Part shown: piece by piece, positions 1-64,000 of the stretch
Position numbering within the stretch: the stretch's first letter is position 1
Layout of the letters: each line of letters starts with the position of its first letter
Assembly (NCBI GenBank): GCA_965237775.1
Contig: OZ250155.1
Coordinates: forward strand, 2,718,682 to 2,782,681
Source of the DNA: Dehalococcoidia bacterium
Lineage (GTDB): Bacteria > Chloroflexota > Dehalococcoidia > Lucifugimonadales > UBA3495
Direction: 5' to 3'
DNA: 64,000 nt
Notes under the pieces: generated by a model
The model's input: the letters and a program-made list of their open reading frames with translations, nothing else
Database searches by the model: none
What the model was told of the DNA's origin: nothing
Program-made: the position numbers and the translations under genes

Positions 1-579
1 GCGCTGCCAGACTCGCTCGATTTGACCCCGGCGGAGCGTTACGTGGTCTGCCGCATCGTGCGCGCCGAGGGAGATCCGGACATCGCCCGCGACGTGCGCT
101 TCAGCACCGGAGCCGTCGAGCGGGGTCTGGGGGCCCTGAAGAAACCCGTCGATGTCGTCACCGATGTCCGCATGGTTGAGGTGGGTATCTCCAGATCATT
201 GCTCAACCGGCACGGGATATCGACGCACTGTATGATCGACACGCCATCGACCCACGAAAGGGCCCGGAGAGAAGGGACAACCCGCTCCGTGGCTGCTGTC
301 CGGGAACTTGCACCGCGAATGAACGGGGCGGTCGTGGCCATCGGCAACGCTCCCACAGCCTTGCTTGCCCTCCTCGACTTGGTCAGAAACGGGGGGGTCT
401 CCCCGGCGCTGGTCATCGGCATGCCGGTGGGGTTCGTCGCCTGCGCCGAGTCCAAGGAAGAGCTACTGGCGACCGAAGTTCCGTATATGAGTATAGTGGG
501 ACGTCGCGGAGGAAGCTCGGCGGCGGCGGCCACGGTCAATGCTCTGTTATCGCTAATGTCCGACGGAGCGACACAATGA
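1..579 (+). CDS. cbiC: Cobalt-precorrin-8 methylmutase CbiC/CobH, probably 5'-truncated by the window edge
   Basis: Frame 1 is open from nt 1, and the track ORF 22..579 begins at a TTG. It carries the AIGNAPTALLALLDL motif typical of CbiC/CobH and heads a cbi gene string. Confidence 0.85.
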   Translation, partial: ALPDSLDLTPAERYVVCRIVRAEGDPDIARDVRFSTGAVERGLGALKKPVDVVTDVRMVEVGISRSLLNRHGISTHCMIDTPSTHERARREGTTRSVAAVRELAPRMNGAVVAIGNAPTALLALLDLVRNGGVSPALVIGMPVGFVACAESKEELLATEVPYMSIVGRRGGSSAAAATVNALLSLMSDGATQ

Positions 580-1484
580 CACAAGAACGCCCCTCTCTGC
601 TGACTGGATCGACGGATATTGCTGGAGGCCCTTGGGGCGTCGTCCTGGTTGCCCACGGCAGCCAGCGAGGGGCCAGCTCCGCGGAGTGCTCTTGTTCTTG
701 GCGGATCCCGGAATCTGAAACGCCGGACTGGTGCATGAATTGCCCCAGCACTCCCCAGGGACTTAACGACGCAACTGCCCGGTTACAAGGAGCCCTTGGC
801 GCGGACCAAGCTCAGGTCCAGCTCTCCTGTCTTGAATTCATCGAACCCCGCCCAGACCAGACGATACACGACATGGCCGCCAAGGGGCTCCAACGTATGG
901 TTGTCATGCCATACCTTCTGGGTCAGGGAAAGCATGTTACCCTGGAAATGGACGAAGTTCTCGATGAGGCCCGTGCGGGGTTGCCCGGCGTGGACCTTCG
1001 CTTGGCCGACGTCCTGGGCGCGGACCCGCGGTTGGCAAGCGTAGTCGTGGAAAGGGTGCGTACCCTGGAGGCATCCACCGCAGCCGCGCCATTGCCAGGT
1101 GAGACCACTGGGGTCCTGGTGGTCAAGGCAGGCACCAAAAACCAATACGACGATTGTATCTGGCTCCACGAATTGGGGAAGACCGTGGAAGACATCCTGG
1201 GTCATGGTTACGCCGTGGCGGTTGCCCAGTCTCATTACGGGGACCCCACGATAGAAGCGGGGGCCGCCCAGCTTGTTGACGAACGGAGAGTCTCCCGGAT
1301 CGTCGTTGTCCCATACGTCTTCTTCCCGGGATTGATCCTGAAACGAAACGTTCTGGGAGGGTTGGACAGGTTGCAGGTCAAGTATCCAGGTATCTCCCTT
1401 GCCGTCACCCCTCCCCTGGGAGTTGACGACAGGGTAGTGGACGTGGCCGCCGACCGTGTCCGCCAAGTCTGGGGCCAGGCCTGA
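576..1484 (+). CDS. cbiX: Sirohydrochlorin cobaltochelatase, two-domain CbiX-long type, with a Cys-rich insertion
   Basis: The 302 aa show two CbiX-like halves: VLVAHGSQ...MPYLLGQGKH and VLVVKAGT...VVPYVFFPGLI. The start overlaps the cbiC stop (ATGA). It lies between cbiC and cbiD. Confidence 0.75.
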   Translation: MTQERPSLLTGSTDIAGGPWGVVLVAHGSQRGASSAECSCSWRIPESETPDWCMNCPSTPQGLNDATARLQGALGADQAQVQLSCLEFIEPRPDQTIHDMAAKGLQRMVVMPYLLGQGKHVTLEMDEVLDEARAGLPGVDLRLADVLGADPRLASVVVERVRTLEASTAAAPLPGETTGVLVVKAGTKNQYDDCIWLHELGKTVEDILGHGYAVAVAQSHYGDPTIEAGAAQLVDERRVSRIVVVPYVFFPGLILKRNVLGGLDRLQVKYPGISLAVTPPLGVDDRVVDVAADRVRQVWGQA

Positions 1485-1525
1485 TCGGAGACAGTAAGCC
1501 CTCGCCCCTATAGTATGAGAGCGAA

Positions 1526-2725
1526 ATGACCGACGAAGCGAACAATTCGGACCGTCCCGAGAGCGACTACAGCCGCCAGACCGTCCGGAGGCGTGGGATG
1601 CGCACCGGGTATACGACCGGTTCCACTGCGGCTGCGGCCACCAAAGCCGCCGCGCAGACCTTGCTCACCGGGGCGTCGGTAAGCGAAGTTACGATACCCC
1701 TGCCTATCGGCCAAGACGCCACGTTCGTAGTGCAGCGCACCGAACGGTCGGCGGACGGAAGCCAGGTCACCTGCACGGTACTCAAGGACGGAGGCGACGA
1801 TCCCGACGTTACCCACGGAGCCGAGATCTGCGCCACTGTATCCCTCGAATCCTCTCCCGCGGTCGCCAAGCCCATATCCGGCGGGGTTGGGGTCGGCACC
1901 GTAACCCGTCCGGGCACCGGGATTGACGTCGGAGACCCGGCGGTCACACGTGTTCCCTACCGGATGATCGTCCAATCGTTGGAAGATGCGGCGAGGGATT
2001 TCGGCACGCCAGAGGGCAAGAGCCTGGTCGTCGAAATATCCGTCCCCGAAGGTGTGGAAATCGCCAAGAAGACCACCAACAGCCGGCTGGGCATTCTGGA
2101 CGGCATTTCGATCCTTGGAAGCACCGGCGTCGTGCAGCCCTACTCAACCGCCGCTTGGCGGGCGAGCGTCCACCTGGCCATCGACGTGGCTGCCGCCAAC
2201 AGCCTCTCTCACTTGGTGTTGACTACCGGCACCCGAAGCGAAGAATTCTCCAAGCGGCGGCTCGACCTTCCGGAAATGGCCTATATCGAGGCGGGCATTT
2301 TCAGCGGGCATTCGATGAAGCGTTGCGTCATGAGGGAAGTTGGCCGGGCGACCCACGCGGGCATGGTGGGCAAGTTTTCCAAGATGGCCATGGGGTATTT
2401 CGTAACCCACGTGGCGGGGAATAGGGTGGACACGTCCTTCCTGGCCAGCCTTGCCGCCGAATGCGGGGCCTCGGCCAAAGTGCAAGAGGAAATCGTGGGA
2501 GCGGCCAGCGCCCGCCACTTCCAAGAAATCGCCCAGGAAAACGGCCTGCTCTCGGTATTCCCTCTGATGTGCCAACGGGTCTGCGAACAGAGCCGGATAT
2601 ACCTGGGCGGCGATGCGGACTCGCTCATCATAGACGCTTTATGTTTCGACTTCGACGGTACGCTCTTGGGTCAGGCGTCCACGTCGCCCGAGGGTATACC
2701 ATTGGTCGCCAACGCAAGCGCGTGA
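1526..2725 (+). CDS. cbiD: Cobalt-precorrin-5B (C1)-methyltransferase CbiD
   Basis: 399 aa with an N-terminal RTGYTTGSTAAAATKAA motif characteristic of CbiD, in cbi context. Confidence 0.9.
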   Translation: MTDEANNSDRPESDYSRQTVRRRGMRTGYTTGSTAAAATKAAAQTLLTGASVSEVTIPLPIGQDATFVVQRTERSADGSQVTCTVLKDGGDDPDVTHGAEICATVSLESSPAVAKPISGGVGVGTVTRPGTGIDVGDPAVTRVPYRMIVQSLEDAARDFGTPEGKSLVVEISVPEGVEIAKKTTNSRLGILDGISILGSTGVVQPYSTAAWRASVHLAIDVAAANSLSHLVLTTGTRSEEFSKRRLDLPEMAYIEAGIFSGHSMKRCVMREVGRATHAGMVGKFSKMAMGYFVTHVAGNRVDTSFLASLAAECGASAKVQEEIVGAASARHFQEIAQENGLLSVFPLMCQRVCEQSRIYLGGDADSLIIDALCFDFDGTLLGQASTSPEGIPLVANASA

Positions 2726-2728
2726 CCA

Positions 2729-3358
2729 TTGTGTGCGACCCTGATGGTTGAAACGGGGCACTCCAAGACGTTTCGCTCCTTGGGCCTATTCGACGAAGAC
2801 TTCGAGCAGAGACGTCCACTCCGGGGGCAGATAACCAAGCGCGAAGTCCGAGCCGTGACCCTTTACTCCCTGGGCCTACGCCCGGGGAGCACGGTCTGGG
2901 ACATCGGCGCCGGCACCGGTTCGGTGTCGGTGGAAGCGGGGTTGGTAGCCCACCAGGGAACCGTGTACGCTGTTGAGCGCGACGAAGAGAGCCTGCCTCT
3001 CCTCCGAAGCAACTTGGAGCGGTGGGGAAGCGGGAATGTGTGCGTCGTTCCGGGGGAAGCCCCAGAAGCGCTGACCCAGTTGCCAGACCCGGACGCTGTG
3101 TTCGTGGGCGGAAGCGGCGGCAACCTGGCCCGGATTTTGGAGGTTGCGGCGGAACGCCTGGCGCCCCATGGGCGGATTGTGGCAAACTTGGCTGCGCTGG
3201 AGCGGACACAAGAGGTCTACAAGAAATTGAAGATTCTGGGATTTCAGGCGGACGTGGTCATGGTCAATGCGGCGCGAGGGAAGGAACTGCCCGATGGCAG
3301 CCTGCGTCTAGAATCTTTGAACCCTGTGTTCGTCGTGACCGGGAGGCGGGAGGAATAA
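2729..3358 (+). CDS. cbiT: Cobalt-precorrin-6B C15-methyltransferase (decarboxylating) CbiT
   Basis: ITKREVRAVTLYSLGLRPGSTVWDIGAGTGSVSVEA is a SAM-binding motif of CbiT type. The track start is non-ATG; an alternative ATG lies at 2744. Confidence 0.85.
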   Translation: MCATLMVETGHSKTFRSLGLFDEDFEQRRPLRGQITKREVRAVTLYSLGLRPGSTVWDIGAGTGSVSVEAGLVAHQGTVYAVERDEESLPLLRSNLERWGSGNVCVVPGEAPEALTQLPDPDAVFVGGSGGNLARILEVAAERLAPHGRIVANLAALERTQEVYKKLKILGFQADVVMVNAARGKELPDGSLRLESLNPVFVVTGRREE

Positions 3359-3362
3359 CCGA

Positions 3363-4088
3363 ATGACTACGGGACAGTCAACCACCAGGTATGGCTGCCT
3401 CTACGGGGTCGGAGTCGGCCCTGGAGACCCGGAACTGGTGACCTTGAAGGCGATGCGGGTCCTGCAAGAGGTGCCGATTATCTGCGTGCCCCAGGCCGAG
3501 ACCAGTCAGGACAGCTACGCGCTGGAGATCGTCCGCTCCTACCTGGACCAGGACAAACAAGAGATACTGCGCCTCACATTCCCCACCGACGATGCCGAAG
3601 CAGCCGGAGAGGTCTGGCGCGGCGCGGCGGACCAAATAGGCGAACGACTGTCCCGGTCCCAGGACGTGGCCTTCATCACCGAAGGCGACCCGATGCTTTA
3701 CAGCACGTTTTCCTACGTGCTGGACGCCGTATGCCAACACTACCCGGACGCCCGCATAGAGATCGTTCCCGGTGTGTCCTCGGTTATGGCCGCCGCCGCC
3801 AGCTCCGGCGTCCCTTTGGTCACTCACGGACAACGGCTAGCCATCCTTCCCGCGGTCTACGGTATCGACGACCTCTCCGAAGCGATCGCCAACTACGACA
3901 CCATCGTCCTAATGAAGGTGAACCGCACCCTCCTCCAAGCCCTGGCCAATCTTGAACAACTGGGACTGGCAGGAAAGGGCATCTACGTCCGCAGGGCATC
4001 CACCGCCAGGGAAGAAGTCGTCCGCGACCTATCGACTTTGTCCGAAGAGGACCTTGACTACTTCTCCCTTCTAATCATCAAGAGGTAA
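3363..4088 (+). CDS. cbiL: Cobalt-precorrin-2 C20-methyltransferase CbiL/CobI
   Basis: 241 aa with LYGVGVGPGDPELVTLKA, the tetrapyrrole methylase signature. Size and position fit CbiL. Confidence 0.85.
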   Translation: MTTGQSTTRYGCLYGVGVGPGDPELVTLKAMRVLQEVPIICVPQAETSQDSYALEIVRSYLDQDKQEILRLTFPTDDAEAAGEVWRGAADQIGERLSRSQDVAFITEGDPMLYSTFSYVLDAVCQHYPDARIEIVPGVSSVMAAAASSGVPLVTHGQRLAILPAVYGIDDLSEAIANYDTIVLMKVNRTLLQALANLEQLGLAGKGIYVRRASTAREEVVRDLSTLSEEDLDYFSLLIIKR

Positions 4089-4092
4089 CACC

Positions 4093-4902
4093 ATGGTTGT
4101 AGCAACCGGCAAAGTTTATATCGTAGGGGGCGGTCCGGGAGACCCGGAACTGCTGACCCTCAAGGCAAAGTCCGTCATCGAAATGGCCGACGTGGTCATC
4201 TACGCCGATTCGTTGGTCCATCCGTCCATAGTCGAATTCGCAAAGCCCGGCGCGGAGGTCCACGGCAGCAAGACCCTCAGCTTGCCCGAGATCATGGACC
4301 TGACACTGGAATCAGTCCGTCAGGGGAAGACGGTTGCCCGCGTCCAGAGCGGCGACCCATCGGTCTACGGGGCAATCCTGGAACAGTTGCGAGTGTTGGA
4401 AGCGGAAGGCGTGGACTTCGAGATCATTCCGGGAGTTAGCGCGGCCTTCGCCGCCGCGGCCCGGCTCAAGACCGAACTCACGGTCCCCGATGTCTCCCAA
4501 ACCGTCATAATGACCCGTTTCGAGGGCAGGGTGTCGATGCCTCCCGGAGAACAGCTCCAGGACCTGGCGGCCCACGGTTGTACCCTGGTGATCTTTCTCA
4601 GCATAACCCGGATGTTCACCATAGTCCGCCATCTGTTGGAGGCCGGCTACCATGAGAACACACCCGTGGCCGTGGTCTATCGAGTCGGTTGGCCCGAAGA
4701 ACAGATCATCCGTGGCGACCTTACGGACATCGTGGCGAAAGTCCGAGATGCCAAGATCACCCTCCAGGCCATGATCATGGTTGGCAAAGCATTCGACCCG
4801 AACCTGCTGCGCACCGAGCCCGACGCCGAAGACGGGTTCTCATCTTCCCACCTCTACTCCAGCGAATACACCCACCTGTATCGCCGCGCACAGGCCGGGT
4901 AG
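4093..4902 (+). CDS. cbiF: Cobalt-precorrin-4 C11-methyltransferase CbiF/CobM
   Basis: VYIVGGGPGDPELLTLKA...ADVVIYADSLV is the classic CbiF/CobM N-terminus. Confidence 0.9.
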   Translation: MVVATGKVYIVGGGPGDPELLTLKAKSVIEMADVVIYADSLVHPSIVEFAKPGAEVHGSKTLSLPEIMDLTLESVRQGKTVARVQSGDPSVYGAILEQLRVLEAEGVDFEIIPGVSAAFAAAARLKTELTVPDVSQTVIMTRFEGRVSMPPGEQLQDLAAHGCTLVIFLSITRMFTIVRHLLEAGYHENTPVAVVYRVGWPEEQIIRGDLTDIVAKVRDAKITLQAMIMVGKAFDPNLLRTEPDAEDGFSSSHLYSSEYTHLYRRAQAG

Positions 4903-4959
4903 CGTCCTCTTCAGGCGTCCGGTGAGGGTAGAGGAAGGGAGACCAGAGAGGGACCGGCG

Positions 4960-6123
4960 ATGAGAAACACCGCCATCGTCGCTATATCGCGAAACGGCGC
5001 CCATCTGGGTCGGCTTATTGCGTCCGCGATGGCTCCGGACGTGACCCTGTACATGGACCGGCGGTTCATCGTTTCCGGGGATCGGGCCCTCCCCTTCGAT
5101 CTGCCCGCTCGCCCCATAGTCCAGCAAGCGTTCCAGGACTATGAGTCCCTGATATTGCTCATGCCCGTGGGGGCTGCGATCCGGTTGCTCGCTCCCCGGT
5201 TGGCGGACAAGCATCTGGACGCTGGGGTGGTCTGTATCGACGACGCGGGTAAATTCGCCGTCAGCCTGTTGTCCGGCCACGTTGGGGGCGCGGACCGGTT
5301 GGCGGAACGCGTAGCCTCCATCATCGGGGCGACCCCCGTGATCACATCGGCCTCTCATACGGCGGGCACCCTTGCCGTGGACCTATTGGGACAGGACATG
5401 GGTTGGAGGATCGAAGCTAATTCCACAACGGTTACCAGGGCCAGTGCGGCGGTAGTCAACGGAGACCAGGTAGGCGTCTACCAGGACGCCGGTGAAAGGG
5501 ACTGGTGGCCTTCCGGTCAGCCCCTGCCGGATAACATAGCGCTTTTCGGGTCCCTTGACGACCTCGCGTCCTCGACCTGCGCAGCCTCGTTGGTAATCAC
5601 CGACCGCCTGCGTCCCGGAGAGGGGTCCGGACCTGGCTTTCCCGAGTTCCTTTCAGGCAAGGCCGCGGTAGTGTACCGTCCCCGGAGTCTGGTCATAGGG
5701 ATGGGCTGCCGCCGGGGTGTGCCTCTGGAGGAGTTGGAAGCGCTGCTCGATGAGACCTTGGGGCAAAATAATCTCTCCCGGCAGAGTGCAAATTGCATCG
5801 CAACCGCCGATCTCAAAAGCGATGAGGTTGGAATCCTCCTCCTTGCCGAGAGGCTGGGCGTCGAGGTCCAGTGCTACAGCGCCGAGGAGCTGAACTCAGT
5901 TTTCGAGGCCGATGAATCCGGACTGCCTGGCCAAGCAGCACACGGAGCGGACGCGGAGGCGTTCATCAGACCGACACCTTCCCCGGTCGCGCACCGGCTG
6001 ATCGGGGTATGGGGTGTTTCGGAACCCGGCGCATTGCTGGCGTCGGGCGCCAGAGGGTTGCTGGTCACCCGGCAGAAGACCCAAAGGGCAACCATTGCCA
6101 TAGCCCGGATCGAGCCGGCCTGA
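4960..6123 (+). CDS. cbiG: Cobalt-precorrin-5A hydrolase CbiG
   Basis: 387 aa multi-domain protein. The C-terminal GVWGVSEPGALLASG resembles the conserved CbiG C-domain. It lies between cbiF and cbiH. Confidence 0.85.
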   Translation: MRNTAIVAISRNGAHLGRLIASAMAPDVTLYMDRRFIVSGDRALPFDLPARPIVQQAFQDYESLILLMPVGAAIRLLAPRLADKHLDAGVVCIDDAGKFAVSLLSGHVGGADRLAERVASIIGATPVITSASHTAGTLAVDLLGQDMGWRIEANSTTVTRASAAVVNGDQVGVYQDAGERDWWPSGQPLPDNIALFGSLDDLASSTCAASLVITDRLRPGEGSGPGFPEFLSGKAAVVYRPRSLVIGMGCRRGVPLEELEALLDETLGQNNLSRQSANCIATADLKSDEVGILLLAERLGVEVQCYSAEELNSVFEADESGLPGQAAHGADAEAFIRPTPSPVAHRLIGVWGVSEPGALLASGARGLLVTRQKTQRATIAIARIEPA

Positions 6124-6234
6124 CCTTCGGCAGTTCTAAACAGGTATCAATCCGGTGGGAATTCGTCCTTTCTGGCGAAGCCAGATGCGTCTACCTCCTA
6201 GCGCATTGACTGCATCTGCGGCTAAACTGTATCC

Positions 6235-7029
6235 ATGAGCGTATCTAAATCCGGCAAACTCTATCTGGTGGGTATCGGACCAGGGGATGAGAAATTCCTC
6301 ACCCCAGGGGCGGTGGCCGCACTCCAACAATGCGACACGGTGATCGGCTACCGGCTGTATATCCAACAGGTGGAATACCTCCTATCCGGCAAAGAGCAAA
6401 TCGCCATGGACCTGGGGCAGGAGATGGAACGGGCGTCCCGGGCCGTAGAATTGGCGTCCGCGGGCCGCATAGTCGGGGTCATCTCTTCCGGAGACGCCGG
6501 GATTTACGGAATGTCCGGCCCAGTGTTTCTGGCTCTCTCCGAGGTTGGCTGGGACGGTCAGAACCCCCAGGTCGAGACGGTCCCGGGGGTCTCAGCGATG
6601 CAGGCCGCGGCGGCCCTCCTTGGCGCTCCGCTGATGCAAGATTTCTGCGCCATCAGCCTGAGCAACCTTCTGACACCCTGGGAGGCCATCGAACGGCGAT
6701 TGCAGGCCGCGGCCCAAGGAGACTTCGTGGTCGCTCTTTACAATCCCCGCAGCAGACGCCGCGACTGGCAACTATTGGAAGCACGGCGAATCATGATGGA
6801 ACACCGGCCGGGCACGACCCCCGTGGGAATTGTACGGGAGGCGTACCGGCCCGGACAAAAGGTGACGATCACCGACCTGGAACACCTCGAAGAGCAAGCC
6901 GGTTCGGTGGACATGGTGACCACCGTATTGATTGGGAATTCCACGACCTACACCCACGCCGGACTAATGGCTACACCCAGGGGGTACGAAGAGAAAAGGA
7001 GGTCGAATGGACCCTCCCAAGGGCCATAG
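6235..7029 (+). CDS. cbiH: Cobalt-precorrin-3B C17-methyltransferase CbiH/CobJ
   Basis: GKLYLVGIGPGDEKFLTPGA...CDTVIGYRLYI is the tetrapyrrole methylase signature of CbiH type. Confidence 0.9.
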   Translation: MSVSKSGKLYLVGIGPGDEKFLTPGAVAALQQCDTVIGYRLYIQQVEYLLSGKEQIAMDLGQEMERASRAVELASAGRIVGVISSGDAGIYGMSGPVFLALSEVGWDGQNPQVETVPGVSAMQAAAALLGAPLMQDFCAISLSNLLTPWEAIERRLQAAAQGDFVVALYNPRSRRRDWQLLEARRIMMEHRPGTTPVGIVREAYRPGQKVTITDLEHLEEQAGSVDMVTTVLIGNSTTYTHAGLMATPRGYEEKRRSNGPSQGP

Positions 7030-7113
7030 TAACCCTCCGGCAACTCGCGGTATGATACCATTGGCTAAAGGGCCTAATCGACGGTAAAGACAAGATATAG
7101 TGGAGCGAAGAAG

Positions 7114-7377
7114 ATGAAGAAAAAGGGAAACTTCTTGACGGGCCTCATCGCCGGGGTGGCCGCCGGCGCCACGGCTGCTTTGCTGCTCACTCCCAAAAAA
7201 GGACAAGAAGCTAGAGAAATAATCACCGACCGCGCCAGTGACATCCGCGGAAGGGCCAGCGGCCCGATATCTTCCTTGCGTGACCGCGCCCGTAGGGTCA
7301 GGAACCGGGCTGGAGGAAACGAGTCCTCGGAAGAGGAGTCCAACGGGTCCGCGAACGGATCCACCGAGAACGAATAA
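7114..7377 (+). CDS. YtxH-like small membrane-anchored stress protein
   Basis: 87 aa. The N-terminus MKKKGNFLTGLIAGVAAGATAALLLTPKKGQEARE matches the YtxH pattern: a helix anchor followed by a charged, disordered tail. Confidence 0.6.
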   Translation: MKKKGNFLTGLIAGVAAGATAALLLTPKKGQEAREIITDRASDIRGRASGPISSLRDRARRVRNRAGGNESSEEESNGSANGSTENE

Positions 7378-7380
7378 ACC

Positions 7381-7425
7381 GCGCCCGATTCCCCGGTTTT
7401 GGCGACCCATACCCGGGCGCTTTTT
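7381..7425 (+). terminator. Possible intrinsic terminator after the ytxH-like gene
   Basis: GCGCCCG ... CGGGCGC stem followed by TTTTT. The loop is unusually long, so this is only tentative. Confidence 0.35.
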
Positions 7426-7670
7426 GGGCTTTCCCCTGGTCTCGGCACAAATGTACCCCCTGACGGAAACACAATACGAGGCCTTTCCCACGTCGCGACC
7501 GAGCGCTATTGGAATTGTGACTTTAGGGTCTTGCGCTCCAAACTGCGGGGAAGGCCTCCTCGTGTCAGTGTGAATCCGGAATAGTTCAATCAGTCGTAGA
7601 TTCTGTCGAAAGAACCGTCTCTTTCCCGCAGAGATGCTAACGACTATATGATATTGCCCCGGAGTGTCCC

Positions 7671-8621
7671 ATGATCCAAGCTGATGGGATCTGCAAGGCA
7701 TACGGCCCCATTCAGGCCCTTCAAGACGTCTCCTTTCAGGTGGAAGCGGGCGAAGTCGTCGGGCTATTGGGACCCAACGGCGCAGGCAAATCGACGTTGA
7801 TGAAGGTCCTAACCGGCCTCCTCCAACCTGACGCCGGGCAGGCGTACATCGACAATCTGGACGTCGTATCCGACACCCTCGCCGTCCAGAAGCGCATCGG
7901 CTACCTGCCCGAGAGCGCCCCCCTTTACCCGGAAATGTCGGTCCAGACCCACTTGAACATGGTCGCCGACCTGCGTCAGGTCCCCAAGAGCGAGAGAAGG
8001 ACGCTCGTATCTCAAGCGGTGAGAGCCACCTCGTTGGAGGACCATTTGGCCAGGCCCGTCGGTCAGTTGAGCAAGGGCTACCGCCAGCGCGTAGGTCTCG
8101 CGCAGACCATCCTACATAACCCTATGGTGCTAATCCTCGACGAGCCTACCGCGGGCCTGGACCCCATTCAGATCGTCGAGGTGCGCCACCTGGTCCGCAG
8201 GTTGGCCAAACAGAGCACAGTATTGCTATCCACCCACATACTCTCCGAGGTGGAGGCGGTCTGCGACCGCGTTATCATCCTGCTGAACGGACAGATCAAG
8301 GCCGACGCCAGGTTGTCGGAATTGTCGTCTCTGTCAGCCACAATCCTCGTGCTCCAGCCCGAGTCAGACGACGTTGCCTCGGACCTCTGGGAGCTTCCTG
8401 GAGTGCAGGCCGTGGACTCCCGGCAGACCGCTGACGGAGAGGAGTACAGGCTGATGGGCGGTGAAGAGAACCTCCGCACCGCGATTTACGATCTGGCCCG
8501 GAGGCGCAACTGGCCGTTGCAAGAGCTGAGAAGGGAAGTGCGCACGCTGGAGACGGTCTTCAATGATCTGGTCTCAGAGGGCGGCATCGACCTGGGCGAG
8601 GAGACCGGGACCGTTCAGTGA
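7671..8621 (+). CDS. ABC transporter ATP-binding protein (ABC-2 / GldA-like)
   Basis: Walker A GPNGAGKST, signature LSKGYRQR, Walker B LILDEPTAGLD. Confidence 0.9.
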   Translation: MIQADGICKAYGPIQALQDVSFQVEAGEVVGLLGPNGAGKSTLMKVLTGLLQPDAGQAYIDNLDVVSDTLAVQKRIGYLPESAPLYPEMSVQTHLNMVADLRQVPKSERRTLVSQAVRATSLEDHLARPVGQLSKGYRQRVGLAQTILHNPMVLILDEPTAGLDPIQIVEVRHLVRRLAKQSTVLLSTHILSEVEAVCDRVIILLNGQIKADARLSELSSLSATILVLQPESDDVASDLWELPGVQAVDSRQTADGEEYRLMGGEENLRTAIYDLARRRNWPLQELRREVRTLETVFNDLVSEGGIDLGEETGTVQ

Positions 8622-11491
8622 TGGGCTCGTGGACGCCAATGTGGGTCGTGGCCCGCAAGGAGTTGCGGGCCTATTTCGGGTCGCCGTTGGCCATGATCTT
8701 CGTCGGCGTATTTCTCGTCCTCAGCTTCTTCCTGTTCTTCTGGGTAGACACATTCTTCGCCCGAAACATCGCCGACATCCGACCTCTGTTTCGATGGATG
8801 CCCATCGTGATGGTCTTCCTGGTGGCAACCCTCACCATGCGCCAATGGAGCGAGGAACAGCGGGCCGGCACTCTGGAAGTGCTCCTCACCCTCCCAATCC
8901 CCCGGCTTCAACTGGTGCTCGGCAAGCTAATCGCCGTGATGGGTCTCATAGGGTTAGCCCTTGCCTTAACCCTATTCCTGCCAATCTCCGTCAGCATACT
9001 CGGCGACCTGGACTGGGGACCGGTGGCGGGAGGATACCTGGCAACGGTCTTGATGGCCGCGGCCTACACCGCCATCGGCCTCTTCGTTTCCTCGAGGACT
9101 CAAAACCAGATCGTGGCCCTGATCGTCACAGTCCTCATCTGCGCGGTCTTCTATCTCATGGGTTCCCAGGAAGTGACCGTGTTCGCCGGCGAACGGCTGG
9201 AGACCCTTCTGAGGGCAGTGGGTACCGGCAGCCGGTTCGAGAGCATTGAACGGGGGGTCATCGACCTCCGCGACCTGGTCTATTACCTATCCCTCACCGC
9301 GGTCTTTGTGTTGTTCAATCTGGTGTCGGTTGACATGAAACGCTGGAGCAACGGGGCTAACACGGCGATTTACCGGCGCAACGCCACGATTGCGGCCATC
9401 CTGATTACGGCCAACCTCGCGCTCTTGAACGCCTGGCTGTATCCCCTGTCGAGCCTGCGTCTGGACCTCACTACCCAGGGACAATTCAGCCTCTCCAGCC
9501 CTACCAAGGACCTGGTGAGCAACCTGGGAGAACCCCTTCTACTCCGAGGCTACATCAGCGACCAGACCCACCCCGCGCTGGCGCCCATTGTCCCTGCCAT
9601 CAGGGACATGATGCGCGAATATGAGATCGCGTCGGACGGTAGAATTACCGCCGAGGTCGTGGACCCGCGACAAGAAGAGGGACTGGAACAGGAAGCGAAC
9701 CAAGTCTATGGCATCCGCCCTCAGCCTTTCCGGATTGCGGAACGCTACCAGACTTCTGTAGTCAACTCCTACTTCGACATTCTGGTGCGTTACGGTGACC
9801 AGTTCGTGACTCTGAATTTCCAGGACCTGATAGAGGTCGAACCGCGAAGGGGCAGGTCTCCCGACGTACGGCTCCGCAACCTGGAGTTCGACCTGACCAG
9901 GGCGATAAAGCGCGTCGTTACAGGGTTCCAAAACCTCGACCTCGCTTATGCGGCTTTGGAAGAACCCTTGAGACTTACCGCCTTCGTCACGCCCGACGCA
10001 CTGCCTGAATCAATGCAAGGCGTCGAAGACCGAATCACCACCGTAGGCCGCGAATTACAGGAGTCCGCGGGGGGCAAGGTCCTGTTCGAATTGGTCGACC
10101 CAGACAGCCCAGATAGCCCGGTCACTCGCCAAGTCCTCCAGGAAAGCTACGGGATATCGGCCTATCCGGTCTCCTTCTTTTCCCCTGACTCATACTACCT
10201 GCACATGGCGCTCGAGGCGGAAGGCGAGACGACCATCATCTACCCAGAGGGGGAGATGCGAGAGGACCAAATCCGGGCAAGCGTGGAAGCGTCCATCCGG
10301 CGCGCCGTCCCCGGGTTCCTCAAGACCGTCGGCATCTGGACTCCACCGCAAGAACAGCCACCAGCGCAAGGAGGAATTCCAACCACCATCTCTTCCTGGA
10401 ACATCGCCGCGGACCAGATCTCCCAGGACTACACCTTGTCTCCGGTGGACTTGACCGATGGCAGAGTGCCCACCGAAATCGACGTCCTGGCAGTGATCGC
10501 CCCCCAGAGAATGACGGATGTGGAGCGATTCGCAATTGACCAGTACCTGATGGGAGGGGGCGCGGTCGTCATCGCAGCGGGTAGTTACCAGCTATCCCCA
10601 CTGTTGATCGCGGGTATCCTGGCCGTGGACCCACTGGAAGGCGGGCTGGACGAGATGCTGGCTAGCTACGGGATCACCGTTGGCCAAGGCCTGGTGTTGG
10701 ACCCGCAAAACCAACCCTTCCCCATCAGGACCCAGCGAAGGATCGGCGGGATAAGAGTGTCAGAAATCCAGAACATGGACTACCCGTTCTTCGTGGATGT
10801 CCGGCGGGACGGCATGGCCAAGGAGAGCCCGGTCACGGCCGACCTGCCCGCGATCACTATGCAGTGGGCCACGGCGTTGGATCTCGACCAGGAAAAGAAC
10901 ATAGACCGGGACGTCACGCCATTGCTATGGTCCACGGAAGAATCCTGGGTCTCCAGCTCGCAGTCGGTCCAACCAGATCCCACGGTTTTCCCGGAGTACG
11001 GATTCCCTGTAGAAGGGGCCCAGGCGTCGCGGACTTTGGCCGTTAGTATCCGGGGCCCATTCGAGAGCTATTTCAAGGGAAAGCCTGCTCCCCTCCAAGC
11101 CGGGGAGCAGGCCGGGCAGCAAGAAGCTCGCCGGGCAATCGAGTCATCCCCGGAAACGTCCCGTCTGGTGGTTATGTCAAGTTCGGAATTCCTAAGTGAC
11201 GCCGTATTGGAGATTTCAAGAGCCGTGTCCACCGACCGGAGCCTGCTGAACTTGCAGTTTTTCAAGAATGCCGTGGACTGGTCCGCTGAGGATGAAGACC
11301 TGCTGGGGCTTCGCTTCCGAGGAGCCCAATCACGCCTGCTCCAACCCCTAGATGAACGGGAACAGACCCTCTGGGAGTTGGCCAACTACGGAGTGGCATT
11401 GTTCGCTCTGCTGATCATAGGCGGCGTGTGGGCCATCCGGCAACGCAGCGAGGTCCCAATGACCCTGACCATAGACGGTGAACAACCGTGA
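8618..11491 (+). CDS. Fused ABC-2 permease (GldF-like) and GldG-like auxiliary domain protein
   Basis: 957 aa. The N-terminal ~240 aa are multi-pass hydrophobic (ABC-2 permease-like). A large soluble region and a C-terminal TM helix (LANYGVALFALLIIGGVWAI) follow. The start overlaps the ATPase stop (GTGATG). Confidence 0.75.
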   Translation: MMGSWTPMWVVARKELRAYFGSPLAMIFVGVFLVLSFFLFFWVDTFFARNIADIRPLFRWMPIVMVFLVATLTMRQWSEEQRAGTLEVLLTLPIPRLQLVLGKLIAVMGLIGLALALTLFLPISVSILGDLDWGPVAGGYLATVLMAAAYTAIGLFVSSRTQNQIVALIVTVLICAVFYLMGSQEVTVFAGERLETLLRAVGTGSRFESIERGVIDLRDLVYYLSLTAVFVLFNLVSVDMKRWSNGANTAIYRRNATIAAILITANLALLNAWLYPLSSLRLDLTTQGQFSLSSPTKDLVSNLGEPLLLRGYISDQTHPALAPIVPAIRDMMREYEIASDGRITAEVVDPRQEEGLEQEANQVYGIRPQPFRIAERYQTSVVNSYFDILVRYGDQFVTLNFQDLIEVEPRRGRSPDVRLRNLEFDLTRAIKRVVTGFQNLDLAYAALEEPLRLTAFVTPDALPESMQGVEDRITTVGRELQESAGGKVLFELVDPDSPDSPVTRQVLQESYGISAYPVSFFSPDSYYLHMALEAEGETTIIYPEGEMREDQIRASVEASIRRAVPGFLKTVGIWTPPQEQPPAQGGIPTTISSWNIAADQISQDYTLSPVDLTDGRVPTEIDVLAVIAPQRMTDVERFAIDQYLMGGGAVVIAAGSYQLSPLLIAGILAVDPLEGGLDEMLASYGITVGQGLVLDPQNQPFPIRTQRRIGGIRVSEIQNMDYPFFVDVRRDGMAKESPVTADLPAITMQWATALDLDQEKNIDRDVTPLLWSTEESWVSSSQSVQPDPTVFPEYGFPVEGAQASRTLAVSIRGPFESYFKGKPAPLQAGEQAGQQEARRAIESSPETSRLVVMSSSEFLSDAVLEISRAVSTDRSLLNLQFFKNAVDWSAEDEDLLGLRFRGAQSRLLQPLDEREQTLWELANYGVALFALLIIGGVWAIRQRSEVPMTLTIDGEQP

Positions 11492-12459
11492 ACTTGCGGA
11501 ACAAAGTGCTCGCCGGCGTTTTGGCTCTCCAGGCCGTGGTCCTAATTGGCGTGTTTTGGCCCAGGTCAGCCGGTCCAGGAATCGAACAACTCATAGAGGG
11601 TCTGGAAGAGCCTGATGTTGTCGCCGTTACCATTACCGACGGGGAAGGCAAGTCCATACACATTGCCCGCAGCCCCTTTGGCTGCGTCCTGCCCGACGCT
11701 GCGGACTATCCCTGCGCCAAGGACAGGTTGCCGGATTTTCTCCGCCGCATAGTGCCGCTGACCACGGCGTCGTTGGTGACGGATACGCCGGCGAGCCATT
11801 CACGCCTTAACGTGGCCGAGGATAACTTCGAGCGTATCATCGAGCTGGAGCTGGCGGACGAGACCAAGCGCAAGTTCTACCTGGGTACGTCTCCTCGCGG
11901 CCGCTCGGGACACGCGCGCATAGATGGCCGGGACCAGGTGTACTTGGCGCCGGGTCTTTCAGCCTTCGACGCTCCCGTGCGCGAGGACGCCTGGGTGGAC
12001 CCCGTCTATTTCTCCGTGCCCCAGGAGCGGGTCAAATCAGTCACCATCGAAAACACGGCAGGCGCAATCACCGTTGAACGGGAAGAGTCTGGAGACTGGG
12101 CGCTCTCAGACCATGAATCGGAGCGGCCTATCGACCAGTCCAAAGCGGGGAGCATGGTTAGGAGCGCCACTTCCATCCGGCTTGTGCGTCCCCTGGGCAA
12201 GGAGGAAATGGAGTCATACGGCCTCCAAAACCCCACCGTGGTCTTTACAGTGAGTGTTGGCGGCGGGGACTCGGACTCCACCGAGCAAACGGTCCGAATC
12301 GGCGGCAAGCTGAACGGGGATGGGGGCTACGTTGCCAAGTCTTCGGAGTCTCCCTACTATGTGATCGTGGATGAAGCCGCGGTCCAGGCGTTGGTAGACG
12401 TCGGACCAGAGGAACTATTGGAGGCTCCAGTGGAGCCGACCCCCGACGGCTCCAACTAA
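11488..12459 (+). CDS. DUF4340-like protein, usual partner of GldG-type ABC systems
   Basis: 323 aa with an N-terminal signal anchor (VLAGVLALQAVVLIGVFW). The start overlaps the upstream stop, and the position after a GldG-like gene is typical. Confidence 0.55.
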   Translation: MNLRNKVLAGVLALQAVVLIGVFWPRSAGPGIEQLIEGLEEPDVVAVTITDGEGKSIHIARSPFGCVLPDAADYPCAKDRLPDFLRRIVPLTTASLVTDTPASHSRLNVAEDNFERIIELELADETKRKFYLGTSPRGRSGHARIDGRDQVYLAPGLSAFDAPVREDAWVDPVYFSVPQERVKSVTIENTAGAITVEREESGDWALSDHESERPIDQSKAGSMVRSATSIRLVRPLGKEEMESYGLQNPTVVFTVSVGGGDSDSTEQTVRIGGKLNGDGGYVAKSSESPYYVIVDEAAVQALVDVGPEELLEAPVEPTPDGSN

Positions 12460-12550
12460 ACGCACGGCCGCCACACAGGGAGCCCGAACATCCACCTTTA
12501 GCCCACCGCGCCGGGGTGACCCCCGCATCCCATTCCACCGAGGTGAGCCC

Positions 12551-12769
12551 ATGAAGCCCAATTCCGAGAATAAGCTTGAACAAGACCTGCTCTTTGCTAT
12601 GGTGAAGGAAAAATACGGACACCTGCTGACGGAAGAGCAGTTGGAAGGCGTGAGAGCCGCCGTGTCCGGTCTCCGGGACGTGTTCCACCCGTTACGGGCC
12701 ATCCGCCTGACCAACGATGTCGAGCCCTTTACGAATTTCAAGCCCTTCAGAGGGGACCAGAATGACTGA
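12551..12769 (+). CDS. GatC/AtzG-like small subunit (DUF4089-like) coupled to the amidase
   Basis: 72 aa with the pattern LTEEQLEGV...L...L..LRAIRLTNDVEPFTNFKP, resembling the GatC helix plus the DVEP segment. Its stop overlaps the amidase ATG (ATGACTGA). Confidence 0.5.
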   Translation: MKPNSENKLEQDLLFAMVKEKYGHLLTEEQLEGVRAAVSGLRDVFHPLRAIRLTNDVEPFTNFKPFRGDQND

Positions 12770-14177
12770 CGAGCTAATATACTCCACGGTCCGGCAACTG
12801 GCCGGGTTGCTTAGGGACCGGGCCGTCTCTCCGGTGGAACTCACCCAATTGTGCCTGGAACGCCTCGAACGGCTGGGACCGCTTTACAACTCGGTTGTGA
12901 CCGTAACCAGCGAACGCGCCCTGGCGCTGGCAAGGACCGCTGAACTGGAGATTTCGCAAGGACGCCATCTTGGACTGCTTCATGGTGTTCCCTGGGGGGC
13001 GAAAGACCTGCTGGCCACCTCGGGCGGGATTCCCACCACCTGGGGAGCCGCACCGTTCAAAGACCAGCAATTCGATCGCGACGCCACGGTCGTCAGCAAG
13101 CTTGAGAATTCCGGCGCCCCGTTGGCCGCAAAGTTGGCGATGATCGAATTGGCCGGCGGAATGGGCTACACCCATCCGAACGCATCGCTGACCGGTCCAC
13201 CGAAGAACCCCTGGGACACTGGGCGATGGACCGGTGGCTCTTCAAGTGGGTCGGGCGCATCGGTGGCCGCCGGCCTGGTGCCCTTTGCCATCGGATCGGA
13301 AACCTGGGGCTCCATCCTCTCGCCTTCGAACAATTGCGGCCTCTCCGGCATCCGGCCCACCTACGGCCGCGTCAGCCGGCATGGGGCGATGGCCCTCTGT
13401 TGGACGCTCGACAAACTAGGCCCGATCTGTCTCACCGCCGACGATTGTGGGATCGTGCTTGAAGCCATTTCAGGGCCAGACCCGCAGGACCCTTCGACCC
13501 ATTCGGAGGAATTCATTTATGACCCTCAATTCCAAACTGGCCGCCGGTACAAGATTGGAGTATTGAAGGGAGTCCTCGAAGACGCTCAAGATGCCGTCAA
13601 ACAGAACTTTGAGGCGGCGATGACCATCCTGGAAGATGTTGCCGACTTCGAGGAAATGGAGTTTCCGGAATTTCCGTATACAGAGGTCACCTCCACGATC
13701 CTGATGGTAGAGTCGGCGAGCGCCTTCGAGGACTTCATCGCGGAGGGCGGGCCGCAGAACCTATCCGCTCCCGGCTATCACGGCAGGGGTCCCTACGCGA
13801 GGCCAGCCGTCCTGGCTACCGACTATGTCAAGGCCCTCAGGCTCCGGGGAGTAATGGCGCGTCAGGTGGACGGGGTGATGTCTGGGTACGACGCGTTAGC
13901 CGCGCCGACGTCTATGAATACCGCGACCCCGATCGACGAGGAATTCAGGAGCCGGTCCATGACTTCCTCCGGGCCGGGCGACCTGATGGGAGCGGTGGGA
14001 AACGGTTGCGGACTGCCCTCTATCTCTGTGCCCAGCGGGTTTGACGCCGATGGCCTGCCCACTGGAATACAGTTTATGTCAAGAGCCTACGACGAAAACG
14101 TGTGCATCGCCATCGCCCGCGAGTTCCAGGCCCGCACCGATTGGCACACCAGACATCCCGAGGAACCGCCCCAATAA
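12762..14177 (+). CDS. Amidase-signature family enzyme (GatA/AtzE-like)
   Basis: GGSSSGSGASVAAG amidase signature with conserved GAKDL and SETWGSI segments. Start chosen at MTDELIYS (12762), which overlaps the upstream small ORF; the track start is 12717. Confidence 0.9.
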   Translation: MTDELIYSTVRQLAGLLRDRAVSPVELTQLCLERLERLGPLYNSVVTVTSERALALARTAELEISQGRHLGLLHGVPWGAKDLLATSGGIPTTWGAAPFKDQQFDRDATVVSKLENSGAPLAAKLAMIELAGGMGYTHPNASLTGPPKNPWDTGRWTGGSSSGSGASVAAGLVPFAIGSETWGSILSPSNNCGLSGIRPTYGRVSRHGAMALCWTLDKLGPICLTADDCGIVLEAISGPDPQDPSTHSEEFIYDPQFQTGRRYKIGVLKGVLEDAQDAVKQNFEAAMTILEDVADFEEMEFPEFPYTEVTSTILMVESASAFEDFIAEGGPQNLSAPGYHGRGPYARPAVLATDYVKALRLRGVMARQVDGVMSGYDALAAPTSMNTATPIDEEFRSRSMTSSGPGDLMGAVGNGCGLPSISVPSGFDADGLPTGIQFMSRAYDENVCIAIAREFQARTDWHTRHPEEPPQ

Positions 14178-14598
14178 CGCTGGTCCGATATCTGACCTGT
14201 GAAACCGGGTCCTACGGGCTCGGACCAGGGAAGAGCCAACGAGAGAACCCGAGTTCTGCCGCGCCGCATGGCGTCGGAAGCACGTCCTGCCGGACATGGC
14301 TAACTCCACCCGCCTGTTGCCCCGTTCCTGACTTCACATTCAAGCATTCATGCATTCATCGTTCCCTTCCGGTCTCGAAGTTGCTGGACCGGGAACCCGT
14401 TACCGGTGGCACTGCCAGACCGAAAGCGAGTCCTGGACTCCGTCCGGGTCCATCTGCCTGCCAGGTTAGGCCAACTGGATGCGGAGGTCGTGCCGCCGGG
14501 TTGGATTTAGGGCCCGGTTCTCTGGTGACGAGAAGGGTGAAAACCGAGACCAATTTATTGGTTCGCGTGCAAAGATTCTGGAATGGTATCATTTGCGA

Positions 14599-17500
14599 AT
14601 GGTGGGCCTACTAAAACGCTCTGCGCCACGCTTGGGCTTGCTGTTGGCGCTCGCGCTCGCCCTTGGAGGGCTTTTTTTCCTCTTTGATCTGTTTCGGGGA
14701 TTGATCTCCTCCGGTCCATCGGACATTTTGGCTGTGAACAACTCGGTCGGCGAAACCAGCCATATTCCAAGCGGCGCCGGTCTCGTAGCCGTTCTGGCTC
14801 CAGCTATGTGCTTCGTGCTGAGCGGCGTGACCGCCTTACTCATGTGGCGATGGCTGACCAGCCGGGAAAATAAGAGGCTGTGGATCATCGTGCTGGGTGG
14901 ATTACCCGCTTTCACGCTGCTTGGTCTGGGGGTTTATCTTGCCGTCTTCGGGCCTACGATCGGCGGCCTCTTCTATGGAGAGGTCCCTTACGACCAGCAC
15001 CCTGTGGAAGTTGCGGGAGTCAAGCCGCTTGGGTTGGCCTTATTGGCTGCATTCCTCCTTTCTGTGGTGTTCGTCGCGATCACCCGGCCCCTCCTCCTCC
15101 CCATCCCCCTGGTGTTGTGGCTGGTGGCAGCGTTGTTCACTGGCATGTTTCAGTCCAACGCCATCTATGGATTGGACCTCTTTACGCACCCAAGCAGATT
15201 GGAGCCAACGGCAGCCTACGCCAACGCCGTGGAACGTTACCGTCCTGTGGAGATCAAGCAGCCAACCATCGAGACCCGCGTCATCGAGACTCCCGCCATA
15301 GCAGCGGCAGCCTACGCCTACGCCGTGGAACGCTACCGGCGGGTGGAGAATCAGCAGCCAGCCATCGAGCAGACCGTGGAGGCAACCAAGCTAATTCCGG
15401 GACCTCCAGACCCTGTGGAAACAGCCCTCGGTACGGCCGGCATTGATGGGCTCCCCGCCCTTGAGAAGTTGCAGTTCCTGGTTGACGCGCTCTGGGACGT
15501 CAACAAAGACGTCAGACAAGAGGCAGTAGCAACCCTGGAAGCGCTGGACGCGGACGTGATACCGCTGGAGACCGGGGGGTTTATTGTATCGTCCGACGAA
15601 TTCGACTTCTGGGCCCCTGGCGCCACCGCGTTCCGGTCGCCAAAGCCAGACGCCATCAAGGTGTTCGAGGTCACCGGCGCGGACCACACTGGGTATCTAC
15701 GCACCGGAGTTGGCGATTCCTATGCCGATGGCCGGTGGCGACAGATTGACTCCCGAAGCATACCTTACGAGGCCGGGACACAACCTCGTGGCCTGGTGAT
15801 CGAGTGGTTGCTGGGCATCTCCGAGCCCGGCGTATCCCTCAGCGGACTAACTATTGCTCCTAACTATTGGAGCCCATTGTTGGCGTGGCCGGCCAGGGAT
15901 GGAATCGGCCGGTTGAGGCAAGACGATGTAACCGTGTCATCCATCGGTCCCGGTAAAACCATCCCCGCCGGCGTGTTGCCCGTATCGCTGGGGGTGCAAC
16001 AGGCCAATTTCGACGGTGGTTACCTGCCGTGGAACGCCACCTTCGAGTCAGAGTCAGCGCTCACCGGATACCAGTGGACTTCCCGGGTCCCACAGTTTTC
16101 CGATGAGGAGCTTCAACGGGCTGCTCTCGCTCCTGGTACGTCATATTTGGGGCTGCCTCCCGGTCTCCCAAACCGTATCACCCAACTTGCGTTGGAGATC
16201 ACCAGCGTAGAAGAGAGTTCATACCTTAAGGCCAAAGCCATCGAAGAATACCTCAGAAACAACTACACGTATGCCTTCGCCGAGCCGAACGACGGGGGCT
16301 CACCACCCGGACAGGACCCGGTGGACTGGTTCCTATTCGACGAGCGGATAGGCACTTGCGGCCAATTCAGCAGCGCATTCGTAGTCCTAGCCCGGTCGGT
16401 TGGTATACCGGCGCGAGTGGTGTCCGGCTGGGTCGTTGGCGAAGTGGGAGCGACCCAGACCGTGTATTCAGACCAGGCCCACCAGTGGGCGGAGGTGCTC
16501 TTCGAGGACCGGGGCTGGGTGATATTCGAACCCTCCGCGGATGGGGCCGCTCCATTCCGGGCCCCGGTTTTGAGCGTCTGGGAGGACGAGTTCCAACGGT
16601 TAGTAGAGGTCCTTCTCTCCGGTGACGAAGAGGAAGACCGGGCTGAAGCGGCCTTCAGACTGCTTGAAATAGCCTCCATCCTGGACTTGCCTACGGGTCG
16701 GGTGTTGGAGCCGTTGGTAGAGGCGCTTATTGCGGACGATTCGGAGATGGTCCAAGCAGCGGCAGTTGACGCCCTCGGACTATTGGGAGACGCGAGGGCT
16801 ATTGGCCCGTTGATCGACCGGCTGGCCAATGATGAACAACCCACGGTCCGTGAAGCAGTGGCGAACTCCCTGGCCAACTTTGAAGGACGAGAAGTGCTGG
16901 AGGCGTTGGTTGAAGCGCTTGCCGATGAAGATGAGCGGGTGCGGAGCGCTGTGGCCCAAGCGCTCGGTGACCTCGGCGACCCGGCGGCCTCCCTTCCGCT
17001 TCTGCATGCGCTCTCCGATGATTATCCAAGGGTCAGAGAGAGCGCCGCCGCAGGGCTAAGGAAGCTCGGGACAGATGTCACGGGATTGGAGAACGGCAAG
17101 TTTGTCATATCCCCGGAGAGCCGCCCGATTACGGTCTTCGGCGGCGGCGCATCCACGAGCCAAGCTTCTAAAGGGGAACGGTTCTCCGTCTTCAAAGTGG
17201 GTGGCGCATTACACACCGGTTACCTAAGAGACGGCGTTGGCGACCTGTACGAAGATGGCCGGTGGGTCCAGGTAGACCTCTTGGATTTACCGTACGATGC
17301 CAACGAAAGCATCGCTGATCTGGGTGTGTCCAGCGAACGGTTAAGGGGCCATTCGCGGGGCCAGTTCAATCCCCCGAGGTGGGTCCCGGAACGAATAAGG
17401 CCAGCCGAGGACTACGAAGACGAAATCACTGTCTCCCCGGTATACACCGGGCCTTCGGATTTGGGAATTCCGGAAGGCGTGATTCCGACCTCGCAGCAAC

Positions 17501-20500
17501 TGGAAAGAGTTGCCGTTCCCGGAGTGTACCGCCCCTATAGCTCTACCTTCGTTGCCGATGACCCGGCGCCGGGACTTACTTGGATCTCGCGGATACCCAT
17601 CTTTTCAGAGGCTCAACTAACCCAGGCCAAACCAGCGGAAGCAAGCGGTTACTTGCAACTGCCTGACGATCTGCCGCCCCGAATTCGGGAGTTAGCGCTG
17701 GAATTCAAGAGAGACTACGACAACCCGTACCTGCGTGCTAGAGCCATCGAAAACTACTTGAAGACAGACTACTCCTACGCCTACTCCCAACCGGGCGGCC
17801 CGAGACTTCCGGCCGGGCAAGACCCGGTAGACTGGTTTCTGTTCGAGAGCAAGGAAGGCACATGCGGCCAATTCAGCAGCGCCTTCGTGTTACTTGCCCG
17901 GTCGGCTGGGATACCGGCAAGGGTCGTGACCGGATGGGCAATCGGAGACGTGGAGGCTTCCCAAGCAGTGTACTCCGACCAGGCCCACCAATGGGCGGAA
18001 GTCCCTTTCCAGAACCTCGGCTGGGTCACTTTCGAACCCACCGCCTCGGGAAGCGCCCGGTCTCGTGCGCCGGAACACCAGGTCTGGAAGGATGAACTTA
18101 ACCGGCTCGCCGGACTCTTGGCGGATTCTCCAGAGGCCAACGTGCGGGCCGAAGCCGCCGGGGAGTTGGCCAGGCTATCGGAGAAAGCAGACCTATACAC
18201 CTCGAAGTTAACCGAGCCATTGGTGTCGTCGATGCGTGATGACTCCTCTGCGCTGGTGCGGGCAGCCGCCGCCGATGCGCTGGGGGAGATTGGGGACCGG
18301 GATTCAATCCCGGCGTTACACGACGCCATAACCGATGAGGAAAGCGGAGTCCGGGAAGCGGTTGGTGAAGCCTTGGAACTCTTCGGGGCCACCAGTATCC
18401 CGCTGGAAAGCGGGGCCAGTGTCTTGTTGCTCAGTGACGCTAAGTTGAGGTTTAACTCCGGGACATCCACCGGCCAGGCCACTAAACCGCCGCACATACC
18501 GGTAATGCAAGTAACAGGAGCTTGGCGCACCAAGTACCTCCGGACCGGTGTTGGAGACGTTTACGAAAATGGCTCATGGAGCTCTTTGGATCCCGTGGTA
18601 CTGCCGTACAGGCAGGATGCGGACATAAACTTACTAGAGCAGTCCCTCGCGGGATCGTCTGGTGTCCGACACCGACCGCCTCGGCCCAGCTCGAAGTTCG
18701 TCGACAAGGGACAATTTCTTGAACCAAGAATCTCCGTCTCTCCGGCGGGACCGGCTCCTTTTTTCCAACCAGGCTCCTTGCCTATTTCTCTGTTTCCACA
18801 CAGTGTCGGGGTCAACGGGGATTATAGGCCGTTCAGCTCCACATTCAGCAGCCAGGAAATCCAGGTCTCCTACTCGTGGGTTTCCCGCGTACCGATTCTC
18901 AAAGAGGGTCATCTCGTCCAGGCGAAGCCCTTCTATTTTCCAGGCTCCACGAACCTTCCAGATAGTTTACCTGATCGCATTCATCAATTGAGCGTTGAAA
19001 TCACAAGAAGACACGAGGGGCCATACCAGAAGGCCAAGGCCATCGAGACCTTCCTGAAAACTCACTACACCTATGCCTTCGCCAACTCGAATGAAGACCG
19101 GGTCACCGAGGGACGCGACCCCGTAGACTGGTTCCTATTCGACCATCGAAAGGGTACTTGCGGCCAGTTCAGCAGCGCTTTCGTCATACTCGCCCGGTCC
19201 GTGGGCATACCTGCCCGCGTGGCCTCCGGATGGGCCATAGATGATGACCGGGGCACCCAAACGGTATACACCGACCAGGCCCATCAATGGGCGGAAGTGG
19301 CCCTGGACGGTCTTGGTTGGGTAACCTTTGAACCGACCGCGTCTGGAGGTGCGCCTGCCCGGACGCCCGGCTCCGGGGAAGCGCAGGGGAATCGACCAGA
19401 CCCGTCCACCGGCGAAACCCAGCCACCGAACGGAAACGCGAACGGACAATTCGGCGGGGCGGAGACTGAGTCCTTGTTAGACGCCATGGCGGCCCACGAT
19501 CCCGACGCCGCAGCGTTGGCGAAAGCTTCCCTGGGCGGTCTGGGAGGAGAAGACTCGGGAGTTCTGGAGTTGGCGGCAAAGCTCCTTTCCAGCGACATTG
19601 AAAGCGTCAGGAACACCGCCGAGGAAGCGTTGGACAGCCTGGGGGCCAAGGTTACTCCGTTAGAGACCGGCGGTTCGGTGATCTCGATGGAAGGCCAGAG
19701 CTATGGGTCGCCGGGCACTTCAACCGGTCAAGCGGCTGAGCCTGACCCTGTCCCCGTATTTCAAGTGACCGGCGCGGCGAACACCAGCTACCTTCGCACG
19801 TCTACGGGTGAGTTCTACGCCAATGGCCGATGGACCCAGTTGGACCCATTCGAGCTGGCATATGGGGGATTGAAAGATGTCCGCCGCCTGGTCCATGAGG
19901 GTCTATCCACCTGGTCGAAGGACATCAACGCGTCCCCTGTGCGCCCTGAGACCGCCCTTCTTGCGTGGCCCAACGAAGTCCCCGCGGGGAAGTATCACCA
20001 GAGCGATCTTACCGTGTCGTCCCACCCTCAGGCGGGAGATTTCCCTCCCGGTGTGTTGCCCATCTCATACCACCTGGACCGAGCCGAACCGGATGGCTCT
20101 TACAGGCCGTTTAGCGCGACTTTCCGAGGGATCTCCCCGCAATCGGAGTATTCTTGGAGGTCGCGGGTCCCCCTCTTTTCGCAAGACCAACTCGCCCGGG
20201 CCAAGACCATCGACGACCCCGCCTACATGCAGTTACCTGATAACTTGCCTAGATTCATTCGCGGCCTGGCCGAGGAGATTACCTGGGGACTACCGGGTCC
20301 CTATGCTAAAGCCAAGGCAATCGAAACATATCTCAGTACTAATTACACCTACGCCTTTGCCTCCCCGGGCGACCGGCCAGCGCCGCCGGGGCGTGACCCG
20401 GTTGACTGGTTCCTGAACGAAACCGGGAAGGGAACATGCGGTCAGTTCAGTAGCGCTTTCGTGTTGATGGCCCGGTCGGTGGGAATTCCGGCGCGGGTGG

Positions 20501-23500
20501 TATCTGGGTGGGCCATCGACCAGACCCAGGGAACGCAGACGGTCCTCAGCTCCCAGGCCCACCAGTGGGCGGAGGTCGGGTTCTCAGACCTGGGGTGGGT
20601 GACTTTCGAACCGACCGCCGCTGGGGGCGCTCCGTCCCGAACATCTTCCCCGCTCGCCCCACTCACACCTCGTCCTGTTACCGTGCCGGAGGGACCCACT
20701 GCCCCCACGCTCGTCCCTGGCCCAGGGCCAGCCCAGCCCCCGGCCAAGCAAGGCACAGTGACCGAGATCATCGAATGGCCAGCACGCACCCGGAAGGGTG
20801 TCCCATTCACCATTGGCGGCTCCGTAATGTCCGAATCCGGCGCGCTGGTGGACGGAATGGGAATCGAAATCTTCGTCAACGTCAAAAAGGAAAACGGTGG
20901 CATCAAGGTAGGTTCCGGGGCCACGGTCCGCGGAAAGTTCCAAGTGCAACTCCGTATCCCACGGACGTTCACCGCGGGCAGCTACCAACTGATAGCCCAT
21001 GCGATAGCCAACGAGACCTACTCCGAGTCGTGGAGTGACCCGGAAATCGGCGTCTATTCCACCACTGGGCTTGAGTTCACCGGCCCCGCCGAGATCGCAG
21101 TTGATGTTCCGGCAAAGTTCAGCGGCAGACTGACCCAGGACGACGGAGAACCCGTCGATAATCGAGAGGTGCAAGTCCAAGTTGATGGCCGGACTCTGGA
21201 ATTGGTTTCCACAGACGAAAATGGCATGTTCGAGTTTGCCAACACATTCGAATCAGCGGGAGAACGCACCGTCGAGGTCGAGTTTGAAGAGCAGGATTTC
21301 ATGCTGGGGGTCTCCGCCTCCCTTGCCGTCTCCGTAACGATGCCCACGGCGTTGGTTTTGGATGTACCAGGAGCAATCGGCATGGACCAGGAATTTAGTA
21401 TAAGTGGCGCGCTCCGGGACATTCGAGGCAACTCCCTGGCCAACCACACGGTACTGCTGTCATTGAACAGCGACGCCAAAGACCCTATCGAGACCGATGC
21501 CGAGGGGGAATTCCGAATTGGGCTGTCTGTTGACCGTCCCGGTGTCCACACGATTGACGCCGTATTCGTTGGTTTAGGGAATTTCGAGCCCAGCGAGAGC
21601 ACCCTGACATTCGTGGTCACGGAACCAGTCTCGCTTCAAATCAGCGGAGAAGGTCCGGCGCGGGTCGGTGAAGAGTACGTAGTCAACGGCTCCCTGGCAG
21701 ACAGCCGGGGCAATCCAATGGTTCATCGGACGGTTGCCATTTCCACAAACAGCCTGCCCGACACCACAGTCCAGACGGACGCTCAGGGCCAACTGCGCTT
21801 AACCCGAACTTTCGACCGACGCGGCATTTACCCCACTGAAGCGAGATTTGCCAGCGACGGCTTCCTGCAGTCCGCGACCAGCAGCATCACAGTCAAGGTC
21901 ACAGAGCCAGTCTCCTTGCGCCTTACGGGCGGCGGGGACGCACATGTGGGGAAAGACCTCCTAATCGACGGAGCCCTCCGGGACGCCGGTGGAAATCCCC
22001 TGGCCCAGCAGACAGTCACCGTCTTCCTAAATGATCAAGTCCTCGCTCCCGTCGAGAGCGACGCCCAGGGCGCGTTCCATTTCCGAATCGACTCCGTTCG
22101 GCCCGGCATTCACACTGTCCAAGCCATTTTCCAAGGAGGCGGCCTGCTTGAGCCTGCCTCCTCCCAACTATCGTTCAAGGCGACGGAACCAGTCTTCATG
22201 CGAGTCAACGGAGACGACCTGGCCCGGATAGCTGCCCCCTATCATCTGACCGGCGTCCTAATCGGACCGGGTGGCAGTCCACTGCCAGCCATGCCTCTCA
22301 CCATCGAAGCCCAAAGACATCCACAATCTGCGTTGGAAACCGACGCGGGGGGCCGTTTCTCGTGGGAGACCACCTTCATCGAGGAGACCCGGACCACGAT
22401 CAGGATCGCATTTCCAGGAAACGCCGAACTGGCGCCCACGGTGGTCCACTGGCCCGTGTATATAGGTGTGCCGGAGATTGTCGTTGAACCCCTGGAACCG
22501 GTAGCTCGCGGAGACTCTCTTACATTGCGAGGAGTAGTGGCCGTAGGGCTACAAATAGCGAAGGACATACCCATAACCATCGACGGGGAGGATGCAGCCC
22601 GTTCCAACGCCGCCGGGACTTTCGTAATGCGCCACCCCGTCCCCGTGGACCACCCCCTTGGGCCGATGAAACTTGAGATAGCCGCACCGGAGTTGGAAAC
22701 CACGGTAACGTTGGAGATTGTGGTCAAGTCCGCCACCAGCATCATCGTTACGCCGGCGGAACCGGTCCGGCCGGGTCACATCCTGCCGATTGAAGCAACG
22801 TTGCTGGACGACCGGGGATTGGGCATTCCCAATGCGCGGGTGCACCATGGTCAAGCGGCGCCAGTCACCATGGGGCCCCACGGCGTAGCCATTTTCATGG
22901 TCCAGACTCCAGCGGAAGAAGGTCTGAAGGCGGTGCCCTTGACTTTTAGGTTTGAAGGGGACGATTTCAACCTCCCTCTAACATACTTCGTTGGCTTGCC
23001 TGTTACTCCGGCCCCGTTCAACTGGCTGCTTTGGGTCGCGCTTCCGGCGCTGGTCGTGGCCGGCACTGCCGGTGGCTTTCTCGGAGGCAGGTGGAGACGG
23101 AAAATACCGCTCCCGACCGAGCAGAGCGCCAGAGTTATGCGGCCAATTCCGGGCCCGGTCTCCCCAGACCCGGAGCACACTCTAATAACTGCGGAACTCT
23201 TAGGGCCAGTTCGCACGATGCTTGAAGTCCACTTCCCTGACCCGGTTTCGGACCGGGACCCCGTTTGGAAGACCGGTGAACCGGCGGTGATCGTCTGTGC
23301 CCTGTTCGATGAGAAGGGTCTCCCCCTCGTCCGGGCCCCAATAGACATCACCTGGCCGGACTCGGAGTCACCCATTCGCCTGACTACGGATGAGCGGGGA
23401 GTGTGCGAGTCTTCGTGGACTGGCTATTCAACGGGTGACTACCATGTAAGAACCGAATTCCCCGGGAACGAAGATTACTTGGCGGCCTACGCGGTCCGGG

Positions 23501-24390
23501 AGTTTCGCCTGTATGCCCCAATACGGACACAGCTCGAAATGCGCTTCCCCGACGCCGATTCCGCCACAGACCCGGTGTGGAAGACTGGCGAGCAGGTCCT
23601 GGTCGTATGCACCCTGATCGACGAGGCGGGGGTTCCCCTTTCCGGGATGCCAGTGGACATCACATGGCCGGACTCAGAATTATCCGAGCCGCTGGCGACT
23701 GACCGGGAGGGAAAGCGCGAGGCCTCCTGGTCCGGCGATTCAAGGGGGGACTATCAGGTCAGAGCCGAATCCCACGGAAACGACCTCTATTTGCCCGCCT
23801 CCGCGGTCCGGGAATTCCGCCTTCACGCACCAATCCCGACACACATAGAGATCAGCTTCGACAAATCGGCGGACGACCTGCCGGACATCTGGGGTGTTGG
23901 CGAAGAACTGATGATGGTGTTCACCTTACTGGACGAATCAGGTGAAGCGGTTATCGGCAGGGAGGTTGAAGCGATCATCGGGAATGATCACGCAATCCGG
24001 GTTGTGACCGGCAGCCAGGGAACCTGCAACGCCACGTGGACTGTGGAAGGTCCCGGCGCGTACACGGTGACCGCGGAATTTCAGGGAGATGAAAACTATC
24101 TACCGTCTTCGGCTCATAGGGAGTTCGAAGTCGTTCGCTTCCGGGAGGACGTGGTCCAGCGTTACAACGCCTTCCTGGATTGGGTGCGCGCGAGAGTACC
24201 TAATGTGTCGACTCAGGCGACCCCACGGGAGATGGAGGCGTTGGTCGTCGCCAGCGGCCTGTTCCTGGACCAACGCTCGCTGGAAATCCTAATTTCCAGG
24301 TTTGAAGAGGCGGACTACAGCGAGCATGACATCGGACGCCGCCAGTTCGAGGCGATGTACCGGGCCTGGCGGAATATTGTCGGAGACTGA
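14599..24390 (+). CDS. Giant membrane protein with 4 transglutaminase-like cores, HEAT repeats, Ig-like arrays and a DUF4129-like C-terminus
   Basis: Single ORF (track 14479..24390). The preferred start at 14599 gives MVGLLKRSAPRLGLLLALALAL, a signal-anchor-like N-terminus. There are four copies of GTCGQFSSAF...ARVVSGW...DQAHQWAEV...GWVTFEPT, the Cys-His-Asp transglutaminase core pattern. PBS-lyase/HEAT-like VRxAAAxALGxLGD repeats sit between the cores. A late TM helix is FNWLLWVALPALVVAGTAGGFLGG. The C-terminal ...ADYSEHDIGRRQFEAMYRAW is DUF4129-like. Confidence 0.85.
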   Translation: MVGLLKRSAPRLGLLLALALALGGLFFLFDLFRGLISSGPSDILAVNNSVGETSHIPSGAGLVAVLAPAMCFVLSGVTALLMWRWLTSRENKRLWIIVLGGLPAFTLLGLGVYLAVFGPTIGGLFYGEVPYDQHPVEVAGVKPLGLALLAAFLLSVVFVAITRPLLLPIPLVLWLVAALFTGMFQSNAIYGLDLFTHPSRLEPTAAYANAVERYRPVEIKQPTIETRVIETPAIAAAAYAYAVERYRRVENQQPAIEQTVEATKLIPGPPDPVETALGTAGIDGLPALEKLQFLVDALWDVNKDVRQEAVATLEALDADVIPLETGGFIVSSDEFDFWAPGATAFRSPKPDAIKVFEVTGADHTGYLRTGVGDSYADGRWRQIDSRSIPYEAGTQPRGLVIEWLLGISEPGVSLSGLTIAPNYWSPLLAWPARDGIGRLRQDDVTVSSIGPGKTIPAGVLPVSLGVQQANFDGGYLPWNATFESESALTGYQWTSRVPQFSDEELQRAALAPGTSYLGLPPGLPNRITQLALEITSVEESSYLKAKAIEEYLRNNYTYAFAEPNDGGSPPGQDPVDWFLFDERIGTCGQFSSAFVVLARSVGIPARVVSGWVVGEVGATQTVYSDQAHQWAEVLFEDRGWVIFEPSADGAAPFRAPVLSVWEDEFQRLVEVLLSGDEEEDRAEAAFRLLEIASILDLPTGRVLEPLVEALIADDSEMVQAAAVDALGLLGDARAIGPLIDRLANDEQPTVREAVANSLANFEGREVLEALVEALADEDERVRSAVAQALGDLGDPAASLPLLHALSDDYPRVRESAAAGLRKLGTDVTGLENGKFVISPESRPITVFGGGASTSQASKGERFSVFKVGGALHTGYLRDGVGDLYEDGRWVQVDLLDLPYDANESIADLGVSSERLRGHSRGQFNPPRWVPERIRPAEDYEDEITVSPVYTGPSDLGIPEGVIPTSQQLERVAVPGVYRPYSSTFVADDPAPGLTWISRIPIFSEAQLTQAKPAEASGYLQLPDDLPPRIRELALEFKRDYDNPYLRARAIENYLKTDYSYAYSQPGGPRLPAGQDPVDWFLFESKEGTCGQFSSAFVLLARSAGIPARVVTGWAIGDVEASQAVYSDQAHQWAEVPFQNLGWVTFEPTASGSARSRAPEHQVWKDELNRLAGLLADSPEANVRAEAAGELARLSEKADLYTSKLTEPLVSSMRDDSSALVRAAAADALGEIGDRDSIPALHDAITDEESGVREAVGEALELFGATSIPLESGASVLLLSDAKLRFNSGTSTGQATKPPHIPVMQVTGAWRTKYLRTGVGDVYENGSWSSLDPVVLPYRQDADINLLEQSLAGSSGVRHRPPRPSSKFVDKGQFLEPRISVSPAGPAPFFQPGSLPISLFPHSVGVNGDYRPFSSTFSSQEIQVSYSWVSRVPILKEGHLVQAKPFYFPGSTNLPDSLPDRIHQLSVEITRRHEGPYQKAKAIETFLKTHYTYAFANSNEDRVTEGRDPVDWFLFDHRKGTCGQFSSAFVILARSVGIPARVASGWAIDDDRGTQTVYTDQAHQWAEVALDGLGWVTFEPTASGGAPARTPGSGEAQGNRPDPSTGETQPPNGNANGQFGGAETESLLDAMAAHDPDAAALAKASLGGLGGEDSGVLELAAKLLSSDIESVRNTAEEALDSLGAKVTPLETGGSVISMEGQSYGSPGTSTGQAAEPDPVPVFQVTGAANTSYLRTSTGEFYANGRWTQLDPFELAYGGLKDVRRLVHEGLSTWSKDINASPVRPETALLAWPNEVPAGKYHQSDLTVSSHPQAGDFPPGVLPISYHLDRAEPDGSYRPFSATFRGISPQSEYSWRSRVPLFSQDQLARAKTIDDPAYMQLPDNLPRFIRGLAEEITWGLPGPYAKAKAIETYLSTNYTYAFASPGDRPAPPGRDPVDWFLNETGKGTCGQFSSAFVLMARSVGIPARVVSGWAIDQTQGTQTVLSSQAHQWAEVGFSDLGWVTFEPTAAGGAPSRTSSPLAPLTPRPVTVPEGPTAPTLVPGPGPAQPPAKQGTVTEIIEWPARTRKGVPFTIGGSVMSESGALVDGMGIEIFVNVKKENGGIKVGSGATVRGKFQVQLRIPRTFTAGSYQLIAHAIANETYSESWSDPEIGVYSTTGLEFTGPAEIAVDVPAKFSGRLTQDDGEPVDNREVQVQVDGRTLELVSTDENGMFEFANTFESAGERTVEVEFEEQDFMLGVSASLAVSVTMPTALVLDVPGAIGMDQEFSISGALRDIRGNSLANHTVLLSLNSDAKDPIETDAEGEFRIGLSVDRPGVHTIDAVFVGLGNFEPSESTLTFVVTEPVSLQISGEGPARVGEEYVVNGSLADSRGNPMVHRTVAISTNSLPDTTVQTDAQGQLRLTRTFDRRGIYPTEARFASDGFLQSATSSITVKVTEPVSLRLTGGGDAHVGKDLLIDGALRDAGGNPLAQQTVTVFLNDQVLAPVESDAQGAFHFRIDSVRPGIHTVQAIFQGGGLLEPASSQLSFKATEPVFMRVNGDDLARIAAPYHLTGVLIGPGGSPLPAMPLTIEAQRHPQSALETDAGGRFSWETTFIEETRTTIRIAFPGNAELAPTVVHWPVYIGVPEIVVEPLEPVARGDSLTLRGVVAVGLQIAKDIPITIDGEDAARSNAAGTFVMRHPVPVDHPLGPMKLEIAAPELETTVTLEIVVKSATSIIVTPAEPVRPGHILPIEATLLDDRGLGIPNARVHHGQAAPVTMGPHGVAIFMVQTPAEEGLKAVPLTFRFEGDDFNLPLTYFVGLPVTPAPFNWLLWVALPALVVAGTAGGFLGGRWRRKIPLPTEQSARVMRPIPGPVSPDPEHTLITAELLGPVRTMLEVHFPDPVSDRDPVWKTGEPAVIVCALFDEKGLPLVRAPIDITWPDSESPIRLTTDERGVCESSWTGYSTGDYHVRTEFPGNEDYLAAYAVREFRLYAPIRTQLEMRFPDADSATDPVWKTGEQVLVVCTLIDEAGVPLSGMPVDITWPDSELSEPLATDREGKREASWSGDSRGDYQVRAESHGNDLYLPASAVREFRLHAPIPTHIEISFDKSADDLPDIWGVGEELMMVFTLLDESGEAVIGREVEAIIGNDHAIRVVTGSQGTCNATWTVEGPGAYTVTAEFQGDENYLPSSAHREFEVVRFREDVVQRYNAFLDWVRARVPNVSTQATPREMEALVVASGLFLDQRSLEILISRFEEADYSEHDIGRRQFEAMYRAWRNIVGD
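15650..20630 (+). repeat. Four tandem coding modules (beta-rich domain + transglutaminase core + HEAT linker) inside the giant gene
   Basis: The catalytic Cys codons (TGC in GTCGQF) lie at 16357, 17863, 19159 and 20437, all in frame 1. Spacing is 1506, 1296 and 1278 nt. Module boundaries are approximate. Confidence 0.85.
20760..22990 (+). repeat. Array of ~8 Ig-like/carboxypeptidase-regulatory-like coding repeats (~280-290 nt period)
   Basis: Recurrent units look like VTEPVSLxxxGxGxAxVGxxxxxxGxLxDxxGNPLxxxTVxxxxN....xTDAxGxFxxxxxxxxxGxHTxxAxF. Clear consecutive units start near 21340, 21618, 21900 and 22180. Confidence 0.7.
23221..24135 (+). repeat. Three ~312-nt coding repeats after the late TM helix of the giant gene
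   Basis: Units start at 23221, 23533 and 23845. Each has the form LExxFPDxxSxxDPVWKTGE...ITWPDSE...GDYxVRxExxGNxxYLxxxAVREFRL. Confidence 0.8.
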
Positions 24391-24397
24391 CTCTCCT

Positions 24398-26727
24398 ATG
24401 GTGACCAGGTTACCGTTACGGCCCGCATTGTTCGAAACCGCGTTGGCCATTGCCGCGGCTGTCCTGCTATGGGGTCCTGAACTCTTCTCTCTCCCTCCGG
24501 CGGCTCTCCAATCGGAACTCATGCTATGGGCGGTAGCGGCCGCGGCTGGACTGGCCTTCTTCGTGGACTTCACGCTTTGGGCCCAGGGCGGTTCCAGGCT
24601 GCGGCTGTTGCTGAAGCTGCCCGTTGAATTCAAGCGATGGCTCCTGCTGCCCCTGCTTATCACACGGAGGCTGCTCCGAGACTGCGCTTGTCTCCTGGTG
24701 ATTCTGGGGCTGCTGTCGGTTGCCGCGGCAAACAGGTCCGACCCCAGGCTTTTCAACGACTTGGTTCTCGGCGCTGGCGGCGCACTGGCTCTCCAGGTGG
24801 TAGTCCGGGCGGCCTCCGTCCCCTTTTTCGTGGCCAGTGAAATCTTACGATTCCCTCTGTTTAGACTCGTTGCCTTGGCCGGCGCGTACTACCTCATCAA
24901 CCAGCCGTGGCCCACAAAGTATGGGTTCCCAGACTCGCCATTGCTGCCTGCTTTGCTTTTGGCTGTGGGACTGAGCTATTTCGGTTCCATCCTGCGGAAC
25001 ATTGCCTCGACATCTCACCGATGGACGGCCGAAGAACGGGTTTGGCCGGGAGCGGCAGCGGGATACTTGAGGCTGACCGCCGGGGTCCTAGGAGCGGCAG
25101 CCCTGGGTACGGTGCTCTGGAGTTGCCTGTCAGCCCTGCCAAACGTGAGCGCTTCGCTGCTTGGCCAATGGCCCTACGACCTGGTTGGGACAAGAACTCA
25201 ACCTCCATTCGGCTTGGTATACGAAGCCAGGTATTTGATAGCGGGATTTTGCCTGCTACTGGTCTTCAGCACGAGGCTACCCACCACCATGGGTCCACTA
25301 GATACCGTGAATTACATGCCACTGCTCAAAGCCACTGGTCTAGGGCTCGCCGGCTGCGTGTCGTGGTTGCTGGGGGCGGACCTGGCGCCTTTGGGTGCCT
25401 GCTACTGGTCTTCAGCACGAGGCTACCCACCACCATGGGTCCACTAGATACCGTGGCCACTGGTCTAGGGCTCGCCGGCTGCGTGTCGTGGTTGCTGGGG
25501 GCGGACCTGGCGCCTTTGGGTCATGGCTATGTTCTGCTGGGCGCCATAGTAGGGACGGGGTTGTTTTTCCTTGCTATCTCACGGCTGGCACGCTATTTTT
25601 CAGACTCGCCGAACCCGCTGTTGGGAGACGCCTCCCGCTGGTTGGCCAAGTCCTCCCTCAGGGCCATCCTCCTGGGGACGTTCCTGGCCACGTACGGCCT
25701 CCTTTTGCGCCCCCTCTTTTACGATGTGCTCTGGTTCGCTCCCATTTTCGAATGGTTGGTGGTACTCACATTTGCCTTAGTAGCAATAATGTGGAGCAGG
25801 GCCCGCATCAGGAGAGGCGTTGGCGCCGGCCCCGCTCCTCGCGCGGACTGGACCGAATGGTCGCGGCACGTGCAGACCACCGAAGAAAAGCGGGACCCGC
25901 ACCTTGACGGCCTGATCGCTTATCAACGGCATTTCGTCGAAACTGGTGAATGGCGGCGGATGTGGACCTATATTCTGGGACTTATGCTTCGAAACCAGGT
26001 CTCTATGCAACGCATCCCACCTGTTTTCGAGCCCTTGAGAAGCTGCTGCCTTGCTTCCACCAGGACAGATCTCTGGCCCAGAAGAGCCAGGAGGCTCAGG
26101 AACAGGCGGGAAAAGGCACTCTCGGACACCATTGGTCTGGCGGATGTAGCGCTGTCTTGTCCCAAATTCGAGACGGAAGAACTGGATGAACTCCGGTTAT
26201 GGGCGATAGCGGAGCCCTTTGTGGAATTGGGGGCAGGTCCCACAGAACTGGCCGTGGCACTGTCCAACGCGTATTGGCAGCGTGGAGCGGACCTCAACCA
26301 GGCGATCGATTTGTGGTTCCCCCTTATGACCCTCGAAGACCGTCCCAGGACAAGACTCCTGAGACGCCTGGTGACACTGATATCCCGGTTGCTCAGACGT
26401 GTGCGAAAGGACAGAACGTGGGACAGGGAGCGGCGCATGGTCATCGTCCACGGCGCGGCGTCACACCTCTTCGGCGAGGAGACCATCGACATTCTCACGG
26501 TGGCAATTCTGGACGAGGAGGTTCGAATTGACGACTACTTCTCGCCCTTCTATCCGTGGCGATTATTGCCGGGCGAACCGGTAGAGGTGTGGGAGAATGC
26601 CCGAGGCCTGCCCTGGTTGCGGCACGGCGATGAATTACGCTTCTACGCCGCGTCGACAGACATAAAACGGCGGCCGGTGCTGCCAAAAGACTGCGCTGTA
26701 GCCGAACGGGGACTGATTACCGCATGA
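24398..26727 (+). pseudogene. Polytopic membrane protein with C-terminal soluble domain, reading frame broken by a tandem duplication (or assembly artefact)
   Basis: Frame 2 (24398..25447) carries TM-rich sequence and terminates inside repeat copy 2. Frame 1 resumes sensible sequence exactly at copy 2 and runs to 26727. Removing either repeat copy (146 or 125 nt, both 2 mod 3) gives one ORF of 728 or 735 codons. Confidence 0.65.
25250..25520 (+). repeat. Direct tandem duplication, copy 1 = 146 bp (25250-25395), copy 2 = 125 bp (25396-25520)
   Basis: TGCCTGCTACTGGTCTTCAGCACGAGGCTACCCACCACCATGGGTCCACTAGATACCGTG and GCCACTGGTCTAGGGCTCGCCGGCTGCGTGTCGTGGTTGCTGGGGGCGGACCTGGCGCCTTTGGG occur twice. 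Copy 1 has an extra 21 nt (AATTACATGCCACTGCTCAAA) between them. Confidence 0.95.
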
Positions 26728-27713
26728 GAGAATTCGATATCGAGGAAGCAGGCCGGGTCTGCGATACTATCATCGACCGGGTATCCGAGGTCTTCGTCGG
26801 AAACAGGCTGCTGCTAAGGAAGCTGCTCGCGGCGGCGCTGGCCAACGGGCACGTCTTGTTTGAGGACTATCCCGGCTTGGGAAAGACTCTCCTGGCCAAG
26901 GTTTTCACCAGGGCGATCGGCAGCGAGACCAAACGGGTGCAGTTCACACCCGATCTCCTTCCCGCCGACATACTGGGCACCAACGTTTGGCGGCAAAACG
27001 AAGGGAATTTCCAGCTTGTCAGGGGTCCAGTATTCACCAACGTTCTCTTGGCTGATGAGATTAACCGGGCCCCTCCCAAGACTCAGGCGGCGCTTCTGGA
27101 GGCCATGGAAGAACGCCAGGTCACCATAGACGGACAGACCATGCCGCTCGCCCCACCCTTCCTGGTCATCGCCACCCAGAACCCAATAGAGCAAGAGGGA
27201 ACTTACCCCTTGCCCGAGGCCCAAATGGACCGTTTTCTGTTCCGGCTGGCAACCGGATATCCCGCCAACCGGGAACAGGAAAACGACATCCTGACGCGGC
27301 GTATTAAGTGGCAGAAGGACGATCCTACCGCGGACCTGGAGCCAGCGGTGGACGTTGAAAGCTTCCTGGAGTTGCAGCGCAGTGTCGAGCTAAACATCTA
27401 CGTAGACCAGGTGATGGTGGACTACATTACCCAGTTGGTGCGCTTGACTCGGGCACATCCCCGGATCGCCGTGGGTGTTAGTCCCAGGGGCGGTCTGGCC
27501 CTGCTAAAGGTATCGCGCAGCATGGCGCTCATCCACGGCAGGGACTTCGTGGTCCCGGACGACGTGAAGATGGTTGCCCCTGATGTCCTGGCGCACCGGA
27601 TAATTCTCAATATCGAAGACACCCTTGAGGGTGTCAGACCAGAAGAAGTGATCGACGAGATAGTGGGTCAGGTCCCGGTCCCTACCGAGCTGGGGCGCAG
27701 AGCCACCGGCTGA
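26724..27713 (+). CDS. MoxR-family AAA+ ATPase
   Basis: YPGLGKT Walker A and LLADEINRAPPKTQAALLEAMEERQVT, the hallmark MoxR segment. The ATG overlaps the upstream stop (ATGA). Confidence 0.9.
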   Translation: MREFDIEEAGRVCDTIIDRVSEVFVGNRLLLRKLLAAALANGHVLFEDYPGLGKTLLAKVFTRAIGSETKRVQFTPDLLPADILGTNVWRQNEGNFQLVRGPVFTNVLLADEINRAPPKTQAALLEAMEERQVTIDGQTMPLAPPFLVIATQNPIEQEGTYPLPEAQMDRFLFRLATGYPANREQENDILTRRIKWQKDDPTADLEPAVDVESFLELQRSVELNIYVDQVMVDYITQLVRLTRAHPRIAVGVSPRGGLALLKVSRSMALIHGRDFVVPDDVKMVAPDVLAHRIILNIEDTLEGVRPEEVIDEIVGQVPVPTELGRRATG

Positions 27714-29047
27714 TGTTCTCCGCAGTTCCCACGCGGTGGCTCAGCCTGGCGTTCCTGTTCTTGGTCGCCGGCCTTGCTCTAGGCAACCTGGTCCTGTTGG
27801 CGGCAGCGGTCTTTCTATTGCTGTACGTGTTAATGGGAGCGGGCTTGTCGGCTCCTTCCAGCGTATCGATTCAGCGAACCATGCCCCGCGTGGTCTGTTG
27901 GGCAGGCGATGGGCTGGAAATACAGCGCCGTATCGATTCAGGCTCGGGAATCGGGCTGCTCTTCATCCACGACGAACTGCCGCCCGAGGTCGAAGTGGTC
28001 AGAGGCAACAACTTTCGCCTCGTCTGGAAATGGCCTGGAGAAAAGAGCCATGACCTATCCTACCGGATCGTTTGTCCAAAAAGGGGCGTGTTCCCACTGG
28101 CGGAGACGACGTGGGACTCGGAAGCGCCGTTGGGGTTGCCGCGTCTGAATCACGGGACGGCGGGGCCGGCGATCGAGGTCTCGGTCGTTCCCAGGATACA
28201 GGCAATCAGGAGGGTCAACGCGGTCAGGGGGAGGGCCCACGACCGAATTCCCATGGAAGACGTAGCGGTAACCGGGGCGTCCACCACGGACTTCACCGAG
28301 TTGCGGCCATACACCTTGGGAGACCCAATTCGGGCGATCAACTGGAAGGCCAGCGCGCGCAGTTCCGGCAGTTCTAACCCGCTCCTTGTAAACAGGTATG
28401 AACCCGAGGGGAGAAAAGCCGTCTGGATTTTCCTGGACGGCGCAGACTACATGGATGTGGGTCCCGTGCTTTCTTCCCTCATAGACCACGCTGTGGAAGC
28501 GGCTGGAAGCATCGCCCAATACTACCTTTCCAGGGGTTATACCCTCGGCGCCTACGTGTACAACAGTCCCGGAGATATCCTCACTCCGGAAATGGGCCAA
28601 AAGCAATTCCGCCGGTTGATCGATATGCTGACCAACATCAAACCAGGGCCGCCCACACTGGACCTTCTACAGGCCGTGGAATGGTGCAAGAGCTTCCTCT
28701 TTCGATTACAACCCGAGGTATTCACGATTACCAGGCTGGACGTGCACTACCCCGGACGAGCCGGGAGTGGCCCCTCCCTGGACGGGTTTAACGCGGGTAT
28801 CAAGCGGCTGGTCTCGCTGCGCCCTCACTCCAGGCGGCTTAACCGGGTCCGCGTGGTACACCTGGAACCGCAGGGCTATCACCGGGCGGCAACCGAGCTG
28901 GAAATACAGGCCCAAGGCTTGATTCGGTGGGAGGTCCAACCCATTTACGCTTCCCTCCGCAGGGCTGGAGCTTCGGTGTTGCCCTGGGACCCAGGGCGTG
29001 AAAACTTCACCACTACCCTGATTCGGCACCTCAATACCCAACGGTGA
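27713..29047 (+). CDS. DUF58 domain protein (MoxR partner)
   Basis: TDFTELRPYTLGDPIRAINWKASARS is the canonical DUF58 motif. There are two N-terminal TM helices, and the start overlaps the moxR stop by 1 nt. Confidence 0.8.
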   Translation: MFSAVPTRWLSLAFLFLVAGLALGNLVLLAAAVFLLLYVLMGAGLSAPSSVSIQRTMPRVVCWAGDGLEIQRRIDSGSGIGLLFIHDELPPEVEVVRGNNFRLVWKWPGEKSHDLSYRIVCPKRGVFPLAETTWDSEAPLGLPRLNHGTAGPAIEVSVVPRIQAIRRVNAVRGRAHDRIPMEDVAVTGASTTDFTELRPYTLGDPIRAINWKASARSSGSSNPLLVNRYEPEGRKAVWIFLDGADYMDVGPVLSSLIDHAVEAAGSIAQYYLSRGYTLGAYVYNSPGDILTPEMGQKQFRRLIDMLTNIKPGPPTLDLLQAVEWCKSFLFRLQPEVFTITRLDVHYPGRAGSGPSLDGFNAGIKRLVSLRPHSRRLNRVRVVHLEPQGYHRAATELEIQAQGLIRWEVQPIYASLRRAGASVLPWDPGRENFTTTLIRHLNTQR

Positions 29048-29051
29048 CCTG

Positions 29052-29747
29052 ATGGGCCGGCTACTGGTTGTAGAGTCGCTGTTGCTCGCCTGCCTGTTGT
29101 TGCTAGCAGGTTATGTATTCTGGGAGACCCTTGGCCTGGTTCTGGGCCTCGACGGAGTGTGGCACAGCCTGATCGACGCGCGAGTATCTGACAGATCTGA
29201 TCTCGCGTTGTTTGTCCTGGTGCTTTTCGTCGTTTGCTGCTTGCCAATCGCCATCTATTGGTTCCTGCAGTTCATCGGAATGACCAGAACGTCGTTTTGG
29301 AGTGTGACCCTGGCCGCTCTGGCGCCCCAGATTCCGGCGGTTTTGTCCTACAACCAATTGGACTGGCCTTCCTTTTGGGTGGACCCCCTGTTCACCACCG
29401 GTCTATCTCCAATCATAGTGGCGTCGCTCCTCTTAGTGTCCTTGGCGCTCCTGGTTTCACTCCATCGGATCGGCGAACTCAGAAGGTTGAAGGCAAGGTT
29501 GGCTGCTCTACGCCTGGATGGGTCCGAGCAGGAAGGGGCGATTGTCAACGAGCTGTTGGTGTTGGGAGGGCTGTCAAGTTCTGCTCTCATCTTAACCGCG
29601 GCGCTCTTGTCTCTAGGAATTGCGTTCGCCCAGATGAAAGACTTGCTCGTTCTTTCACCCTGGACTGTCCTCACCGTCGGCGGGGCTGCGATTCTTCTCC
29701 TCGCGAGCGTGCTGTCACTCTGGCTGCGCCAGACCAGTGAGGAGTGA
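29052..29747 (+). CDS. Small polytopic membrane protein, last gene of the MoxR block
   Basis: 231 aa with 5-6 hydrophobic segments, starting 4 nt after the DUF58 stop. No recognisable catalytic motif. Confidence 0.5.
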   Translation: MGRLLVVESLLLACLLLLAGYVFWETLGLVLGLDGVWHSLIDARVSDRSDLALFVLVLFVVCCLPIAIYWFLQFIGMTRTSFWSVTLAALAPQIPAVLSYNQLDWPSFWVDPLFTTGLSPIIVASLLLVSLALLVSLHRIGELRRLKARLAALRLDGSEQEGAIVNELLVLGGLSSSALILTAALLSLGIAFAQMKDLLVLSPWTVLTVGGAAILLLASVLSLWLRQTSEE

Positions 29748-29874
29748 GAACACCCTAACCAAACAAGCCGCGTGGCTGGACCGCCGTCAAACCACCGGGA
29801 ACCGGGACCACTGGCCAGAAAAAGCCCCTCCCAGCAGGTGGGAGGGGCCGTGCAGTTCAGCGGATACTAGCAGC

Positions 29875-31827
29875 CTACTCTTCGTCGCCGTACTGGGCCT
29901 TCAGGGACTCCACCACCGCCGGGTCGGCCAGGGTTGTAGTGTCGCCCAGGGCCCGGCCCTCGGCTACGTCCCGCAGCAACCGGCGCATGATCTTGCCGCT
30001 CCGGGTCTTGGGAAGTTCCGCCGCGAAGTAAATGTCGTCGGGGCGGCAGATGGGACCGATCTTAGTCGCCACATGCTGCTTTAGCTCGGCGATCAGCGCG
30101 TCGGACGCGGTCACGTGTTCCTTGATAGTCACGAAGGCCACGATGGCCTGGCCTTTAATCTCGTCCGATCGCCCGATGCAAGCGGCTTCAGCCACGTTGG
30201 AGTTGTCCACAAGGGCGCTTTCGATCTCCATGGTGCTTACCCGGTGCGCCGCCACGTTGATCACATCGTCAACCCGGCCCAAAAGCCAGTAATAACCGTC
30301 CTCGTCGATCTTGGCCCCGTCGCCCGTGAAGTAGATGTCGGGGTATTTGGACCAGTACTGTTCGTGGTATCGCTCTGGGTCGCCGTATATGGTCCTGAGC
30401 ATCGAAGGCCAGGGCCTCTTGATGACCAGGTAGCCGCCACCGCCCGGCCCAACCGAGTTTCCAGCCTCGTCCAGCACGTCCACCTCGATGCCGGGGAATG
30501 CGTGAGTAGCTGAACCGGGCTTCAGGGTCGTGATTCCCGGAATAGGCGTGATCAGGATGGAGCCAGTCTCAGTCTGCCACCAGGTGTCCACCACCGGACA
30601 GCGGCCGCCGCCGATGTTCTCCCAATACCATACCCACGCCTCGGGGTTGATCGGTTCGCCGACGCTACCGAGCAGGCGGAGGCTGGACATGTCGTGCTTC
30701 TTCGGAAGGTCCTCACCCCACCTCATGAAGGTGCGGATGGCAGTGGGGGCGGTGTAGAGGATGGTGCAGGCGTACTTCTCGACAATGGCCCAAAACCGGT
30801 CGCGGTCCGGGTAATCGGGAGAGCCTTCGTACATTACTGTGGTTGCGCCATTGGCCAACGGACCATAGACAATGTAGCTGTGTCCGGTGACCCAGCCGAT
30901 ATCGGCGGTGCACCAATACACATCGTCCTCTTTCATGTCGAATACCCACTTGGTGGTGGCATAGGTGCCGGTCAAGTAGCCGCCCGTGGTGTGGACGATT
31001 CCCTTGGGCTTGCCGGTGGTCCCACTGGTATAGAGCATGTACAGCATGTCTTCGCTGTCCATGACCTCCGGCTCGCAGGTCAATGGTTGGTCCTTGACCA
31101 GGTCGTGCCACCAAACGTCGCGGCCATCCACCATCATGTCGTCGCCGGTGCCGGTGCGGCGTACCACGACTACGTTTTCCACAGGTGTGTCGCCGGTGAT
31201 CGAGTCGTCGGCGTTCTGCTTAAGGGGCACCACGTTCCCCCTCCGCCAACCGCCGTCCGCGGTGATCATGACCTTGGACTGAGAGTCGTTGATCCGGTCG
31301 CGCAAAGATTCCGCGCTAAACCCGCCAAACACGATGCTATGGGGAGCCCCGATGCGGGCACAGGCCAACATAGCAACGGGCAACTCCGGGACCATGGGAA
31401 GATATATCGTAACCCGGTCGCCCTTCTTCACTCCCAGACTCTTTAGTCCGTTAGCGAACTTGCCGACTTCCCGGTACAGGTCCTGGTAGGTATAGACCGC
31501 CCAGTCTCCCGGCTCGCCTTCCCAGATGATGGCCGCCTTGTTGCGCCGGGCAGTCTTCAGGTGACGATCGATGCAATTGTAGGAGACATTTAGCTTCCCT
31601 CCCAGGAACCACTTGGCGAAGGGAGGGTCCCAGTCGAGGACCTGGTCCCACTTCTGGAACCAATCAAGCTCCTCGGCCTGCCCGGCCCAAAAGGCCTCCG
31701 GGTCGCGGCGGGCCTCTTCGTAGATCGCGGGGTCGGGCATGTTGGCTTGTTGAACGAAGCCCTCAGGGGGCGGGAAAGACCGGTCCTCCTGCAGTAATGC
31801 TTCGATGCTTCCGGTGTTTTCTACCAT
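29875..31827 (-). CDS. acs: Acetyl-CoA synthetase (AMP-forming)
   Basis: 650 aa with the [14 protein letters not shown]-binding motif. It shows full-length similarity in pattern to Acs (WWQTETG, C-terminal SGKIMRR). Confidence 0.95.
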
Positions 31828-31971
31828 GGTGATGCCTCCAAGATCCTATTGAAGCGGAATAAGCGCTTGCTGATCGCTATCGGGCGATCAAGGGTTCAAT
31901 CGACCAAGGGATGTCCAGCAATTTGTAACACGGGCCACGGGTTGTTGTAAACGTGGGGCTCTTCCGCCGTG

Positions 31972-32724
31972 TTACTTCGCGAACGGTTCGTTAATCAAGA
32001 CTAGCTGGGCGGAGCAAGCGTAGTCGCATCCGAAGGCCTCTCCGGACTGACGGGCGTGTTGGGTCAGGAAGTCGAAGGTTCCCAGGGCGGAGGTTCCCAG
32101 GTTCTCGAGGTATACCGCGTGTTCTCTCAGGGATGCCAACCCCGTCTCCCAAGTCGCTGAGACGTCCACGGCATGCGTCGGGGGATTGGAGCCGAACACG
32201 GCAGCGAAGCGGACTCCGTCCCAGGGAGCGTGGCCTTCAGTAAGAAGTTCAGGGGAAATCCAGCGATTGCCCGCGTCTCTGGCGGCGTCCAGAGCCGCCA
32301 GGCCAACCCAACGGTGATCTGCCATGTTGAGATGGCCCGTAGGAAACTGCAGGTGATAGTTAATAGTCAGCAATATCTCTGGCCTATGCCGCCGGATGGC
32401 CCGGCTTATGTCACGCCGCAACCCCGCGCTGTACTCGATCACGCCGTCGGGATAATCGAGGAATTCCACCGAATCCACTCCCACGACGCGGGCGCTGTTG
32501 ATCTCCTCCTGGGACCGGAGCGGACCGGCCTCCCATGGCGGCATGCTATCGATTCCCGCCTCTCCCCGGCTGGCCAGCAAATAGACGATCCGCTTGCCCT
32601 GCGTCGTCCATCGGGCCACGGCGGCAGCGGCGCCGTATTCCAAATCGTCCGGGTGGGCGACGATGGCCAGCCCAGTCTGCCAGTCTTCGGGCACAGGCCT
32701 GAGAACGTTCGGCGGCTGGGGCAT
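31972..32724 (-). CDS. PIG-L/LmbE family N-acetylglucosaminyl deacetylase
   Basis: AIVAHPDDLEYG (the HPDD zinc-site motif). Start placed at MPQPPNV; the track ORF extends to 32820. Confidence 0.75.
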   Translation of the reverse strand: MPQPPNVLRPVPEDWQTGLAIVAHPDDLEYGAAAAVARWTTQGKRIVYLLASRGEAGIDSMPPWEAGPLRSQEEINSARVVGVDSVEFLDYPDGVIEYSAGLRRDISRAIRRHRPEILLTINYHLQFPTGHLNMADHRWVGLAALDAARDAGNRWISPELLTEGHAPWDGVRFAAVFGSNPPTHAVDVSATWETGLASLREHAVYLENLGTSALGTFDFLTQHARQSGEAFGCDYACSAQLVLINEPFAK

Positions 32725-32832
32725 GAACACTCCTGTGACATGAAACTGATGGGGGCTTCGCGAGAGGGGTCCCGGGCTACCCGGTTGCGTGGACTGCTTA
32801 CACGCGAATAGCGAATGCACGCGGAGTTAGGA

Positions 32833-33564
32833 TCAGCCTCCGGGTTTCCTCAAGACATATATGATGAAGTTCGGGATGCGGTACTCGTCGTCAAACGTGG
32901 GGTTGGCGGCCAGTTGTTCATCCGAGGGCACCGGTTCCCGTATCCCTTCTAACACGAAGCCCGCATCCAGAAACGCGGAAACGTAGCTGGACAAGGTCCG
33001 GTGCATGTTGATAAACGGCCTGTCCCACCAGGTGAACTCCCGCGGGCCCTCAAGCGTGTAATCGTCTATCGCATAGAACAGCTTCCTGCCCCCCTGTGTG
33101 ACCCAACCGGCGGGTTGGCACATCCGCATGGGATGAATGTTACACACCACAAACGCGCCTCCAGGTTTCAGAACGCGGAAGGCCGCCTGTATGGATTTCT
33201 CGTAGTCGAACAGATCGACCATGACAATGTAGGAGTCAGCAAGATCGAAAGTCTCGTCCTCCAGGTCCGCCAGGTCCTCGGCGTCCCCTACGAGGTAGGT
33301 CTCACGGCCTGTCCCCAGGGCACGCGCTCTAGTTACAAAGGCGTCGGTCAGATCGATGCCGGTAACTTCCGCATCAAGGGCTGTGAGGACTCGGCAGAAC
33401 CGGCCGTCGCCGCAGCCGATGTCTATAATCCGACGTCCGGAAATTTCTCCCAGAGCGTCCAACACCCAGGAGTCGAGCATACCCGTGCGGATTGCCTGGT
33501 CCTCTCCGATCCAGTCTTCAACCGACTCCGCCCATTGCTTTTCCAAACGTCCCTTCAGGTCCAT
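32833..33564 (-). CDS. Class I SAM-dependent methyltransferase
   Basis: IIDIGCGDGRF motif I and DLADSYIVMVDLFD, with a typical Methyltransf_11/25 layout. Start placed at MDLKGRLE; the track ORF extends to 33669. Confidence 0.8.
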   Translation of the reverse strand: MDLKGRLEKQWAESVEDWIGEDQAIRTGMLDSWVLDALGEISGRRIIDIGCGDGRFCRVLTALDAEVTGIDLTDAFVTRARALGTGRETYLVGDAEDLADLEDETFDLADSYIVMVDLFDYEKSIQAAFRVLKPGGAFVVCNIHPMRMCQPAGWVTQGGRKLFYAIDDYTLEGPREFTWWDRPFINMHRTLSSYVSAFLDAGFVLEGIREPVPSDEQLAANPTFDDEYRIPNFIIYVLRKPGG

Positions 33565-33934
33565 CGCTTTTCTGTCACTCACTCTCGCGCGCACAACAAT
33601 TCGTGGAATTTTCCGTGCGGCGGGCCAATCCTGGGACCTGTGGCAAGTGGAACTAACGGCGGTCGCCACAGACCCAGCCCAGTATCAGATAGCCTGGGCT
33701 CGAAATCAAGGCGGGCTTAGAAACTATCTCAAAACCGAGTCAAGGCGATGCCTCCCCCTTTCGCAAAAGGGGGATTGAGGGGGATTTCTCTCCCTGCCGG
33801 TAGGTTAGTGGAGATTTGAGATAGTCTCTTAGTGGAGTCATCGCCATTCCCGAGGATGCCGGGGAACAAGTGATGCCTATTAGCTTGAGATCGCAGCAGC
33901 TAAACGGAACGTTGTGGCTGAAAAGAGGAGTGAG

Positions 33935-34009
33935 TGGCTCCCGAGGCAGGATTCGAACCTGCGACCTAGCGGTTAACAGCCGCCCGCTCTACCGCTGAGC
34001 TACTCGGGA
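33935..34009 (-). tRNA. tRNA-Asn (anticodon GTT), CCA encoded
   Basis: The reverse complement reads TCCCGAGTAGCTCAGCGGTAGAGCGGGCGGCTGTTAACCGCTAGGTCGCAGGTTCGAATCCTGCCTCGGGAGCCA. It has a 7-bp acceptor stem, a D-arm, an anticodon loop CTGTTAA and a T-arm GCAGG-TTCGAAT-CCTGC. Confidence 0.9.
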
Positions 34010-34471
34010 ACTTGATCTTCGGTTGCGCCTCTGGCGCGCCCTCAATTTTAGCATCAGCCGTTGGCACAAACAACCGCGCGCTGCCCTGGTGCCCTGGCGC
34101 TATGGATTCTCTTTATTGGTCCGATCCCTAGTCCATGCCACGGGCCGTGAATCCAGCCTTGACTGAGGGCCGTATATCCCTGTGTATGAAGGGTTTGGTG
34201 TTCGCGCCGTCTAAGACATAGCGCGCATTCTTCTTCCCTTCTTATAGTGGGCGCCTAACCCCCAGGCGCCCTGGACCGGGGGCTGCGCGGGTTTCGACTT
34301 TCGCAGCCCCTTCCACCAAGAACCCCGTCTTGGCCCGCGGTGGTTTGGCGTTCACCTGCGTGCCTGTAGTTCCAGCCGCGAAATCCAATCCTGTTCCTGA
34401 CGGGCGATCTTTATCAAACCATACTTGAGCCATTATTCATAGCTTTAGTAGTAATTATACATAAAGAATTA

Positions 34472-34500
34472 TTGACTATACGAGTCATCATAGCTATAAT
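34472..34500 (+). promoter_or_regulatory. Sigma-70-type promoter of cbpA-hspR-clpC with an embedded palindrome (candidate HspR/MerR operator)
   Basis: TTGACT (34472-34477), a 17-nt spacer, then TATAAT (34495-34500), in an AT-rich island ~30 nt upstream of the cbpA start. The palindrome TGACT-ATACG-AGTCA overlaps the -35 and the spacer. Confidence 0.55.
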
Positions 34501-34529
34501 GCGTTGTAAGCGCATAGGAGCCGTTAGCT

Positions 34530-35408
34530 ATGAGTAATTACTACCACCTATTGGAAATCCCTAGGACCGCGTCCCAGAACGACGTCCGTAAGTCCTACCG
34601 GCGCCTTGCCCGTCAGTATCACCCCGACGTCAATAAGGGTGACAAGTCATCGGAAGAGAAATTCAAAGAAATCAACGAGGCCTACGGCGTCCTGTCCGAT
34701 GCCGACAAGCGCCGCAAATACGACCGATATGGGGATAATTGGGAACATGCCGACCAAATCGAAGAAAATGCCGCCCGCCGCACACAGAATAATACCTTCC
34801 ACTGGTCCAACGACATGCGTTCCCAGCCGGATGTCGAATTCGATACCGACGAAGGCGGCATCTTCGACGGGCTCTTCCGCAACTTGCGGAACCACTCCCG
34901 TCAGGCGCCACCCACCGAGTACTCGGCCGAAATAACCCTAGAGGAAGCCTACCGGGGCGCGACCAGGTTAGTCGACCTGGCCGATGGGCGCAGGCTGGAG
35001 GTGAAGATCCCCGCAGGAGTCGACAACGGCTCGAGAATCCGGATTTCCCCTGATGGGAGGTCTTCCCGCGACCTGTATCTCGTAGTGTCGGTAAAGGAGC
35101 ATCCCCGAATTCAGCGTCAGGGAAGGGACCTTTATACAGAAGTGGAAACCGACCTTGAAGACGCTATTCTCGGCAACGATCTCACCGTTCCCACATTGAC
35201 CGGGCGGCTTGCGTTGACCATCCCGGCCGAGACCCAAAATGGCCGCAGGTTCCGGTTGGCAGGCCAGGGTTTGCCGTCACTGAACAACCCCGAATCGAAG
35301 GGCGACCTGTTCGTCACGATCAAGGTGAAGCTGCCCACCGGGCTGAGCGACGAAGAGCAAGTATTATTCCGCCGCTTGCGGGACCTCCGGTCCCAGAATG
35401 GAGACTGA
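34530..35408 (+). CDS. cbpA: J-domain co-chaperone, CbpA-like (no zinc-finger domain)
   Basis: YYHLLEIPRTASQNDVRKSYRRLARQYHPDVNKG contains the HPD motif. At 292 aa it has DnaJ C-terminal domains but lacks CxxCxGxG repeats. Confidence 0.9.
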   Translation: MSNYYHLLEIPRTASQNDVRKSYRRLARQYHPDVNKGDKSSEEKFKEINEAYGVLSDADKRRKYDRYGDNWEHADQIEENAARRTQNNTFHWSNDMRSQPDVEFDTDEGGIFDGLFRNLRNHSRQAPPTEYSAEITLEEAYRGATRLVDLADGRRLEVKIPAGVDNGSRIRISPDGRSSRDLYLVVSVKEHPRIQRQGRDLYTEVETDLEDAILGNDLTVPTLTGRLALTIPAETQNGRRFRLAGQGLPSLNNPESKGDLFVTIKVKLPTGLSDEEQVLFRRLRDLRSQNGD

Positions 35409-35410
35409 TT

Positions 35411-35764
35411 ATGACCAGGCTCGACCAGATCAGAGAAGAACCCTGCTTTGTGATTAGCGTCGCGGCCCGCATGGTTGGGTTGCACGCTCAGACACTCCGG
35501 TACTACGAACGGGTCGGCCTCATCTGGCCCTCCCGCACCGTGGGGAGGCAAAGGCTCTATTCCGTGGCCGACATCGAACGCCTAAACCGGATCAAGACTC
35601 TCACCGAGGACATGGGCGTCAACCTGGCGGGGGCGGAAGTGGCTATGAAACTAATGGCGCGCATCGAAGAATTGGAATCGGAGGTCCGGGAGCTCACCCG
35701 GGACATCAATGGACTCCGGTCCCGGACTCCACAGGCGGTGGGCCGCCGCAGCGCAAGCCTTTAG
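35411..35764 (+). CDS. hspR: MerR-family heat-shock repressor (HspR/CbpM-like)
   Basis: The MerR HTH reads ISVAARMVGLHAQTLRYYERVGLIWPSR. Its position between a J-protein and a Clp ATPase is typical of hspR. Confidence 0.8.
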   Translation: MTRLDQIREEPCFVISVAARMVGLHAQTLRYYERVGLIWPSRTVGRQRLYSVADIERLNRIKTLTEDMGVNLAGAEVAMKLMARIEELESEVRELTRDINGLRSRTPQAVGRRSASL

Positions 35765-35781
35765 TGACAGGAGGTGTCACG

Positions 35782-38229
35782 ATGGTATTGAGACCAGAAC
35801 AATTCACCGAACAAGCACGTGAAGTATTAGGCAACTCTCAGGAGTTGGTCCGGAATTACCGCCACAGCCAATGGGACGTGGAGCATATCTTGCTTTCGCT
35901 TCTCGATCTGGATAACGGTCTGCCCGCAAGCATATTGGCCGATCTCGATATTCAGGCCGAAGCCGTAAAAGCCCGGCTCCGCCGTTCCTTGGAGGCGGCT
36001 CCCAAGCTGTCCAACCAGAGCAACCAAATTTACCCGACGCCGCGAGCATTGGCTCTGCTAGAGAACGCCAAGGCCGAATCCGACCGCCTGGGTGACGAGT
36101 TCATAGGGACCGAGCACCTCCTGATTGCCGCCGTCAAGGACACCCAGGGAGATTCGGCGGTGATCATTGAAGAATTCGGGCTCGGGGAAGAACGGGTCTA
36201 CGAGGCGTTGAAGAGCATCCGGGGTAGCCGGCGTGTGGACGACCCCAGGGCCGAGAGCCACTACCGTTCCCTGGAGAAGTACACCATCGACCTGACCAAA
36301 CTCGCCAGTGAAGGCAAACTCGACCCGGTGGTTGGCCGGGATTATGAGATACGCCGCGTGATGCAGACTCTAACCCGGCGGCGCAAGAACAACCCGGCAA
36401 TTATCGGAGAGGCCGGGGTAGGCAAGACGGCCATAGCAGAGGGCCTAGCAGCCAGGATCGTCAGCGGCGATGTCCCTGAATCCCTGGCGGGCCGGCGCGT
36501 CCTGGCATTGGACATGGGCTCATTGGTGGCGGGCTCCAAGTTCCGCGGCGAATTCGAGGAGCGCTTGAAGTCGGTGATGGACGAAATCAAGGAGGCCCAG
36601 GGGGAGATAATCCTCTTCCTGGACGAGATACATACCATGGTCGGGGCCGGGGCAGCCGAGGGCGGCATCGACGCCAGCAACATGCTCAAGCCGGCACTGG
36701 CCAGGGGCGAACTGCAGTGCATCGGGGCCACCACAATCGACGAGTACCGCCGCTATATCGAGAAGGACTCGGCGTTGGAACGGCGCTTCCAGCCCATATA
36801 CCTCGAAGAACCCTCGGTGGAAGAGACTCTGGAGATCCTACGGGTCCTCCGCCCCCGTTACGAAGCGCATCACAAGGTAACAATAGACGACTCGGCCTTG
36901 AGCGCCGCGGCAAAGCTCAGCGACCGTTACATCGTCGACCGCCACCTGCCCGACAAAGCAGTGGACTTCATCGACGAGGCGGCCAGCAAGCTGCGCATAG
37001 ATTCGGAGAGCCTGCCCTCAGACCTCAAGGAAACCGAAGACCGAATCCACAGGTTGGCCGACCAGGAGGAATCAGCTTCCCAACGCTCGGAATACGAGCG
37101 AGCGGCCCAGTTGCGCACCGAGAGGCTGCGGCTGGAGGAGGAGTTCCGGCAGAGAAAACAAGAAATTCTGGGCGGCCGGGTCCTGGACATGGTAGTAGAC
37201 GAGTATGACATCGCTGAACTCCTGTCTAAGTGGACCGGAATCCCAGCAGGGAGGATGCTGGAGGGTGAGGGTCAACGCCTGGTCAACATGGAAGAAGGTT
37301 TGCACCAGCGGCTCATCGGCCAGGAAGACGCTGTGAGCGCGGTGTCGGAAGCTATCCGCCGCTCCAGGTCTGGCCTCAGCGACCCTAGGCGCCCTATTGG
37401 AAGTTTCATCTTCCTCGGGCCAACCGGCGTCGGTAAGACCGAGCTGGCGAAGGCCCTCGCGGAATACCTGTTCGACGACGAAAGCAACATGGTGCGCGTC
37501 GACATGTCCGAGTACATGGAGAAGCACACGGTCTCACGGTTGATCGGCGCCCCTCCCGGCTACGTCGGATACGATGAGGCGGGGCAATTGACCGAGGCAG
37601 TGCGCCGGCGGCCCTATCGGGTGGTCCTGTTTGACGAGATAGAGAAGGCCCACCCCGACGTTCTGAACATTCTCCTTCAGATACTCGAGGACGGGAGGCT
37701 CACCGACGGACACGGCCGCACCGTTGATTTCCGCAACACGGTTATTATAATGACCAGTAACCTCGGGACCGAAGGGCTCCGGCGTCGATCGTTCGGTTTC
37801 CGCGCGGATTCCGAAACTAAAAGATCGAACGAACAAGAGTTGCGAGACTCGGTCCATGACGCCCTGAAGAGGTCGCTCCGCCCTGAGTTCTTGAACCGGA
37901 TAGATGAGACCATCGTATTCCAGCCTTTGACACAGGAGCAGATCATCCAGATGGTGGGGCTCATGGTCCAGGACGTCCAGGGGCGGTTGAAAGGCAAAGG
38001 CATCACCTTCGACCTGACACCCGATGCCTCCCGTTGGCTGGCGGCGGAAGGCTTTGATCCCGAGTACGGAGCGCGTCCGTTACGCCGTGCGGTCCAGCGC
38101 CACTTGGAGAACGCACTGTCTAAGCGAATTCTGACCGGTGAACTTAGGGAAGGGGACCACGTGGTGGTAGACGCCGATAGCGAGGGACTGGTATTGGCCG
38201 TCCCAGAGCCCGCGGCCCAAACGGCCTAG
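35782..38229 (+). CDS. clpC: Class I Clp/Hsp100 AAA+ ATPase, ClpC-like
   Basis: Two Walker A sites ([18 protein letters not shown]) are spaced ~337 aa apart, which is ClpC-like rather than ClpB-like. There is a short UVR-like linker ([17 protein letters not shown]) and an N-terminal Clp_N repeat. An AGGAGG precedes the ATG at 35782; the track start is 35764. Confidence 0.85.
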
Positions 38230-38276
38230 ACCAGGATGGACCCTGGCCTGCCCAACAGATACCCGGGATAAATATT

Positions 38277-39134
38277 TTGGAACACAAGACCGTCAATCTG
38301 GACGGCGTAAATGTCCATTACGTGGAAGCTGGGGAAGGGCCTCACCTGGTCCTGGTCCACGGGCTGGGAGCGTCCCACGTTACGTGGTACGAGAATATTC
38401 AGCCACTGGCCGACGCCGGCTTCCATGTCCTCGCTCCCGACCTGCCCGGGCACGGGGACTCGGACAAACCCAAGTCTATCAACTACGACCCGCCGGCTGG
38501 CGCTAACCTCCTTGATAGCTTCCTAAAGGCGATAGACGTGCGGCGGGCGGCCCTGGTGGGCAACTCCGCTGGAGGCTTGGTGTCGGCCCTATACGCCCTG
38601 GACCATCCGCACCGGGTAGACCGGCTGATCCTGGTCGCTGCCGGGGGACTGGGCCGCGAAATGACCTGGTTCCTGCGGTTATGCTCCCTACCCGTACTCG
38701 GCGAAATCGTATACCAGCCCTGGCTCCAGAGTATGGGGCAACTCAACCGGAAGATGCTGTTTCACCGTCCCCCCGACTCCGCTGACGAGGTCTTTTCGGA
38801 GTTGGACCGGGTGCGATCGCTGCCCGGCTCCCGGCAGGCGACCCTGCGCTCGATTCGTTCCAGCATCAATTACTGGGGACTGCGGGAGCAGCGTTTCATC
38901 CTTGACCGTCTCTCTCAACTAACGATGCCGGTCCTGACCGTCTGGGGCGAAAACGATCTGATCCTGCCCGTTGAGCACGCATCTTCGGTCCGGGACGCTC
39001 TGCCCTCCAGCCTGGTCAAGATCATTCCCGAGTGCGGCCACTGGCCCCACATGGAAAAGGCGGACGAGTTCAACCAGTTGCTTACCCTGTTCATGGAAGG
39101 GTCGCTGGACCAAGAACCTCATTCCGTCAATTAA
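38277..39134 (+). CDS. Alpha/beta-fold hydrolase
   Basis: LVLVHGLGASH, the nucleophile elbow GNSAGG, and a C-terminal CGHWPHME histidine motif. Confidence 0.8.
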   Translation: MEHKTVNLDGVNVHYVEAGEGPHLVLVHGLGASHVTWYENIQPLADAGFHVLAPDLPGHGDSDKPKSINYDPPAGANLLDSFLKAIDVRRAALVGNSAGGLVSALYALDHPHRVDRLILVAAGGLGREMTWFLRLCSLPVLGEIVYQPWLQSMGQLNRKMLFHRPPDSADEVFSELDRVRSLPGSRQATLRSIRSSINYWGLREQRFILDRLSQLTMPVLTVWGENDLILPVEHASSVRDALPSSLVKIIPECGHWPHMEKADEFNQLLTLFMEGSLDQEPHSVN

Positions 39135-39718
39135 TGAGACTCGTTGGCCAAGTATCCTGCCAGCTCAGCCGGATAGATTGGCGGCGCCCCGACCACCGGC
39201 TCCGGCTCGCACTCCTCTTCGCCGCTTTGGTCATGGCTGGAGCGGCGTACCTGCTCCGAAACCAAATCTCCCTCGTTCAAGCAGGCTATGGCGGGATAGC
39301 AATCGCCGCGTTGATCGCCAGCGCCGGGTTCGTCCTGCCAGTGCCGGCACAGTTAGCAGTCTGCGCCGGAGGCGTCTGGCTCAACCCAATTGTCGTGGGC
39401 GTGGTCGCCGGGGCCGCGGAAGCCGTGGGCGAACTCACGGGCTACTTCCTGGGTTACGCGGGACAGGGGGCGGTCAATCGAAGCCGTTGGTATCAGCGGG
39501 TAGAGCCCTGGATGCAAAAGCGGGGATGGCTACTGTTGCTCCTGGTATCCCTGGTCCCCAACCCAGTCTTCGATGTTGTTGGTCTGGCTGCCGGGGCAGT
39601 CCGGTATCCCGTCTGGAGGTTTCTAGCGGTGGTGCTGGTGGGCAAGACTCTGAAGTTTCTCACCGTGGCCCACGTGTGTGCCTATAGTATGGACTGGGCA
39701 ATAGACCTGCTGATATAG
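39134..39718 (+). CDS. YqaA/DedA-related (VTT-domain-like) small membrane protein
   Basis: The ATG overlaps the hydrolase TAA (TAATG). ...GELTGYFLGYAG...WLLLLLVSLVPNPVFDVVGLAAGAVRYPVWRFL..GKTLKF resembles YqaA-type proteins. The track ORF starts earlier (39032), inside the hydrolase gene. Confidence 0.55.
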   Translation: MRLVGQVSCQLSRIDWRRPDHRLRLALLFAALVMAGAAYLLRNQISLVQAGYGGIAIAALIASAGFVLPVPAQLAVCAGGVWLNPIVVGVVAGAAEAVGELTGYFLGYAGQGAVNRSRWYQRVEPWMQKRGWLLLLLVSLVPNPVFDVVGLAAGAVRYPVWRFLAVVLVGKTLKFLTVAHVCAYSMDWAIDLLI

Positions 39719-39908
39719 CAGGGCAATCGCACTTGGCCTGCAATAGCTCCGTCATTCCCGCCACCTCCGGTCATTCCCTCCGCCATTTTAATGTCCTATA
39801 GAGTCCCATAAGGTCTCAACAGCCAGTGATTCCTATCTGATATTTGAGACTAAGGCCTTGCGCTCGTCCAGTAAAGTCCTCTAAAATACCGCCACGTCCC
39901 GCTCATCT

Positions 39909-39930
39909 TGTGGGAATATATGTGGGAATA
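39909..39930 (+). promoter_or_regulatory. Two direct copies of TGTGGGAATA separated by TA, immediately upstream of the integrase RBS
   Basis: TGTGGGAATA-TA-TGTGGGAATA is followed by GGAGG and the ATG at 39942. It could be an arm-type or autoregulatory site; the function is not established. Confidence 0.3.
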
Positions 39931-39941
39931 GGAGGGGACGC

Positions 39942-41141
39942 ATGAGCAACCTCACCGCACTCTCGGCGAAGTCCCTCAGCAAACGTGGCAGGCATGGCGA
40001 CGGCGACGGTCTGTACCTGTACATCTCACGCTCAGGCGCCAAGTCCTGGGTGCAACGTATCGTAGTTGACGGACGGCGCCGGGACATAGGTTTGGGGCCG
40101 TATCCGGCCATCAGCCTTGGCAACGCCCGGTCCATCGCCCACGATAACCGCACCGCCGTTGCCGAGGGCCGGGACCCGGTCCTGGAGAAGCGGGAGGCTC
40201 GGGATACCACCCGCAGACCCGCTCCGTCCATTCCCACATTTGCCGAAGCCGCTTCCCACGTGATCGAGCTCCGCCGGCCCACCTGGAGCAACGCCAAGCA
40301 CGCGGCCCAGTGGACGAACACCCTGGCTACCTACGCCTATCCCGTGATCGGCACCAAGCACGTGGAAGAGGTCAACAGCGGCGATGTCCTGGCCGTCCTG
40401 ACACCGATATGGACCAGCAAGTCCGAGACCGCGGGCCGAGTCCGCCAGCGCATGGAGACCGTCTTCGACTGGGCCATCGCCCAGGGCTGGAGGCTGGACA
40501 ATCCCGCCGGCAGGTCCATCCTCAAGGTCCTCCCCAAGCTGCCCAAGGTGAAGAACCACCACCCGGCCCTGCCCTACGCGGAGGTGCCAGCGGCCTTGGA
40601 GCAGGTCCGGGAGTCCACCGCCCAACCGGTGACGAAGCTCTCCTTCGAGTTCCTGGTGCTGACCGCCGCCAGGTCCAGCGAGGTCCGGTTGGCGGAGTGG
40701 TGCGAGATCGACTGGCAGTCCAGGACCTGGACCGTTCCGGCGTCGCGGATGAAAGCGCGGAGGGAGCACCGGGTGCCACTGGTAGGTGGCGCTCTGGAAG
40801 TTCTGTCCGAGGCACGGGACCTGGATGGGGAGGCCAGCGGGCTGGTGTTTCCTGGCCGCTCAGGGAAGCCGCTGTCCAACATGGTCTACGTCACGCTGCT
40901 CCGGCGTCTCGGAATACCCGCGGTGGCCCACGGGTTCCGCAGCAGCTTCAAGGACTGGTGCATCGAATGCACAGACACTCCTTGGGTGGTGGGAGAGGCC
41001 GCGTTGGCCCACAACCTGGGAAATTCGACGGAAACAGCTTACGCCAGGAGCGACCTTTTTGAGAGGCGCCGTGGGTTGATGGCAGAGTGGGCTGATTTTC
41101 TGACTTCCAATGCACATGGAAGCGTCTCGAACAAGGCGTGA
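39942..41141 (+). CDS. Tyrosine recombinase, P4-type integrase (DUF4102 arm-binding N-domain)
   Basis: The N-terminus ...GDGLYLYISRSGAKSWVQRIVVDGRRRDIGLGPYPAISLGNAR is typical of DUF4102. The catalytic region carries HGFRSSFKDW and ...TAYARSDLFERRRGLMAEWADFL (HxxR and Tyr). Confidence 0.9.
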   Translation: MSNLTALSAKSLSKRGRHGDGDGLYLYISRSGAKSWVQRIVVDGRRRDIGLGPYPAISLGNARSIAHDNRTAVAEGRDPVLEKREARDTTRRPAPSIPTFAEAASHVIELRRPTWSNAKHAAQWTNTLATYAYPVIGTKHVEEVNSGDVLAVLTPIWTSKSETAGRVRQRMETVFDWAIAQGWRLDNPAGRSILKVLPKLPKVKNHHPALPYAEVPAALEQVRESTAQPVTKLSFEFLVLTAARSSEVRLAEWCEIDWQSRTWTVPASRMKARREHRVPLVGGALEVLSEARDLDGEASGLVFPGRSGKPLSNMVYVTLLRRLGIPAVAHGFRSSFKDWCIECTDTPWVVGEAALAHNLGNSTETAYARSDLFERRRGLMAEWADFLTSNAHGSVSNKA

Positions 41142-41553
41142 GCGAGCCCTGCGATGTGAGCGTTGGTGCTCGCTTGAGGAAGCCAACCACACACCTGTGG
41201 AATTGGCACAGCCGTCACGGTGGGAGAGTCAGAGACGTCCACTGGCCATGACGCAATTACCCGGGCTGGGAGGATCGTTGAGCAATAGCGGGTGGACCAA
41301 TTCAGGTCTGCTATTAGCGTAGTCCTGGTGTGGTCAGAGTCGCTGATAACGCCGTGGCTGGTGGTCTTGAAACCGCGCCACGGGAGCCTTGCGGTGCTCC
41401 TTACGAACCTCTCATAGCCGGATTCGCAACTGGTGATAGCAAGGAACACCGGGCAGTCAATCGACGACCTTCTGTGCACATTTGTGAAATGTTGGCTTCT
41501 CAAGACCTTCCGGAAGGACACCCACTGGCTTCTATCCTGATAAGACCGAGGTC

Positions 41554-41580
41554 TATGGTTCGAGTCCATCCAGGCCCACC
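41554..41580 (+). other. tRNA (or tmRNA) 3'-end-like fragment: T-arm plus acceptor strand, no 5' half
   Basis: TATGG-TTCGAGT-CCATC is a T-arm with one stem mismatch. It is followed by CAGGCCC-A-CC. No matching GGGCCTG acceptor strand or anticodon arm could be folded upstream. Confidence 0.45.
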
Positions 41581-41616
41581 TAGCTGGACAAAATCAAGAA
41601 CCTTTTTGTTGAGGTT
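41576..41616 (+). repeat. Direct repeat copy 1 (att-like), abutting the tRNA-like fragment
   Basis: CCACCTAGCTGGACAAAATCAAGAACCTTTTTGTTGAGGTT matches copy 2 at 37 of 41 positions. Confidence 0.85.
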
Positions 41617-41800
41617 CAAGCTAGTGGTCTAATTGACCATTAGCCCGGCGCCATCCGAAGGATGAAGTTAGTGGACCCCTGCTGACACAGCGGGGGCTTC
41701 TGCTTTGAGAGGCTCGGTACCCGCGCGGCCTTTCAAGAGGCTGCCTGCGCTGGCAACATTCCGCCTGACAGCCACTATCGTCCGCTCCAAACGCCAATGA

Positions 41801-42076
41801 CGGACTGTCCGACCAATCCCACCAATTGTAACAGTCAAGGGACGCATGGAGTTGGACTTCAGCCGTCCTGGCAAGCCGACTGACAATGCATTAATCTAGG
41901 CTTTCAACGGGCGGTTCCGTCAGGAATGTTTGAACGAGAACTGGTTCCTGTCCTTGGCCGGTGCCGAGGAGAAGGTGGAGTCCTGGCGAATACATTACAA
42001 TGGCGAAAGGCCCCACGGTGCGTTGGGGAACCTGTCCCCCAGGGAATTCGCCGTACTGGCGGAAATAGGAGATTGA
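41801..42076 (+). pseudogene. IS3-family transposase (OrfB, rve domain) C-terminal remnant with an in-frame stop
   Basis: Frame 2 reads ...[67 protein letters not shown]. The stop is TAG at 41897-41899. The N-terminal two thirds of the transposase are missing. Confidence 0.75.
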
Positions 42077-42574
42077 CCCGCAAAACTCTCACTATTACTG
42101 GCACAGGAAATGGGGCAAGACCAATGACCCTCGAGACTCGCCCTAAGCTTGGAACAGAAGATGGGGCAAGACTAGGGGATGAGCGATTCCCCTTATGGTG
42201 GCTCGATGACCGTCGCCCATTTGATGATTCCTGGGGAGCAAGCTCCAGTACTGGCGGTTCCGACGGATAGTTTTACGAATCCCAGGTCATATCTCATACG
42301 GAAATCGTCGAAAGTTACCGTGGGAGAGGAGCAGACGGAGACCAGGACGAAACAAGAGAGGTCAGCAGCTCTTCGAGTTGCCCTGAGCGAATTTGACCTG
42401 AGCCGAAATACGACGGGGCCCGGAGAGATGGGAGCCCCATCCACGGCTTAACCGCCGTGCTCAAGTGAGCGTCATTTCGGTAGTATAATAGGAAGCCATT
42501 ACTCTTGCCTGATAGAGCATTTATCCCCTTGTCGGCCGCAGGTAACAAGGCGTGCCGAGAGGTACTGGTCGATT

Positions 42575-45500
42575 ATGACACTTAGCAACCAGAGATTAGC
42601 TGTTGGATCCCTCGTCTTATGGTCGGGAGCGAAAACCTATGGCGTGGTCACGAGCCTTGCAGACAGAATGATCAATGTCCGATGGGACTCGTCCGGTCCG
42701 CCCACCCAGTTCTCGATTACCGATCCGCCATTGTCGCGGGTCGACCTGACCGGGCAACGTGTTCGCTTAATTTCGACGGGCGAAAATGCGGCTGTATTGG
42801 ATTCCACCCCGTCAGATACGCCAGCTTGGAGATGCTTTGTAGCAACTGCGGGCGGAAAAACTGTCAACGTTCCGGAAGCAGATCTGAGACCTTTGGCAGT
42901 TACCGACCCAATTGGACGATTTAAGGCTAACCTAATCGGCTCCCTTCAACAGTACCGGCTTCAGGAAGTAACGAGATGGTATCGGATCTTGCATCTCTAT
43001 GATGAGCTCGTGTCACTGGGACAGATTGGGGTGGATATAAAGCCTCACCAGGTTTCCGTTGTTCACAAGGTCGTCTCCAACTACCCGCACCGGTTCTTGT
43101 TATGTGACGAAGTAGGTTTGGGCAAGACAATTGAAGCTGGGATGGTGTTGAAGGAGCTCCGGGCCAGAGGAGGTGCCCAGCGGGTATTGGCCATTGTGCC
43201 TCCTAACTTAGTCGGACAATGGCACTTCGAGATGAAGACTAAATTCAATGAGAGTTTCTCGGTACTCAACACCGACACTGTTCGGTTTCTGCAAACCCAG
43301 GGTCAAGTCGAAAACCCATTTACTTTTTCAGACAGCGTATTGTGCTCCTCATCGTGGGTCGCCAACCCTACGTGGGCAGAATTGTGCTCTAGGGTCAATT
43401 GGGACCTAGTTATTTTAGATGAGGCTCACCATGCTAGAAGTCACCGTTCTGGCAACCGAGTAAATACTACACGCCTCTACCGCCTAGTCAGCAAGCTGGC
43501 AGAGCCGGAGCGCTTCGCCCAGCGCGGTATGCTATTTCTTACCGCAACTCCTATGCAGTTGGACACCCACGAACTCTATTCTCTTGTTGAACTCCTCGAC
43601 CCCGCTCTCTTTCCATCAGAAGACCATTTTGAACGACACCGTCGAGCCGTGCCCGGACTCTCTCGCCTTGTCGAACGGTTAAGTAGCCATGGGTTTCCGT
43701 TACCTGACGAAGAACCCGGTGAAACCATCCAACAGGTCGCCGAATGGCTCGGGTTGGATGTAAGCGTGGCCGGCCAGCGTCTCGCTTCAGGGACAGAAGA
43801 ACGAGAGTTGCTCACAGCGGAACTGGCCGATCGCCATCTTTTGAGCGAAGTATTGATCAGAAATCGAAAGGCGGAAGTGGGCGGCTTTATGCCCCGGATA
43901 GCAAGTCGATGGAAGGTTGAGTTAACACCCGAGGAGAGTGCAGCCCTCGAAGCTGTTGAAGATTACGTCCAGTACGGATTCCAACTCGCCGAAGGGACTA
44001 ACGACGCTCCTACTGGATTTGTAATGGTGACTTTTCAGAAACTCATGGCATCCAGTATTGCAGCAATCCGGAAGTCGCTAGGCAGACGTCTGGAGAGGAT
44101 ACTAGCCAAAAATCCTCAAGCCTCCGTGAGTGGATATGAGCTAGAGGAGCGGTTATTGAACGATGAAGAGGCAAGCGACATTGTAGGAGGTATCGGTTCC
44201 GCGCGTGACTTGGTTGACGCGGAACTATCGCTGCTTGAAAGGGCCATAGAATCACTCGACCTAGTAAAAAGCGACTCCAAGGCGGACGTGTTAGAAAAAC
44301 AGCTTTCGATACTGTTCAACGAATCTCCAAGCGAAAAGGTGCTCATTTTTACACAGTTTAGGGAAACCCAGCAACACCTTGGAGATGCTCTCACCGAGAG
44401 AGGCTGGGGCGTAAATCTCTTTCATGGTCAAATGAAACCCGTGGAGAAGGACCGTGCGGTGGAGCGGTTTAGGAACGAAGTTGGTCCCCAAATTCTCATT
44501 TGCACCGAGGCAGGTGGGGAGGGAAGAAATTTCCAGTTTTGTCATGTCCTCGTTAATTACGACCTTCCATGGAATCCAATGAAGGTTGAGCAGCGAATTG
44601 GGAGGGTGGATCGAATCGGTCAGGATCAAGCAGTGAGCATTTTTAACTTGTGGGTGAAGGACACCGTCGAGGAGAGAGTCCTTGATGTGTTAGAGAAGCG
44701 AATCCGAGTATTCGAGGAAACTGTAGGCGGCCTTGACCCCATATTGGGAGACACTGAAAACGACATCGTCAAGATCATGAAAATCGCCGGGGAGAGACGA
44801 GTGGAGGCGCTCGAGGAATTTGGAAAACAATTAGAGGAGCAAGTCCGACACGCAAGGGACGCAGAGGCAAAATTAGGCGACTTCATTATGGATACGAAAT
44901 CATATCGAAGAGAACTCGCGGAGCGTATCGCTGGGCAGCCTTCACCAATAAAGAACTACGACCTTGATACCTTTATTGGCAAATTGCTTTCGGATGCACG
45001 GACATATATACGGCGAACCGGTCCCATTTATGAGCTGACCTTCCAAGGCGAAATACTAGACGTCCATAAGGAGCTGTTCGTCGGAGGAACCAAACGCAAG
45101 GCGGTATTTCGCGCAGATCGCCGCGCCGATTCTGAAGATGTGGAGTTCATGGCGTTTGGCCATCCAATAGTAGATGGAATGGTAGCGCAGGTGCTTGCGG
45201 AGGAATACGAAGGTGTAACAGGGACGCGCCGCGTCCCCGCAAGTGATGACCTTGCTCCGTGCACCGGATGGCTCTTCACTTACCAGTTCAATGTGCCAGG
45301 TGTACGTACGACGGAGTACCTTGAACCGGTGTTCGTGAGCGACGATGGGATAGTCGACCTGAACATTGGGCACAGACTAGTGAAGCATGCTTTCCACTTC
45401 GACGATGACGAAAGGGAGATAGATACCGCGGCGATACCTGACAATCTTGATGATCTAGAACCACTGGCAAACCGGATTGCCGACGAAAAGAGGGAAGAAC

Positions 45501-45967
45501 TTCAAGGGAACGCCGAAGACCAGGCTGCCTCAAGGGTCGGAAGGGAGGTCTCAAGATTAGATGAGTGGTTCGACTACAGAGAGCGGGTTGCCAGGGACAA
45601 AGTAGAATCTACCCGGGCAATTTTGGAAAGCATCCGTGAAAGTGGCGACGAATCACAGCGACAAATTCTGCCCGCCTGGGAGGCCAACCTTAGACGGGAC
45701 GAAGAGTTACTCGAAAATCTGGCCCCCGAGCGCAGCCGTCGGATGGCAGACGTACAAAAACACCGCTACCCGCAAGTAGCTTGGGCCTTGAAGTCGCTCG
45801 GGCGTATCGAGGTCGTCGATGCCGCGCCTATTGATGGACCAGATGAGGGTTTGGAACTCCGTGAGGAGTTTTCCGCAGAATTGCAGGCATCATTGGAAGC
45901 CATCGAACAAGGTGTCGCAACTCACTCTGTCGAAAAGGTGGCCCAGAGGCTGGGTCTGTCTTGGTAA
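42575..45967 (+). CDS. SNF2-family (RapA/HepA-like) helicase with long C-terminal extension ending in an antitoxin-like tail
   Basis: Helicase motifs are present: LLCDEVGLGKTIEAG (I), LDEAHHAR (II), LTATPMQ (III) and QRIGRVDRIGQ (VI). An N-terminal ~130 aa beta-rich region precedes them. The last ~40 aa, LREEFSAELQASLEAIEQGVATHSVEKVAQRLGLSW, resemble the C-terminal segment of small RelE/ParE-partner antitoxins. Confidence 0.9.
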   Translation: MTLSNQRLAVGSLVLWSGAKTYGVVTSLADRMINVRWDSSGPPTQFSITDPPLSRVDLTGQRVRLISTGENAAVLDSTPSDTPAWRCFVATAGGKTVNVPEADLRPLAVTDPIGRFKANLIGSLQQYRLQEVTRWYRILHLYDELVSLGQIGVDIKPHQVSVVHKVVSNYPHRFLLCDEVGLGKTIEAGMVLKELRARGGAQRVLAIVPPNLVGQWHFEMKTKFNESFSVLNTDTVRFLQTQGQVENPFTFSDSVLCSSSWVANPTWAELCSRVNWDLVILDEAHHARSHRSGNRVNTTRLYRLVSKLAEPERFAQRGMLFLTATPMQLDTHELYSLVELLDPALFPSEDHFERHRRAVPGLSRLVERLSSHGFPLPDEEPGETIQQVAEWLGLDVSVAGQRLASGTEERELLTAELADRHLLSEVLIRNRKAEVGGFMPRIASRWKVELTPEESAALEAVEDYVQYGFQLAEGTNDAPTGFVMVTFQKLMASSIAAIRKSLGRRLERILAKNPQASVSGYELEERLLNDEEASDIVGGIGSARDLVDAELSLLERAIESLDLVKSDSKADVLEKQLSILFNESPSEKVLIFTQFRETQQHLGDALTERGWGVNLFHGQMKPVEKDRAVERFRNEVGPQILICTEAGGEGRNFQFCHVLVNYDLPWNPMKVEQRIGRVDRIGQDQAVSIFNLWVKDTVEERVLDVLEKRIRVFEETVGGLDPILGDTENDIVKIMKIAGERRVEALEEFGKQLEEQVRHARDAEAKLGDFIMDTKSYRRELAERIAGQPSPIKNYDLDTFIGKLLSDARTYIRRTGPIYELTFQGEILDVHKELFVGGTKRKAVFRADRRADSEDVEFMAFGHPIVDGMVAQVLAEEYEGVTGTRRVPASDDLAPCTGWLFTYQFNVPGVRTTEYLEPVFVSDDGIVDLNIGHRLVKHAFHFDDDEREIDTAAIPDNLDDLEPLANRIADEKREELQGNAEDQAASRVGREVSRLDEWFDYRERVARDKVESTRAILESIRESGDESQRQILPAWEANLRRDEELLENLAPERSRRMADVQKHRYPQVAWALKSLGRIEVVDAAPIDGPDEGLELREEFSAELQASLEAIEQGVATHSVEKVAQRLGLSW

Positions 45968-46230
45968 CATACCGGGTCGAGTTCGAGGATACAGCAGAAA
46001 AAGACCTCGCTCGATTGGACAATACAGTGGCCCAACAGGTCCTCGATAAGCTGGGTTGGTTGTCTGACAACGCCGGTGCGGTGCGGCACAAGGTGCTGAA
46101 ACACCAATGGACAGGCGTTTTCACTTTACATGTTGGCAATTATCGGGCTCTATATAACCTTTGCCGCGAAGAACGCCTAATTGTGATCCTTTTCGTCAAG
46201 CATCGAAGAGAAGTTTACGATACGGGCTAG
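45961..46230 (+). CDS. RelE/ParE-family type II toxin
   Basis: 89 aa reading VTYRVEFEDTAEKDLARLDNTVAQQVLDKL....LHVGNYRALYNLCREERLIVILFVKHRREVY, the RelE/ParE pattern. It has a TTG start that overlaps the helicase stop by 7 nt. Confidence 0.8.
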   Translation: MVTYRVEFEDTAEKDLARLDNTVAQQVLDKLGWLSDNAGAVRHKVLKHQWTGVFTLHVGNYRALYNLCREERLIVILFVKHRREVYDTG

Positions 46231-46241
46231 CCTTTTGATTT

Positions 46242-46266
46242 CCGGTAACCAGCGACCGGTTGTTTC
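46242..46266 (+). terminator. Possible terminator after the toxin gene
   Basis: CCGGT-aaccagcg-ACCGG followed by TTGTTTC. The stem is short and the T-tract weak. Confidence 0.3.
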
Positions 46267-46303
46267 ATTGGGGTAGACACCAGGAAGTTGCGCCACACGT
46301 AGT

Positions 46304-46344
46304 CCACCTAACTGGACAAAATCAAGAACCTTCATGTTGCGGTT
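46304..46344 (+). repeat. Direct repeat copy 2 (att-like)
   Basis: CCACCTAACTGGACAAAATCAAGAACCTTCATGTTGCGGTT matches copy 1 at 37 of 41 positions. Confidence 0.85.
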
Positions 46345-46562
46345 TACTCTTCAGGTATAACTTAACTGTGTTCTTTAGGCCGTAAGCTTTCGGCTAAAGG
46401 GCGTCGGGGCGCCAAGAATCGCGCGGTACGGGGCCACGACCTCTCAGGTCGTGGCCTTAGTTAGTGTCCATTCCGTACGCGGACCAGCCAACTCCAGTCA
46501 AGCGGCAAGGTAAGAAACTGGCTTCCTCTCGGCAAGAGCCCTTTTCCCCTCAGACAGCCTAG

Positions 46563-47776
46563 GGAAACTCTGAACAAGGTTGGCGGGGGCTTTTCTGGTG
46601 ATTATTGGGGGAGTTTCCTGGAAATACTCCGGCTTCCGGGGCCGTTTTCCCGAATGTTCCGCACTCCCATTTCGTTTCAGCGGGGGCGTTGCGGGCTTTG
46701 ACCGGCCCTGCCGCTGGCCCCCGGCCGGATTTGGGCCCACTGTGCCCACGTCACCCGGTCAGTTGGCCTTCCGCCGCCAGCAGGTTGCCCAAGCCAAAAA
46801 GCAGCGCCAGACGCTCCGTGTTCTTCGCCAGTCCCCGGTAACGCACCTTGGCGTAGCCGAACACCCGCTTCACTTTCAGGAACGGGTGCTCCACCTTGGC
46901 CCGCACCGATGCCTTGCGCCTCTCCGCCAACGCTTCTGCACTCTCAGGGTCAAGTTTCCGTCGTTTCCCCGGACGCATCGCCACCTGCCATTCCACCTCA
47001 CGCCCCAAGTTCTCATCCCTCTTGTGGACTCCTTGGTACCCAGCGTCGCACCACACCTGCGTCTCCCCGCCGTGCAGCAGACCGTGCGCCTCCGTCACGT
47101 CGTGCGCATTGGCCGCAGTGGTGCTCAGGCTGTGCACTATCCCGGTTTCGGAATCCACGCCGATGTGCGCCTTCATCCCGAAATGCCACTGATTCCCCTT
47201 CTTCGTCTGATGCATCTCCGGGTCCCGCTCCCCAGCCCGATTCTTGGTCGAGGACGGAGCCTCGATGATGCTGGCGTCCACAATGGTTCCCTCCCGCAGC
47301 CGCAGTCCCTGCGACTCCAGATGGGCGTTGATCTCCTCCAACAGTCTCTTGCCCAGTTGGTGCCGCTCCAGGAGATGGCGGAAGTTTAGGATGGTGGTCT
47401 CGTCCGGCAGCGCCTCCGCCAGGCTCAGGCCCACGAACCGCCTGACCGATTCGGCCTCGTAGAGCAAATCCTCCATGCCGGGGTCGCTCAAGTTGTAGAA
47501 CAGCTGCACGCAGTGAATCCGCAGCATCACCGGCAGCGGATAGGGCCGGCGACCCTTGCCCGGCTTGGCATAAACCGGCCGGATACGCTGCTCCAGCCTC
47601 TGCCAAGGAATTAGGCCGTCCATGCGTTGCAGGAACAGCTCGCGGCGGGTCTTGCGTTTCTTGCCTTGGTATTCCAGGTCGGCAAAAGTCGGCTGGTCCA
47701 TCAATTCTCACTCCGTCCGGCACCGGCTGGTCCAGCAATACTATGCCACAAGCAGACGGGCTTGTTCAGAGTTTCC
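46563..47776 (-). mobile_element. Intact IS5-family insertion sequence (IS5 group) with 16-bp terminal inverted repeats and a CTAG target duplication
   Basis: IR GGAAACTCTGAACAAG lies at 46563-46578, and its exact reverse complement at 47761-47776. CTAG flanks both ends (46559-46562 and 47777-47780), matching the YTAR 4-bp duplication known for IS5. There is a single transposase ORF inside. Confidence 0.85.
46751..47704 (-). CDS. IS5-family DDE transposase
   Basis: The N-terminus reads MMDQPTFADLEYQGKKRKTRRELFLQRMDGLIPWQ...GRRPYPLPVMLRIHCVQLFYNLSDPGMEDLLYE. It closely parallels the IS5 transposase pattern. Confidence 0.9.
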   Translation of the reverse strand: MMDQPTFADLEYQGKKRKTRRELFLQRMDGLIPWQRLEQRIRPVYAKPGKGRRPYPLPVMLRIHCVQLFYNLSDPGMEDLLYEAESVRRFVGLSLAEALPDETTILNFRHLLERHQLGKRLLEEINAHLESQGLRLREGTIVDASIIEAPSSTKNRAGERDPEMHQTKKGNQWHFGMKAHIGVDSETGIVHSLSTTAANAHDVTEAHGLLHGGETQVWCDAGYQGVHKRDENLGREVEWQVAMRPGKRRKLDPESAEALAERRKASVRAKVEHPFLKVKRVFGYAKVRYRGLAKNTERLALLFGLGNLLAAEGQLTG

Positions 47777-47932
47777 CTAGGTTGTCGTTGGTCTCGCGGA
47801 GCAATACATGGGACCTTCCGTCAGTAGGATACTCTAGTTTTCGGCATTAAGGTCCGATAATGATCAAGGCGTCTGGAGCCACCAATTCCACTGCACCTCA
47901 ACACTCACGAGAAGCCCGGCATATAATCAAAC

Positions 47933-48580
47933 ATGTGGCGCAAAGGTCTGCGCTTTGCCAACTACGAAAATGAGAGAAAGGCCATGCCCGCTCCACTAAA
48001 CAAAGAGCATGAAACTGTTACATGCCGGGGAGTGATCTGCAAACTACTTCCGAGCGTGTTCTATCACCTCGCTGATCCGAACAGCAGTCTCCTTTGGAAT
48101 GCGCGGCTATCTGAAGGCTTGGTGCCCTCTGTTTCCCTCACCGCAACCGCTGAAGGACTTGAGAACGTTACCACGTTGTACCATGTTGGGAGTGCGCAGG
48201 ACCCCAAAGAACTAGTCTGGGAAGAAATCCGGCAGGTAGAATTCCCATGTCGGCCTTCAAGGCGGAAAGCCCTCTTCCTGTTCGACGAGTTAAATGCGGC
48301 TCGCTTGGCGCAAGAGGTGTGGTTTCCGAACGAAACGCGGTATCTTCTGGAATCGCGTGTTGTTTTGCCTTCGCTAGTTCACACAGCAGACACTAGGTGG
48401 CTAGATACTTACGAACATCAATGGGAATCTGCGGCCCGGAATTACTGGTCCGGGGTAATGACCGACAACCCCTTCGCGGAAGTGGTAGTGCACGGAATGG
48501 CGTACTTCCCCGGTTGGAGAGAACCGCCCTTTGGGATTCTAGGTGGGATCGAGGTCAACCCCAGTGAACGGAACGAATGA
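47933..48580 (+). CDS. Hypothetical protein (no family recognised)
   Basis: 215-aa ORF in the lower-GC island, with an alternative start at 47984 (MPAPLNKEH). It converges on the next gene. Coding status is inferred only from length and composition. Confidence 0.4.
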   Translation: MWRKGLRFANYENERKAMPAPLNKEHETVTCRGVICKLLPSVFYHLADPNSSLLWNARLSEGLVPSVSLTATAEGLENVTTLYHVGSAQDPKELVWEEIRQVEFPCRPSRRKALFLFDELNAARLAQEVWFPNETRYLLESRVVLPSLVHTADTRWLDTYEHQWESAARNYWSGVMTDNPFAEVVVHGMAYFPGWREPPFGILGGIEVNPSERNE

Positions 48581-48602
48581 GGTTTTCCGGGGCGACACGT
48601 GG

Positions 48603-49340
48603 TTATGATACATGTAAGCCTGTGGCGATCGATTGGACTGTTTCCTTAGCGACCTCCCTTTCAATCCGCGCAATAAGCACACTCCCAGCAGGGGACCGCT
48701 TCAAATACTCCAGGGTGTTTTCGTAGGGTTTCTCGCAAATGTTCCAGGCAATTGCCGTTTCTACGGCCTCTTGATCTTCCGGTGCTAATGAACAATAGTC
48801 ATCAGGCGAGGCATAAACGTTGATATAACCGGACAGACATTCGAGGTCCTGTTTCTTCCGTAACGTCGGAGTTTCACAGGTGAAATCACGCACAAGATTT
48901 GAGGCCGATGTCTCCAAGCTTTGGTCGGAACTGGCTGGGTAGGAAACTATGAACCAAGTTGTATCCTGGTCTGGATACACGTTGCAGGAAGCGAAAGTGT
49001 GTTGCTGCTCCTGCCTCCTCCCTCTGCTGGCCAAGTGTCTAATTGGCAAGTACTCGGATGCAGCATAGGGAATTGTCGGGGCAAATGGGGCGATGTGATG
49101 GACCAGAGGCCCCCGAGCTACCTCCGTTAATCGCCGGTCGAATAACGATTTGTGACGGTAAAGGGGTGTCATTACACGTGCCGTCCCATCTAGATTCTCC
49201 CTCAGAGAGTCTACGCCAAATCTGTTTCCGGACCTGACCATCTTACGCAGTTGCTCAGCATTCACTGATTCAGTGCCACGAAACTGGCTTATCCGATACA
49301 ACAGGGTCCGGTACGCCAACAAGGACAATCGATTTGCCAA
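48603..49340 (-). CDS. Hypothetical protein, distal gene of the SIR2-led minus-strand string
   Basis: 245-aa ORF with a TTG start in the track and no recognisable motif. It is on the same strand and closely spaced with the two genes upstream of it. Confidence 0.35.
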   Translation of the reverse strand: MANRLSLLAYRTLLYRISQFRGTESVNAEQLRKMVRSGNRFGVDSLRENLDGTARVMTPLYRHKSLFDRRLTEVARGPLVHHIAPFAPTIPYAASEYLPIRHLASRGRRQEQQHTFASCNVYPDQDTTWFIVSYPASSDQSLETSASNLVRDFTCETPTLRKKQDLECLSGYINVYASPDDYCSLAPEDQEAVETAIAWNICEKPYENTLEYLKRSPAGSVLIARIEREVAKETVQSIATGLHVS

Positions 49341-49472
49341 GTCCCTGTATTCATTCGGGCAATTCCTTTCGTCTATCCGAACGTAAGAATCCCATCTCGG
49401 AATGCGCAGTTCGTCGATGGGCCTGAACGTAAATCCGTCGTGGTCGCCACATGCAAAATGAGCAATGCTGGC

Positions 49473-49904
49473 CTAGGAAATGGGAATGGGTACAGGCTCC
49501 AAACGCCTGATATTCCAGACCCATTCACTCCCGGGATAACCAGCCGAACCCTTAGCGAGATTTACCAATCGAGAAGCCGTGGGGAAAAACCGGAGGACAT
49601 TTCTCGTACCATCCTGCTCCTCGCGAGAGATTAGGCTGAGAACGCCATTTTCCTGGATGGAATGGTTATCAGCATAAGCGGCTTCTGAACATTCGACCGG
49701 CGTATGTCCCAATGTCCCACTCAATCTCAGTTCCAAAGCGCATGCGATAAGGCACTTCGGAACAACCTCGTCCGCGAGACCAGTTGTGGCCAAGCGAATA
49801 GTATCCATCGCTTCCTGGACTTGAGAGGGCGATATGAAGTCGATATTCCACTCCTCAACTAGCCGAGCCATAATTTGTGACGGTAAAACGGTCCTTCTTG
49901 GCAT
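49473..49904 (-). CDS. Hypothetical protein, middle gene of the SIR2-led string
   Basis: The track ORF is 49473..50072. The start is trimmed to MPRRTVLPSQ (49904), which follows a GAAGG-like RBS. No motif recognised. Confidence 0.35.
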   Translation of the reverse strand: MPRRTVLPSQIMARLVEEWNIDFISPSQVQEAMDTIRLATTGLADEVVPKCLIACALELRLSGTLGHTPVECSEAAYADNHSIQENGVLSLISREEQDGTRNVLRFFPTASRLVNLAKGSAGYPGSEWVWNIRRLEPVPIPIS

Positions 49905-50227
49905 ACTATTACCTTCGTTAGCCGAAATCCACAAGACCGAAGACGACCCAATCGGCGCCGGTAAGGCGACAACAATCGTAGTAAAGGGTTGGCGTGAATC
50001 TCCAGCCCACGACTGAGGGCAGCATGGCCCGTAGGGTGGTTGAGTGCGCTCCACCAACTTAACTGAAATCACGAACTTTCACACTGAGGATCAGGCTTAA
50101 CCTCCGACTTGAGGGTTGTTAACTCCTTCCGCGTCCTAACACCCCGGCCCACCTACAGTAACGCGTGAGGAGCACCTTGTTCTGGACGAGGTACCCAGCA
50201 TCGCGGGGGTGCGGCAGTAGACGCCAG

Positions 50228-51130
50228 TTAGTTCTCCGGGTTTATAGCAAACAGAAACTCAGGAAGAGATTCCCACCAGTCGAGAGTGACCGTGTTCACA
50301 CCCATTGAGCGCAGGTAGGCTTCTTTGATAATATCTCTCCGTGCCTGAACCAAGTAGCGAACAGGCATGTCATCGTTCGTCGCTAGGCGCGCCTCATCGT
50401 GGATCAATGTGAAGTTCGGGTCCGAGAGGCTGAATCCCACGAACAAGAAAGTGCAAGACCTTAACTCTTGGCCCAGGTGAGTAAGCATCTCGGTACGCTC
50501 TCTCCTGGCCTTAGCAAAGTCCATGCGGCACAGAATGGTCGTTTCCGGACGGTCTATCGAGCCATTAAGCTTCACCAAGTGGATGAGGCCAGGTTCTTGT
50601 CGATGTGCGTTGAACTCAGATGGCGTGCTGCTTACGCGCACGTTACGACCGACCTTTTGGAATGCGAGCTCAATGAGTTCATCAAAGTTGGTCGTAAAAA
50701 TCGTGCTAACGGGAAGTCTTGTAAGCTCGTGATGGGACCTAGTTAGTCGCTGTCTATCGGTTCCCCGCGTGACAAATTGTTCCCGGAGGAAAGCATAGTA
50801 GTTCGCTGTCCCTACCTTCTCACGGAACAGTTCGGCACAATCGATCGGGCTCTGCTCCTTGAAGAATCGCTCGACCTCATCGGAGTGCTCCTGTAACTCT
50901 GGCAGACTCGCCACACGCTCGCGCATTCTGTTAACAAGCATCGGCCAGGACGGGAAGCGGCGGCCATCGTCATGGTGCCCAAATTCGAACAACGCGCGCC
51001 CGCGGTCTACGCCGTAGGACAGACCTGCTCCGAGGAAAATAAAGACATCGACATCACTATCGGCGATTCTGCCGCGAATCTCCGCCACTAGGCGAGCGTT
51101 CTGCGCGTCTTCAAGCCAGTTAGGAAGCAT
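50228..51130 (-). CDS. SIR2_2-family (SIR2-like) protein with Asn in place of the expected His
   Basis: FIFLGAGLSYG (GAGxS), IFTTNFDELIE (TTNxD) and FLFVGFSLSDPNF are all SIR2_2-like. The usual K-L-H-G-S segment reads VKLNGS (Asn189, codon at 50564-50566). Confidence 0.8.
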   Translation of the reverse strand: MLPNWLEDAQNARLVAEIRGRIADSDVDVFIFLGAGLSYGVDRGRALFEFGHHDDGRRFPSWPMLVNRMRERVASLPELQEHSDEVERFFKEQSPIDCAELFREKVGTANYYAFLREQFVTRGTDRQRLTRSHHELTRLPVSTIFTTNFDELIELAFQKVGRNVRVSSTPSEFNAHRQEPGLIHLVKLNGSIDRPETTILCRMDFAKARRERTEMLTHLGQELRSCTFLFVGFSLSDPNFTLIHDEARLATNDDMPVRYLVQARRDIIKEAYLRSMGVNTVTLDWWESLPEFLFAINPEN

Positions 51131-51242
51131 CTGCTCAATTCCTTAGGTTGAGACATCTGTGAGACCTTTTTTGGTTCAGTTCGTAAAAGGTTCGTCAAGG
51201 AACTTGCTGCCCTAGACCTGCCTCTCGGTCTCCCTTTTGGGG

Positions 51243-52409
51243 CTACCCGACTTCAGCGAGCGATTCCAATGCCTTCGCAACCAGAGATACGGCTTCGTGT
51301 ATTTCCAGATCGGACGTGAATCGCCCAAAGCTGAAACGTACCGAAGAATCTGCCTGACTTTCACTTACCCCCATTGCATTGAGCACATGGGAGGGTTCGG
51401 GAATTCCTGAAGTACACGCGGCTCCGGTAGACGCGGCGAGACCGGGTTGAAGCGCTCCTAATATGTCCTGAGCTGCGAACCCGTCGAACCGCAAGTTAGC
51501 ATTACCAGGGTGTCGCCGATCCCATGCAGGACCATTGATGGTTACGGGAAAGGCGCTATCCAAGAGAAGATTCACAAAAAGGTTACGTTGCTTGGCAACC
51601 TCCGGGCGCTCCCGAGATCCGTCCGCTTCTACAATTTCTGCGGCGGCAGCCATTCCCACGCACAATGGTACTGGCACCGTGCCGGAACGCAGGCCATTCT
51701 GTTGACCACCACCGTATATGAGAGGTTCTATCTCAGTCTGTAGGTTCCTTCGGACGTACAACGCCCCAATGCCCTGCGGCCCGTAAATCTTGTGTCCCGA
51801 CAGGCTAATGAGGTCAGCATGTTTTGTTAGACGACTTATGTCCATGGCACAGGGCGCCTGCGCTGCATCGCAGTGAAGGATGACGCCGTGGCCGGACAGC
51901 AATCCAGCAATGGCAGGCAAGTCCTGAATTGTCCCAACCTCGTTATTGACCGCCATAATAGAGGCGGCAAGGACCGAATCGTCGAGCATAGTTTCCAAAA
52001 CATCCAAGTCGATGAAGCCTTCTCGGTCCACTGGAATTGTCTCGACGGTGAATCCTTCGCGTTCCCCCAATACCCTAGCTGCCGCCAAGACGCATTTGTG
52101 CTCGATGGCGCTGACCAGAATCCTCGGGCGCGACGGCGGCGCTCGCCGAGCCAATCCGAAAATCGCGAGATTGTTGGCCTCCGTGGCCCCGGAGGTGAAC
52201 ACAATCTCGTCCGGGTCGGCACCTATCAGCGCGGCAACGGAAGTTAGGGATTCTCGGACCGCCTCCGCCGCCTTCCACCCCACTATGTGGTCGTTGGAGT
52301 GGGGGTTTCCAAACGATTCGCCCCAAAAGGGCAACATCTTCTCCAACACCCGTGGGTCCACCGGCGTGGTAGCTTGGTAGTCAGCGTAGATGGTGTTGTT
52401 GGGCGACAT
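51243..52409 (-). CDS. sspA: Class V PLP-dependent cysteine desulfurase (SspA/DndA-like)
   Basis: SGHKIYGPQGIGALYV holds the PLP lysine and STGAACTSG the catalytic Cys loop. It is divergent from the DUF4007 / ATPase / PAPS-reductase-like genes. Confidence 0.8.
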   Translation of the reverse strand: MSPNNTIYADYQATTPVDPRVLEKMLPFWGESFGNPHSNDHIVGWKAAEAVRESLTSVAALIGADPDEIVFTSGATEANNLAIFGLARRAPPSRPRILVSAIEHKCVLAAARVLGEREGFTVETIPVDREGFIDLDVLETMLDDSVLAASIMAVNNEVGTIQDLPAIAGLLSGHGVILHCDAAQAPCAMDISRLTKHADLISLSGHKIYGPQGIGALYVRRNLQTEIEPLIYGGGQQNGLRSGTVPVPLCVGMAAAAEIVEADGSRERPEVAKQRNLFVNLLLDSAFPVTINGPAWDRRHPGNANLRFDGFAAQDILGALQPGLAASTGAACTSGIPEPSHVLNAMGVSESQADSSVRFSFGRFTSDLEIHEAVSLVAKALESLAEVG

Positions 52410-52499
52410 GCAGTCATTACCCCTGACTTCAAATCTTAGAGACCGTGACGTTTCCCGTCTTTACAATACAGTACGCGGGTGCTATCGTCCACCTGGACG

Positions 52500-53495
52500 A
52501 TGCCGCCAGTAGGGGGACAAGTGCTTAGGGGACCTCTCTATCGGGACGAATACCACCCGCAGTTATCAGGCCATGAGACCTTCCCAATTCGTTACGGGTG
52601 GTTGAAAAAGGCTTTCGACGCGGTTCGGGATACCGAAGGACAAGAAGACAACCGGCAGGTATTCACCGGCCCGGACGCGATCGCCCGGTTTGGGGTGGGC
52701 AAGAACATGGTTGCTTCAATGCGCCATTGGGCCACTGTAACCGAGATTGTCCTCGAAGATCCCGACCACCGCCATATTTCCACCACTCCCCTCGGACGCC
52801 TGATATTCGGCGACGGGGGACTTGACCCCTACATGGAACATCCGGCTACCACTTGGTTGCTGCACTGGCACCTGTGCGGGCGAGACACCAAGACCACGTG
52901 GTTCTGGGCATTTCATTACTACCCGTCGATTTCGTTCGAGAGGGAGGTGCTGGCCCAAGGGATACAGAAGCTCGCCGAAGAGAGGGAGTGGACTCGCGCA
53001 TCTGTCGCGACCATACGGAGGGACGTTTCCTGCTTTATTCGCACCTACGTCGCCCAAGCACCGTCGGGCAACGGGGGATATGAAGACGGCTTGGAGTCGC
53101 CGCTGACCGAGTTAGGCCTAATCAAGCCCACCGGCCGCCGCGACGGCTTTCGATTCGTGCGAGGACCGAAGCCGTCTTTGGGGCCTGGCGTATTCGGTTA
53201 CGCCGTGACCGACTATTGGCTACGGAATTTCCCTACCGCCAATACTTTGTCCTTCGAGGCGCTCACTCACGAGCCTGGTTCTCCCGGACGGACCTTTCTA
53301 CTTGAAGAAAACGACATGGTGGATATGTTGGTCGCCCTGGAGGATGTAAGCCGGGGTGCCTACCAATGGTCTGAGACGGCGGGATTGAAGCAACTCATCC
53401 GCAGCCGGTCGGTTTCGGATGCCGATGCCACTGAGTGGCTGGAAAAGGACTACTTACCCTATGGCCAACTGGAGTTAAGCCGTGCCTTTGGCTGA
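52500..53495 (+). CDS. sspB: DUF4007-family protein (SspB-like)
   Basis: SGHETFPIRYGWLKKAFDAV matches the N-terminal DUF4007 signature (HETF..RYGWL.K). The ATG at 52500 is preferred to the track GTG at 52479. Confidence 0.7.
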   Translation: MPPVGGQVLRGPLYRDEYHPQLSGHETFPIRYGWLKKAFDAVRDTEGQEDNRQVFTGPDAIARFGVGKNMVASMRHWATVTEIVLEDPDHRHISTTPLGRLIFGDGGLDPYMEHPATTWLLHWHLCGRDTKTTWFWAFHYYPSISFEREVLAQGIQKLAEEREWTRASVATIRRDVSCFIRTYVAQAPSGNGGYEDGLESPLTELGLIKPTGRRDGFRFVRGPKPSLGPGVFGYAVTDYWLRNFPTANTLSFEALTHEPGSPGRTFLLEENDMVDMLVALEDVSRGAYQWSETAGLKQLIRSRSVSDADATEWLEKDYLPYGQLELSRAFG

Positions 53496-56400
53496 ACGGG
53501 TCACCGTCTCCCGAAGATTTCAACGGGCAATCCGGATTGACACCGATCTAGACGACCCTTTCGCCCTGGAAGGATTCGTCTGCCCTCAATCGTCGGCTAT
53601 GGTCCTGGAAACCATGGCACAGCACCTGTCCGAATCCGGTCAAGCGGCTTTCACTTGGACCGGCCCCTACGGCAGTGGAAAGTCCAGCTTGGTGGTTGCC
53701 CTATCCGCCTTGATCGGCTCGGATAGCGATGCGAGGCGGGAAGCAGCGTCGGTGATAGGCGAAGCAACTGCCTCCGCCGTCTGGAACGCCATGCCACCCA
53801 AGAAGAATGGATGGAAGGTCTTGCCAATTGTGGGCCGTCGGGACCGTCCCGAGAGGCTGGCGGAAGAGGCGGTCCGAGCCAGAAAACTCGGAGGGCAGGG
53901 CCGCCGCCGAGGATGGTCTGAAAAACAGGCACTGGACACGTTGCAGAGAATCGCTTTCAGGGACCCGGATAACACCGGCGGCCTCATCGTCTTCATTGAC
54001 GAGATGGGAAAACTCTTGGAGGGGGCGGCGCGAGAGGCGTCTGACGTTTACTTCTTCCAGCAACTAGCGGAGATGGCCTCCCGGAGCGATGGCCGTCTGG
54101 TGGTCGTCGGAATACTCCATCAAGCCTTCGAGGAGTATTCCTACCGATTGTCCAGGGAAACGAGAGAGGAGTGGTCCAAGATACAGGGCCGCTTCATAGA
54201 CCTCCCCGTGAACGCCGGCGCCGACGAGCAGATAAGTCTATTGGGGCGGGCCATCGAAAGTGACCACCGGCCTGAGAAACCAGGGGCTCTGTCCCTGGCA
54301 GTGGCGGGACTGACCAACCGCACCACCGCGGGAAACCTGCCTGAGCTACTGGAAGCCTGTTGGCCGTTGCACCCGGTAGTCCCTTGCCTCCTTGGCCCCA
54401 TTTCCCGCCGAAGATTCGGACAGAACCAGCGCAGCATCTTCGGGTTCCTGAACTCCAGTGAACCCAGCGGTTTCCAGGACTTCCTGCGCCGTGGCCAGGA
54501 TGCCGACCTCTATACCCCCAACCTTCTTTGGGAATATCTCCGCCTCAACCTTGAACCGTCCATCATGGCTTCCCCGGACGGGCACCGTTGGGCGTTGGCG
54601 GTGGATGCACTGGAGCGGTGTCAGGCCTTGGGCGGCAGCGAGTTCCACCTGCGCCTCCTGGAAACCATCGCATTGATAGACCTTTTCAAGGAACGTTCCG
54701 GTCTGGTTCCAAACGCTGATCTGCTTGCCTGCGTATTCCCGCAGTTGGATTCCAGGACCATGACCTCCGCACTAGATCAGTTGCAACAGTGGTCATTGGT
54801 CATCTACCGCAAATTCAACGACTCGCACAGCATTTTCGAGGGCAGTGACTTCGACGTTGACGAGGCGGTTGGGCTAATCCTTGAGGCCATGGATGACACG
54901 GACTTCGGCTTGCTCAATGAGATAGCCAACCTACAACCAACAGTGGCTAAGCGACACTATCACAAGACCGGCGCCATGCGCTGGTACGATATGGCAATTG
55001 CACCCTTGGCCGACGTGAAAGCTAGGCCCGAGACCTACCGCCCTAAGCCCGGCGGAGTAGGAACCTTTGTCCTGGCGGTTCCCACACTAAGCGAATCCGT
55101 AGAGTCGGCCCAAATATCGGCAACAAAAGCCACCGAACAGGTTCGCGACTGGGACCTGGTTGTCGGGCTGTCCCAGGAGGCTTGGAACTTTACGTCGTTG
55201 GCCAGGGAACTGCTGGCCACCGAGCGGGTGAGAGACGAGTCCCCCGAATTACAGGGCGACCGCGTAGCTAGAAGGGAAGTGGAAGCGCGAATAGGCAGTT
55301 TGCGGGGTTACATCGAAAGCGAGTTGGGCCGCGCCTTCGACTCGGCCCTTTGGCACGCGAGTGGCGGGCAGGGTGAGAGATTGACCCAGGCGGAGCTAAA
55401 CGGGCTGGCATCACGATTGGCAGATAAGCGATTTAGCATGACTCCCCGTCTGCATAACGAGCTCTTGAATCGGACAAAGCCGTCGAGCAACGCCGTGGCC
55501 GCCCAGAATTTCCTGCTGCGTCGTATGGCTCTCCACGAAGGGGAGGAGCGCTTGGGAATCGAAGGGTTTCCCGCGGAAGGTGGATTGTTCGCCTCCCTGC
55601 TGGAAAAAAGCGGACTTTATCGCAATACGCTGCAAGGATGGCGTTTCAGCCTCCCTTCCTGTGGCGCCGACGACCCGTGCGATCTCGCCCCAGCGTGGCA
55701 AGCGGCGACGGATTTGCTGGAATCCAATCGGGACAGGGCAGTGCCGGTTTCCGAGATGTACGAAATTTGGCGGGGGCAACCCTTTGGTATCAAGGACGGC
55801 CTACTGCCGGTCCTGGCAGCGGCCTTTATTTTGTCCCAGCGGCGTGACGTGGCGTTCTACCGGCAGAGTATCTTCCAGGCCCGCGTGACGGACTTGGACA
55901 TGGACTATCTGGCGAAGGACCCCCGCGATGTCCAACTCCGATGGATGGACCTTTCTGAATCGTCACGGCAGTTGCTCTCCGACATGGCTGGAATCGTTCG
56001 CTCCCTTGATGAGGACAACGCCCTTCCTAATCTTGAACCTATTGACGTGGCCAAGGGACTGGTTTCAATCCACGACCGGTTGCCGCCCTGGGTTGGGCGG
56101 ACTCAGCACCTGTCTTCTAACGCCAAGCGCGTCCGCCAACTGTTCAAGCAGGCCAGTGACCCCAACAGCCTTATATTCGACGACATTCCTCGTTTGCTGT
56201 CCGATGGATTGGAAGCGGTCGGTGAAAACACCCTGGCACCAATCTCCAACAATGTCCATGAGGGTTTGGTAGAGCTTCAGCAGGCATATCCGGCCATGCT
56301 GCACCGGCTGAGGGAAACTCTCCTCACTGAATTGCAGGTTCCCAACGCCTCTGGTCCGATGCTGGCGGAACTTCGGGAAAGGGCGAAAAACGTCCGAGAA

Positions 56401-56886
56401 CTCAGCGGGGACCACCGGATGGAAGCATTTATCATGCGCCTTGCCCAGTTCTTTGGCACTGATGCCGACATGGAAAGCCTGGCAAGCATGGTCGCCAATA
56501 AGCCGTCCCAGAGTTGGGTGGACGCCGACATTGACCGAGCCACGGTAGAGCTCGCTGACTCGGCTCAAAGGTTCATGCGGCTCGAGTCCTTCGCCCACGT
56601 TAAAGGCCGCTTTGACAACCGCCATTCTATGGCCGTTACCGTGGGCATGAGCGGACAGCCGACAACCGTCCATGATGAGTTCGAAGTGACATCTATGGAA
56701 CGTCCTGATGTGCGACATCTAACCTCCGAAATAGAGAGAGCCTTGCAGTCCGCAGGTGAACAGCGGCGCAATGTCATCCTGGCCGCTTTGGCGGAAGTGA
56801 GCGCCCTCTATCTCGACCCGAAGGCCGCAGACGACGACACAGTGGACCCTACAGTTCGAGAACAGGTGGTTGAATATGATAGTTAA
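53482..56886 (+). CDS. sspC: Large P-loop ATPase (SspC-like)
   Basis: 1134 aa with Walker A GPYGSGKSS near the N-terminus and Walker-B-like LIVFIDEMGK. It overlaps sspB by 14 nt and sspD by 17 nt. Its size and position match SspC of SspABCD clusters. Confidence 0.65.
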   Translation: MPLAERVTVSRRFQRAIRIDTDLDDPFALEGFVCPQSSAMVLETMAQHLSESGQAAFTWTGPYGSGKSSLVVALSALIGSDSDARREAASVIGEATASAVWNAMPPKKNGWKVLPIVGRRDRPERLAEEAVRARKLGGQGRRRGWSEKQALDTLQRIAFRDPDNTGGLIVFIDEMGKLLEGAAREASDVYFFQQLAEMASRSDGRLVVVGILHQAFEEYSYRLSRETREEWSKIQGRFIDLPVNAGADEQISLLGRAIESDHRPEKPGALSLAVAGLTNRTTAGNLPELLEACWPLHPVVPCLLGPISRRRFGQNQRSIFGFLNSSEPSGFQDFLRRGQDADLYTPNLLWEYLRLNLEPSIMASPDGHRWALAVDALERCQALGGSEFHLRLLETIALIDLFKERSGLVPNADLLACVFPQLDSRTMTSALDQLQQWSLVIYRKFNDSHSIFEGSDFDVDEAVGLILEAMDDTDFGLLNEIANLQPTVAKRHYHKTGAMRWYDMAIAPLADVKARPETYRPKPGGVGTFVLAVPTLSESVESAQISATKATEQVRDWDLVVGLSQEAWNFTSLARELLATERVRDESPELQGDRVARREVEARIGSLRGYIESELGRAFDSALWHASGGQGERLTQAELNGLASRLADKRFSMTPRLHNELLNRTKPSSNAVAAQNFLLRRMALHEGEERLGIEGFPAEGGLFASLLEKSGLYRNTLQGWRFSLPSCGADDPCDLAPAWQAATDLLESNRDRAVPVSEMYEIWRGQPFGIKDGLLPVLAAAFILSQRRDVAFYRQSIFQARVTDLDMDYLAKDPRDVQLRWMDLSESSRQLLSDMAGIVRSLDEDNALPNLEPIDVAKGLVSIHDRLPPWVGRTQHLSSNAKRVRQLFKQASDPNSLIFDDIPRLLSDGLEAVGENTLAPISNNVHEGLVELQQAYPAMLHRLRETLLTELQVPNASGPMLAELRERAKNVRELSGDHRMEAFIMRLAQFFGTDADMESLASMVANKPSQSWVDADIDRATVELADSAQRFMRLESFAHVKGRFDNRHSMAVTVGMSGQPTTVHDEFEVTSMERPDVRHLTSEIERALQSAGEQRRNVILAALAEVSALYLDPKAADDDTVDPTVREQVVEYDS

Positions 56887-57712
56887 AAAGCGCCACGTCT
56901 TGGGGCTGTCCGGAGGGCGTGACAGCGCGGCCCTAGCGGTCTATATGCGACAGAACCACCCTGAACACCGGGTGGACTACTTTTTTACCGACACCGGAAA
57001 AGAACTGCCAGAGGTGTACGAATTCCTAGTGAAACTGGAAGGGTTCCTCGGCCAGCCCATAGTGCGGTTGAACCCTGACCGGGATTTTGACTTTTGGCTC
57101 AAGCAGTACAACAACTTCCTTCCATCGCCGCAAACCCGGTGGTGTACCCGGCAGTTAAAGCTCCGCCCATTTGAGCAATGGATTCGGCCCAGTCTTGAGA
57201 ATGGCGAAACCGTGTACAGCTACGTGGCCATCCGGTCAGACGAAGAGTACCGGGAAGGGTATGCCTCCAAACACGAAAATCTCATCGTCAAACTCCCTCT
57301 TAAGGACGCCGGCATTGACAAGGCTGGAGTGCTAGATATACTCGACAGCGCTGGTTTAGGATTGCCAGAATATTACGAATGGCGCACTCGTAGCGGCTGT
57401 ACCTTCTGCTTTTTCCAGCAAAAGATCGAGTGGGTTCGATTGATAGAGCGGCATCCTCGTTATTTCGAGGAAGCGAAGAGCTACGAGAAGAACGCCATTG
57501 ACCACGGGTCGCCGTTTACCTGGAGCCAGGGCGAGTCCTTGGAAGAACTGGCGCAGCCTGAACGCGTAGCTCAGATCACTCAGGAGCACCAGCAGAGGCT
57601 GGAGAGGATGCGGGGCAAGAGCCAGGTAAATCCGTTGCGCCCCGACGCGGAGCCAATAGACATCGATGACTTATATGGTAAGGCTAAGGTTTGTTTAGCG
57701 TGTCACAAGTAA
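56870..57712 (+). CDS. sspD: PAPS-reductase/PP-loop ATP pyrophosphatase family protein (SspD/DndC-like)
   Basis: The PP-loop reads LGLSGGRDSAALAVY, followed by conserved RWCTRQLK and C-terminal Cys residues (SGCTFCF, CLACH). An alternative ATG lies at 56876. Confidence 0.8.
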   Translation: MNMIVKKRHVLGLSGGRDSAALAVYMRQNHPEHRVDYFFTDTGKELPEVYEFLVKLEGFLGQPIVRLNPDRDFDFWLKQYNNFLPSPQTRWCTRQLKLRPFEQWIRPSLENGETVYSYVAIRSDEEYREGYASKHENLIVKLPLKDAGIDKAGVLDILDSAGLGLPEYYEWRTRSGCTFCFFQQKIEWVRLIERHPRYFEEAKSYEKNAIDHGSPFTWSQGESLEELAQPERVAQITQEHQQRLERMRGKSQVNPLRPDAEPIDIDDLYGKAKVCLACHK

Positions 57713-57926
57713 AAAACGGAGCGATGCTGACCGAGTCTATGAACCAGCGTCCTGAATTCAAATTGGTTGGCCGTGTCGCATAGAATGCGTCATGGCCATT
57801 AGGACATTGCCAGGATCGTTGGCGGCAATCCACGGAACGCCACCCAAGCGGCCTTCATGAGAAACACCTTCTGCCTGACCATAGATGAGTGGTTGTGGGC
57901 GGACCATAGGAACATCCATATAACTG

Positions 57927-59180
57927 ATGACTACAATTTCAATCCACCCTAGTTACGGTCTTTATCCCCACCAGCGTCAGGTCGCTAATGACTTGATGCG
58001 CTTTCTTACGCCCGGGGGGAATTCAGAGTCTGGACCTTCCGAACAAAGGGTAGTAGCTCACCTCCCAACCGGAGCTGGCAAGACACGCGTTGCGACTCAC
58101 GTTGTCTCGGAACTTCTAAACGGCAGTCCCCACGACGACCGGGGTTTAATCATTTGGTTGGCCAGTACTGCGGAATTGTGTGAACAAGCCGCAGAAGAAT
58201 TGGAACGGGCTTGGTACTGCCTGGGACGATGGGACGCTACGGTTTACCGCATGTGGGGAAACTACGATGCCGACATCTCTTGGGTGTCAGGAGGATTCCT
58301 AGTTGCCGGGTTGGGAAAGCTGTGGGCGGCCGGCAGAAGTGACCGACAGCCGCTTATCCGGTTGTCGTCAATTGCGGCCGGCATCGTTTTCGACGAGGCT
58401 CATCAGGCGGTTGCGCCTACGTACGAGAGAATGGTCGAAGCCCTCCTTTGGGAAAATCCCCCATTGCTCGGATTGACCGCTACTCCAGGCAGGGGGTCGG
58501 CGGTTCTTGGCCCTGCTGACATTCGTTTAGCAGAACTGTTTCGCTCAAATAAGGTTTCGATTGACCCTCGCGGGCATCCTAACGCCATCGCTTTTCTGAT
58601 AGAAGGTGAATACCTAGCGTTCCCGACGTTTCACCAAGTATCTTTTCAGTCCAACGTCCCTAGCGTGGAAGGTCCTGTCGATGCCGATTACAGCTCAGTT
58701 ATTTTGGGGACGATTGGCGAGGACCAAAGCCGCTTCGTGCATGTTTTAGACTTGGTAGAGCGGGCCCTACGTCGCCATAACCGAGTCATGGTTTTCTGTC
58801 CCACCGTTTCAAACGCGGTTGCAACCACTATAGGATTACAAGAGCGCGGCTGGTCCGCAGGCTCCATCACCTCCAACACGCCGGTCGAAGAGCGTGTTCA
58901 AGTCATAGAACGTTTCAGGGAAAATGAAGGTCCACCGATGGCCTTATTGAACTTCGGTGTTCTAACGGCGGGTTTCGACGCCCCTGTTACTAGCTGCGTC
59001 ATTGTTGCTCGGCCTACCACTTCGGTTGTTCTGTATTCACAAATGGTGGGCAGGGCCATGCGTGGGAGACGAGCCGGGGGGAATCGGGACTGCGAAATTT
59101 ACACGGTCGTCGACAACAATTTACCCGGTTTCCGTTCCGTTGCCGACGCCTTTTCGAATTGGGAGGAACTATGGTCGTAG
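57927..59180 (+). CDS. Compact superfamily-2 DEAD/DEAH (ResIII-like) helicase
   Basis: Motifs include HLPTGAGKTRVA (motif I), VFDEAHQA (motif II, DEAH), LGLTATPGR (motif III) and QMVGRAMRG (motif VI). 417 aa. Confidence 0.8.
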   Translation: MTTISIHPSYGLYPHQRQVANDLMRFLTPGGNSESGPSEQRVVAHLPTGAGKTRVATHVVSELLNGSPHDDRGLIIWLASTAELCEQAAEELERAWYCLGRWDATVYRMWGNYDADISWVSGGFLVAGLGKLWAAGRSDRQPLIRLSSIAAGIVFDEAHQAVAPTYERMVEALLWENPPLLGLTATPGRGSAVLGPADIRLAELFRSNKVSIDPRGHPNAIAFLIEGEYLAFPTFHQVSFQSNVPSVEGPVDADYSSVILGTIGEDQSRFVHVLDLVERALRRHNRVMVFCPTVSNAVATTIGLQERGWSAGSITSNTPVEERVQVIERFRENEGPPMALLNFGVLTAGFDAPVTSCVIVARPTTSVVLYSQMVGRAMRGRRAGGNRDCEIYTVVDNNLPGFRSVADAFSNWEELWS

Positions 59181-61033
59181 GTCAGCAGTTGGAACTCTTC
59201 GAACCTTTGGCAGCCGCATTGGCTCTTCGAGATACTCCGTACAATAGCACGGCTCACGCTCTTGCCGAGATCGTCGACAACTCGATAGATGCGGGCGCCC
59301 GGAACGTCGATGTTCTCATCATGAACCAACGTGATACAACGCCATCAGGACAGTCTGTTCGAGTAGTTCGGGGACTTGCAGTCATAGACAACGGCCATGG
59401 GATGCCGCCAGAGATTCTCGCCCAAGCGCTTGTTGTGGGCGGTCGCCCACCGGAAGGAAACGGGATTCGGAGGCGTATGGGCAAGTACGGCGTCGGCCTC
59501 CCCACTTCCTCCCTTTCTCAATGCACGCGTGTAGATGTCTGGTCTTGGCAGAATGGATTGGATTCAGCTTGGCGTTGTCACCTCGACGTGTCCGAAGTGA
59601 GAGCCGGCAATGTACGGGTTCCCGTTCCAGTTCAGGAACCTCCTCCGGAACTCTGGCTGCGGCAAAGCCGTCCTGAGATAGTAAGGGATTCAGAAAGTGG
59701 GACCCTCGTGGTTTGGTCCAACCTAGACCGCGTGGACTGGCGAACGTCTCGGACAACCATGGAGCGTGTAGAAGAAGAGGTGGGGCGCATATACCGGGAC
59801 TTCATCAGGGATCGTCATGTGTCCTTGGTCATGCAGTCCTTCGATACGGATGGCAGTAGAGATCCAAGTCAAACAATACGACCCAACGATCCGCTGTACT
59901 TGATAACAGGTACCGTTCATCCTCATTGGAAGTCCAGTGAACCGATGTTCGAGAAGTGGGCAGAAAAGCGTATTCCAGTTACGGTCAATGGTGCCCAGTA
60001 CGATGTTGACATCATTTATTCACGGGTAAAGGGCGAAGTTCTTCTTGGGCAAGGGAGTCGCGCCGCCGGAGCTACCGAGCATGGGATGAAAGCTGCCCGC
60101 AATGTGGGTATATCGGTGGTGCGCGAAGGCCGCGAGCTAATGACTTTGCCTCCGCTGAATAATCTTGGCGACCCAAGACATCGCTGGTGGGGCTGTGAAG
60201 TGCGGTTTAATCGCAATTGCGATGACCTCTTTGGAGTAGATCATAGCAAGCAACTAGCTGCCCGATTGCAAGCCGTGCACCGGTCAGTCCAACGAGCAGA
60301 TCGTAGTACCGCCAAAATAGACGAGGAGGAAGAACGAGCTAGGACCGAAGGCGATCAAAGCCTCATCGCGCTCTACGAAATAGTGAAGACTATCGATAAC
60401 GCCACTGGGGAGATGTTCCGGGAGATCAGGCGTATCCGTAGCAAACCACCAACTCCTGGGCCAGATGATGATGAAGGGCCGGACTTTTCTGGGGGTGCCG
60501 GAGAGGATGCTACGCGAGACATCGAAGAGGCCATCCGAGAGGGTGCTACCGAGCCCACTGAGACAGAGGAAGAAAGAGGGCAGTTAAGTGATGACCTTAT
60601 AGAGTCCGGATTGGAGGAAGACCTTATTGCCGACGGGCTAGAACCAGACCTCGCAAAATCAATAGCCGCTTGGGTCGCATCGCGCAAAGTCGGCTATGTC
60701 ATAAACCCTGGCCGCGTATCTGGTTCTGCGCTTTTTGATGTTCGAAATGACCATGGAACCATCAGGATTGTCTTGAATCAAGAACATCGGCTGTACCAAT
60801 TGCTCCGGGTTTTGTCTGACCGCTATGACCAGGAAGAGGACAGCGACGGAGAAGAACCAGGAGATGCTTCCCTAGCACTCTATTTGTTGCTGTGTGCATG
60901 GGCCCGTATGGTGGAGCAGACTCCAGGGACTCAGGCACGTCAGAGGCTGGAGGATACCGTGATACGATGGGGCAGCGAGGCGAGTCTTATGCTTGCCACG
61001 ATGGCCCGTCGGTTGGTAGGCGAGGAAGAATGA
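59171..61033 (+). CDS. GHKL-type ATPase (HATPase_c_3 / MORC-like) with acidic C-terminal region
   Basis: The N box is LAEIVDNSIDAGA, G1 is IDNGHGM and G2 is GKYGVGL. A GGAGG RBS precedes the ATG at 59171, which overlaps the helicase stop by 10 nt; the track start is 59159. Confidence 0.8.
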   Translation: MVVGQQLELFEPLAAALALRDTPYNSTAHALAEIVDNSIDAGARNVDVLIMNQRDTTPSGQSVRVVRGLAVIDNGHGMPPEILAQALVVGGRPPEGNGIRRRMGKYGVGLPTSSLSQCTRVDVWSWQNGLDSAWRCHLDVSEVRAGNVRVPVPVQEPPPELWLRQSRPEIVRDSESGTLVVWSNLDRVDWRTSRTTMERVEEEVGRIYRDFIRDRHVSLVMQSFDTDGSRDPSQTIRPNDPLYLITGTVHPHWKSSEPMFEKWAEKRIPVTVNGAQYDVDIIYSRVKGEVLLGQGSRAAGATEHGMKAARNVGISVVREGRELMTLPPLNNLGDPRHRWWGCEVRFNRNCDDLFGVDHSKQLAARLQAVHRSVQRADRSTAKIDEEEERARTEGDQSLIALYEIVKTIDNATGEMFREIRRIRSKPPTPGPDDDEGPDFSGGAGEDATRDIEEAIREGATEPTETEEERGQLSDDLIESGLEEDLIADGLEPDLAKSIAAWVASRKVGYVINPGRVSGSALFDVRNDHGTIRIVLNQEHRLYQLLRVLSDRYDQEEDSDGEEPGDASLALYLLLCAWARMVEQTPGTQARQRLEDTVIRWGSEASLMLATMARRLVGEEE

Positions 61034-61857
61034 GTTCTCCTTGGGACTTGGTCCGGTATGGCGCGACAGACGCCGCCACAGCGGTGCTCGCCGCGCCATA
61101 CATCAAGGAAAACACCTTGCTCAGACTGCTCAACAATGCCTCTCGTTTAATTTCTCTGACGTGCGTTACTCGTTGGAGTCCTGCGGACATCAGCGCGGGC
61201 GTATCAGATGCTCCGGTACGTGAACTCGTGGTTGGGAGGGGTGGCACCTTTCTGTTACACCCCACGCTTCACGCGAAGTACTACCGCTTTGACGATGTGG
61301 TGCTCATTGGTTCTGCCAATCTCACAGACTCAGGGCTTGGCCTAGCATCGCATTCCAACTTGGAAATACTATCTCCACCTTCGGATGACTTGGATTCAGT
61401 GGCCTTTGAGCGCTTACTGCTCTCCCAGTCTCGGCCTGTGTCCGACGCCGAATATGCGGTGTGGCAGTCCATTCCCCTCAAGATCCAAGCGCCTGTGGTC
61501 AACCCCGAGTCATTCATCCTGTCTTGGCGCCCTTTGACGAGAGACCCCGGAGACTTGTGGCTGGCTTATTCTGATGAAGCTGGGAGTACCTTACCTGAGA
61601 GTGTCGTTCAGCAAGCTGCTCAAGACTTGTCCACTATATTGGCTCCAGCGGGTTTAGACCCTGGTGCTTTTTCGATGTGGGTTTCGTCTGCCCTGTTGGC
61701 TTCACCTTTTGTTTCAGACGTTCGCTCAATTGCTGTAAACGCCGAACCCACAGCTTTCATAGAGTTGGGGCAATCTTGGGATATGACGCCAGGCGACGCC
61801 CGATATGCTGCGGAAACTGTCCATAACTGGCTGTCGTATTATTCATTGGGATTCTAA
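61030..61857 (+). CDS. Single-HKD phospholipase-D-family (Nuc-like) nuclease
   Basis: The HKD motif is LHAKYYRFDDVVLIGSANLT (HxK-x4-D-x6-GSxN). The ATG overlaps the GHKL gene stop (ATGA); the track ORF starts earlier, at 60892. Confidence 0.8.
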   Translation: MSSPWDLVRYGATDAATAVLAAPYIKENTLLRLLNNASRLISLTCVTRWSPADISAGVSDAPVRELVVGRGGTFLLHPTLHAKYYRFDDVVLIGSANLTDSGLGLASHSNLEILSPPSDDLDSVAFERLLLSQSRPVSDAEYAVWQSIPLKIQAPVVNPESFILSWRPLTRDPGDLWLAYSDEAGSTLPESVVQQAAQDLSTILAPAGLDPGAFSMWVSSALLASPFVSDVRSIAVNAEPTAFIELGQSWDMTPGDARYAAETVHNWLSYYSLGF

Positions 61858-62100
61858 TTCCTGTAATCCGCTTTCAGTGGTGTTGTAGAGGTCGCCAGCC
61901 CCTTCCATAGCCCGCCGCAGCCCGTCCGGGTCGGAGTAGTCCAGGGGATAGGCCGGAACCTTGCCGCCGAATCGGTTTTCCCTCCCAGGATTCCGGGTCA
62001 AGGTCCTCACACTGACTTTCTGGTCCAGCAGATGCTTGGCAACATACCTGCCGGTGTAGCTGAAAGCGCCGGTTACGATGGCTTGGTCGGGGTGGGGCAA
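61843..62100 (-). pseudogene. 5' remnant of an NAD(P)H-binding SDR/NmrA-like (NDUFA9-like) gene, truncated after ~75 codons
   Basis: From a TTG at 62100 it reads LPHPDQAIVTGAFSYTGRYVAKHLLDQKVSVRTLTRNPGRENRFGGKVPAYPLDYSDPDGLRRAMEGAGDLYNT. The sequence then becomes unrelated (TESGLQELESQ*). Family members normally continue ...LYNTYWVRF... for ~200 more residues. Confidence 0.55.
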
Positions 62101-62292
62101 AGTGTCGGACTCCTCTCTGCTCAGCGCAATATGATGACAGACAAGGCCTTGATGTGGTTGTCGGCGGCCTTCGCCTTCGAGCCATGATGCCGTTTCCCGG
62201 TCATTATATTCCCCGCCGGGTGGCCCATTATCGCTGACGGTATACAAACCTACGTTTTGAAGCGCGTAGTGTACCAAGTGAAGGCTCATCGA

Positions 62293-62316
62293 AACTGGAC
62301 AAAATCAAGAGCCTTC
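62293..62316 (+). repeat. Direct repeat copy 3 (short form)
   Basis: AACTGGACAAAATCAAGAGCCTTC matches copy 2 (46310-46333) at 23 of 24 positions. Confidence 0.8.
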
Positions 62317-62667
62317 TCCACTACCTTCACTCTGGCACAGTAATCAGGCTTCGGTCCGCCCCGGCGGTGAAACCTGCCAAGAGACGGGCGGCCAGTCACT
62401 CCGGTATCGGATGGAGTTCTTTGGCAGCCCCTGCTGACCCGTAGGGGGCTTTTGGTTTGTGGCCTCCGACCGCCGACTCGGAATGCCACAAGACAGCTAA
62501 ACTAAAGCCAAAGTGGAATCTACATTTGTTGGGCGATGAAGACTGGCTTAGGTTGCCACAGTGAAGCTCTTCCACCCGTACCTGGCGTACGGTTCACCAT
62601 AGCCGCTTGACCTCCTCCATCTGCACATTTCACCTTGGTATCAGTTTAGTACTCAGTCAGGGCCTTT

Positions 62668-63876
62668 TCATTCTCCAGTGGTGGCGGAGGTATAGGGAAT
62701 TCCCAGCAGGGCGAAGGGTTCCGGGAGATGGGCGGTGTGGCGGCGCAGGGCAGCGGCTACGTTGGTATGCCCGGCCCGGCGCACCAGGGCGATGACCAGG
62801 TTGCGTAAGCCCGCCATCACCTGGAGTGCGGCCCCGGTCCTTGCCTGAGAGCGGTCTTCGTCAAAGGTGACGTCCCGTACCCAGTGGACCCGGTTTTCTA
62901 TCCCCCAGTGCCCACGAGAGACTTTCAACAACCGCTCAGCTCCGGCGGCGGTGGCGGGCACAGACTGGTGAGCGCATAACTTACCGTCACCTGGCTCCGC
63001 CCCTTCACCGTCCGCCGCCGCTCCAGCCGGCATACCTGCCGGAGATGCGGCCAAGCCTCCCCCACCGCTCCCGAACTCCCCGCATAGCCATTCAACTCCG
63101 GGTCCGACAAGGCCCAGAGTTCCCGCCGCTCCAGCCGTCCATGACGCTTCTTCCCCGGTCCATCCACCCACACCGTCAGCGTTGCCCCTCTCGCCCGCCA
63201 CTCCCGCGCCTGCCACTGGGGAACCCTCGGCCCCTTCTCTCCCTCAGCTTCCAGTGGGGGAAAATGCCTCGGCCAAGTCCCGGTACAACGTGGGCTGGTT
63301 CTCCTTTACCGGCAACAGGTAATCCCCGCCGCCGTCCACAATCTGCTGGCACACTTCCCGCCGGGTCAGCAGGGCGTCTGCCACCACTACCCGGCCCGCC
63401 AACGGCACCTGGTCCCATACTGCTTTGGCCGCGGCCAACTCCTGCCCCTTGCCCGGCGCGGCTACCTGGGTCAGCACCGCCCCGCTGCCGGCAGCATAGG
63501 CCGACACCAGATGCACTCCGGGTATCGCTTCCCCGTGAATCCCCCGCAGGGTCTTGCCGTCCAGGGACAGTGTCTCCCCGGGACCTGGCCCGCTGTTGAT
63601 CAGCCACTCCCCCAGCACCGCCTCAAAGGCGTCCACGTCCAAGTCTTTGAAAACCCGGTGAAAGGTGGCAACACAGGGCGTCTTGCCACGGCTGAACCCT
63701 AAGAGCTCTCCCGCAGGGGCTCCGTGATCCCTGCCCCACTGGGCTATGGCGTACAGGCTGCGGGCGCCGCACAGCATGGCGCAGACGGCCAAGCTCAGAA
63801 TAGCCCCCAGGCTGTGCCGCCTCCCCTGGCTGCTCCGGTGATCCGGCACCAATTCCAACGCTTCTCTTAACCTCAT
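62668..63876 (-). pseudogene. ISAs1-family transposase, split over three reading frames
   Basis: The N-terminal part (63244..63876) reads MRLREALELVPDHRSSQGRRHSLGAILSLAVCAMLCGARSLYAIAQW. The middle part is readable only in a second frame (62925..63173: HGRLERRELWA...WPHLRQVCRLERRRTVKGRSQVTVSYALTSL). The C-terminal part is in a third frame (...RGHWGIENRVHWVRDVTFDEDRSQ...). IS ends were not identified. Confidence 0.75.
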
Positions 63877-64000
63877 CTCCCTCACCTCTACACTTTCCTG
63901 CCTCAATTCTAGTATTACAACGACAGTTGGTGTGATAAAGTGACCAGCTAGGTGAGGGAGGCTTGGTAGGTGGGGCTGGGACATGGATGCGGCGGCTTTT

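What the first reader, a model, noticed from the sequence alone, without database searches (positions are those of the whole stretch)
14599..29747. Giant four-core transglutaminase-like membrane protein at the head of a MoxR-DUF58 operon
Seen directly: one ORF of ~3260 codons holds, in order, several elements. First, four N-terminal TM segments. Second, a 96-nt coding tandem (15211-15402, AAYANAVERYR...). Third, four tandem modules, each ending in a Cys-His-Asp transglutaminase-like core (Cys codons at 16357, 17863, 19159, 20437) and separated by HEAT repeats. Fourth, a Pro-rich linker, about eight Ig-like repeats, a single TM helix and three further ~104-aa repeats. Fifth, a DUF4129-like end. 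Downstream genes are chained by overlapping stops and starts: a disrupted polytopic membrane protein, MoxR, DUF58 and a small membrane protein. Established knowledge: MoxR ATPases are commonly encoded with DUF58 and either VWA or single-core transglutaminase-like/DUF4129 membrane proteins of unknown function. Inference: four-fold amplification of the catalytic module, with repeat arrays on both sides of a membrane span, is far from the usual single-core architecture. It suggests a very large envelope-associated protease or cross-linking scaffold.
Basis: partly seen in the sequence, partly recalled or inferred. Interest (0 to 1): 0.7.

Follow-up and report, generated by a model that had tools for sequence, protein, structure and literature searches.

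The report
Giant four-headed TgpA-like envelope enzyme operon
A 3,263-residue membrane protein of a Dehalococcoidia bacterium carries four complete copies of the outward-facing domain of the known transglutaminase TgpA; it heads a five-gene operon with a MoxR ATPase and a DUF58 protein that is conserved in at least 74 related genomes, so it is real and apparently undescribed, but it is an enlarged version of a known system.

Summary
One intact ORF (14599-24390, 3,263 aa) has four Transglut_core domains, with Cys codons exactly where reported. It also has HEAT linkers, eight Ig-like repeats, one late TM helix, three more Ig-like repeats and a DUF4129-like end. It is followed by a polytopic membrane protein, MoxR, DUF58 and a small membrane protein.

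Corrections:
- The triad is Cys-His-Glu, not Cys-His-Asp.
- Hydropathy gives five N-terminal TM helices, not four.
- Only two of the four gene junctions overlap.
- The 'disrupted' membrane gene carries an extra 125-nt imperfect tandem copy. This copy is absent from an otherwise identical sister assembly, so it is an artefact or a minor variant.

Each ~320-aa module is a whole TgpA periplasmic domain (AF2 pTM 0.90; Foldseek 6G49, E 1e-14). The modules are only 47-52% identical to each other, so they are old duplications and not an assembly expansion. The five-gene block recurs in 74 Dehalococcoidia/Chloroflexota loci, some from sponges, with 2-4 cores per protein. N-terminal cores often lack Cys; the last core almost always keeps it.

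Charge distribution and a near Cys-free ectodomain place the cores outside the cell and the DUF4129 tail inside.

Verdict: a new, lineage-specific, multi-headed variant of the TgpA/MoxR/DUF58 system. Its chemistry and substrate are unknown.

The parts
14599..24390 (+). Giant TgpA-like gene, 3,263 aa. ATG 14599 is the likely start; the ORF is open from 14479.
   Evidence: 100% identical to database protein P0001 and to sister assembly L075.
14599..15165 (+). N-terminal membrane anchor, aa 1-189. Five predicted TM helices at about aa 12-32, 59-83, 94-118, 143-161 and 165-185.
   Evidence: Kyte-Doolittle scan and K/R distribution. No Pfam DUF3488 hit.
15211..15402 (+). Diverged 2 x 96-nt (2 x 32-aa) coding tandem, AAYA(N/Y)AVERYR...
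   Evidence: 64/96 nt and 19/32 aa identical. Not scored by TRF.
15562..16539 (+). Module 1 (aa 322-647): TgpA-ectodomain copy. Cys587 codon at 16357; triad Cys-His-Glu.
16576..17082 (+). HEAT-repeat linker 1 (aa ~660-828).
   Evidence: Pfam HEAT_2 and HEAT best stretches at aa 737-821 and 766-793.
17083..18045 (+). Module 2 (aa 829-1149). Cys1089 codon at 17863; Cys-His-Glu.
18076..18399 (+). HEAT-repeat linker 2 (aa ~1160-1267).
   Evidence: HEAT_EZ at aa 1184-1231 and HEAT_PBS at aa 1220-1245.
18400..19341 (+). Module 3 (aa 1268-1581). Cys1521 codon at 19159; Cys-His-Glu.
19342..19656 (+). Linker 3 (aa 1582-1686): a low-complexity Gly/Pro/Asn stretch followed by one or two HEAT-like helix pairs.
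   Evidence: Read from the translation. No separate Pfam stretch was reported.
19657..20619 (+). Module 4 (aa 1687-2007). Cys1947 codon at 20437; Cys-His-Glu. This module was modelled.
   Evidence: PDB sequence hit to 6G49, E 8e-12. AF2 pLDDT 87.4, pTM 0.90. Foldseek 6G49, E 1e-14, TM 0.68.
20620..20754 (+). Pro-rich linker (aa 2008-2052).
   Evidence: Translation.
20755..23016 (+). Eight Ig-like repeats (aa 2053-2806), matching Big_1, CarboxypepD_reg and MG-like models.
   Evidence: Pfam. Repeat starts located.
23017..23085 (+). Single TM helix (aa 2807-2829), followed by GRWRRK.
   Evidence: Basic residues after this helix are conserved in homologues.
23221..24138 (+). Three ~100-aa Ig-like repeats (Big_3_5/Big_1-like; aa 2875-3180), predicted cytoplasmic.
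   Evidence: Cys content supports the location.
24139..24387 (+). DUF4129-like C-terminal domain (aa 3181-3263). It is the most conserved tail segment; its motif [SA]RFEEADY was one of the patterns used in the genome scan.
   Evidence: 23 bits against a cut-off of 24.8, covering profile positions 1-69 of 69. Three homologues carry a precomputed PF13559 hit. Scan pattern.
24398..26727 (+). Polytopic membrane protein 'mem' with no known family. It is 734 aa when intact: about 10-11 TM helices plus a ~300-aa C-terminal domain. In this window it is frame-shifted by an extra 125 nt.
   Evidence: No Pfam or NCBIfam hit.
25250..25521 (+). Imperfect tandem duplication: copy 1 is 25250-25396 (147 nt), copy 2 is 25396-25521 (126 nt, lacking the 21 nt that encode the conserved NYMPLLK).
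   Evidence: Absent from the otherwise identical assembly L075. NYMPLLK is conserved in homologues.
26724..27713 (+). MoxR-type AAA+ ATPase, 329 aa. Its start overlaps the mem stop (ATGA).
   Evidence: AAA_3, E 7e-64; AAA_lid_2, E 2e-24. 76-98% identical across loci.
27713..29047 (+). DUF58 protein, 444 aa, with an N-terminal TM hairpin. Its start overlaps the MoxR stop (TGATG).
   Evidence: D-x-A-x-Y occupies the expected MIDAS position.
29052..29747 (+). Small multi-TM protein, 231 aa, no known family. It is the last gene of the conserved block.
   Evidence: Conserved downstream of DUF58 in most loci.

Best explanation
The gene encodes an enlarged, multi-headed relative of TgpA, the membrane transglutaminase that P. 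aeruginosa encodes together with MoxR and DUF58.

Shown:
- Four complete TgpA-type ectodomains are present. Each has a beta-rich subdomain and a papain-like Transglut_core with an intact Cys-His-Glu triad.
- The ectodomains are strung together by HEAT repeats and followed by eight Ig-like domains, one TM helix, three Ig-like domains and a DUF4129-like end.
- The gene heads a five-gene block (giant protein, 734-aa polytopic protein, MoxR, DUF58, 231-aa membrane protein) that is conserved across a Dehalococcoidia clade.

Inferred from charge distribution and cysteine content:
- Five N-terminal helices plus the late helix place the four cores, the HEAT linkers and the eight Ig domains outside the cytoplasmic membrane.
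- The three-Ig plus DUF4129 tail, MoxR, the DUF58 domain and the C-terminal domain of the polytopic protein are all cytoplasmic.

Inferred mechanism:
- The outward-facing Cys nucleophiles carry out acyl-transfer chemistry on envelope or extracellular proteins. This could be transamidation/cross-linking, as measured in vitro for TgpA, or the related hydrolysis or deamidation.
- Several heads on one stalk would give multivalent or processive action on a polymeric substrate.
- The MoxR/DUF58 pair acts from the cytoplasmic side, on the DUF4129 tail and/or the partner membrane proteins, to assemble, remodel or gate the machine.
- In relatives whose N-terminal cores have lost Cys, those heads probably only bind substrate.
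For: Architecture and exact motif positions.

Link to TgpA:
- The only PDB sequence hit is the TgpA periplasmic domain 6G49 (E 8e-12). Cys, His and Glu align with the TgpA triad.
- The AF2 model of module 4 has pLDDT 87.4 and pTM 0.90. Its best Foldseek hits are 6G49/6G4H over 325 columns, E 1e-14, TM 0.68.
- A 580-aa single-core DUF3488 + Transglut_core protein is 36% identical over the whole module and also has FEPT.

Topology:
- K/R-rich N-terminus and TM2-3 loop, and GRWRRK after the last TM.
- In 19 family members the region between the anchors has 35 catalytic-motif Cys and only 10 other Cys in 42,691 residues. The tail has 48 Cys in 5,842 residues.
- TgpA has six TM helices and a periplasmic domain shown by protease shaving. 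It has Ca-independent transglutaminase activity in vitro and lies in an operon with PA2875 (the MoxR homologue) and PA2874 (the DUF58 homologue) (PMC3507681).

Conservation:
- The five-gene block is present in nearly all of 74 Dehalococcoidia/Chloroflexota loci, while the flanks differ.
- There are 2-4 cores per protein. The last core is almost always Cys-His-Glu.

Not an artefact:
- Modules are 47-52% aa and 53-57% nt identical.
- A second assembly is 100% identical across the gene.
Against: - No activity, substrate or localisation data exist for this family. The choice between transglutaminase and protease or deamidase is open.
- Topology rests on a hydropathy scan, the positive-inside rule and cysteine statistics, not on a dedicated predictor or an experiment.
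- It places three Ig-like domains in the cytoplasm, which is unusual.
- HEAT repeats are more typical of cytoplasmic proteins.
- The catalytic Asp is replaced by Glu, and the effect is untested.
- The role of MoxR/DUF58 is inferred only from gene linkage and predicted location.
- The N-terminal anchor does not match Pfam DUF3488 and shows no BLAST similarity to that of the single-core relative.
Confidence: 0.55

Rival explanations
1. Cytoplasm-facing, ATP-dependent degradation machine. Zhang and Aravind (2012) proposed this for MoxR-vWA-YebA/TGL operons. DUF58 (vWA-like) would recruit substrates, MoxR would unfold them, and the transglutaminase-like cores, facing the cytoplasm, would cleave them. 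Four cores would simply raise proteolytic capacity.
For: - The model is published for the same three-gene association (PMC3495828).
- MoxR has Walker B VLLADE and a GLGKT P-loop and is very strongly conserved, at 76-98% identity.
- HEAT repeats are usually cytoplasmic.
Against: - The positive-inside pattern at both ends of the protein puts the cores outside.
- The segment carrying the cores is almost Cys-free apart from the nucleophiles, while the tail has a normal Cys content.
- Eight Big_1/CarboxypepD_reg-type domains follow the cores.
- The homologous TgpA domain was found experimentally on the periplasmic side (PMC3507681).
Confidence: 0.1
2. Mainly a non-catalytic surface scaffold or adhesin of sponge symbionts. 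The TgpA-like heads, HEAT repeats and Ig repeats would serve as binding modules for host matrix or symbiont envelope proteins. Catalysis would be dispensable or confined to one head.
For: - In most relatives the N-terminal cores have lost Cys: SHD 36, AHD 12, DHD 4.
- Several loci come from sponge MAGs: APA_bin from Aplysina aerophoba and SB0661_bin from Ircinia ramosa.
- Many others have the naming style of long-read sponge metagenome projects.
- Repeat-rich 'eukaryote-like' proteins are a known theme in sponge symbionts (own knowledge).
Against: - In this protein and its close relatives all four triads are intact, and the surrounding motifs are nearly identical.
- Across the family the last core almost always keeps Cys-His-Glu.
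- The only cysteines tolerated in the ectodomain are the nucleophiles.
- All of this points to selection for catalysis.
Confidence: 0.2
3. Assembly artefact or decaying pseudogene. The four modules would come from mis-assembled repeats, and the operon would be non-functional because its second gene is frame-shifted.
For: A 100%-identical 147/126-nt tandem duplication frame-shifts the second gene in this window.
Against: - The modules share at most 24 identical nucleotides in a row and are 53-57% nt identical.
- Close relatives show one-to-one module orthology at 66-95% identity.
- The architecture is conserved in 74 loci, many of them Mb-scale contigs.
- A second assembly is 100% identical over the giant gene and has the second gene intact at 734 aa.
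Confidence: 0.02

Closest known systems
TgpA (PA2873) of Pseudomonas aeruginosa and its PA2875(MoxR)-PA2874(DUF58)-tgpA operon; YebA-like transglutaminase-like membrane proteins
   Same: - Same ectodomain fold and sequence family.
- Same overall plan: N-terminal TM bundle, outward domain, one more TM, then a C-terminal DUF4129-type tail.
- Same total of six predicted TM helices (PMC3507681).
- Same linkage to a MoxR AAA+ ATPase and a DUF58 protein.
   Different: - Four ectodomains instead of one.
- HEAT-repeat linkers, eight Ig-like domains outside and three inside.
- 3,263 aa against 688 aa.
- Triad Cys-His-Glu instead of Cys-His-Asp.
- The N-terminal anchor does not match DUF3488.
- Gene order is giant-mem-MoxR-DUF58-small rather than MoxR-DUF58-tgpA.
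- Two extra conserved membrane proteins of no known family.
PFNA gene cluster of Bifidobacterium (pkb2, fn3, aaa-atp/MoxR, duf58, tgm)
   Same: - A MoxR + DUF58 + transglutaminase-like membrane protein core is combined with beta-sandwich (FN3/Ig-type) repeats.
- It occurs in a host-associated bacterium (PMC8430577 and PMC12067865).
   Different: - In PFNA the beta-sandwich repeats are on a separate FN3 protein, and a Ser/Thr kinase is part of the cluster.
- Here the repeats are fused to the enzyme, there is no kinase, and the catalytic domain is multiplied.
MoxR-vWA-YebA 'membrane-proximal degradation system' model (Zhang and Aravind 2012)
   Same: Same three protein families encoded together, and the same idea that inactive transglutaminase-like copies act as peptide binders (PMC3495828).
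   Different: That model places the catalytic domain in a cytoplasmic loop next to MoxR. Here the evidence places it outside the membrane.

Membership tests
Transglutaminase-like superfamily (Pfam PF01841 Transglut_core) | Significant match to the Transglut_core profile. | tested here: met
   Four stretches, whole-protein E 1.6e-110, 363 bits against a cut-off of 23.
Transglutaminase-like superfamily (Pfam PF01841 Transglut_core) | Catalytic Cys-His-Asp triad. | tested here: inconclusive
   Cys and His are present in all four cores. The Asp position is Glu in all four (FEPT/FEPS against DPT of TgpA). Glu is chemically similar, but its function here is untested.
TgpA/YebA-type membrane transglutaminase | Ectodomain homologous in sequence and fold to the TgpA periplasmic domain. 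| tested here: met
   phmmer hit to 6G49, E 8e-12. Foldseek 6G49, E 1e-14, TM 0.68 over 325 columns, with a model of pTM 0.90.
TgpA/YebA-type membrane transglutaminase | N-terminal polytopic DUF3488 (PF11992) anchor. | tested here: not met
   No PF11992 hit at E <= 5. No BLAST similarity to the anchor of a DUF3488-bearing relative. Five TM helices are nevertheless present.
TgpA/YebA-type membrane transglutaminase | C-terminal TM helix followed by DUF4129 (PF13559). | tested here: inconclusive
   The TM helix is present. DUF4129 scores 23.0 bits against a cut-off of 24.8 but covers profile positions 1-69 of 69. Homologues P0010, P0023 and P0027 carry precomputed PF13559 hits.
TgpA/YebA-type membrane transglutaminase | One catalytic ectodomain per protein. 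| tested here: not met
   Four here; 2-4 across 74 related loci.
TgpA/YebA-type membrane transglutaminase | Encoded next to MoxR and DUF58 genes. | tested here: met
TgpA/YebA-type membrane transglutaminase | Protein-glutamine gamma-glutamyltransferase activity. | not testable with these tools
   Needs a biochemical assay. For TgpA it was shown in vitro (PMC3507681).
MoxR AAA+ ATPase (MRP-type, DUF58-associated) | AAA_3 core plus AAA_lid_2, with an adjacent DUF58 gene. | tested here: met
   AAA_3, E 7e-64; AAA_lid_2, E 2e-24; DUF58 46.9 bits against 23.4. The two genes overlap by 1 nt.
Bifidobacterium PFNA cluster | Ser/Thr kinase (pkb2) and a separate FN3 protein in the cluster. | tested here: not met
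   Pfam scans of all five genes of the block and of the flanking genes on both sides show no kinase and no separate FN3 protein.
MoxR-vWA-beta-propeller ternary conflict systems / known anti-phage defence systems | bpMoxR-type ATPase with vWA and beta-propeller partners; match to defence-system models. | tested here: not met
   bpMoxR gives only 30 bits, far below AAA_3 at 214 bits. There is no beta-propeller gene. The MoxR protein has no PADLOC hit.

The most novel reading that the evidence does not exclude
The operon encodes a previously unrecognised cell-surface 'multi-head cross-linking machine' of sponge-associated Dehalococcoidia. Four outward-facing Cys-His-Glu heads on an Ig-domain stalk would covalently stitch a proteinaceous envelope, or tether the symbiont to host matrix proteins. 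Activity would be switched from inside the cell by MoxR/DUF58 acting through the cytoplasmic Ig-DUF4129 tail and two membrane proteins of no known family. This would amount to inside-out control of an extracellular enzyme by an AAA+ ATPase.
Probability: 0.15. Interest if true: 0.8.

Novelty: new variant of a known kind. Interest (0 to 1): 0.5.

Why it matters
MoxR-DUF58-transglutaminase operons are widespread, and TgpA is essential in P. aeruginosa, yet their function is unresolved. Two published views conflict: a cytoplasmic ATP-dependent protease and a periplasmic transglutaminase.

This family offers a natural experiment bearing on that question:
- The ectodomain is multiplied 2-4 times.
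- The N-terminal copies have repeatedly lost only the Cys.
- The last copy is always intact.
- The whole outward region is purged of every non-catalytic cysteine.

These features argue for extracytoplasmic Cys chemistry and give clear variants to test.

The family also adds two conserved membrane proteins of no known family to the system. It may be relevant to how abundant sponge symbionts build or anchor their envelope.

Tried and rejected
- TRF on 14000-30000 found no tandem arrays. The 96-nt tandem is too diverged and the modules are not DNA-level repeats.
- A BLASTP self-comparison returned only the identity hit, so the modules were aligned explicitly instead.
- An exact look-up of P0001 in the contig index failed, and cluster look-ups gave no names. 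The organism was inferred from the genome scan.
- AF2 of the 734-aa polytopic partner was poor (pLDDT 56, pTM 0.33), so no fold search was run on it.
- Pfam and NCBIfam gave nothing for that protein, for ten of its remote relatives or for the 231-aa protein.
- The profile search of 1.84 billion representatives found only 231 relatives of the polytopic protein, none informative.
- Assigning modules of distant homologues to particular window modules failed. All pairs are about 40-55% identical, so the order and number of duplication events are unresolved.
- The third protein search, with the module profile, returned mostly gene fragments and single-core proteins. It could not show whether multi-core proteins exist outside this clade.
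- Literature searches for sponge/Dehalococcoidia/transglutaminase and for tandem transglutaminase-like domains found nothing relevant.
- A promoter scan of the 420-nt upstream gap found no sigma-70-like site.
- Rfam found only a tRNA in the window.
- Known defence-system membership was rejected.


Full report
**1. What is in the sequence**

An ORF is open from 14479 to 24390 on the + strand. The first ATG followed by a hydrophobic N-terminus is at 14599, which gives 3,263 residues.

Pfam reports the following:
- four Transglut_core stretches (E 1.6e-110);
- HEAT_2, HEAT, HEAT_PBS and HEAT_EZ;
- Big_1 (4 stretches), Big_3_5 (3) and CarboxypepD_reg (2);
- a sub-threshold DUF4129 at the extreme C-terminus.

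The motif GTCGQFSSAF occurs four times.

The 2 x 96-nt coding tandem at 15211-15402 is real but diverged, at 64/96 nt and 19/32 aa. TRF does not report it.

Downstream genes:
- a polytopic membrane gene, 24398-26727;
- MoxR (AAA_3, E 7e-64), 26724-27713;
- DUF58, 27713-29047;
- a 231-aa multi-TM protein, 29052-29747.

**2. Corrections to the observation**

(a) In the alignment to the TgpA structure sequence, the third triad residue is Glu in all four cores. WVTFEPT lines up with WLSVDPT.

(b) Hydropathy gives five N-terminal helices, not four. The 50-residue hydrophobic stretch at aa 136-185 is two helices split by Thr-Arg-Pro.

(c) Only two junctions overlap: ATGA at mem/MoxR and TGATG at MoxR/DUF58. 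The other two have gaps of 7 and 4 nt.

(d) The 'disrupted' membrane gene is broken by a perfect but imperfectly tandem duplication. Copy 1 is 25250-25396. Copy 2 is 25396-25521 and lacks 21 nt.
- Removing the extra 125 nt restores a 734-aa protein identical to database protein P0039.
- The 21 nt missing from copy 2 encode NYMPLLK, which is conserved in all homologues.
- A sister assembly (L075, a 4.83-Mb contig) is 100% identical to the window over 14398-25396. It is identical again over 25396-36727 apart from that one gap.
- The lesion is therefore an assembly artefact or a minor population variant, not a fixed pseudogene.

**3. The four modules are real and old**

The modules are aa 322-647, 829-1149, 1268-1581 and 1687-2007.
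- They are 47-52% identical in protein and 53-57% identical in DNA. The longest shared exact DNA word is 24 nt.
- Close relatives show one-to-one orthology of each module, at 66-95% identity.
- The whole gene is identical in a second assembly.

An assembly expansion is excluded.

**4. What each module is**

- The only solved structure matched by sequence is the periplasmic domain of P. aeruginosa TgpA (6G49, E 8e-12).
- An AlphaFold2 model of module 4, built from an 18-sequence module alignment, is confident: pLDDT 87.4, pTM 0.90.
- Its best Foldseek hits are 6G49 and 6G4H across 325 columns, E 1e-14, TM 0.68 normalised to the target. Other transglutaminase-like cysteine proteases come far behind.

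Each module is therefore a complete TgpA ectodomain, with a beta-rich subdomain and a papain-like core, not just a catalytic core. The nearest single-core relative recovered is an ordinary 580-aa DUF3488 + Transglut_core protein. It is 36% identical over the module and also has FEPT.

**5. Family and context**

A protein search found about 30 clusters of 1,946-3,639 aa with the same domain set. One of them is a 100% match on a 5.12-Mb contig.

A scan of one genome per prokaryotic species found 185 matching stretches. The best 74 loci are all Dehalococcoidia or Chloroflexota MAGs.
- Two have bin-name prefixes (APA_bin, SB0661_bin) that a paper assigns to MAGs from the sponges Aplysina aerophoba and Ircinia ramosa.
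- Many others have the naming style of HiFi/metaMDBG sponge metagenome projects. The link to those projects is my inference.

tblastn shows the same five-gene order in nearly every locus with enough flank: giant, mem, MoxR, DUF58, small TM. The flanking genes are shared only with the two closest relatives. This is a conserved functional block.

**6. Core number and state across the family**

| Cores per protein | Loci (window included) |
|---|---|
| 4 | 13 |
| 3 | 37 |
| 2 | 22 |
| 1 | 3 |

Several of the low counts come from ORFs truncated by frameshifts.

| Triad | Cores |
|---|---|
| Cys-His-Glu | 130 |
| Cys-His-Asp | 12 |
| Ser-His-Asp | 36 |
| Ala-His-Asp | 12 |
| Asp-His-Asp | 4 |

- The Cys-less cores are mostly the N-terminal ones. 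They keep His and, curiously, have Asp rather than Glu.
- The last core is almost always Cys-His-Glu.
- Four intact triads occur only in the window's own clade. A second four-core clade has two Cys-less heads.

**7. Topology (inferred)**

- K/R residues cluster at the N-terminus, in the TM2-3 loop (RWLTSRENKR) and right after the last helix (GRWRRK). The long segment between TM5 and the last helix has no such signal at its borders.
- With five plus one helices this consistently puts the cores, HEAT linkers and eight Ig domains outside, and the three Ig plus DUF4129 tail inside.
- Independent support comes from cysteine content. This protein has nine cysteines: one in TM2, the four nucleophiles and four in the tail.
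- In 19 family members the outward segment has 35 catalytic-motif Cys and only 10 others in 42,691 residues. The tail has 48 in 5,842.
- This matches TgpA, which has six helices and a periplasmic domain supported by protease shaving (PMC3507681).
- It argues against placing the catalytic domain in the cytoplasm, as an earlier comparative-genomics model did (PMC3495828).

**8. Partners**

- MoxR has Walker B VLLADE and a GLGKT P-loop, and is 76-98% identical across loci.
- DUF58 has an N-terminal TM hairpin. It has D-x-A-x-Y where vWA domains have the DxSxS metal site, in 66 loci. The equivalence of these positions is inferred.
- The 734-aa polytopic protein and the 231-aa protein match no Pfam or NCBIfam model.
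- The polytopic protein has only 231 relatives among 1.84 billion representatives. Ten remote relatives tested have no Pfam domain.
- Its AF2 model is too poor to use.

**9. Most likely mechanism**

An outward-facing, multivalent Cys-dependent acyl-transferase or hydrolase acts on envelope or extracellular proteins. It is held away from the membrane by an Ig stalk. It is assembled or gated from the cytoplasm by MoxR/DUF58 through the DUF4129 tail and the partner membrane proteins.

The identity as an expanded TgpA-type system is well supported. The chemistry, the substrate and the role of MoxR are inferences.

Rivals:
- a cytoplasmic degradation machine, disfavoured by topology;
- a largely non-catalytic adhesin or scaffold, disfavoured by the intact triads and the Cys purge, though Cys-less heads in relatives probably only bind;
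- an artefact, refuted.

**10. Novelty**

The three-family association (MoxR, DUF58, transglutaminase-like membrane protein) is known from TgpA, from YebA-like proteins and from the Bifidobacterium PFNA cluster.

I found no description of multi-ectodomain forms, of the HEAT/Ig fusions or of the two extra conserved membrane proteins. The literature tool does not cover everything, and I could not survey domain counts across all databases.

I rate it a new variant of a known kind, of moderate interest.

Noticed in passing
window 42575-61857 (lower GC, 0.52-0.55): A defence island. It contains a BrxH/DrmD-like SNF2 helicase (42575-45967), a ThsA-like STALD protein (50228-51130, - strand), SspA/DndA (51243-52409, - strand), SspB (52479-53495), SspC (53482-56886) and SspD (56870-57712). 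These are followed by a PbeA/type IV restriction-like protein (57927-59180) and an MzaB-like HATPase_c_3 protein (59159-61033). The Ssp genes indicate an SspABCD-type DNA phosphorothioation system.
   Followed up: partly
window 25250-25521: A 100%-identical imperfect tandem duplication (147 nt + 126 nt) frame-shifts the 734-aa membrane-protein gene. It is absent from an otherwise identical 4.83-Mb sister assembly. It is probably a long-read metagenome assembly error or a minor structural variant.
   Followed up: yes
loci L001-L074, giant-protein homologues: Cores that keep the catalytic Cys nearly always have Glu as the third triad residue (130 CHE against 12 CHD). Cores that lost Cys nearly always have Asp (SHD, AHD, DHD). 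This coupling is unexplained.
   Followed up: partly
window 27713-29047 (DUF58), aa ~238-247: After a hydrophobic strand the DUF58 protein has D-G-A-D-Y where vWA domains carry the DxSxS metal-binding motif. D-x-A-x-Y is conserved in 66 related loci, which suggests a metal-site-less vWA-like partner. The equivalence of positions is inferred.
   Followed up: partly
window 8618-14177: Upstream of the operon lie an ABC-2/GldG-like 'ABC_transp_aux' protein (8618-11491), a DUF4340 protein (11488-12459) and an amidase (12717-14177). They are conserved only in the two closest relatives, so they are not part of the block.
   Followed up: yes
window 14178-14598: A 420-nt non-coding gap precedes the giant gene. 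It has no sigma-70-like promoter match and no Rfam hit. The regulatory signals are unknown.
   Followed up: partly
window 33935-34009 (- strand): A tRNA-Asn (GTT), the only RNA gene detected in the window.
   Followed up: no

Follow-up and report, generated by a model that had tools for sequence, protein, structure and literature searches.

The window, by which we mean the whole 64-kb stretch of DNA analysed, carries on its forward strand a gene for a 1130-residue SNF2 helicase (42575–45967, + strand, with a TAA stop at 45965–45967) whose end overlaps the gene for an 89-residue RelE-type toxin (45961–46230, + strand). The toxin gene starts at the TTG at 45961, and the helicase stop and toxin start share the 7 nt TTGGTAA. 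Relatives of the helicase that carry no tail terminate at the motif RIEVV or a few residues beyond it; here RIEVV is followed by a variable acidic linker (residues 1079–1088, ...VVDAAPIDG; 45809–45838, + strand) and then by a segment, PDEGLELREEFSAELQASLEAIEQGVATHSVEKVAQRLGLSW (residues 1089–1130; 45839–45964, + strand), with homology to a free 74-aa antitoxin, which we call the module. The initial annotation of this DNA had placed the toxin start 7 nt before the helicase stop, had quoted a tail sequence that is indeed residues 1095–1130 of the helicase, and had seen no separate antitoxin ORF. The ORF coordinates bear out this arrangement, and profile HMMs of the module and of the 74-aa antitoxin, run against all six frames of the 64-kb window, match the helicase C-terminus only (E 1.2e-23 and 1.3e-16, respectively). 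The small ORFs flanking the pair are without a Pfam match; a second neutraliser could be encoded elsewhere in the genome. The overlap of start and stop is conserved, being kept in 10 other loci by different codon solutions (GTGA, ATGGTGA, TAAATG).

The pair lies within a 4.7-kb insertion bounded by direct repeats (41576–41632 and 46304–46360) of 57 nt and 81% identity, the first 41 nt of which are identical at 37 of 41 positions, as had been noted before. Inside the repeat-bounded segment is the remnant of an IS3-family transposase C-terminus (41930–42076, + strand; rve_3, E 1.1e-11), also recognised earlier. A 29-nt core of the repeat occurs exactly twice in the window, against an expectation of zero from shuffled sequences, and is absent from all 173 other loci fetched. 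The earlier idea of a repeat-bracketed mobile cassette needs correcting: the repeats bound the insertion here, but they belong to this genome's site and not to the cassette elsewhere. Two further elements are context only: a tyrosine integrase (39942–41141, + strand; Pfam Phage_int_M, Arm-DNA-bind_3 and Phage_integrase) stands at the boundary between the chromosome (~60% GC) and the island (~52% GC), and an IS5-family insertion sequence (46553–47786, - strand) adjoins the cassette without being part of the system, its transposase (46751–47704, matching DDE_Tnp_1 and DUF772) lying between 26-nt inverted repeats (46553–46578 and 47761–47786, 96% complementary).

The helicase matches the Pfam models SNF2-rel_dom and Helicase_C. 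A Tudor-like beta domain at its N-terminus is followed by the Snf2 ATPase core, in which the motifs DEVGLGKT, DEAHH and QRIGRVDRIGQ are intact, and its C-terminal domain combines alpha/beta structure with a long helical hairpin. The best Foldseek match of its AF2 model (mean pLDDT 76) is E. coli RapA (6bog_A), which aligns with it from end to end (1140 columns, TM 0.54/0.61, E 1.9e-37), so the earlier label "SNF2/RapA-like" is apt for the overall architecture. As a RapA equivalog it is rejected by profile score (NCBIfam NF003426, 369 bits against a cutoff of 576). Assignment as the DrmD of a DISARM system was rejected as well (NF038317, 336 against 610 bits), and a DrmA-like gene is absent beside close relatives; the PADLOC scores are 357 bits for BrxHI|BrxHII and 266 bits for DrmD. 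The Tudor-like N-terminus, Snf2 core and C-terminal alpha/beta region are common to RapA, BrxHII and DrmD, of which RapA is the best structural match, whereas the helicase here is solitary, sits in variable contexts with foreign GC and scores below the RapA and DrmD cutoffs. We know of no antitoxin tail in any of these three families. The repeat-bounded cassette holds no DISARM or BREX partner genes, and neither there nor among the neighbours scanned did we find PglZ, PglX or BrxC. A housekeeping role like that of RapA is disfavoured by the variable gene context and by a GC content below that of the flanks in 20 of 20 loci and in the window. For BrxHII itself, a RapA-like organisation with one Tudor domain has been reported (PMC12839542).

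The small downstream gene had been assigned to RelE/ParE. Its product belongs to that superfamily (PF05016 ParE_toxin, E 1.8e-10, 41.7 bits against a cutoff of 23) but is RelE-type rather than ParE-type: a PDB sequence search returned RelE proteins only, and the top Foldseek matches are RelE2, Thermus thermophilus RelE, RelE1 and E. coli RelE, with ParE structures ranked below. It falls slightly short of TIGR02385 RelE_StbE (23.0 against 27.9). Among solved structures its nearest relative is M. tuberculosis RelE2/RelG (3g5o; 36% identity, sequence E 8.7e-8), with which the modelled fold (AF2 pLDDT 90.8) agrees at TM 0.79–0.86 and rmsd 2.0. Invariant among the 32 members of the toxin family are R62, H81-R82-R83 and Y86, of which R62, R82/R83 and Y86 align with the RelE segments YRLVY and RSEVY. 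We take E. coli RelE R61, R81 and Y87 to be the catalytic residues that correspond to these invariant arginines and tyrosine. The predicted fold is that of RelE, and the equivalents of the catalytic residues are invariant. The protein may be toxic and cleave mRNA in a ribosome-dependent manner.

The helicase tail shares 51% identity with the last 45 residues of the free 74-aa antitoxin at locus L081 (BLASTP E 2e-15), which lies directly upstream of a toxin 53–54% identical to that of the window (P0136). In a search of 5.8e9 proteins the module profile matches hundreds of small proteins at E of about 1e-17 to 1e-13 (best value 2e-17), with the module at their C-terminus. Members of ~74 aa occur in Chloroflexota and other phyla (for example P0159 and P0161 (Litorilinea aerophila), the UniRef name of the latter being 'Addiction module antitoxin Rel...'), and at 67 of 76 metagenomic loci the gene directly downstream encodes a toxin of the same family as that of the window. 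The tail follows the module consensus, DPDxGLELREdf..L..SL.av..GG.tipaeEVA.rLGLsW., and is 51–69% identical to the C-terminal 42–43 residues of the 74-aa family, the alignment beginning at helicase residue ~1086. The two thus share the C-terminal module and the family of the partner toxin, and differ in that the N-terminal ~30 residues of the free proteins (VADLTVDEFKxLVREVVxQTL) are replaced here by a helicase. The 74-aa family is without a Pfam or NCBIfam model and without a recognisable DNA-binding domain, and we found no experimental characterisation of it in the literature. The last 88 residues of the helicase have no Pfam match even at an E limit of 1, and their one NCBIfam match, TIGR02574, falls short of its cutoff (14.8 bits against 31.9, E 0.021), so that no DNA-binding domain is detected in the tail. 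Membership of TIGR02574 or PF09720 Unstab_antitox was rejected on these results, related proteins likewise giving weak matches only. The proposed resemblance to the toxin-binding segment of small antitoxins thus stands with respect to the 74-aa family but not to TIGR02574.

Compared with RelBE-type modules (M. tuberculosis RelBE2/RelFG, 3g5o; E. coli RelBE), the locus has the same RelE fold with invariant catalytic Arg/Tyr equivalents and the same placing of antitoxin-coding sequence immediately upstream of, and overlapping, the toxin start. It differs in that there is no small antitoxin gene, the 42-aa module instead ending a 1130-aa helicase; in that no DNA-binding domain of the ribbon-helix-helix, Phd/YefM or helix-turn-helix kind is detected; and in that searches with the module gave no significant match among solved antitoxins, RelB and RelF included, and none above threshold among Pfam and NCBIfam models.

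A small antitoxin might still be made from the end of the helicase gene, by an internal start or a protease cut, with the full-length helicase having no neutralising role. In the window, an in-frame ATG does lie 74 codons ahead of the helicase stop, the start that had been suggested at the M of RRMADVQKH; database proteins of 48–50 aa exist that comprise little beyond the module; and the AF2 model, in which the two tail helices (1097–1111 and 1119–1125) are tethered to the helicase, drops below pLDDT 50 over residues 1085–1093, and a protease could perhaps cut within this low-confidence linker. The methionine, however, is peculiar to the window, most relatives having I, T or L in its place, and the last 100 codons of 11 loci contain no conserved in-frame ATG, GTG or TTG and no consistent Shine-Dalgarno sequence. 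We regard a separately produced antitoxin as very improbable, and the suggested internal start finds no support.

The initial annotation had proposed to look in other genomes for the same combination of fused tail and RelE gene. Of 78 genomic loci that encode relatives of the helicase, 11 have it and the other 67 lack both tail and toxin, as called by tblastn and by HMM. The association (11/11 against 0/67) has a Fisher p of 1.3e-13, a value that ignores shared ancestry. The tailed helicases form one clade; the fusion arose once, and the counts therefore represent one evolutionary event and its retention rather than 11 independent ones. The sole tail-less protein within the clade, P0076, has no toxin either; co-inheritance of the two is strict. 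The tail is retained down to about 67% helicase identity. Among the 120 nearest clusters at 90% identity about 50 carry it, so the fused form is widely spread. Tail and toxin are under purifying selection (dN/dS 0.16 for each), as is the helicase (0.07–0.13; core 0.07), and the linker is the least constrained segment (0.27).

These observations lead us to favour, at a probability of roughly two in three, the explanation that the pair is a RelE module of type II in which all that is left of the antitoxin is its 42-residue toxin-binding module, joined to the end of a functional SNF2 helicase of the RapA/DrmD/BrxHII-like kind. Because the tail matches the presumed toxin-binding half of an antitoxin and the toxin gene overlaps the helicase stop, the helicase appears, as judged from sequence, to serve as the antidote to its own toxin, in an arrangement conserved across the clade. 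The original proposal of a helicase-antitoxin fusion thus gains from the homology of the tail, its co-occurrence with the toxin, the purifying selection and, further, from a free version with an intact toxin. In this version, at locus L174, a 70-aa protein consists of the module behind an unrelated leader; the toxin gene that overlaps it is intact and of the same type as those linked to helicases, and the locus has no SNF2 helicase close by. In the free pair, then, the module with a short unrelated leader is evidently sufficient.

The module also ends other proteins. Three helicase derivatives with internal deletions (P0272, P0293, P0291) keep it. It also ends a Type III Mod remnant and a Type ISP restriction-modification remnant, the latter with an intact toxin gene overlapping it downstream. 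Such hosts invite the reading that a toxin-antitoxin cassette landed downstream of the helicase gene and a deletion fused the essential half of the antitoxin to it in frame, the fusion persisting only because loss of the tail would be lethal with an intact toxin, while the helicase works independently and gains nothing. That the module tolerates many unrelated N-terminal partners, short disordered leaders included, that the fusion had a single origin, that the tail is kept on decayed hosts and that no conserved neighbours hinting at a larger system were found around the helicase relatives all agree with such an accident. Hard to reconcile with chance, however, are two further, separate fusions at the other terminus of the same helicase family, one of an N-terminal HigA with a HigB gene upstream and one of an N-terminal DUF4926 with a DUF6883 gene upstream. 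The share of tailed clusters among the closest relatives and the movement of the pair between genomes as a unit, with consistently foreign GC, also speak against it, and we consider both the accidental origin and the persistence without gain unlikely.

The same N-terminal fusions, which bring to three the unrelated antitoxin types joined to one helicase family, speak for abortive infection, in which, with the fusion anatomy as in the reading that we favour, the helicase would be an infection sensor and its activity state, not its mere presence, would gate RelE. Engagement of phage nucleic acid or RNA polymerase complexes, an ATP-driven conformational change, or inhibition or degradation of the helicase by a phage protein might then take RelE off the tail and shut down translation in the infected cell. 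The helicase falls in a defence-associated DrmD/BrxHII/DpdE-like SNF2 group and has relatives at 41–51% identity that adjoin DrmA (PADLOC 996 bits); the cassette shares its low-GC island in the window with SIR2 and SspABCD-like genes; the tail ends restriction-modification proteins of two types; and the helicase core is under strong purifying selection. Experimental precedent comes from ietHAS, which like DarHTG is a toxin-antitoxin system with a recruited helicase: a DrmD-like SNF2 helicase is required for its defence and ATPase mutants are cytotoxic (PMC13069673). The genetic coupling of such a helicase to a toxin-antitoxin pair and the antitoxin-like behaviour implied by that cytotoxicity recall our locus; ietHAS, though, has a serine protease as toxin, an ATPase as antitoxin and the helicase as a separate gene (PMC13069673), whereas in our locus a RelE-type toxin is paired with an antitoxin peptide that belongs to the helicase chain itself. 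Against a sensor, the other tailed pairs are flanked by ordinary metabolic genes and not by defence genes, both restriction-modification examples are truncated remnants, and the sequence gives no sign that the ATPase state affects the tail. That helicase activity could control toxin release is tentative, and we hold both the sensor role and the triggers listed for it to be possible though doubtful.

Type II components within large multidomain proteins, helicases included, are known from PhoH2, in which a PhoH helicase carries a PIN toxin, and from EzeT, where antitoxin and toxin form one chain (PMC4826407); in our locus it is the antitoxin, not the toxin, that is on the helicase, and the toxin stays a separate protein. 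PsyrTA, which had been cited as a precedent for a helicase-type antitoxin, is not one, its RecQ-like protein being listed as the toxin (PMC8790059).

Under the reading that we favour, of an antitoxin reduced to the helicase tail, ribosomes that finish the helicase would reinitiate at the overlapping toxin start, and we propose that this ties synthesis of the toxin to that of the helicase. The toxin would dock on the flexible helix-loop-helix tail and be kept inactive there. Once the helicase polypeptide was removed or truncated, RelE would be free to cleave ribosome-bound mRNA and arrest growth; candidate releasing events are loss of the gene, its disruption by a nonsense or frameshift change, breakdown of the protein by proteases and, possibly, its inhibition by phage. 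So explained, the pair would keep the helicase gene on its mobile cassette in place by addiction or lock-in, and might also guard the helicase protein. In PrrC-EcoprrI, a latent RNA-cleaving toxin is held by a DNA-translocating defence enzyme and unleashed when phage inhibits that enzyme; PrrC itself, an anticodon nuclease whose gene lies in a type I restriction-modification locus, has no antitoxin-derived tail. It may serve as a functional analogy for such guarding, a sequence relationship being, to our knowledge, absent. Any lock-in is not absolute, since both partners have decayed in the loci L064 and L088–L090.

The best-supported reading of the locus is that the helicase and the gene behind it form a RelE toxin-antitoxin module in which the C-terminal tail of the helicase (residues 1089–1130) would serve as the antitoxin. 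The helicase ORF encodes 1130 aa on the forward strand (window 42575–45967, stop codon TAA at 45965–45967). The 89-aa toxin ORF (45961–46230) begins at a TTG at 45961, sharing with the helicase the seven nucleotides TTGGTAA, which is the arrangement reported in the initial annotation. Across the tailed loci the junction takes the forms CTGGTGA (with a GTG start), ATGGTGA, TTGGTAA and TAAATG, and the retention of the overlap by differing codons speaks for selection on translational coupling. Owing to its TAA stop codon, the window has GTA in place of the usual GTG, and the start is the TTG one codon upstream; one relative (L003) has its junction arranged in the same way. Pairwise dN/dS values, which are approximate because dS is near saturation (1.2–1.9), were 0.16 for the tail, 0.16 for the toxin, 0.07–0.13 for the helicase domains and 0.27 for the linker. 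Constraint acts on both tail and toxin, and their rates of evolution are the same.

The toxin matches PF05016 above threshold. A search of PDB sequences recovered M. tuberculosis RelE2/RelG (3g5o, E 8.7e-8), T. thermophilus RelE and, weakly, E. coli RelE, and no ParE. The AF2 model of the toxin (pLDDT 90.8) compares with RelE2 at a TM score of 0.79–0.86 (rmsd 2.0), and ParE ranks below RelE2 in the structural comparison. R62, H81-R82-R83 and Y86 are invariant in 32 members of the toxin family and align with the catalytic residues (Arg and Tyr) of E. coli RelE. Of the RelE/ParE assignment made initially, the RelE part stands on the match to 3g5o and the RelE2 fold, and the ParE part falls away with its absence from the PDB search.

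Evidence for the nature of the tail comes from the nearest toxin relatives that have no adjoining helicase. At one such locus (L081), a toxin 53–54% identical to that of the window (P0136) directly follows a 74-aa protein whose C-terminal 45 residues share 51% identity with the helicase tail (BLASTP E 2e-15). This homology to the toxin-proximal half of a family of small free antitoxins bears out the antitoxin likeness that had been read from the tail; the more specific resemblance to TIGR02574 scored 14.8 bits, below the cutoff of 31.9. Related loci encode a 78-aa member of the family (L086) and a protein in which a Phd/RelB-like N-terminus is followed by the tail module (L084). A profile of the 43-aa module run against 5.8e9 proteins returned 1825 candidates, the best 120 of which are all small, mostly 74 aa (E 2e-17 to 9e-14), with no recorded Pfam domain. 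An exhaustive HMMER scan of 1.84e9 cluster representatives gave 354 clusters (E up to 1e-3), almost all of them proteins of 48–100 aa that end in the module. Scanning metagenomes with the 74-aa family yielded 80 loci; where there was room downstream, a toxin of the window toxin's family follows directly in 67 of 76 loci, indicating that the module belongs to a genuine RelE-partner antitoxin family, and the remaining nine look like orphaned antitoxins. This family is uncurated and apparently uncharacterised. Pfam and NCBIfam hold no model for the 74-aa proteins, and the tail and the free antitoxins match the existing models only below threshold. The module profile gave just spurious short matches to '...EEVA..LGL' among PDB sequences, the Phd/RelB-like antitoxin of L084 found no match there, and hhalign of the module against M. 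tuberculosis RelF returned a probability of 0.4% (E 0.15), so structural homology of the tail cannot be claimed.

The module also occurs in other architectures (P0333, P0380, P0320, P0276, P0331/P0411 and P0395/P0406/P0410). P0333 is a tandem duplication of the 74-aa antitoxin, P0320 carries the module behind a CopG-antitoxin-like N-terminus, and several proteins of 130–250 aa combine it with unassigned N-terminal domains. The module appears to be a promiscuous C-terminal cassette with a predicted toxin-binding role.

Within the helicase family the tail is an addition. Among the 120 closest 90%-identity clusters, those below ~67% identity end in '...HRYPQVxWALKSLGRIEVV' plus a few residues, at ~1085–1092 aa, and about 50 clusters, at 67%–94% identity, carry ~50 extra C-terminal residues, namely a variable acidic linker followed by 'PDxGLELREEFSAELQASLEA..GG....AEEVAQRLGLSW'. 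In a neighbour-joining tree built without the tail columns, the tailed proteins form one clade, comprising 34 tailed members and a single tail-less one, P0076, which also lacks the toxin. We then sampled 78 loci of helicase relatives from species-representative genomes. The tail is present in 11 (L001–L009, L022 and L064). These 11 and no others have the toxin gene, which in each case overlaps or directly adjoins the helicase stop codon; neither tail nor toxin was found in the other 67 by tblastn and by HMM search of all six frames (Fisher's exact p = 1.3e-13). As the fusion is of single origin, this association shows retention and not independent recurrence. At L064 the helicase and toxin genes are both degraded. 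None of the 78 loci shows the precursor state, in which a free-standing 74-aa antitoxin gene would lie between helicase and toxin. The fusion of helicase and antitoxin proposed initially thus draws support both from the homology of the tail to free antitoxins and from the joint presence of tail and toxin in 11 of 78 loci, an arrangement that the initial annotation had suggested looking for in other genomes.

An alternative source of antitoxin would be an internal start within the helicase gene, for which the Met of RRMADVQKH had been put forward. Most relatives have I, T or L in its place. Over the last 100 codons of the 11 genes, no position keeps an in-frame ATG, GTG or TTG, and no candidate there has a consistent Shine-Dalgarno sequence; we rejected this explanation. 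A separate antitoxin gene is likewise missing, as first noted: the module and the 74-aa family match nothing else in the window, and none of the small ORFs near the toxin matches any family. At locus L174, which has no SNF2 helicase nearby, a free 70-aa protein consisting of an unrelated low-complexity leader and the module is followed by an intact overlapping toxin of the helicase-linked type. From this pair, the module with almost any leader seems sufficient as an antitoxin.

The helicase itself contains SNF2-rel_dom and Helicase_C domains. Its matches to the RapA model (369 bits, cutoff 576) and to the DISARM DrmD model (336 bits, cutoff 610) are strong and sub-threshold, and its top PADLOC matches are BrxHI|BrxHII (357 bits) and DrmD (266 bits). 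The AF2 model (mean pLDDT 76) consists of an N-terminal beta (Tudor-like) domain, a two-lobed Snf2 core, a C-terminal alpha/beta domain and a long helical hairpin; at the C-terminus a confident strand (1069–1081) leads through a low-confidence linker (1085–1093) to helices at 1097–1111 and 1119–1125. The best full-length Foldseek matches are E. coli RapA structures (6bog, E 1.9e-37, ~1140 aligned columns), the remaining matches covering only the ATPase core, and BrxHII of BREX is described as sharing this RapA-like architecture, with one Tudor domain (PMC12839542). The varying context and the foreign GC content speak against a housekeeping RapA orthologue: no flanking gene is common to the 34 closest helicase loci, and the GC content of the helicase gene lies 3–16 points below that of its flanks in the window and at all of the 20 loci compared. 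IMG/VR viral contigs contained no close relative, only one at 29% identity.

More distant relatives are members of multi-gene systems. At 41–51% identity (L024, L031, L034, L035, L039 and L050) the helicase adjoins DrmA, the following gene encoding 1123–1143 aa and the L031 copy matching DISARM DrmA at 996 bits in PADLOC; these DISARM-like pairs link the solitary helicase to DrmD. At ~35% identity (L045–L065, from Actinomycetota and sponge-associated bacteria), an overlapping downstream gene encodes an Hsp70/actin-like ATPase of ~445 aa (for example L045 9033–10385 and L058 8760–10097). The L045 partner has no PADLOC match, and these relatives may represent an undescribed two-gene SNF2 and Hsp70-like system. 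Just downstream of another distant relative, and convergent with it, lies a gene for a 726-aa protein (L037 9677–11857, reverse strand) whose N-terminus, LYRLRVGDWRAVF..., resembles a RelE/ParE toxin (PF05016 E 0.028, weak) and which may be a toxin domain fused to a large protein.

Antitoxins have also been fused to this helicase family independently, in other forms. P0049 and P0051 carry a complete HigA at the helicase N-terminus (TIGR02607, 100 bits, cutoff 47.7) with a HigB gene just upstream (PF05015 E 1.7e-12). The HigB gene of L080 is intact and begins with TTG, and that of L079 is either frameshifted or mis-assembled. In four further helicases (L010, L012, P0063 and P0081) the N-terminal domain is DUF4926 (E 4.6e-11), and the fusion gene is immediately preceded by a DUF6883 gene (E 1.5e-36); in the two Latescibacterota loci these lie at 5295–5627 and 5644–9255 (L010) and at 5357–5710 and 5695–9525 (L012), the DUF6883 gene first. 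Gene arrangement alone suggests that DUF6883 and DUF4926 are a toxin-antitoxin-like pair; a 2026 preprint on BECR-fold ribonucleases mentions both. For tail, HigA and DUF4926 the fused domain is always at the terminus facing the partner gene. Toxin genes that overlap a preceding stop codon or start with TTG or GTG are easily left unannotated: gene callers overlooked the intact RelE gene of L174 (5207–5467) and the HigB genes of L079 (4710–4988) and L080.

The tail also has hosts other than full-length helicases. A 588-aa C-terminal fragment of a Type ISP enzyme (L083, PF18135) ends in 'DPDEGLEFKEEFVQEMERRMNAVAAGEPTIPWEEVKRRHGWD' and is followed by an intact overlapping toxin, Type III Mod methyltransferase fragments (P0281, P0327) end in the module followed by a truncated toxin, helicase derivatives with internal deletions (P0272, P0293, P0291) retain the tail in frame, and several further N-terminal partners of unassigned function carry it. 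In L088–L090 the toxin gene (4474–5430) is interrupted by an insertion; it lies downstream of a 159-aa 'mini-helicase' (helicase N-domain and tail), and the insertion is ~560–660 nt long with toxin residues 16–28 duplicated at both ends. The non-helicase and deleted hosts are mostly decayed, and on that basis we read the tail as the part that must stay while a live toxin is present. The decayed tail-only derivatives suggest how a toxin can force a neighbouring gene to keep its 3′ end and, with it, its reading frame.

In the proposed mechanism, coupled translation would tie toxin synthesis to helicase synthesis, the toxin would dock onto the flexible helicase tail, and loss, truncation or destruction of the helicase polypeptide would free it. 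The pair would then be at least an addiction or lock-in device for the helicase gene on a mobile cassette. A further-reaching possibility, which we regard as doubtful, is that the activity state of the helicase gates toxin release, as in a sensor-effector abortive-infection system or a guard. The defence-type affiliation of the helicase, the repeated antitoxin fusions and the experimental precedent of ietHAS, where a toxin-antitoxin pair depends for defence on a DrmD-like SNF2 helicase whose ATPase mutants are cytotoxic (PMC13069673), favor such gating, as does the defence island in the window. There, to the right of the cassette, a SIR2_2 protein (50231–51130, reverse strand) is followed by a class-V aminotransferase (51246–52409, reverse strand), DUF4007 (52479–53492), a 1134-aa protein with no Pfam match (53482–56883) and a PAPS-reductase-like protein (56870–57709). 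From its gene content, the region 50231–57709 looks like an SspABCD-type DNA phosphorothioation system plus SIR2, placing the helicase-toxin pair within a low-GC defence island. The other tailed loci, however, have ordinary neighbourhoods of unrelated metabolic genes with an occasional transposase. A more general version, which we consider unlikely, is that tail and toxin act as a dead-man's switch on nucleic-acid translocases, converting a failed first-line defence into translational shutdown. RelE would be parked on the helicase and released by a change of helicase state on foreign nucleic acid or stalled transcription complexes or, alternatively, by a phage anti-defence protein that blocks or degrades the helicase.

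Toxin-antitoxin components inside larger proteins are already known: in PhoH2 the toxin is fused to a helicase, whereas here it is the putative antitoxin, and in EzeT antitoxin and toxin are fused to each other (PMC4826407). In ietHAS and DarHTG, helicases are recruited to toxin-antitoxin systems as separate genes (PMC13069673). PsyrTA, initially invoked as precedent for a helicase-type antitoxin, does not serve as one, its RecQ-like protein being the toxin (PMC8790059). Searches of the literature outside subscription journals turned up no account of an antitoxin module joined to SNF2 helicases or restriction-modification enzymes. The helicase-tail antitoxin proposed here would place an antitoxin peptide covalently on a large nucleic-acid motor driven by ATP, in a clade that is both conserved and widespread, and the covalent attachment makes the dependence of toxin release on motor presence, integrity or activity testable with few constructs. 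How type II toxin-antitoxin systems are activated, and their link to phage defence, is still debated. Toxin-antitoxin finders seek two small adjacent genes and would call the window toxin an orphan, and antitoxins of ~74 aa have no Pfam or NCBIfam model despite hundreds of sequence clusters, an annotation blind spot. If the dead-man's switch were true, the recurring fusions (RelE-partner tail, HigA and DUF4926 on the helicase family, and the tail on Type ISP and Type III restriction-modification proteins) would point to a general design principle and not a one-off, and many 'orphan' toxins would have antitoxins hidden as tails of large enzymes.

The low-GC island begins at a tyrosine integrase gene (39942–41141). 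The direct repeats around the 4.7-kb cassette (41576–41632 and 46304–46360, identical at 37 of the first 41 nt) and the IS3 remnant (an rve_3 match at 41930–42076) are present as initially annotated; the flanking repeat is absent from the other loci. Just downstream of the cassette is an intact IS5-family element bounded by 26-nt inverted repeats. Abutting the left direct repeat, GGTTCGAGTCCATCCAGGCCCACC (41540–41580) resembles the T-arm and acceptor 3′ end of a tRNA or tmRNA, and a sequence of that kind is what one would expect at the attachment site of an island. Neither ARAGORN nor Rfam identified an RNA gene at 41540–41580, and the sole tRNA in the window is tRNA-Asn (33935–34009). Two adjacent 48-nt imperfect direct repeats (75% identical) occupy 42074–42172, between the IS3 remnant and the helicase promoter region. 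Elsewhere in the window, a 3303-aa ORF spans 14479–24390 on the forward strand.
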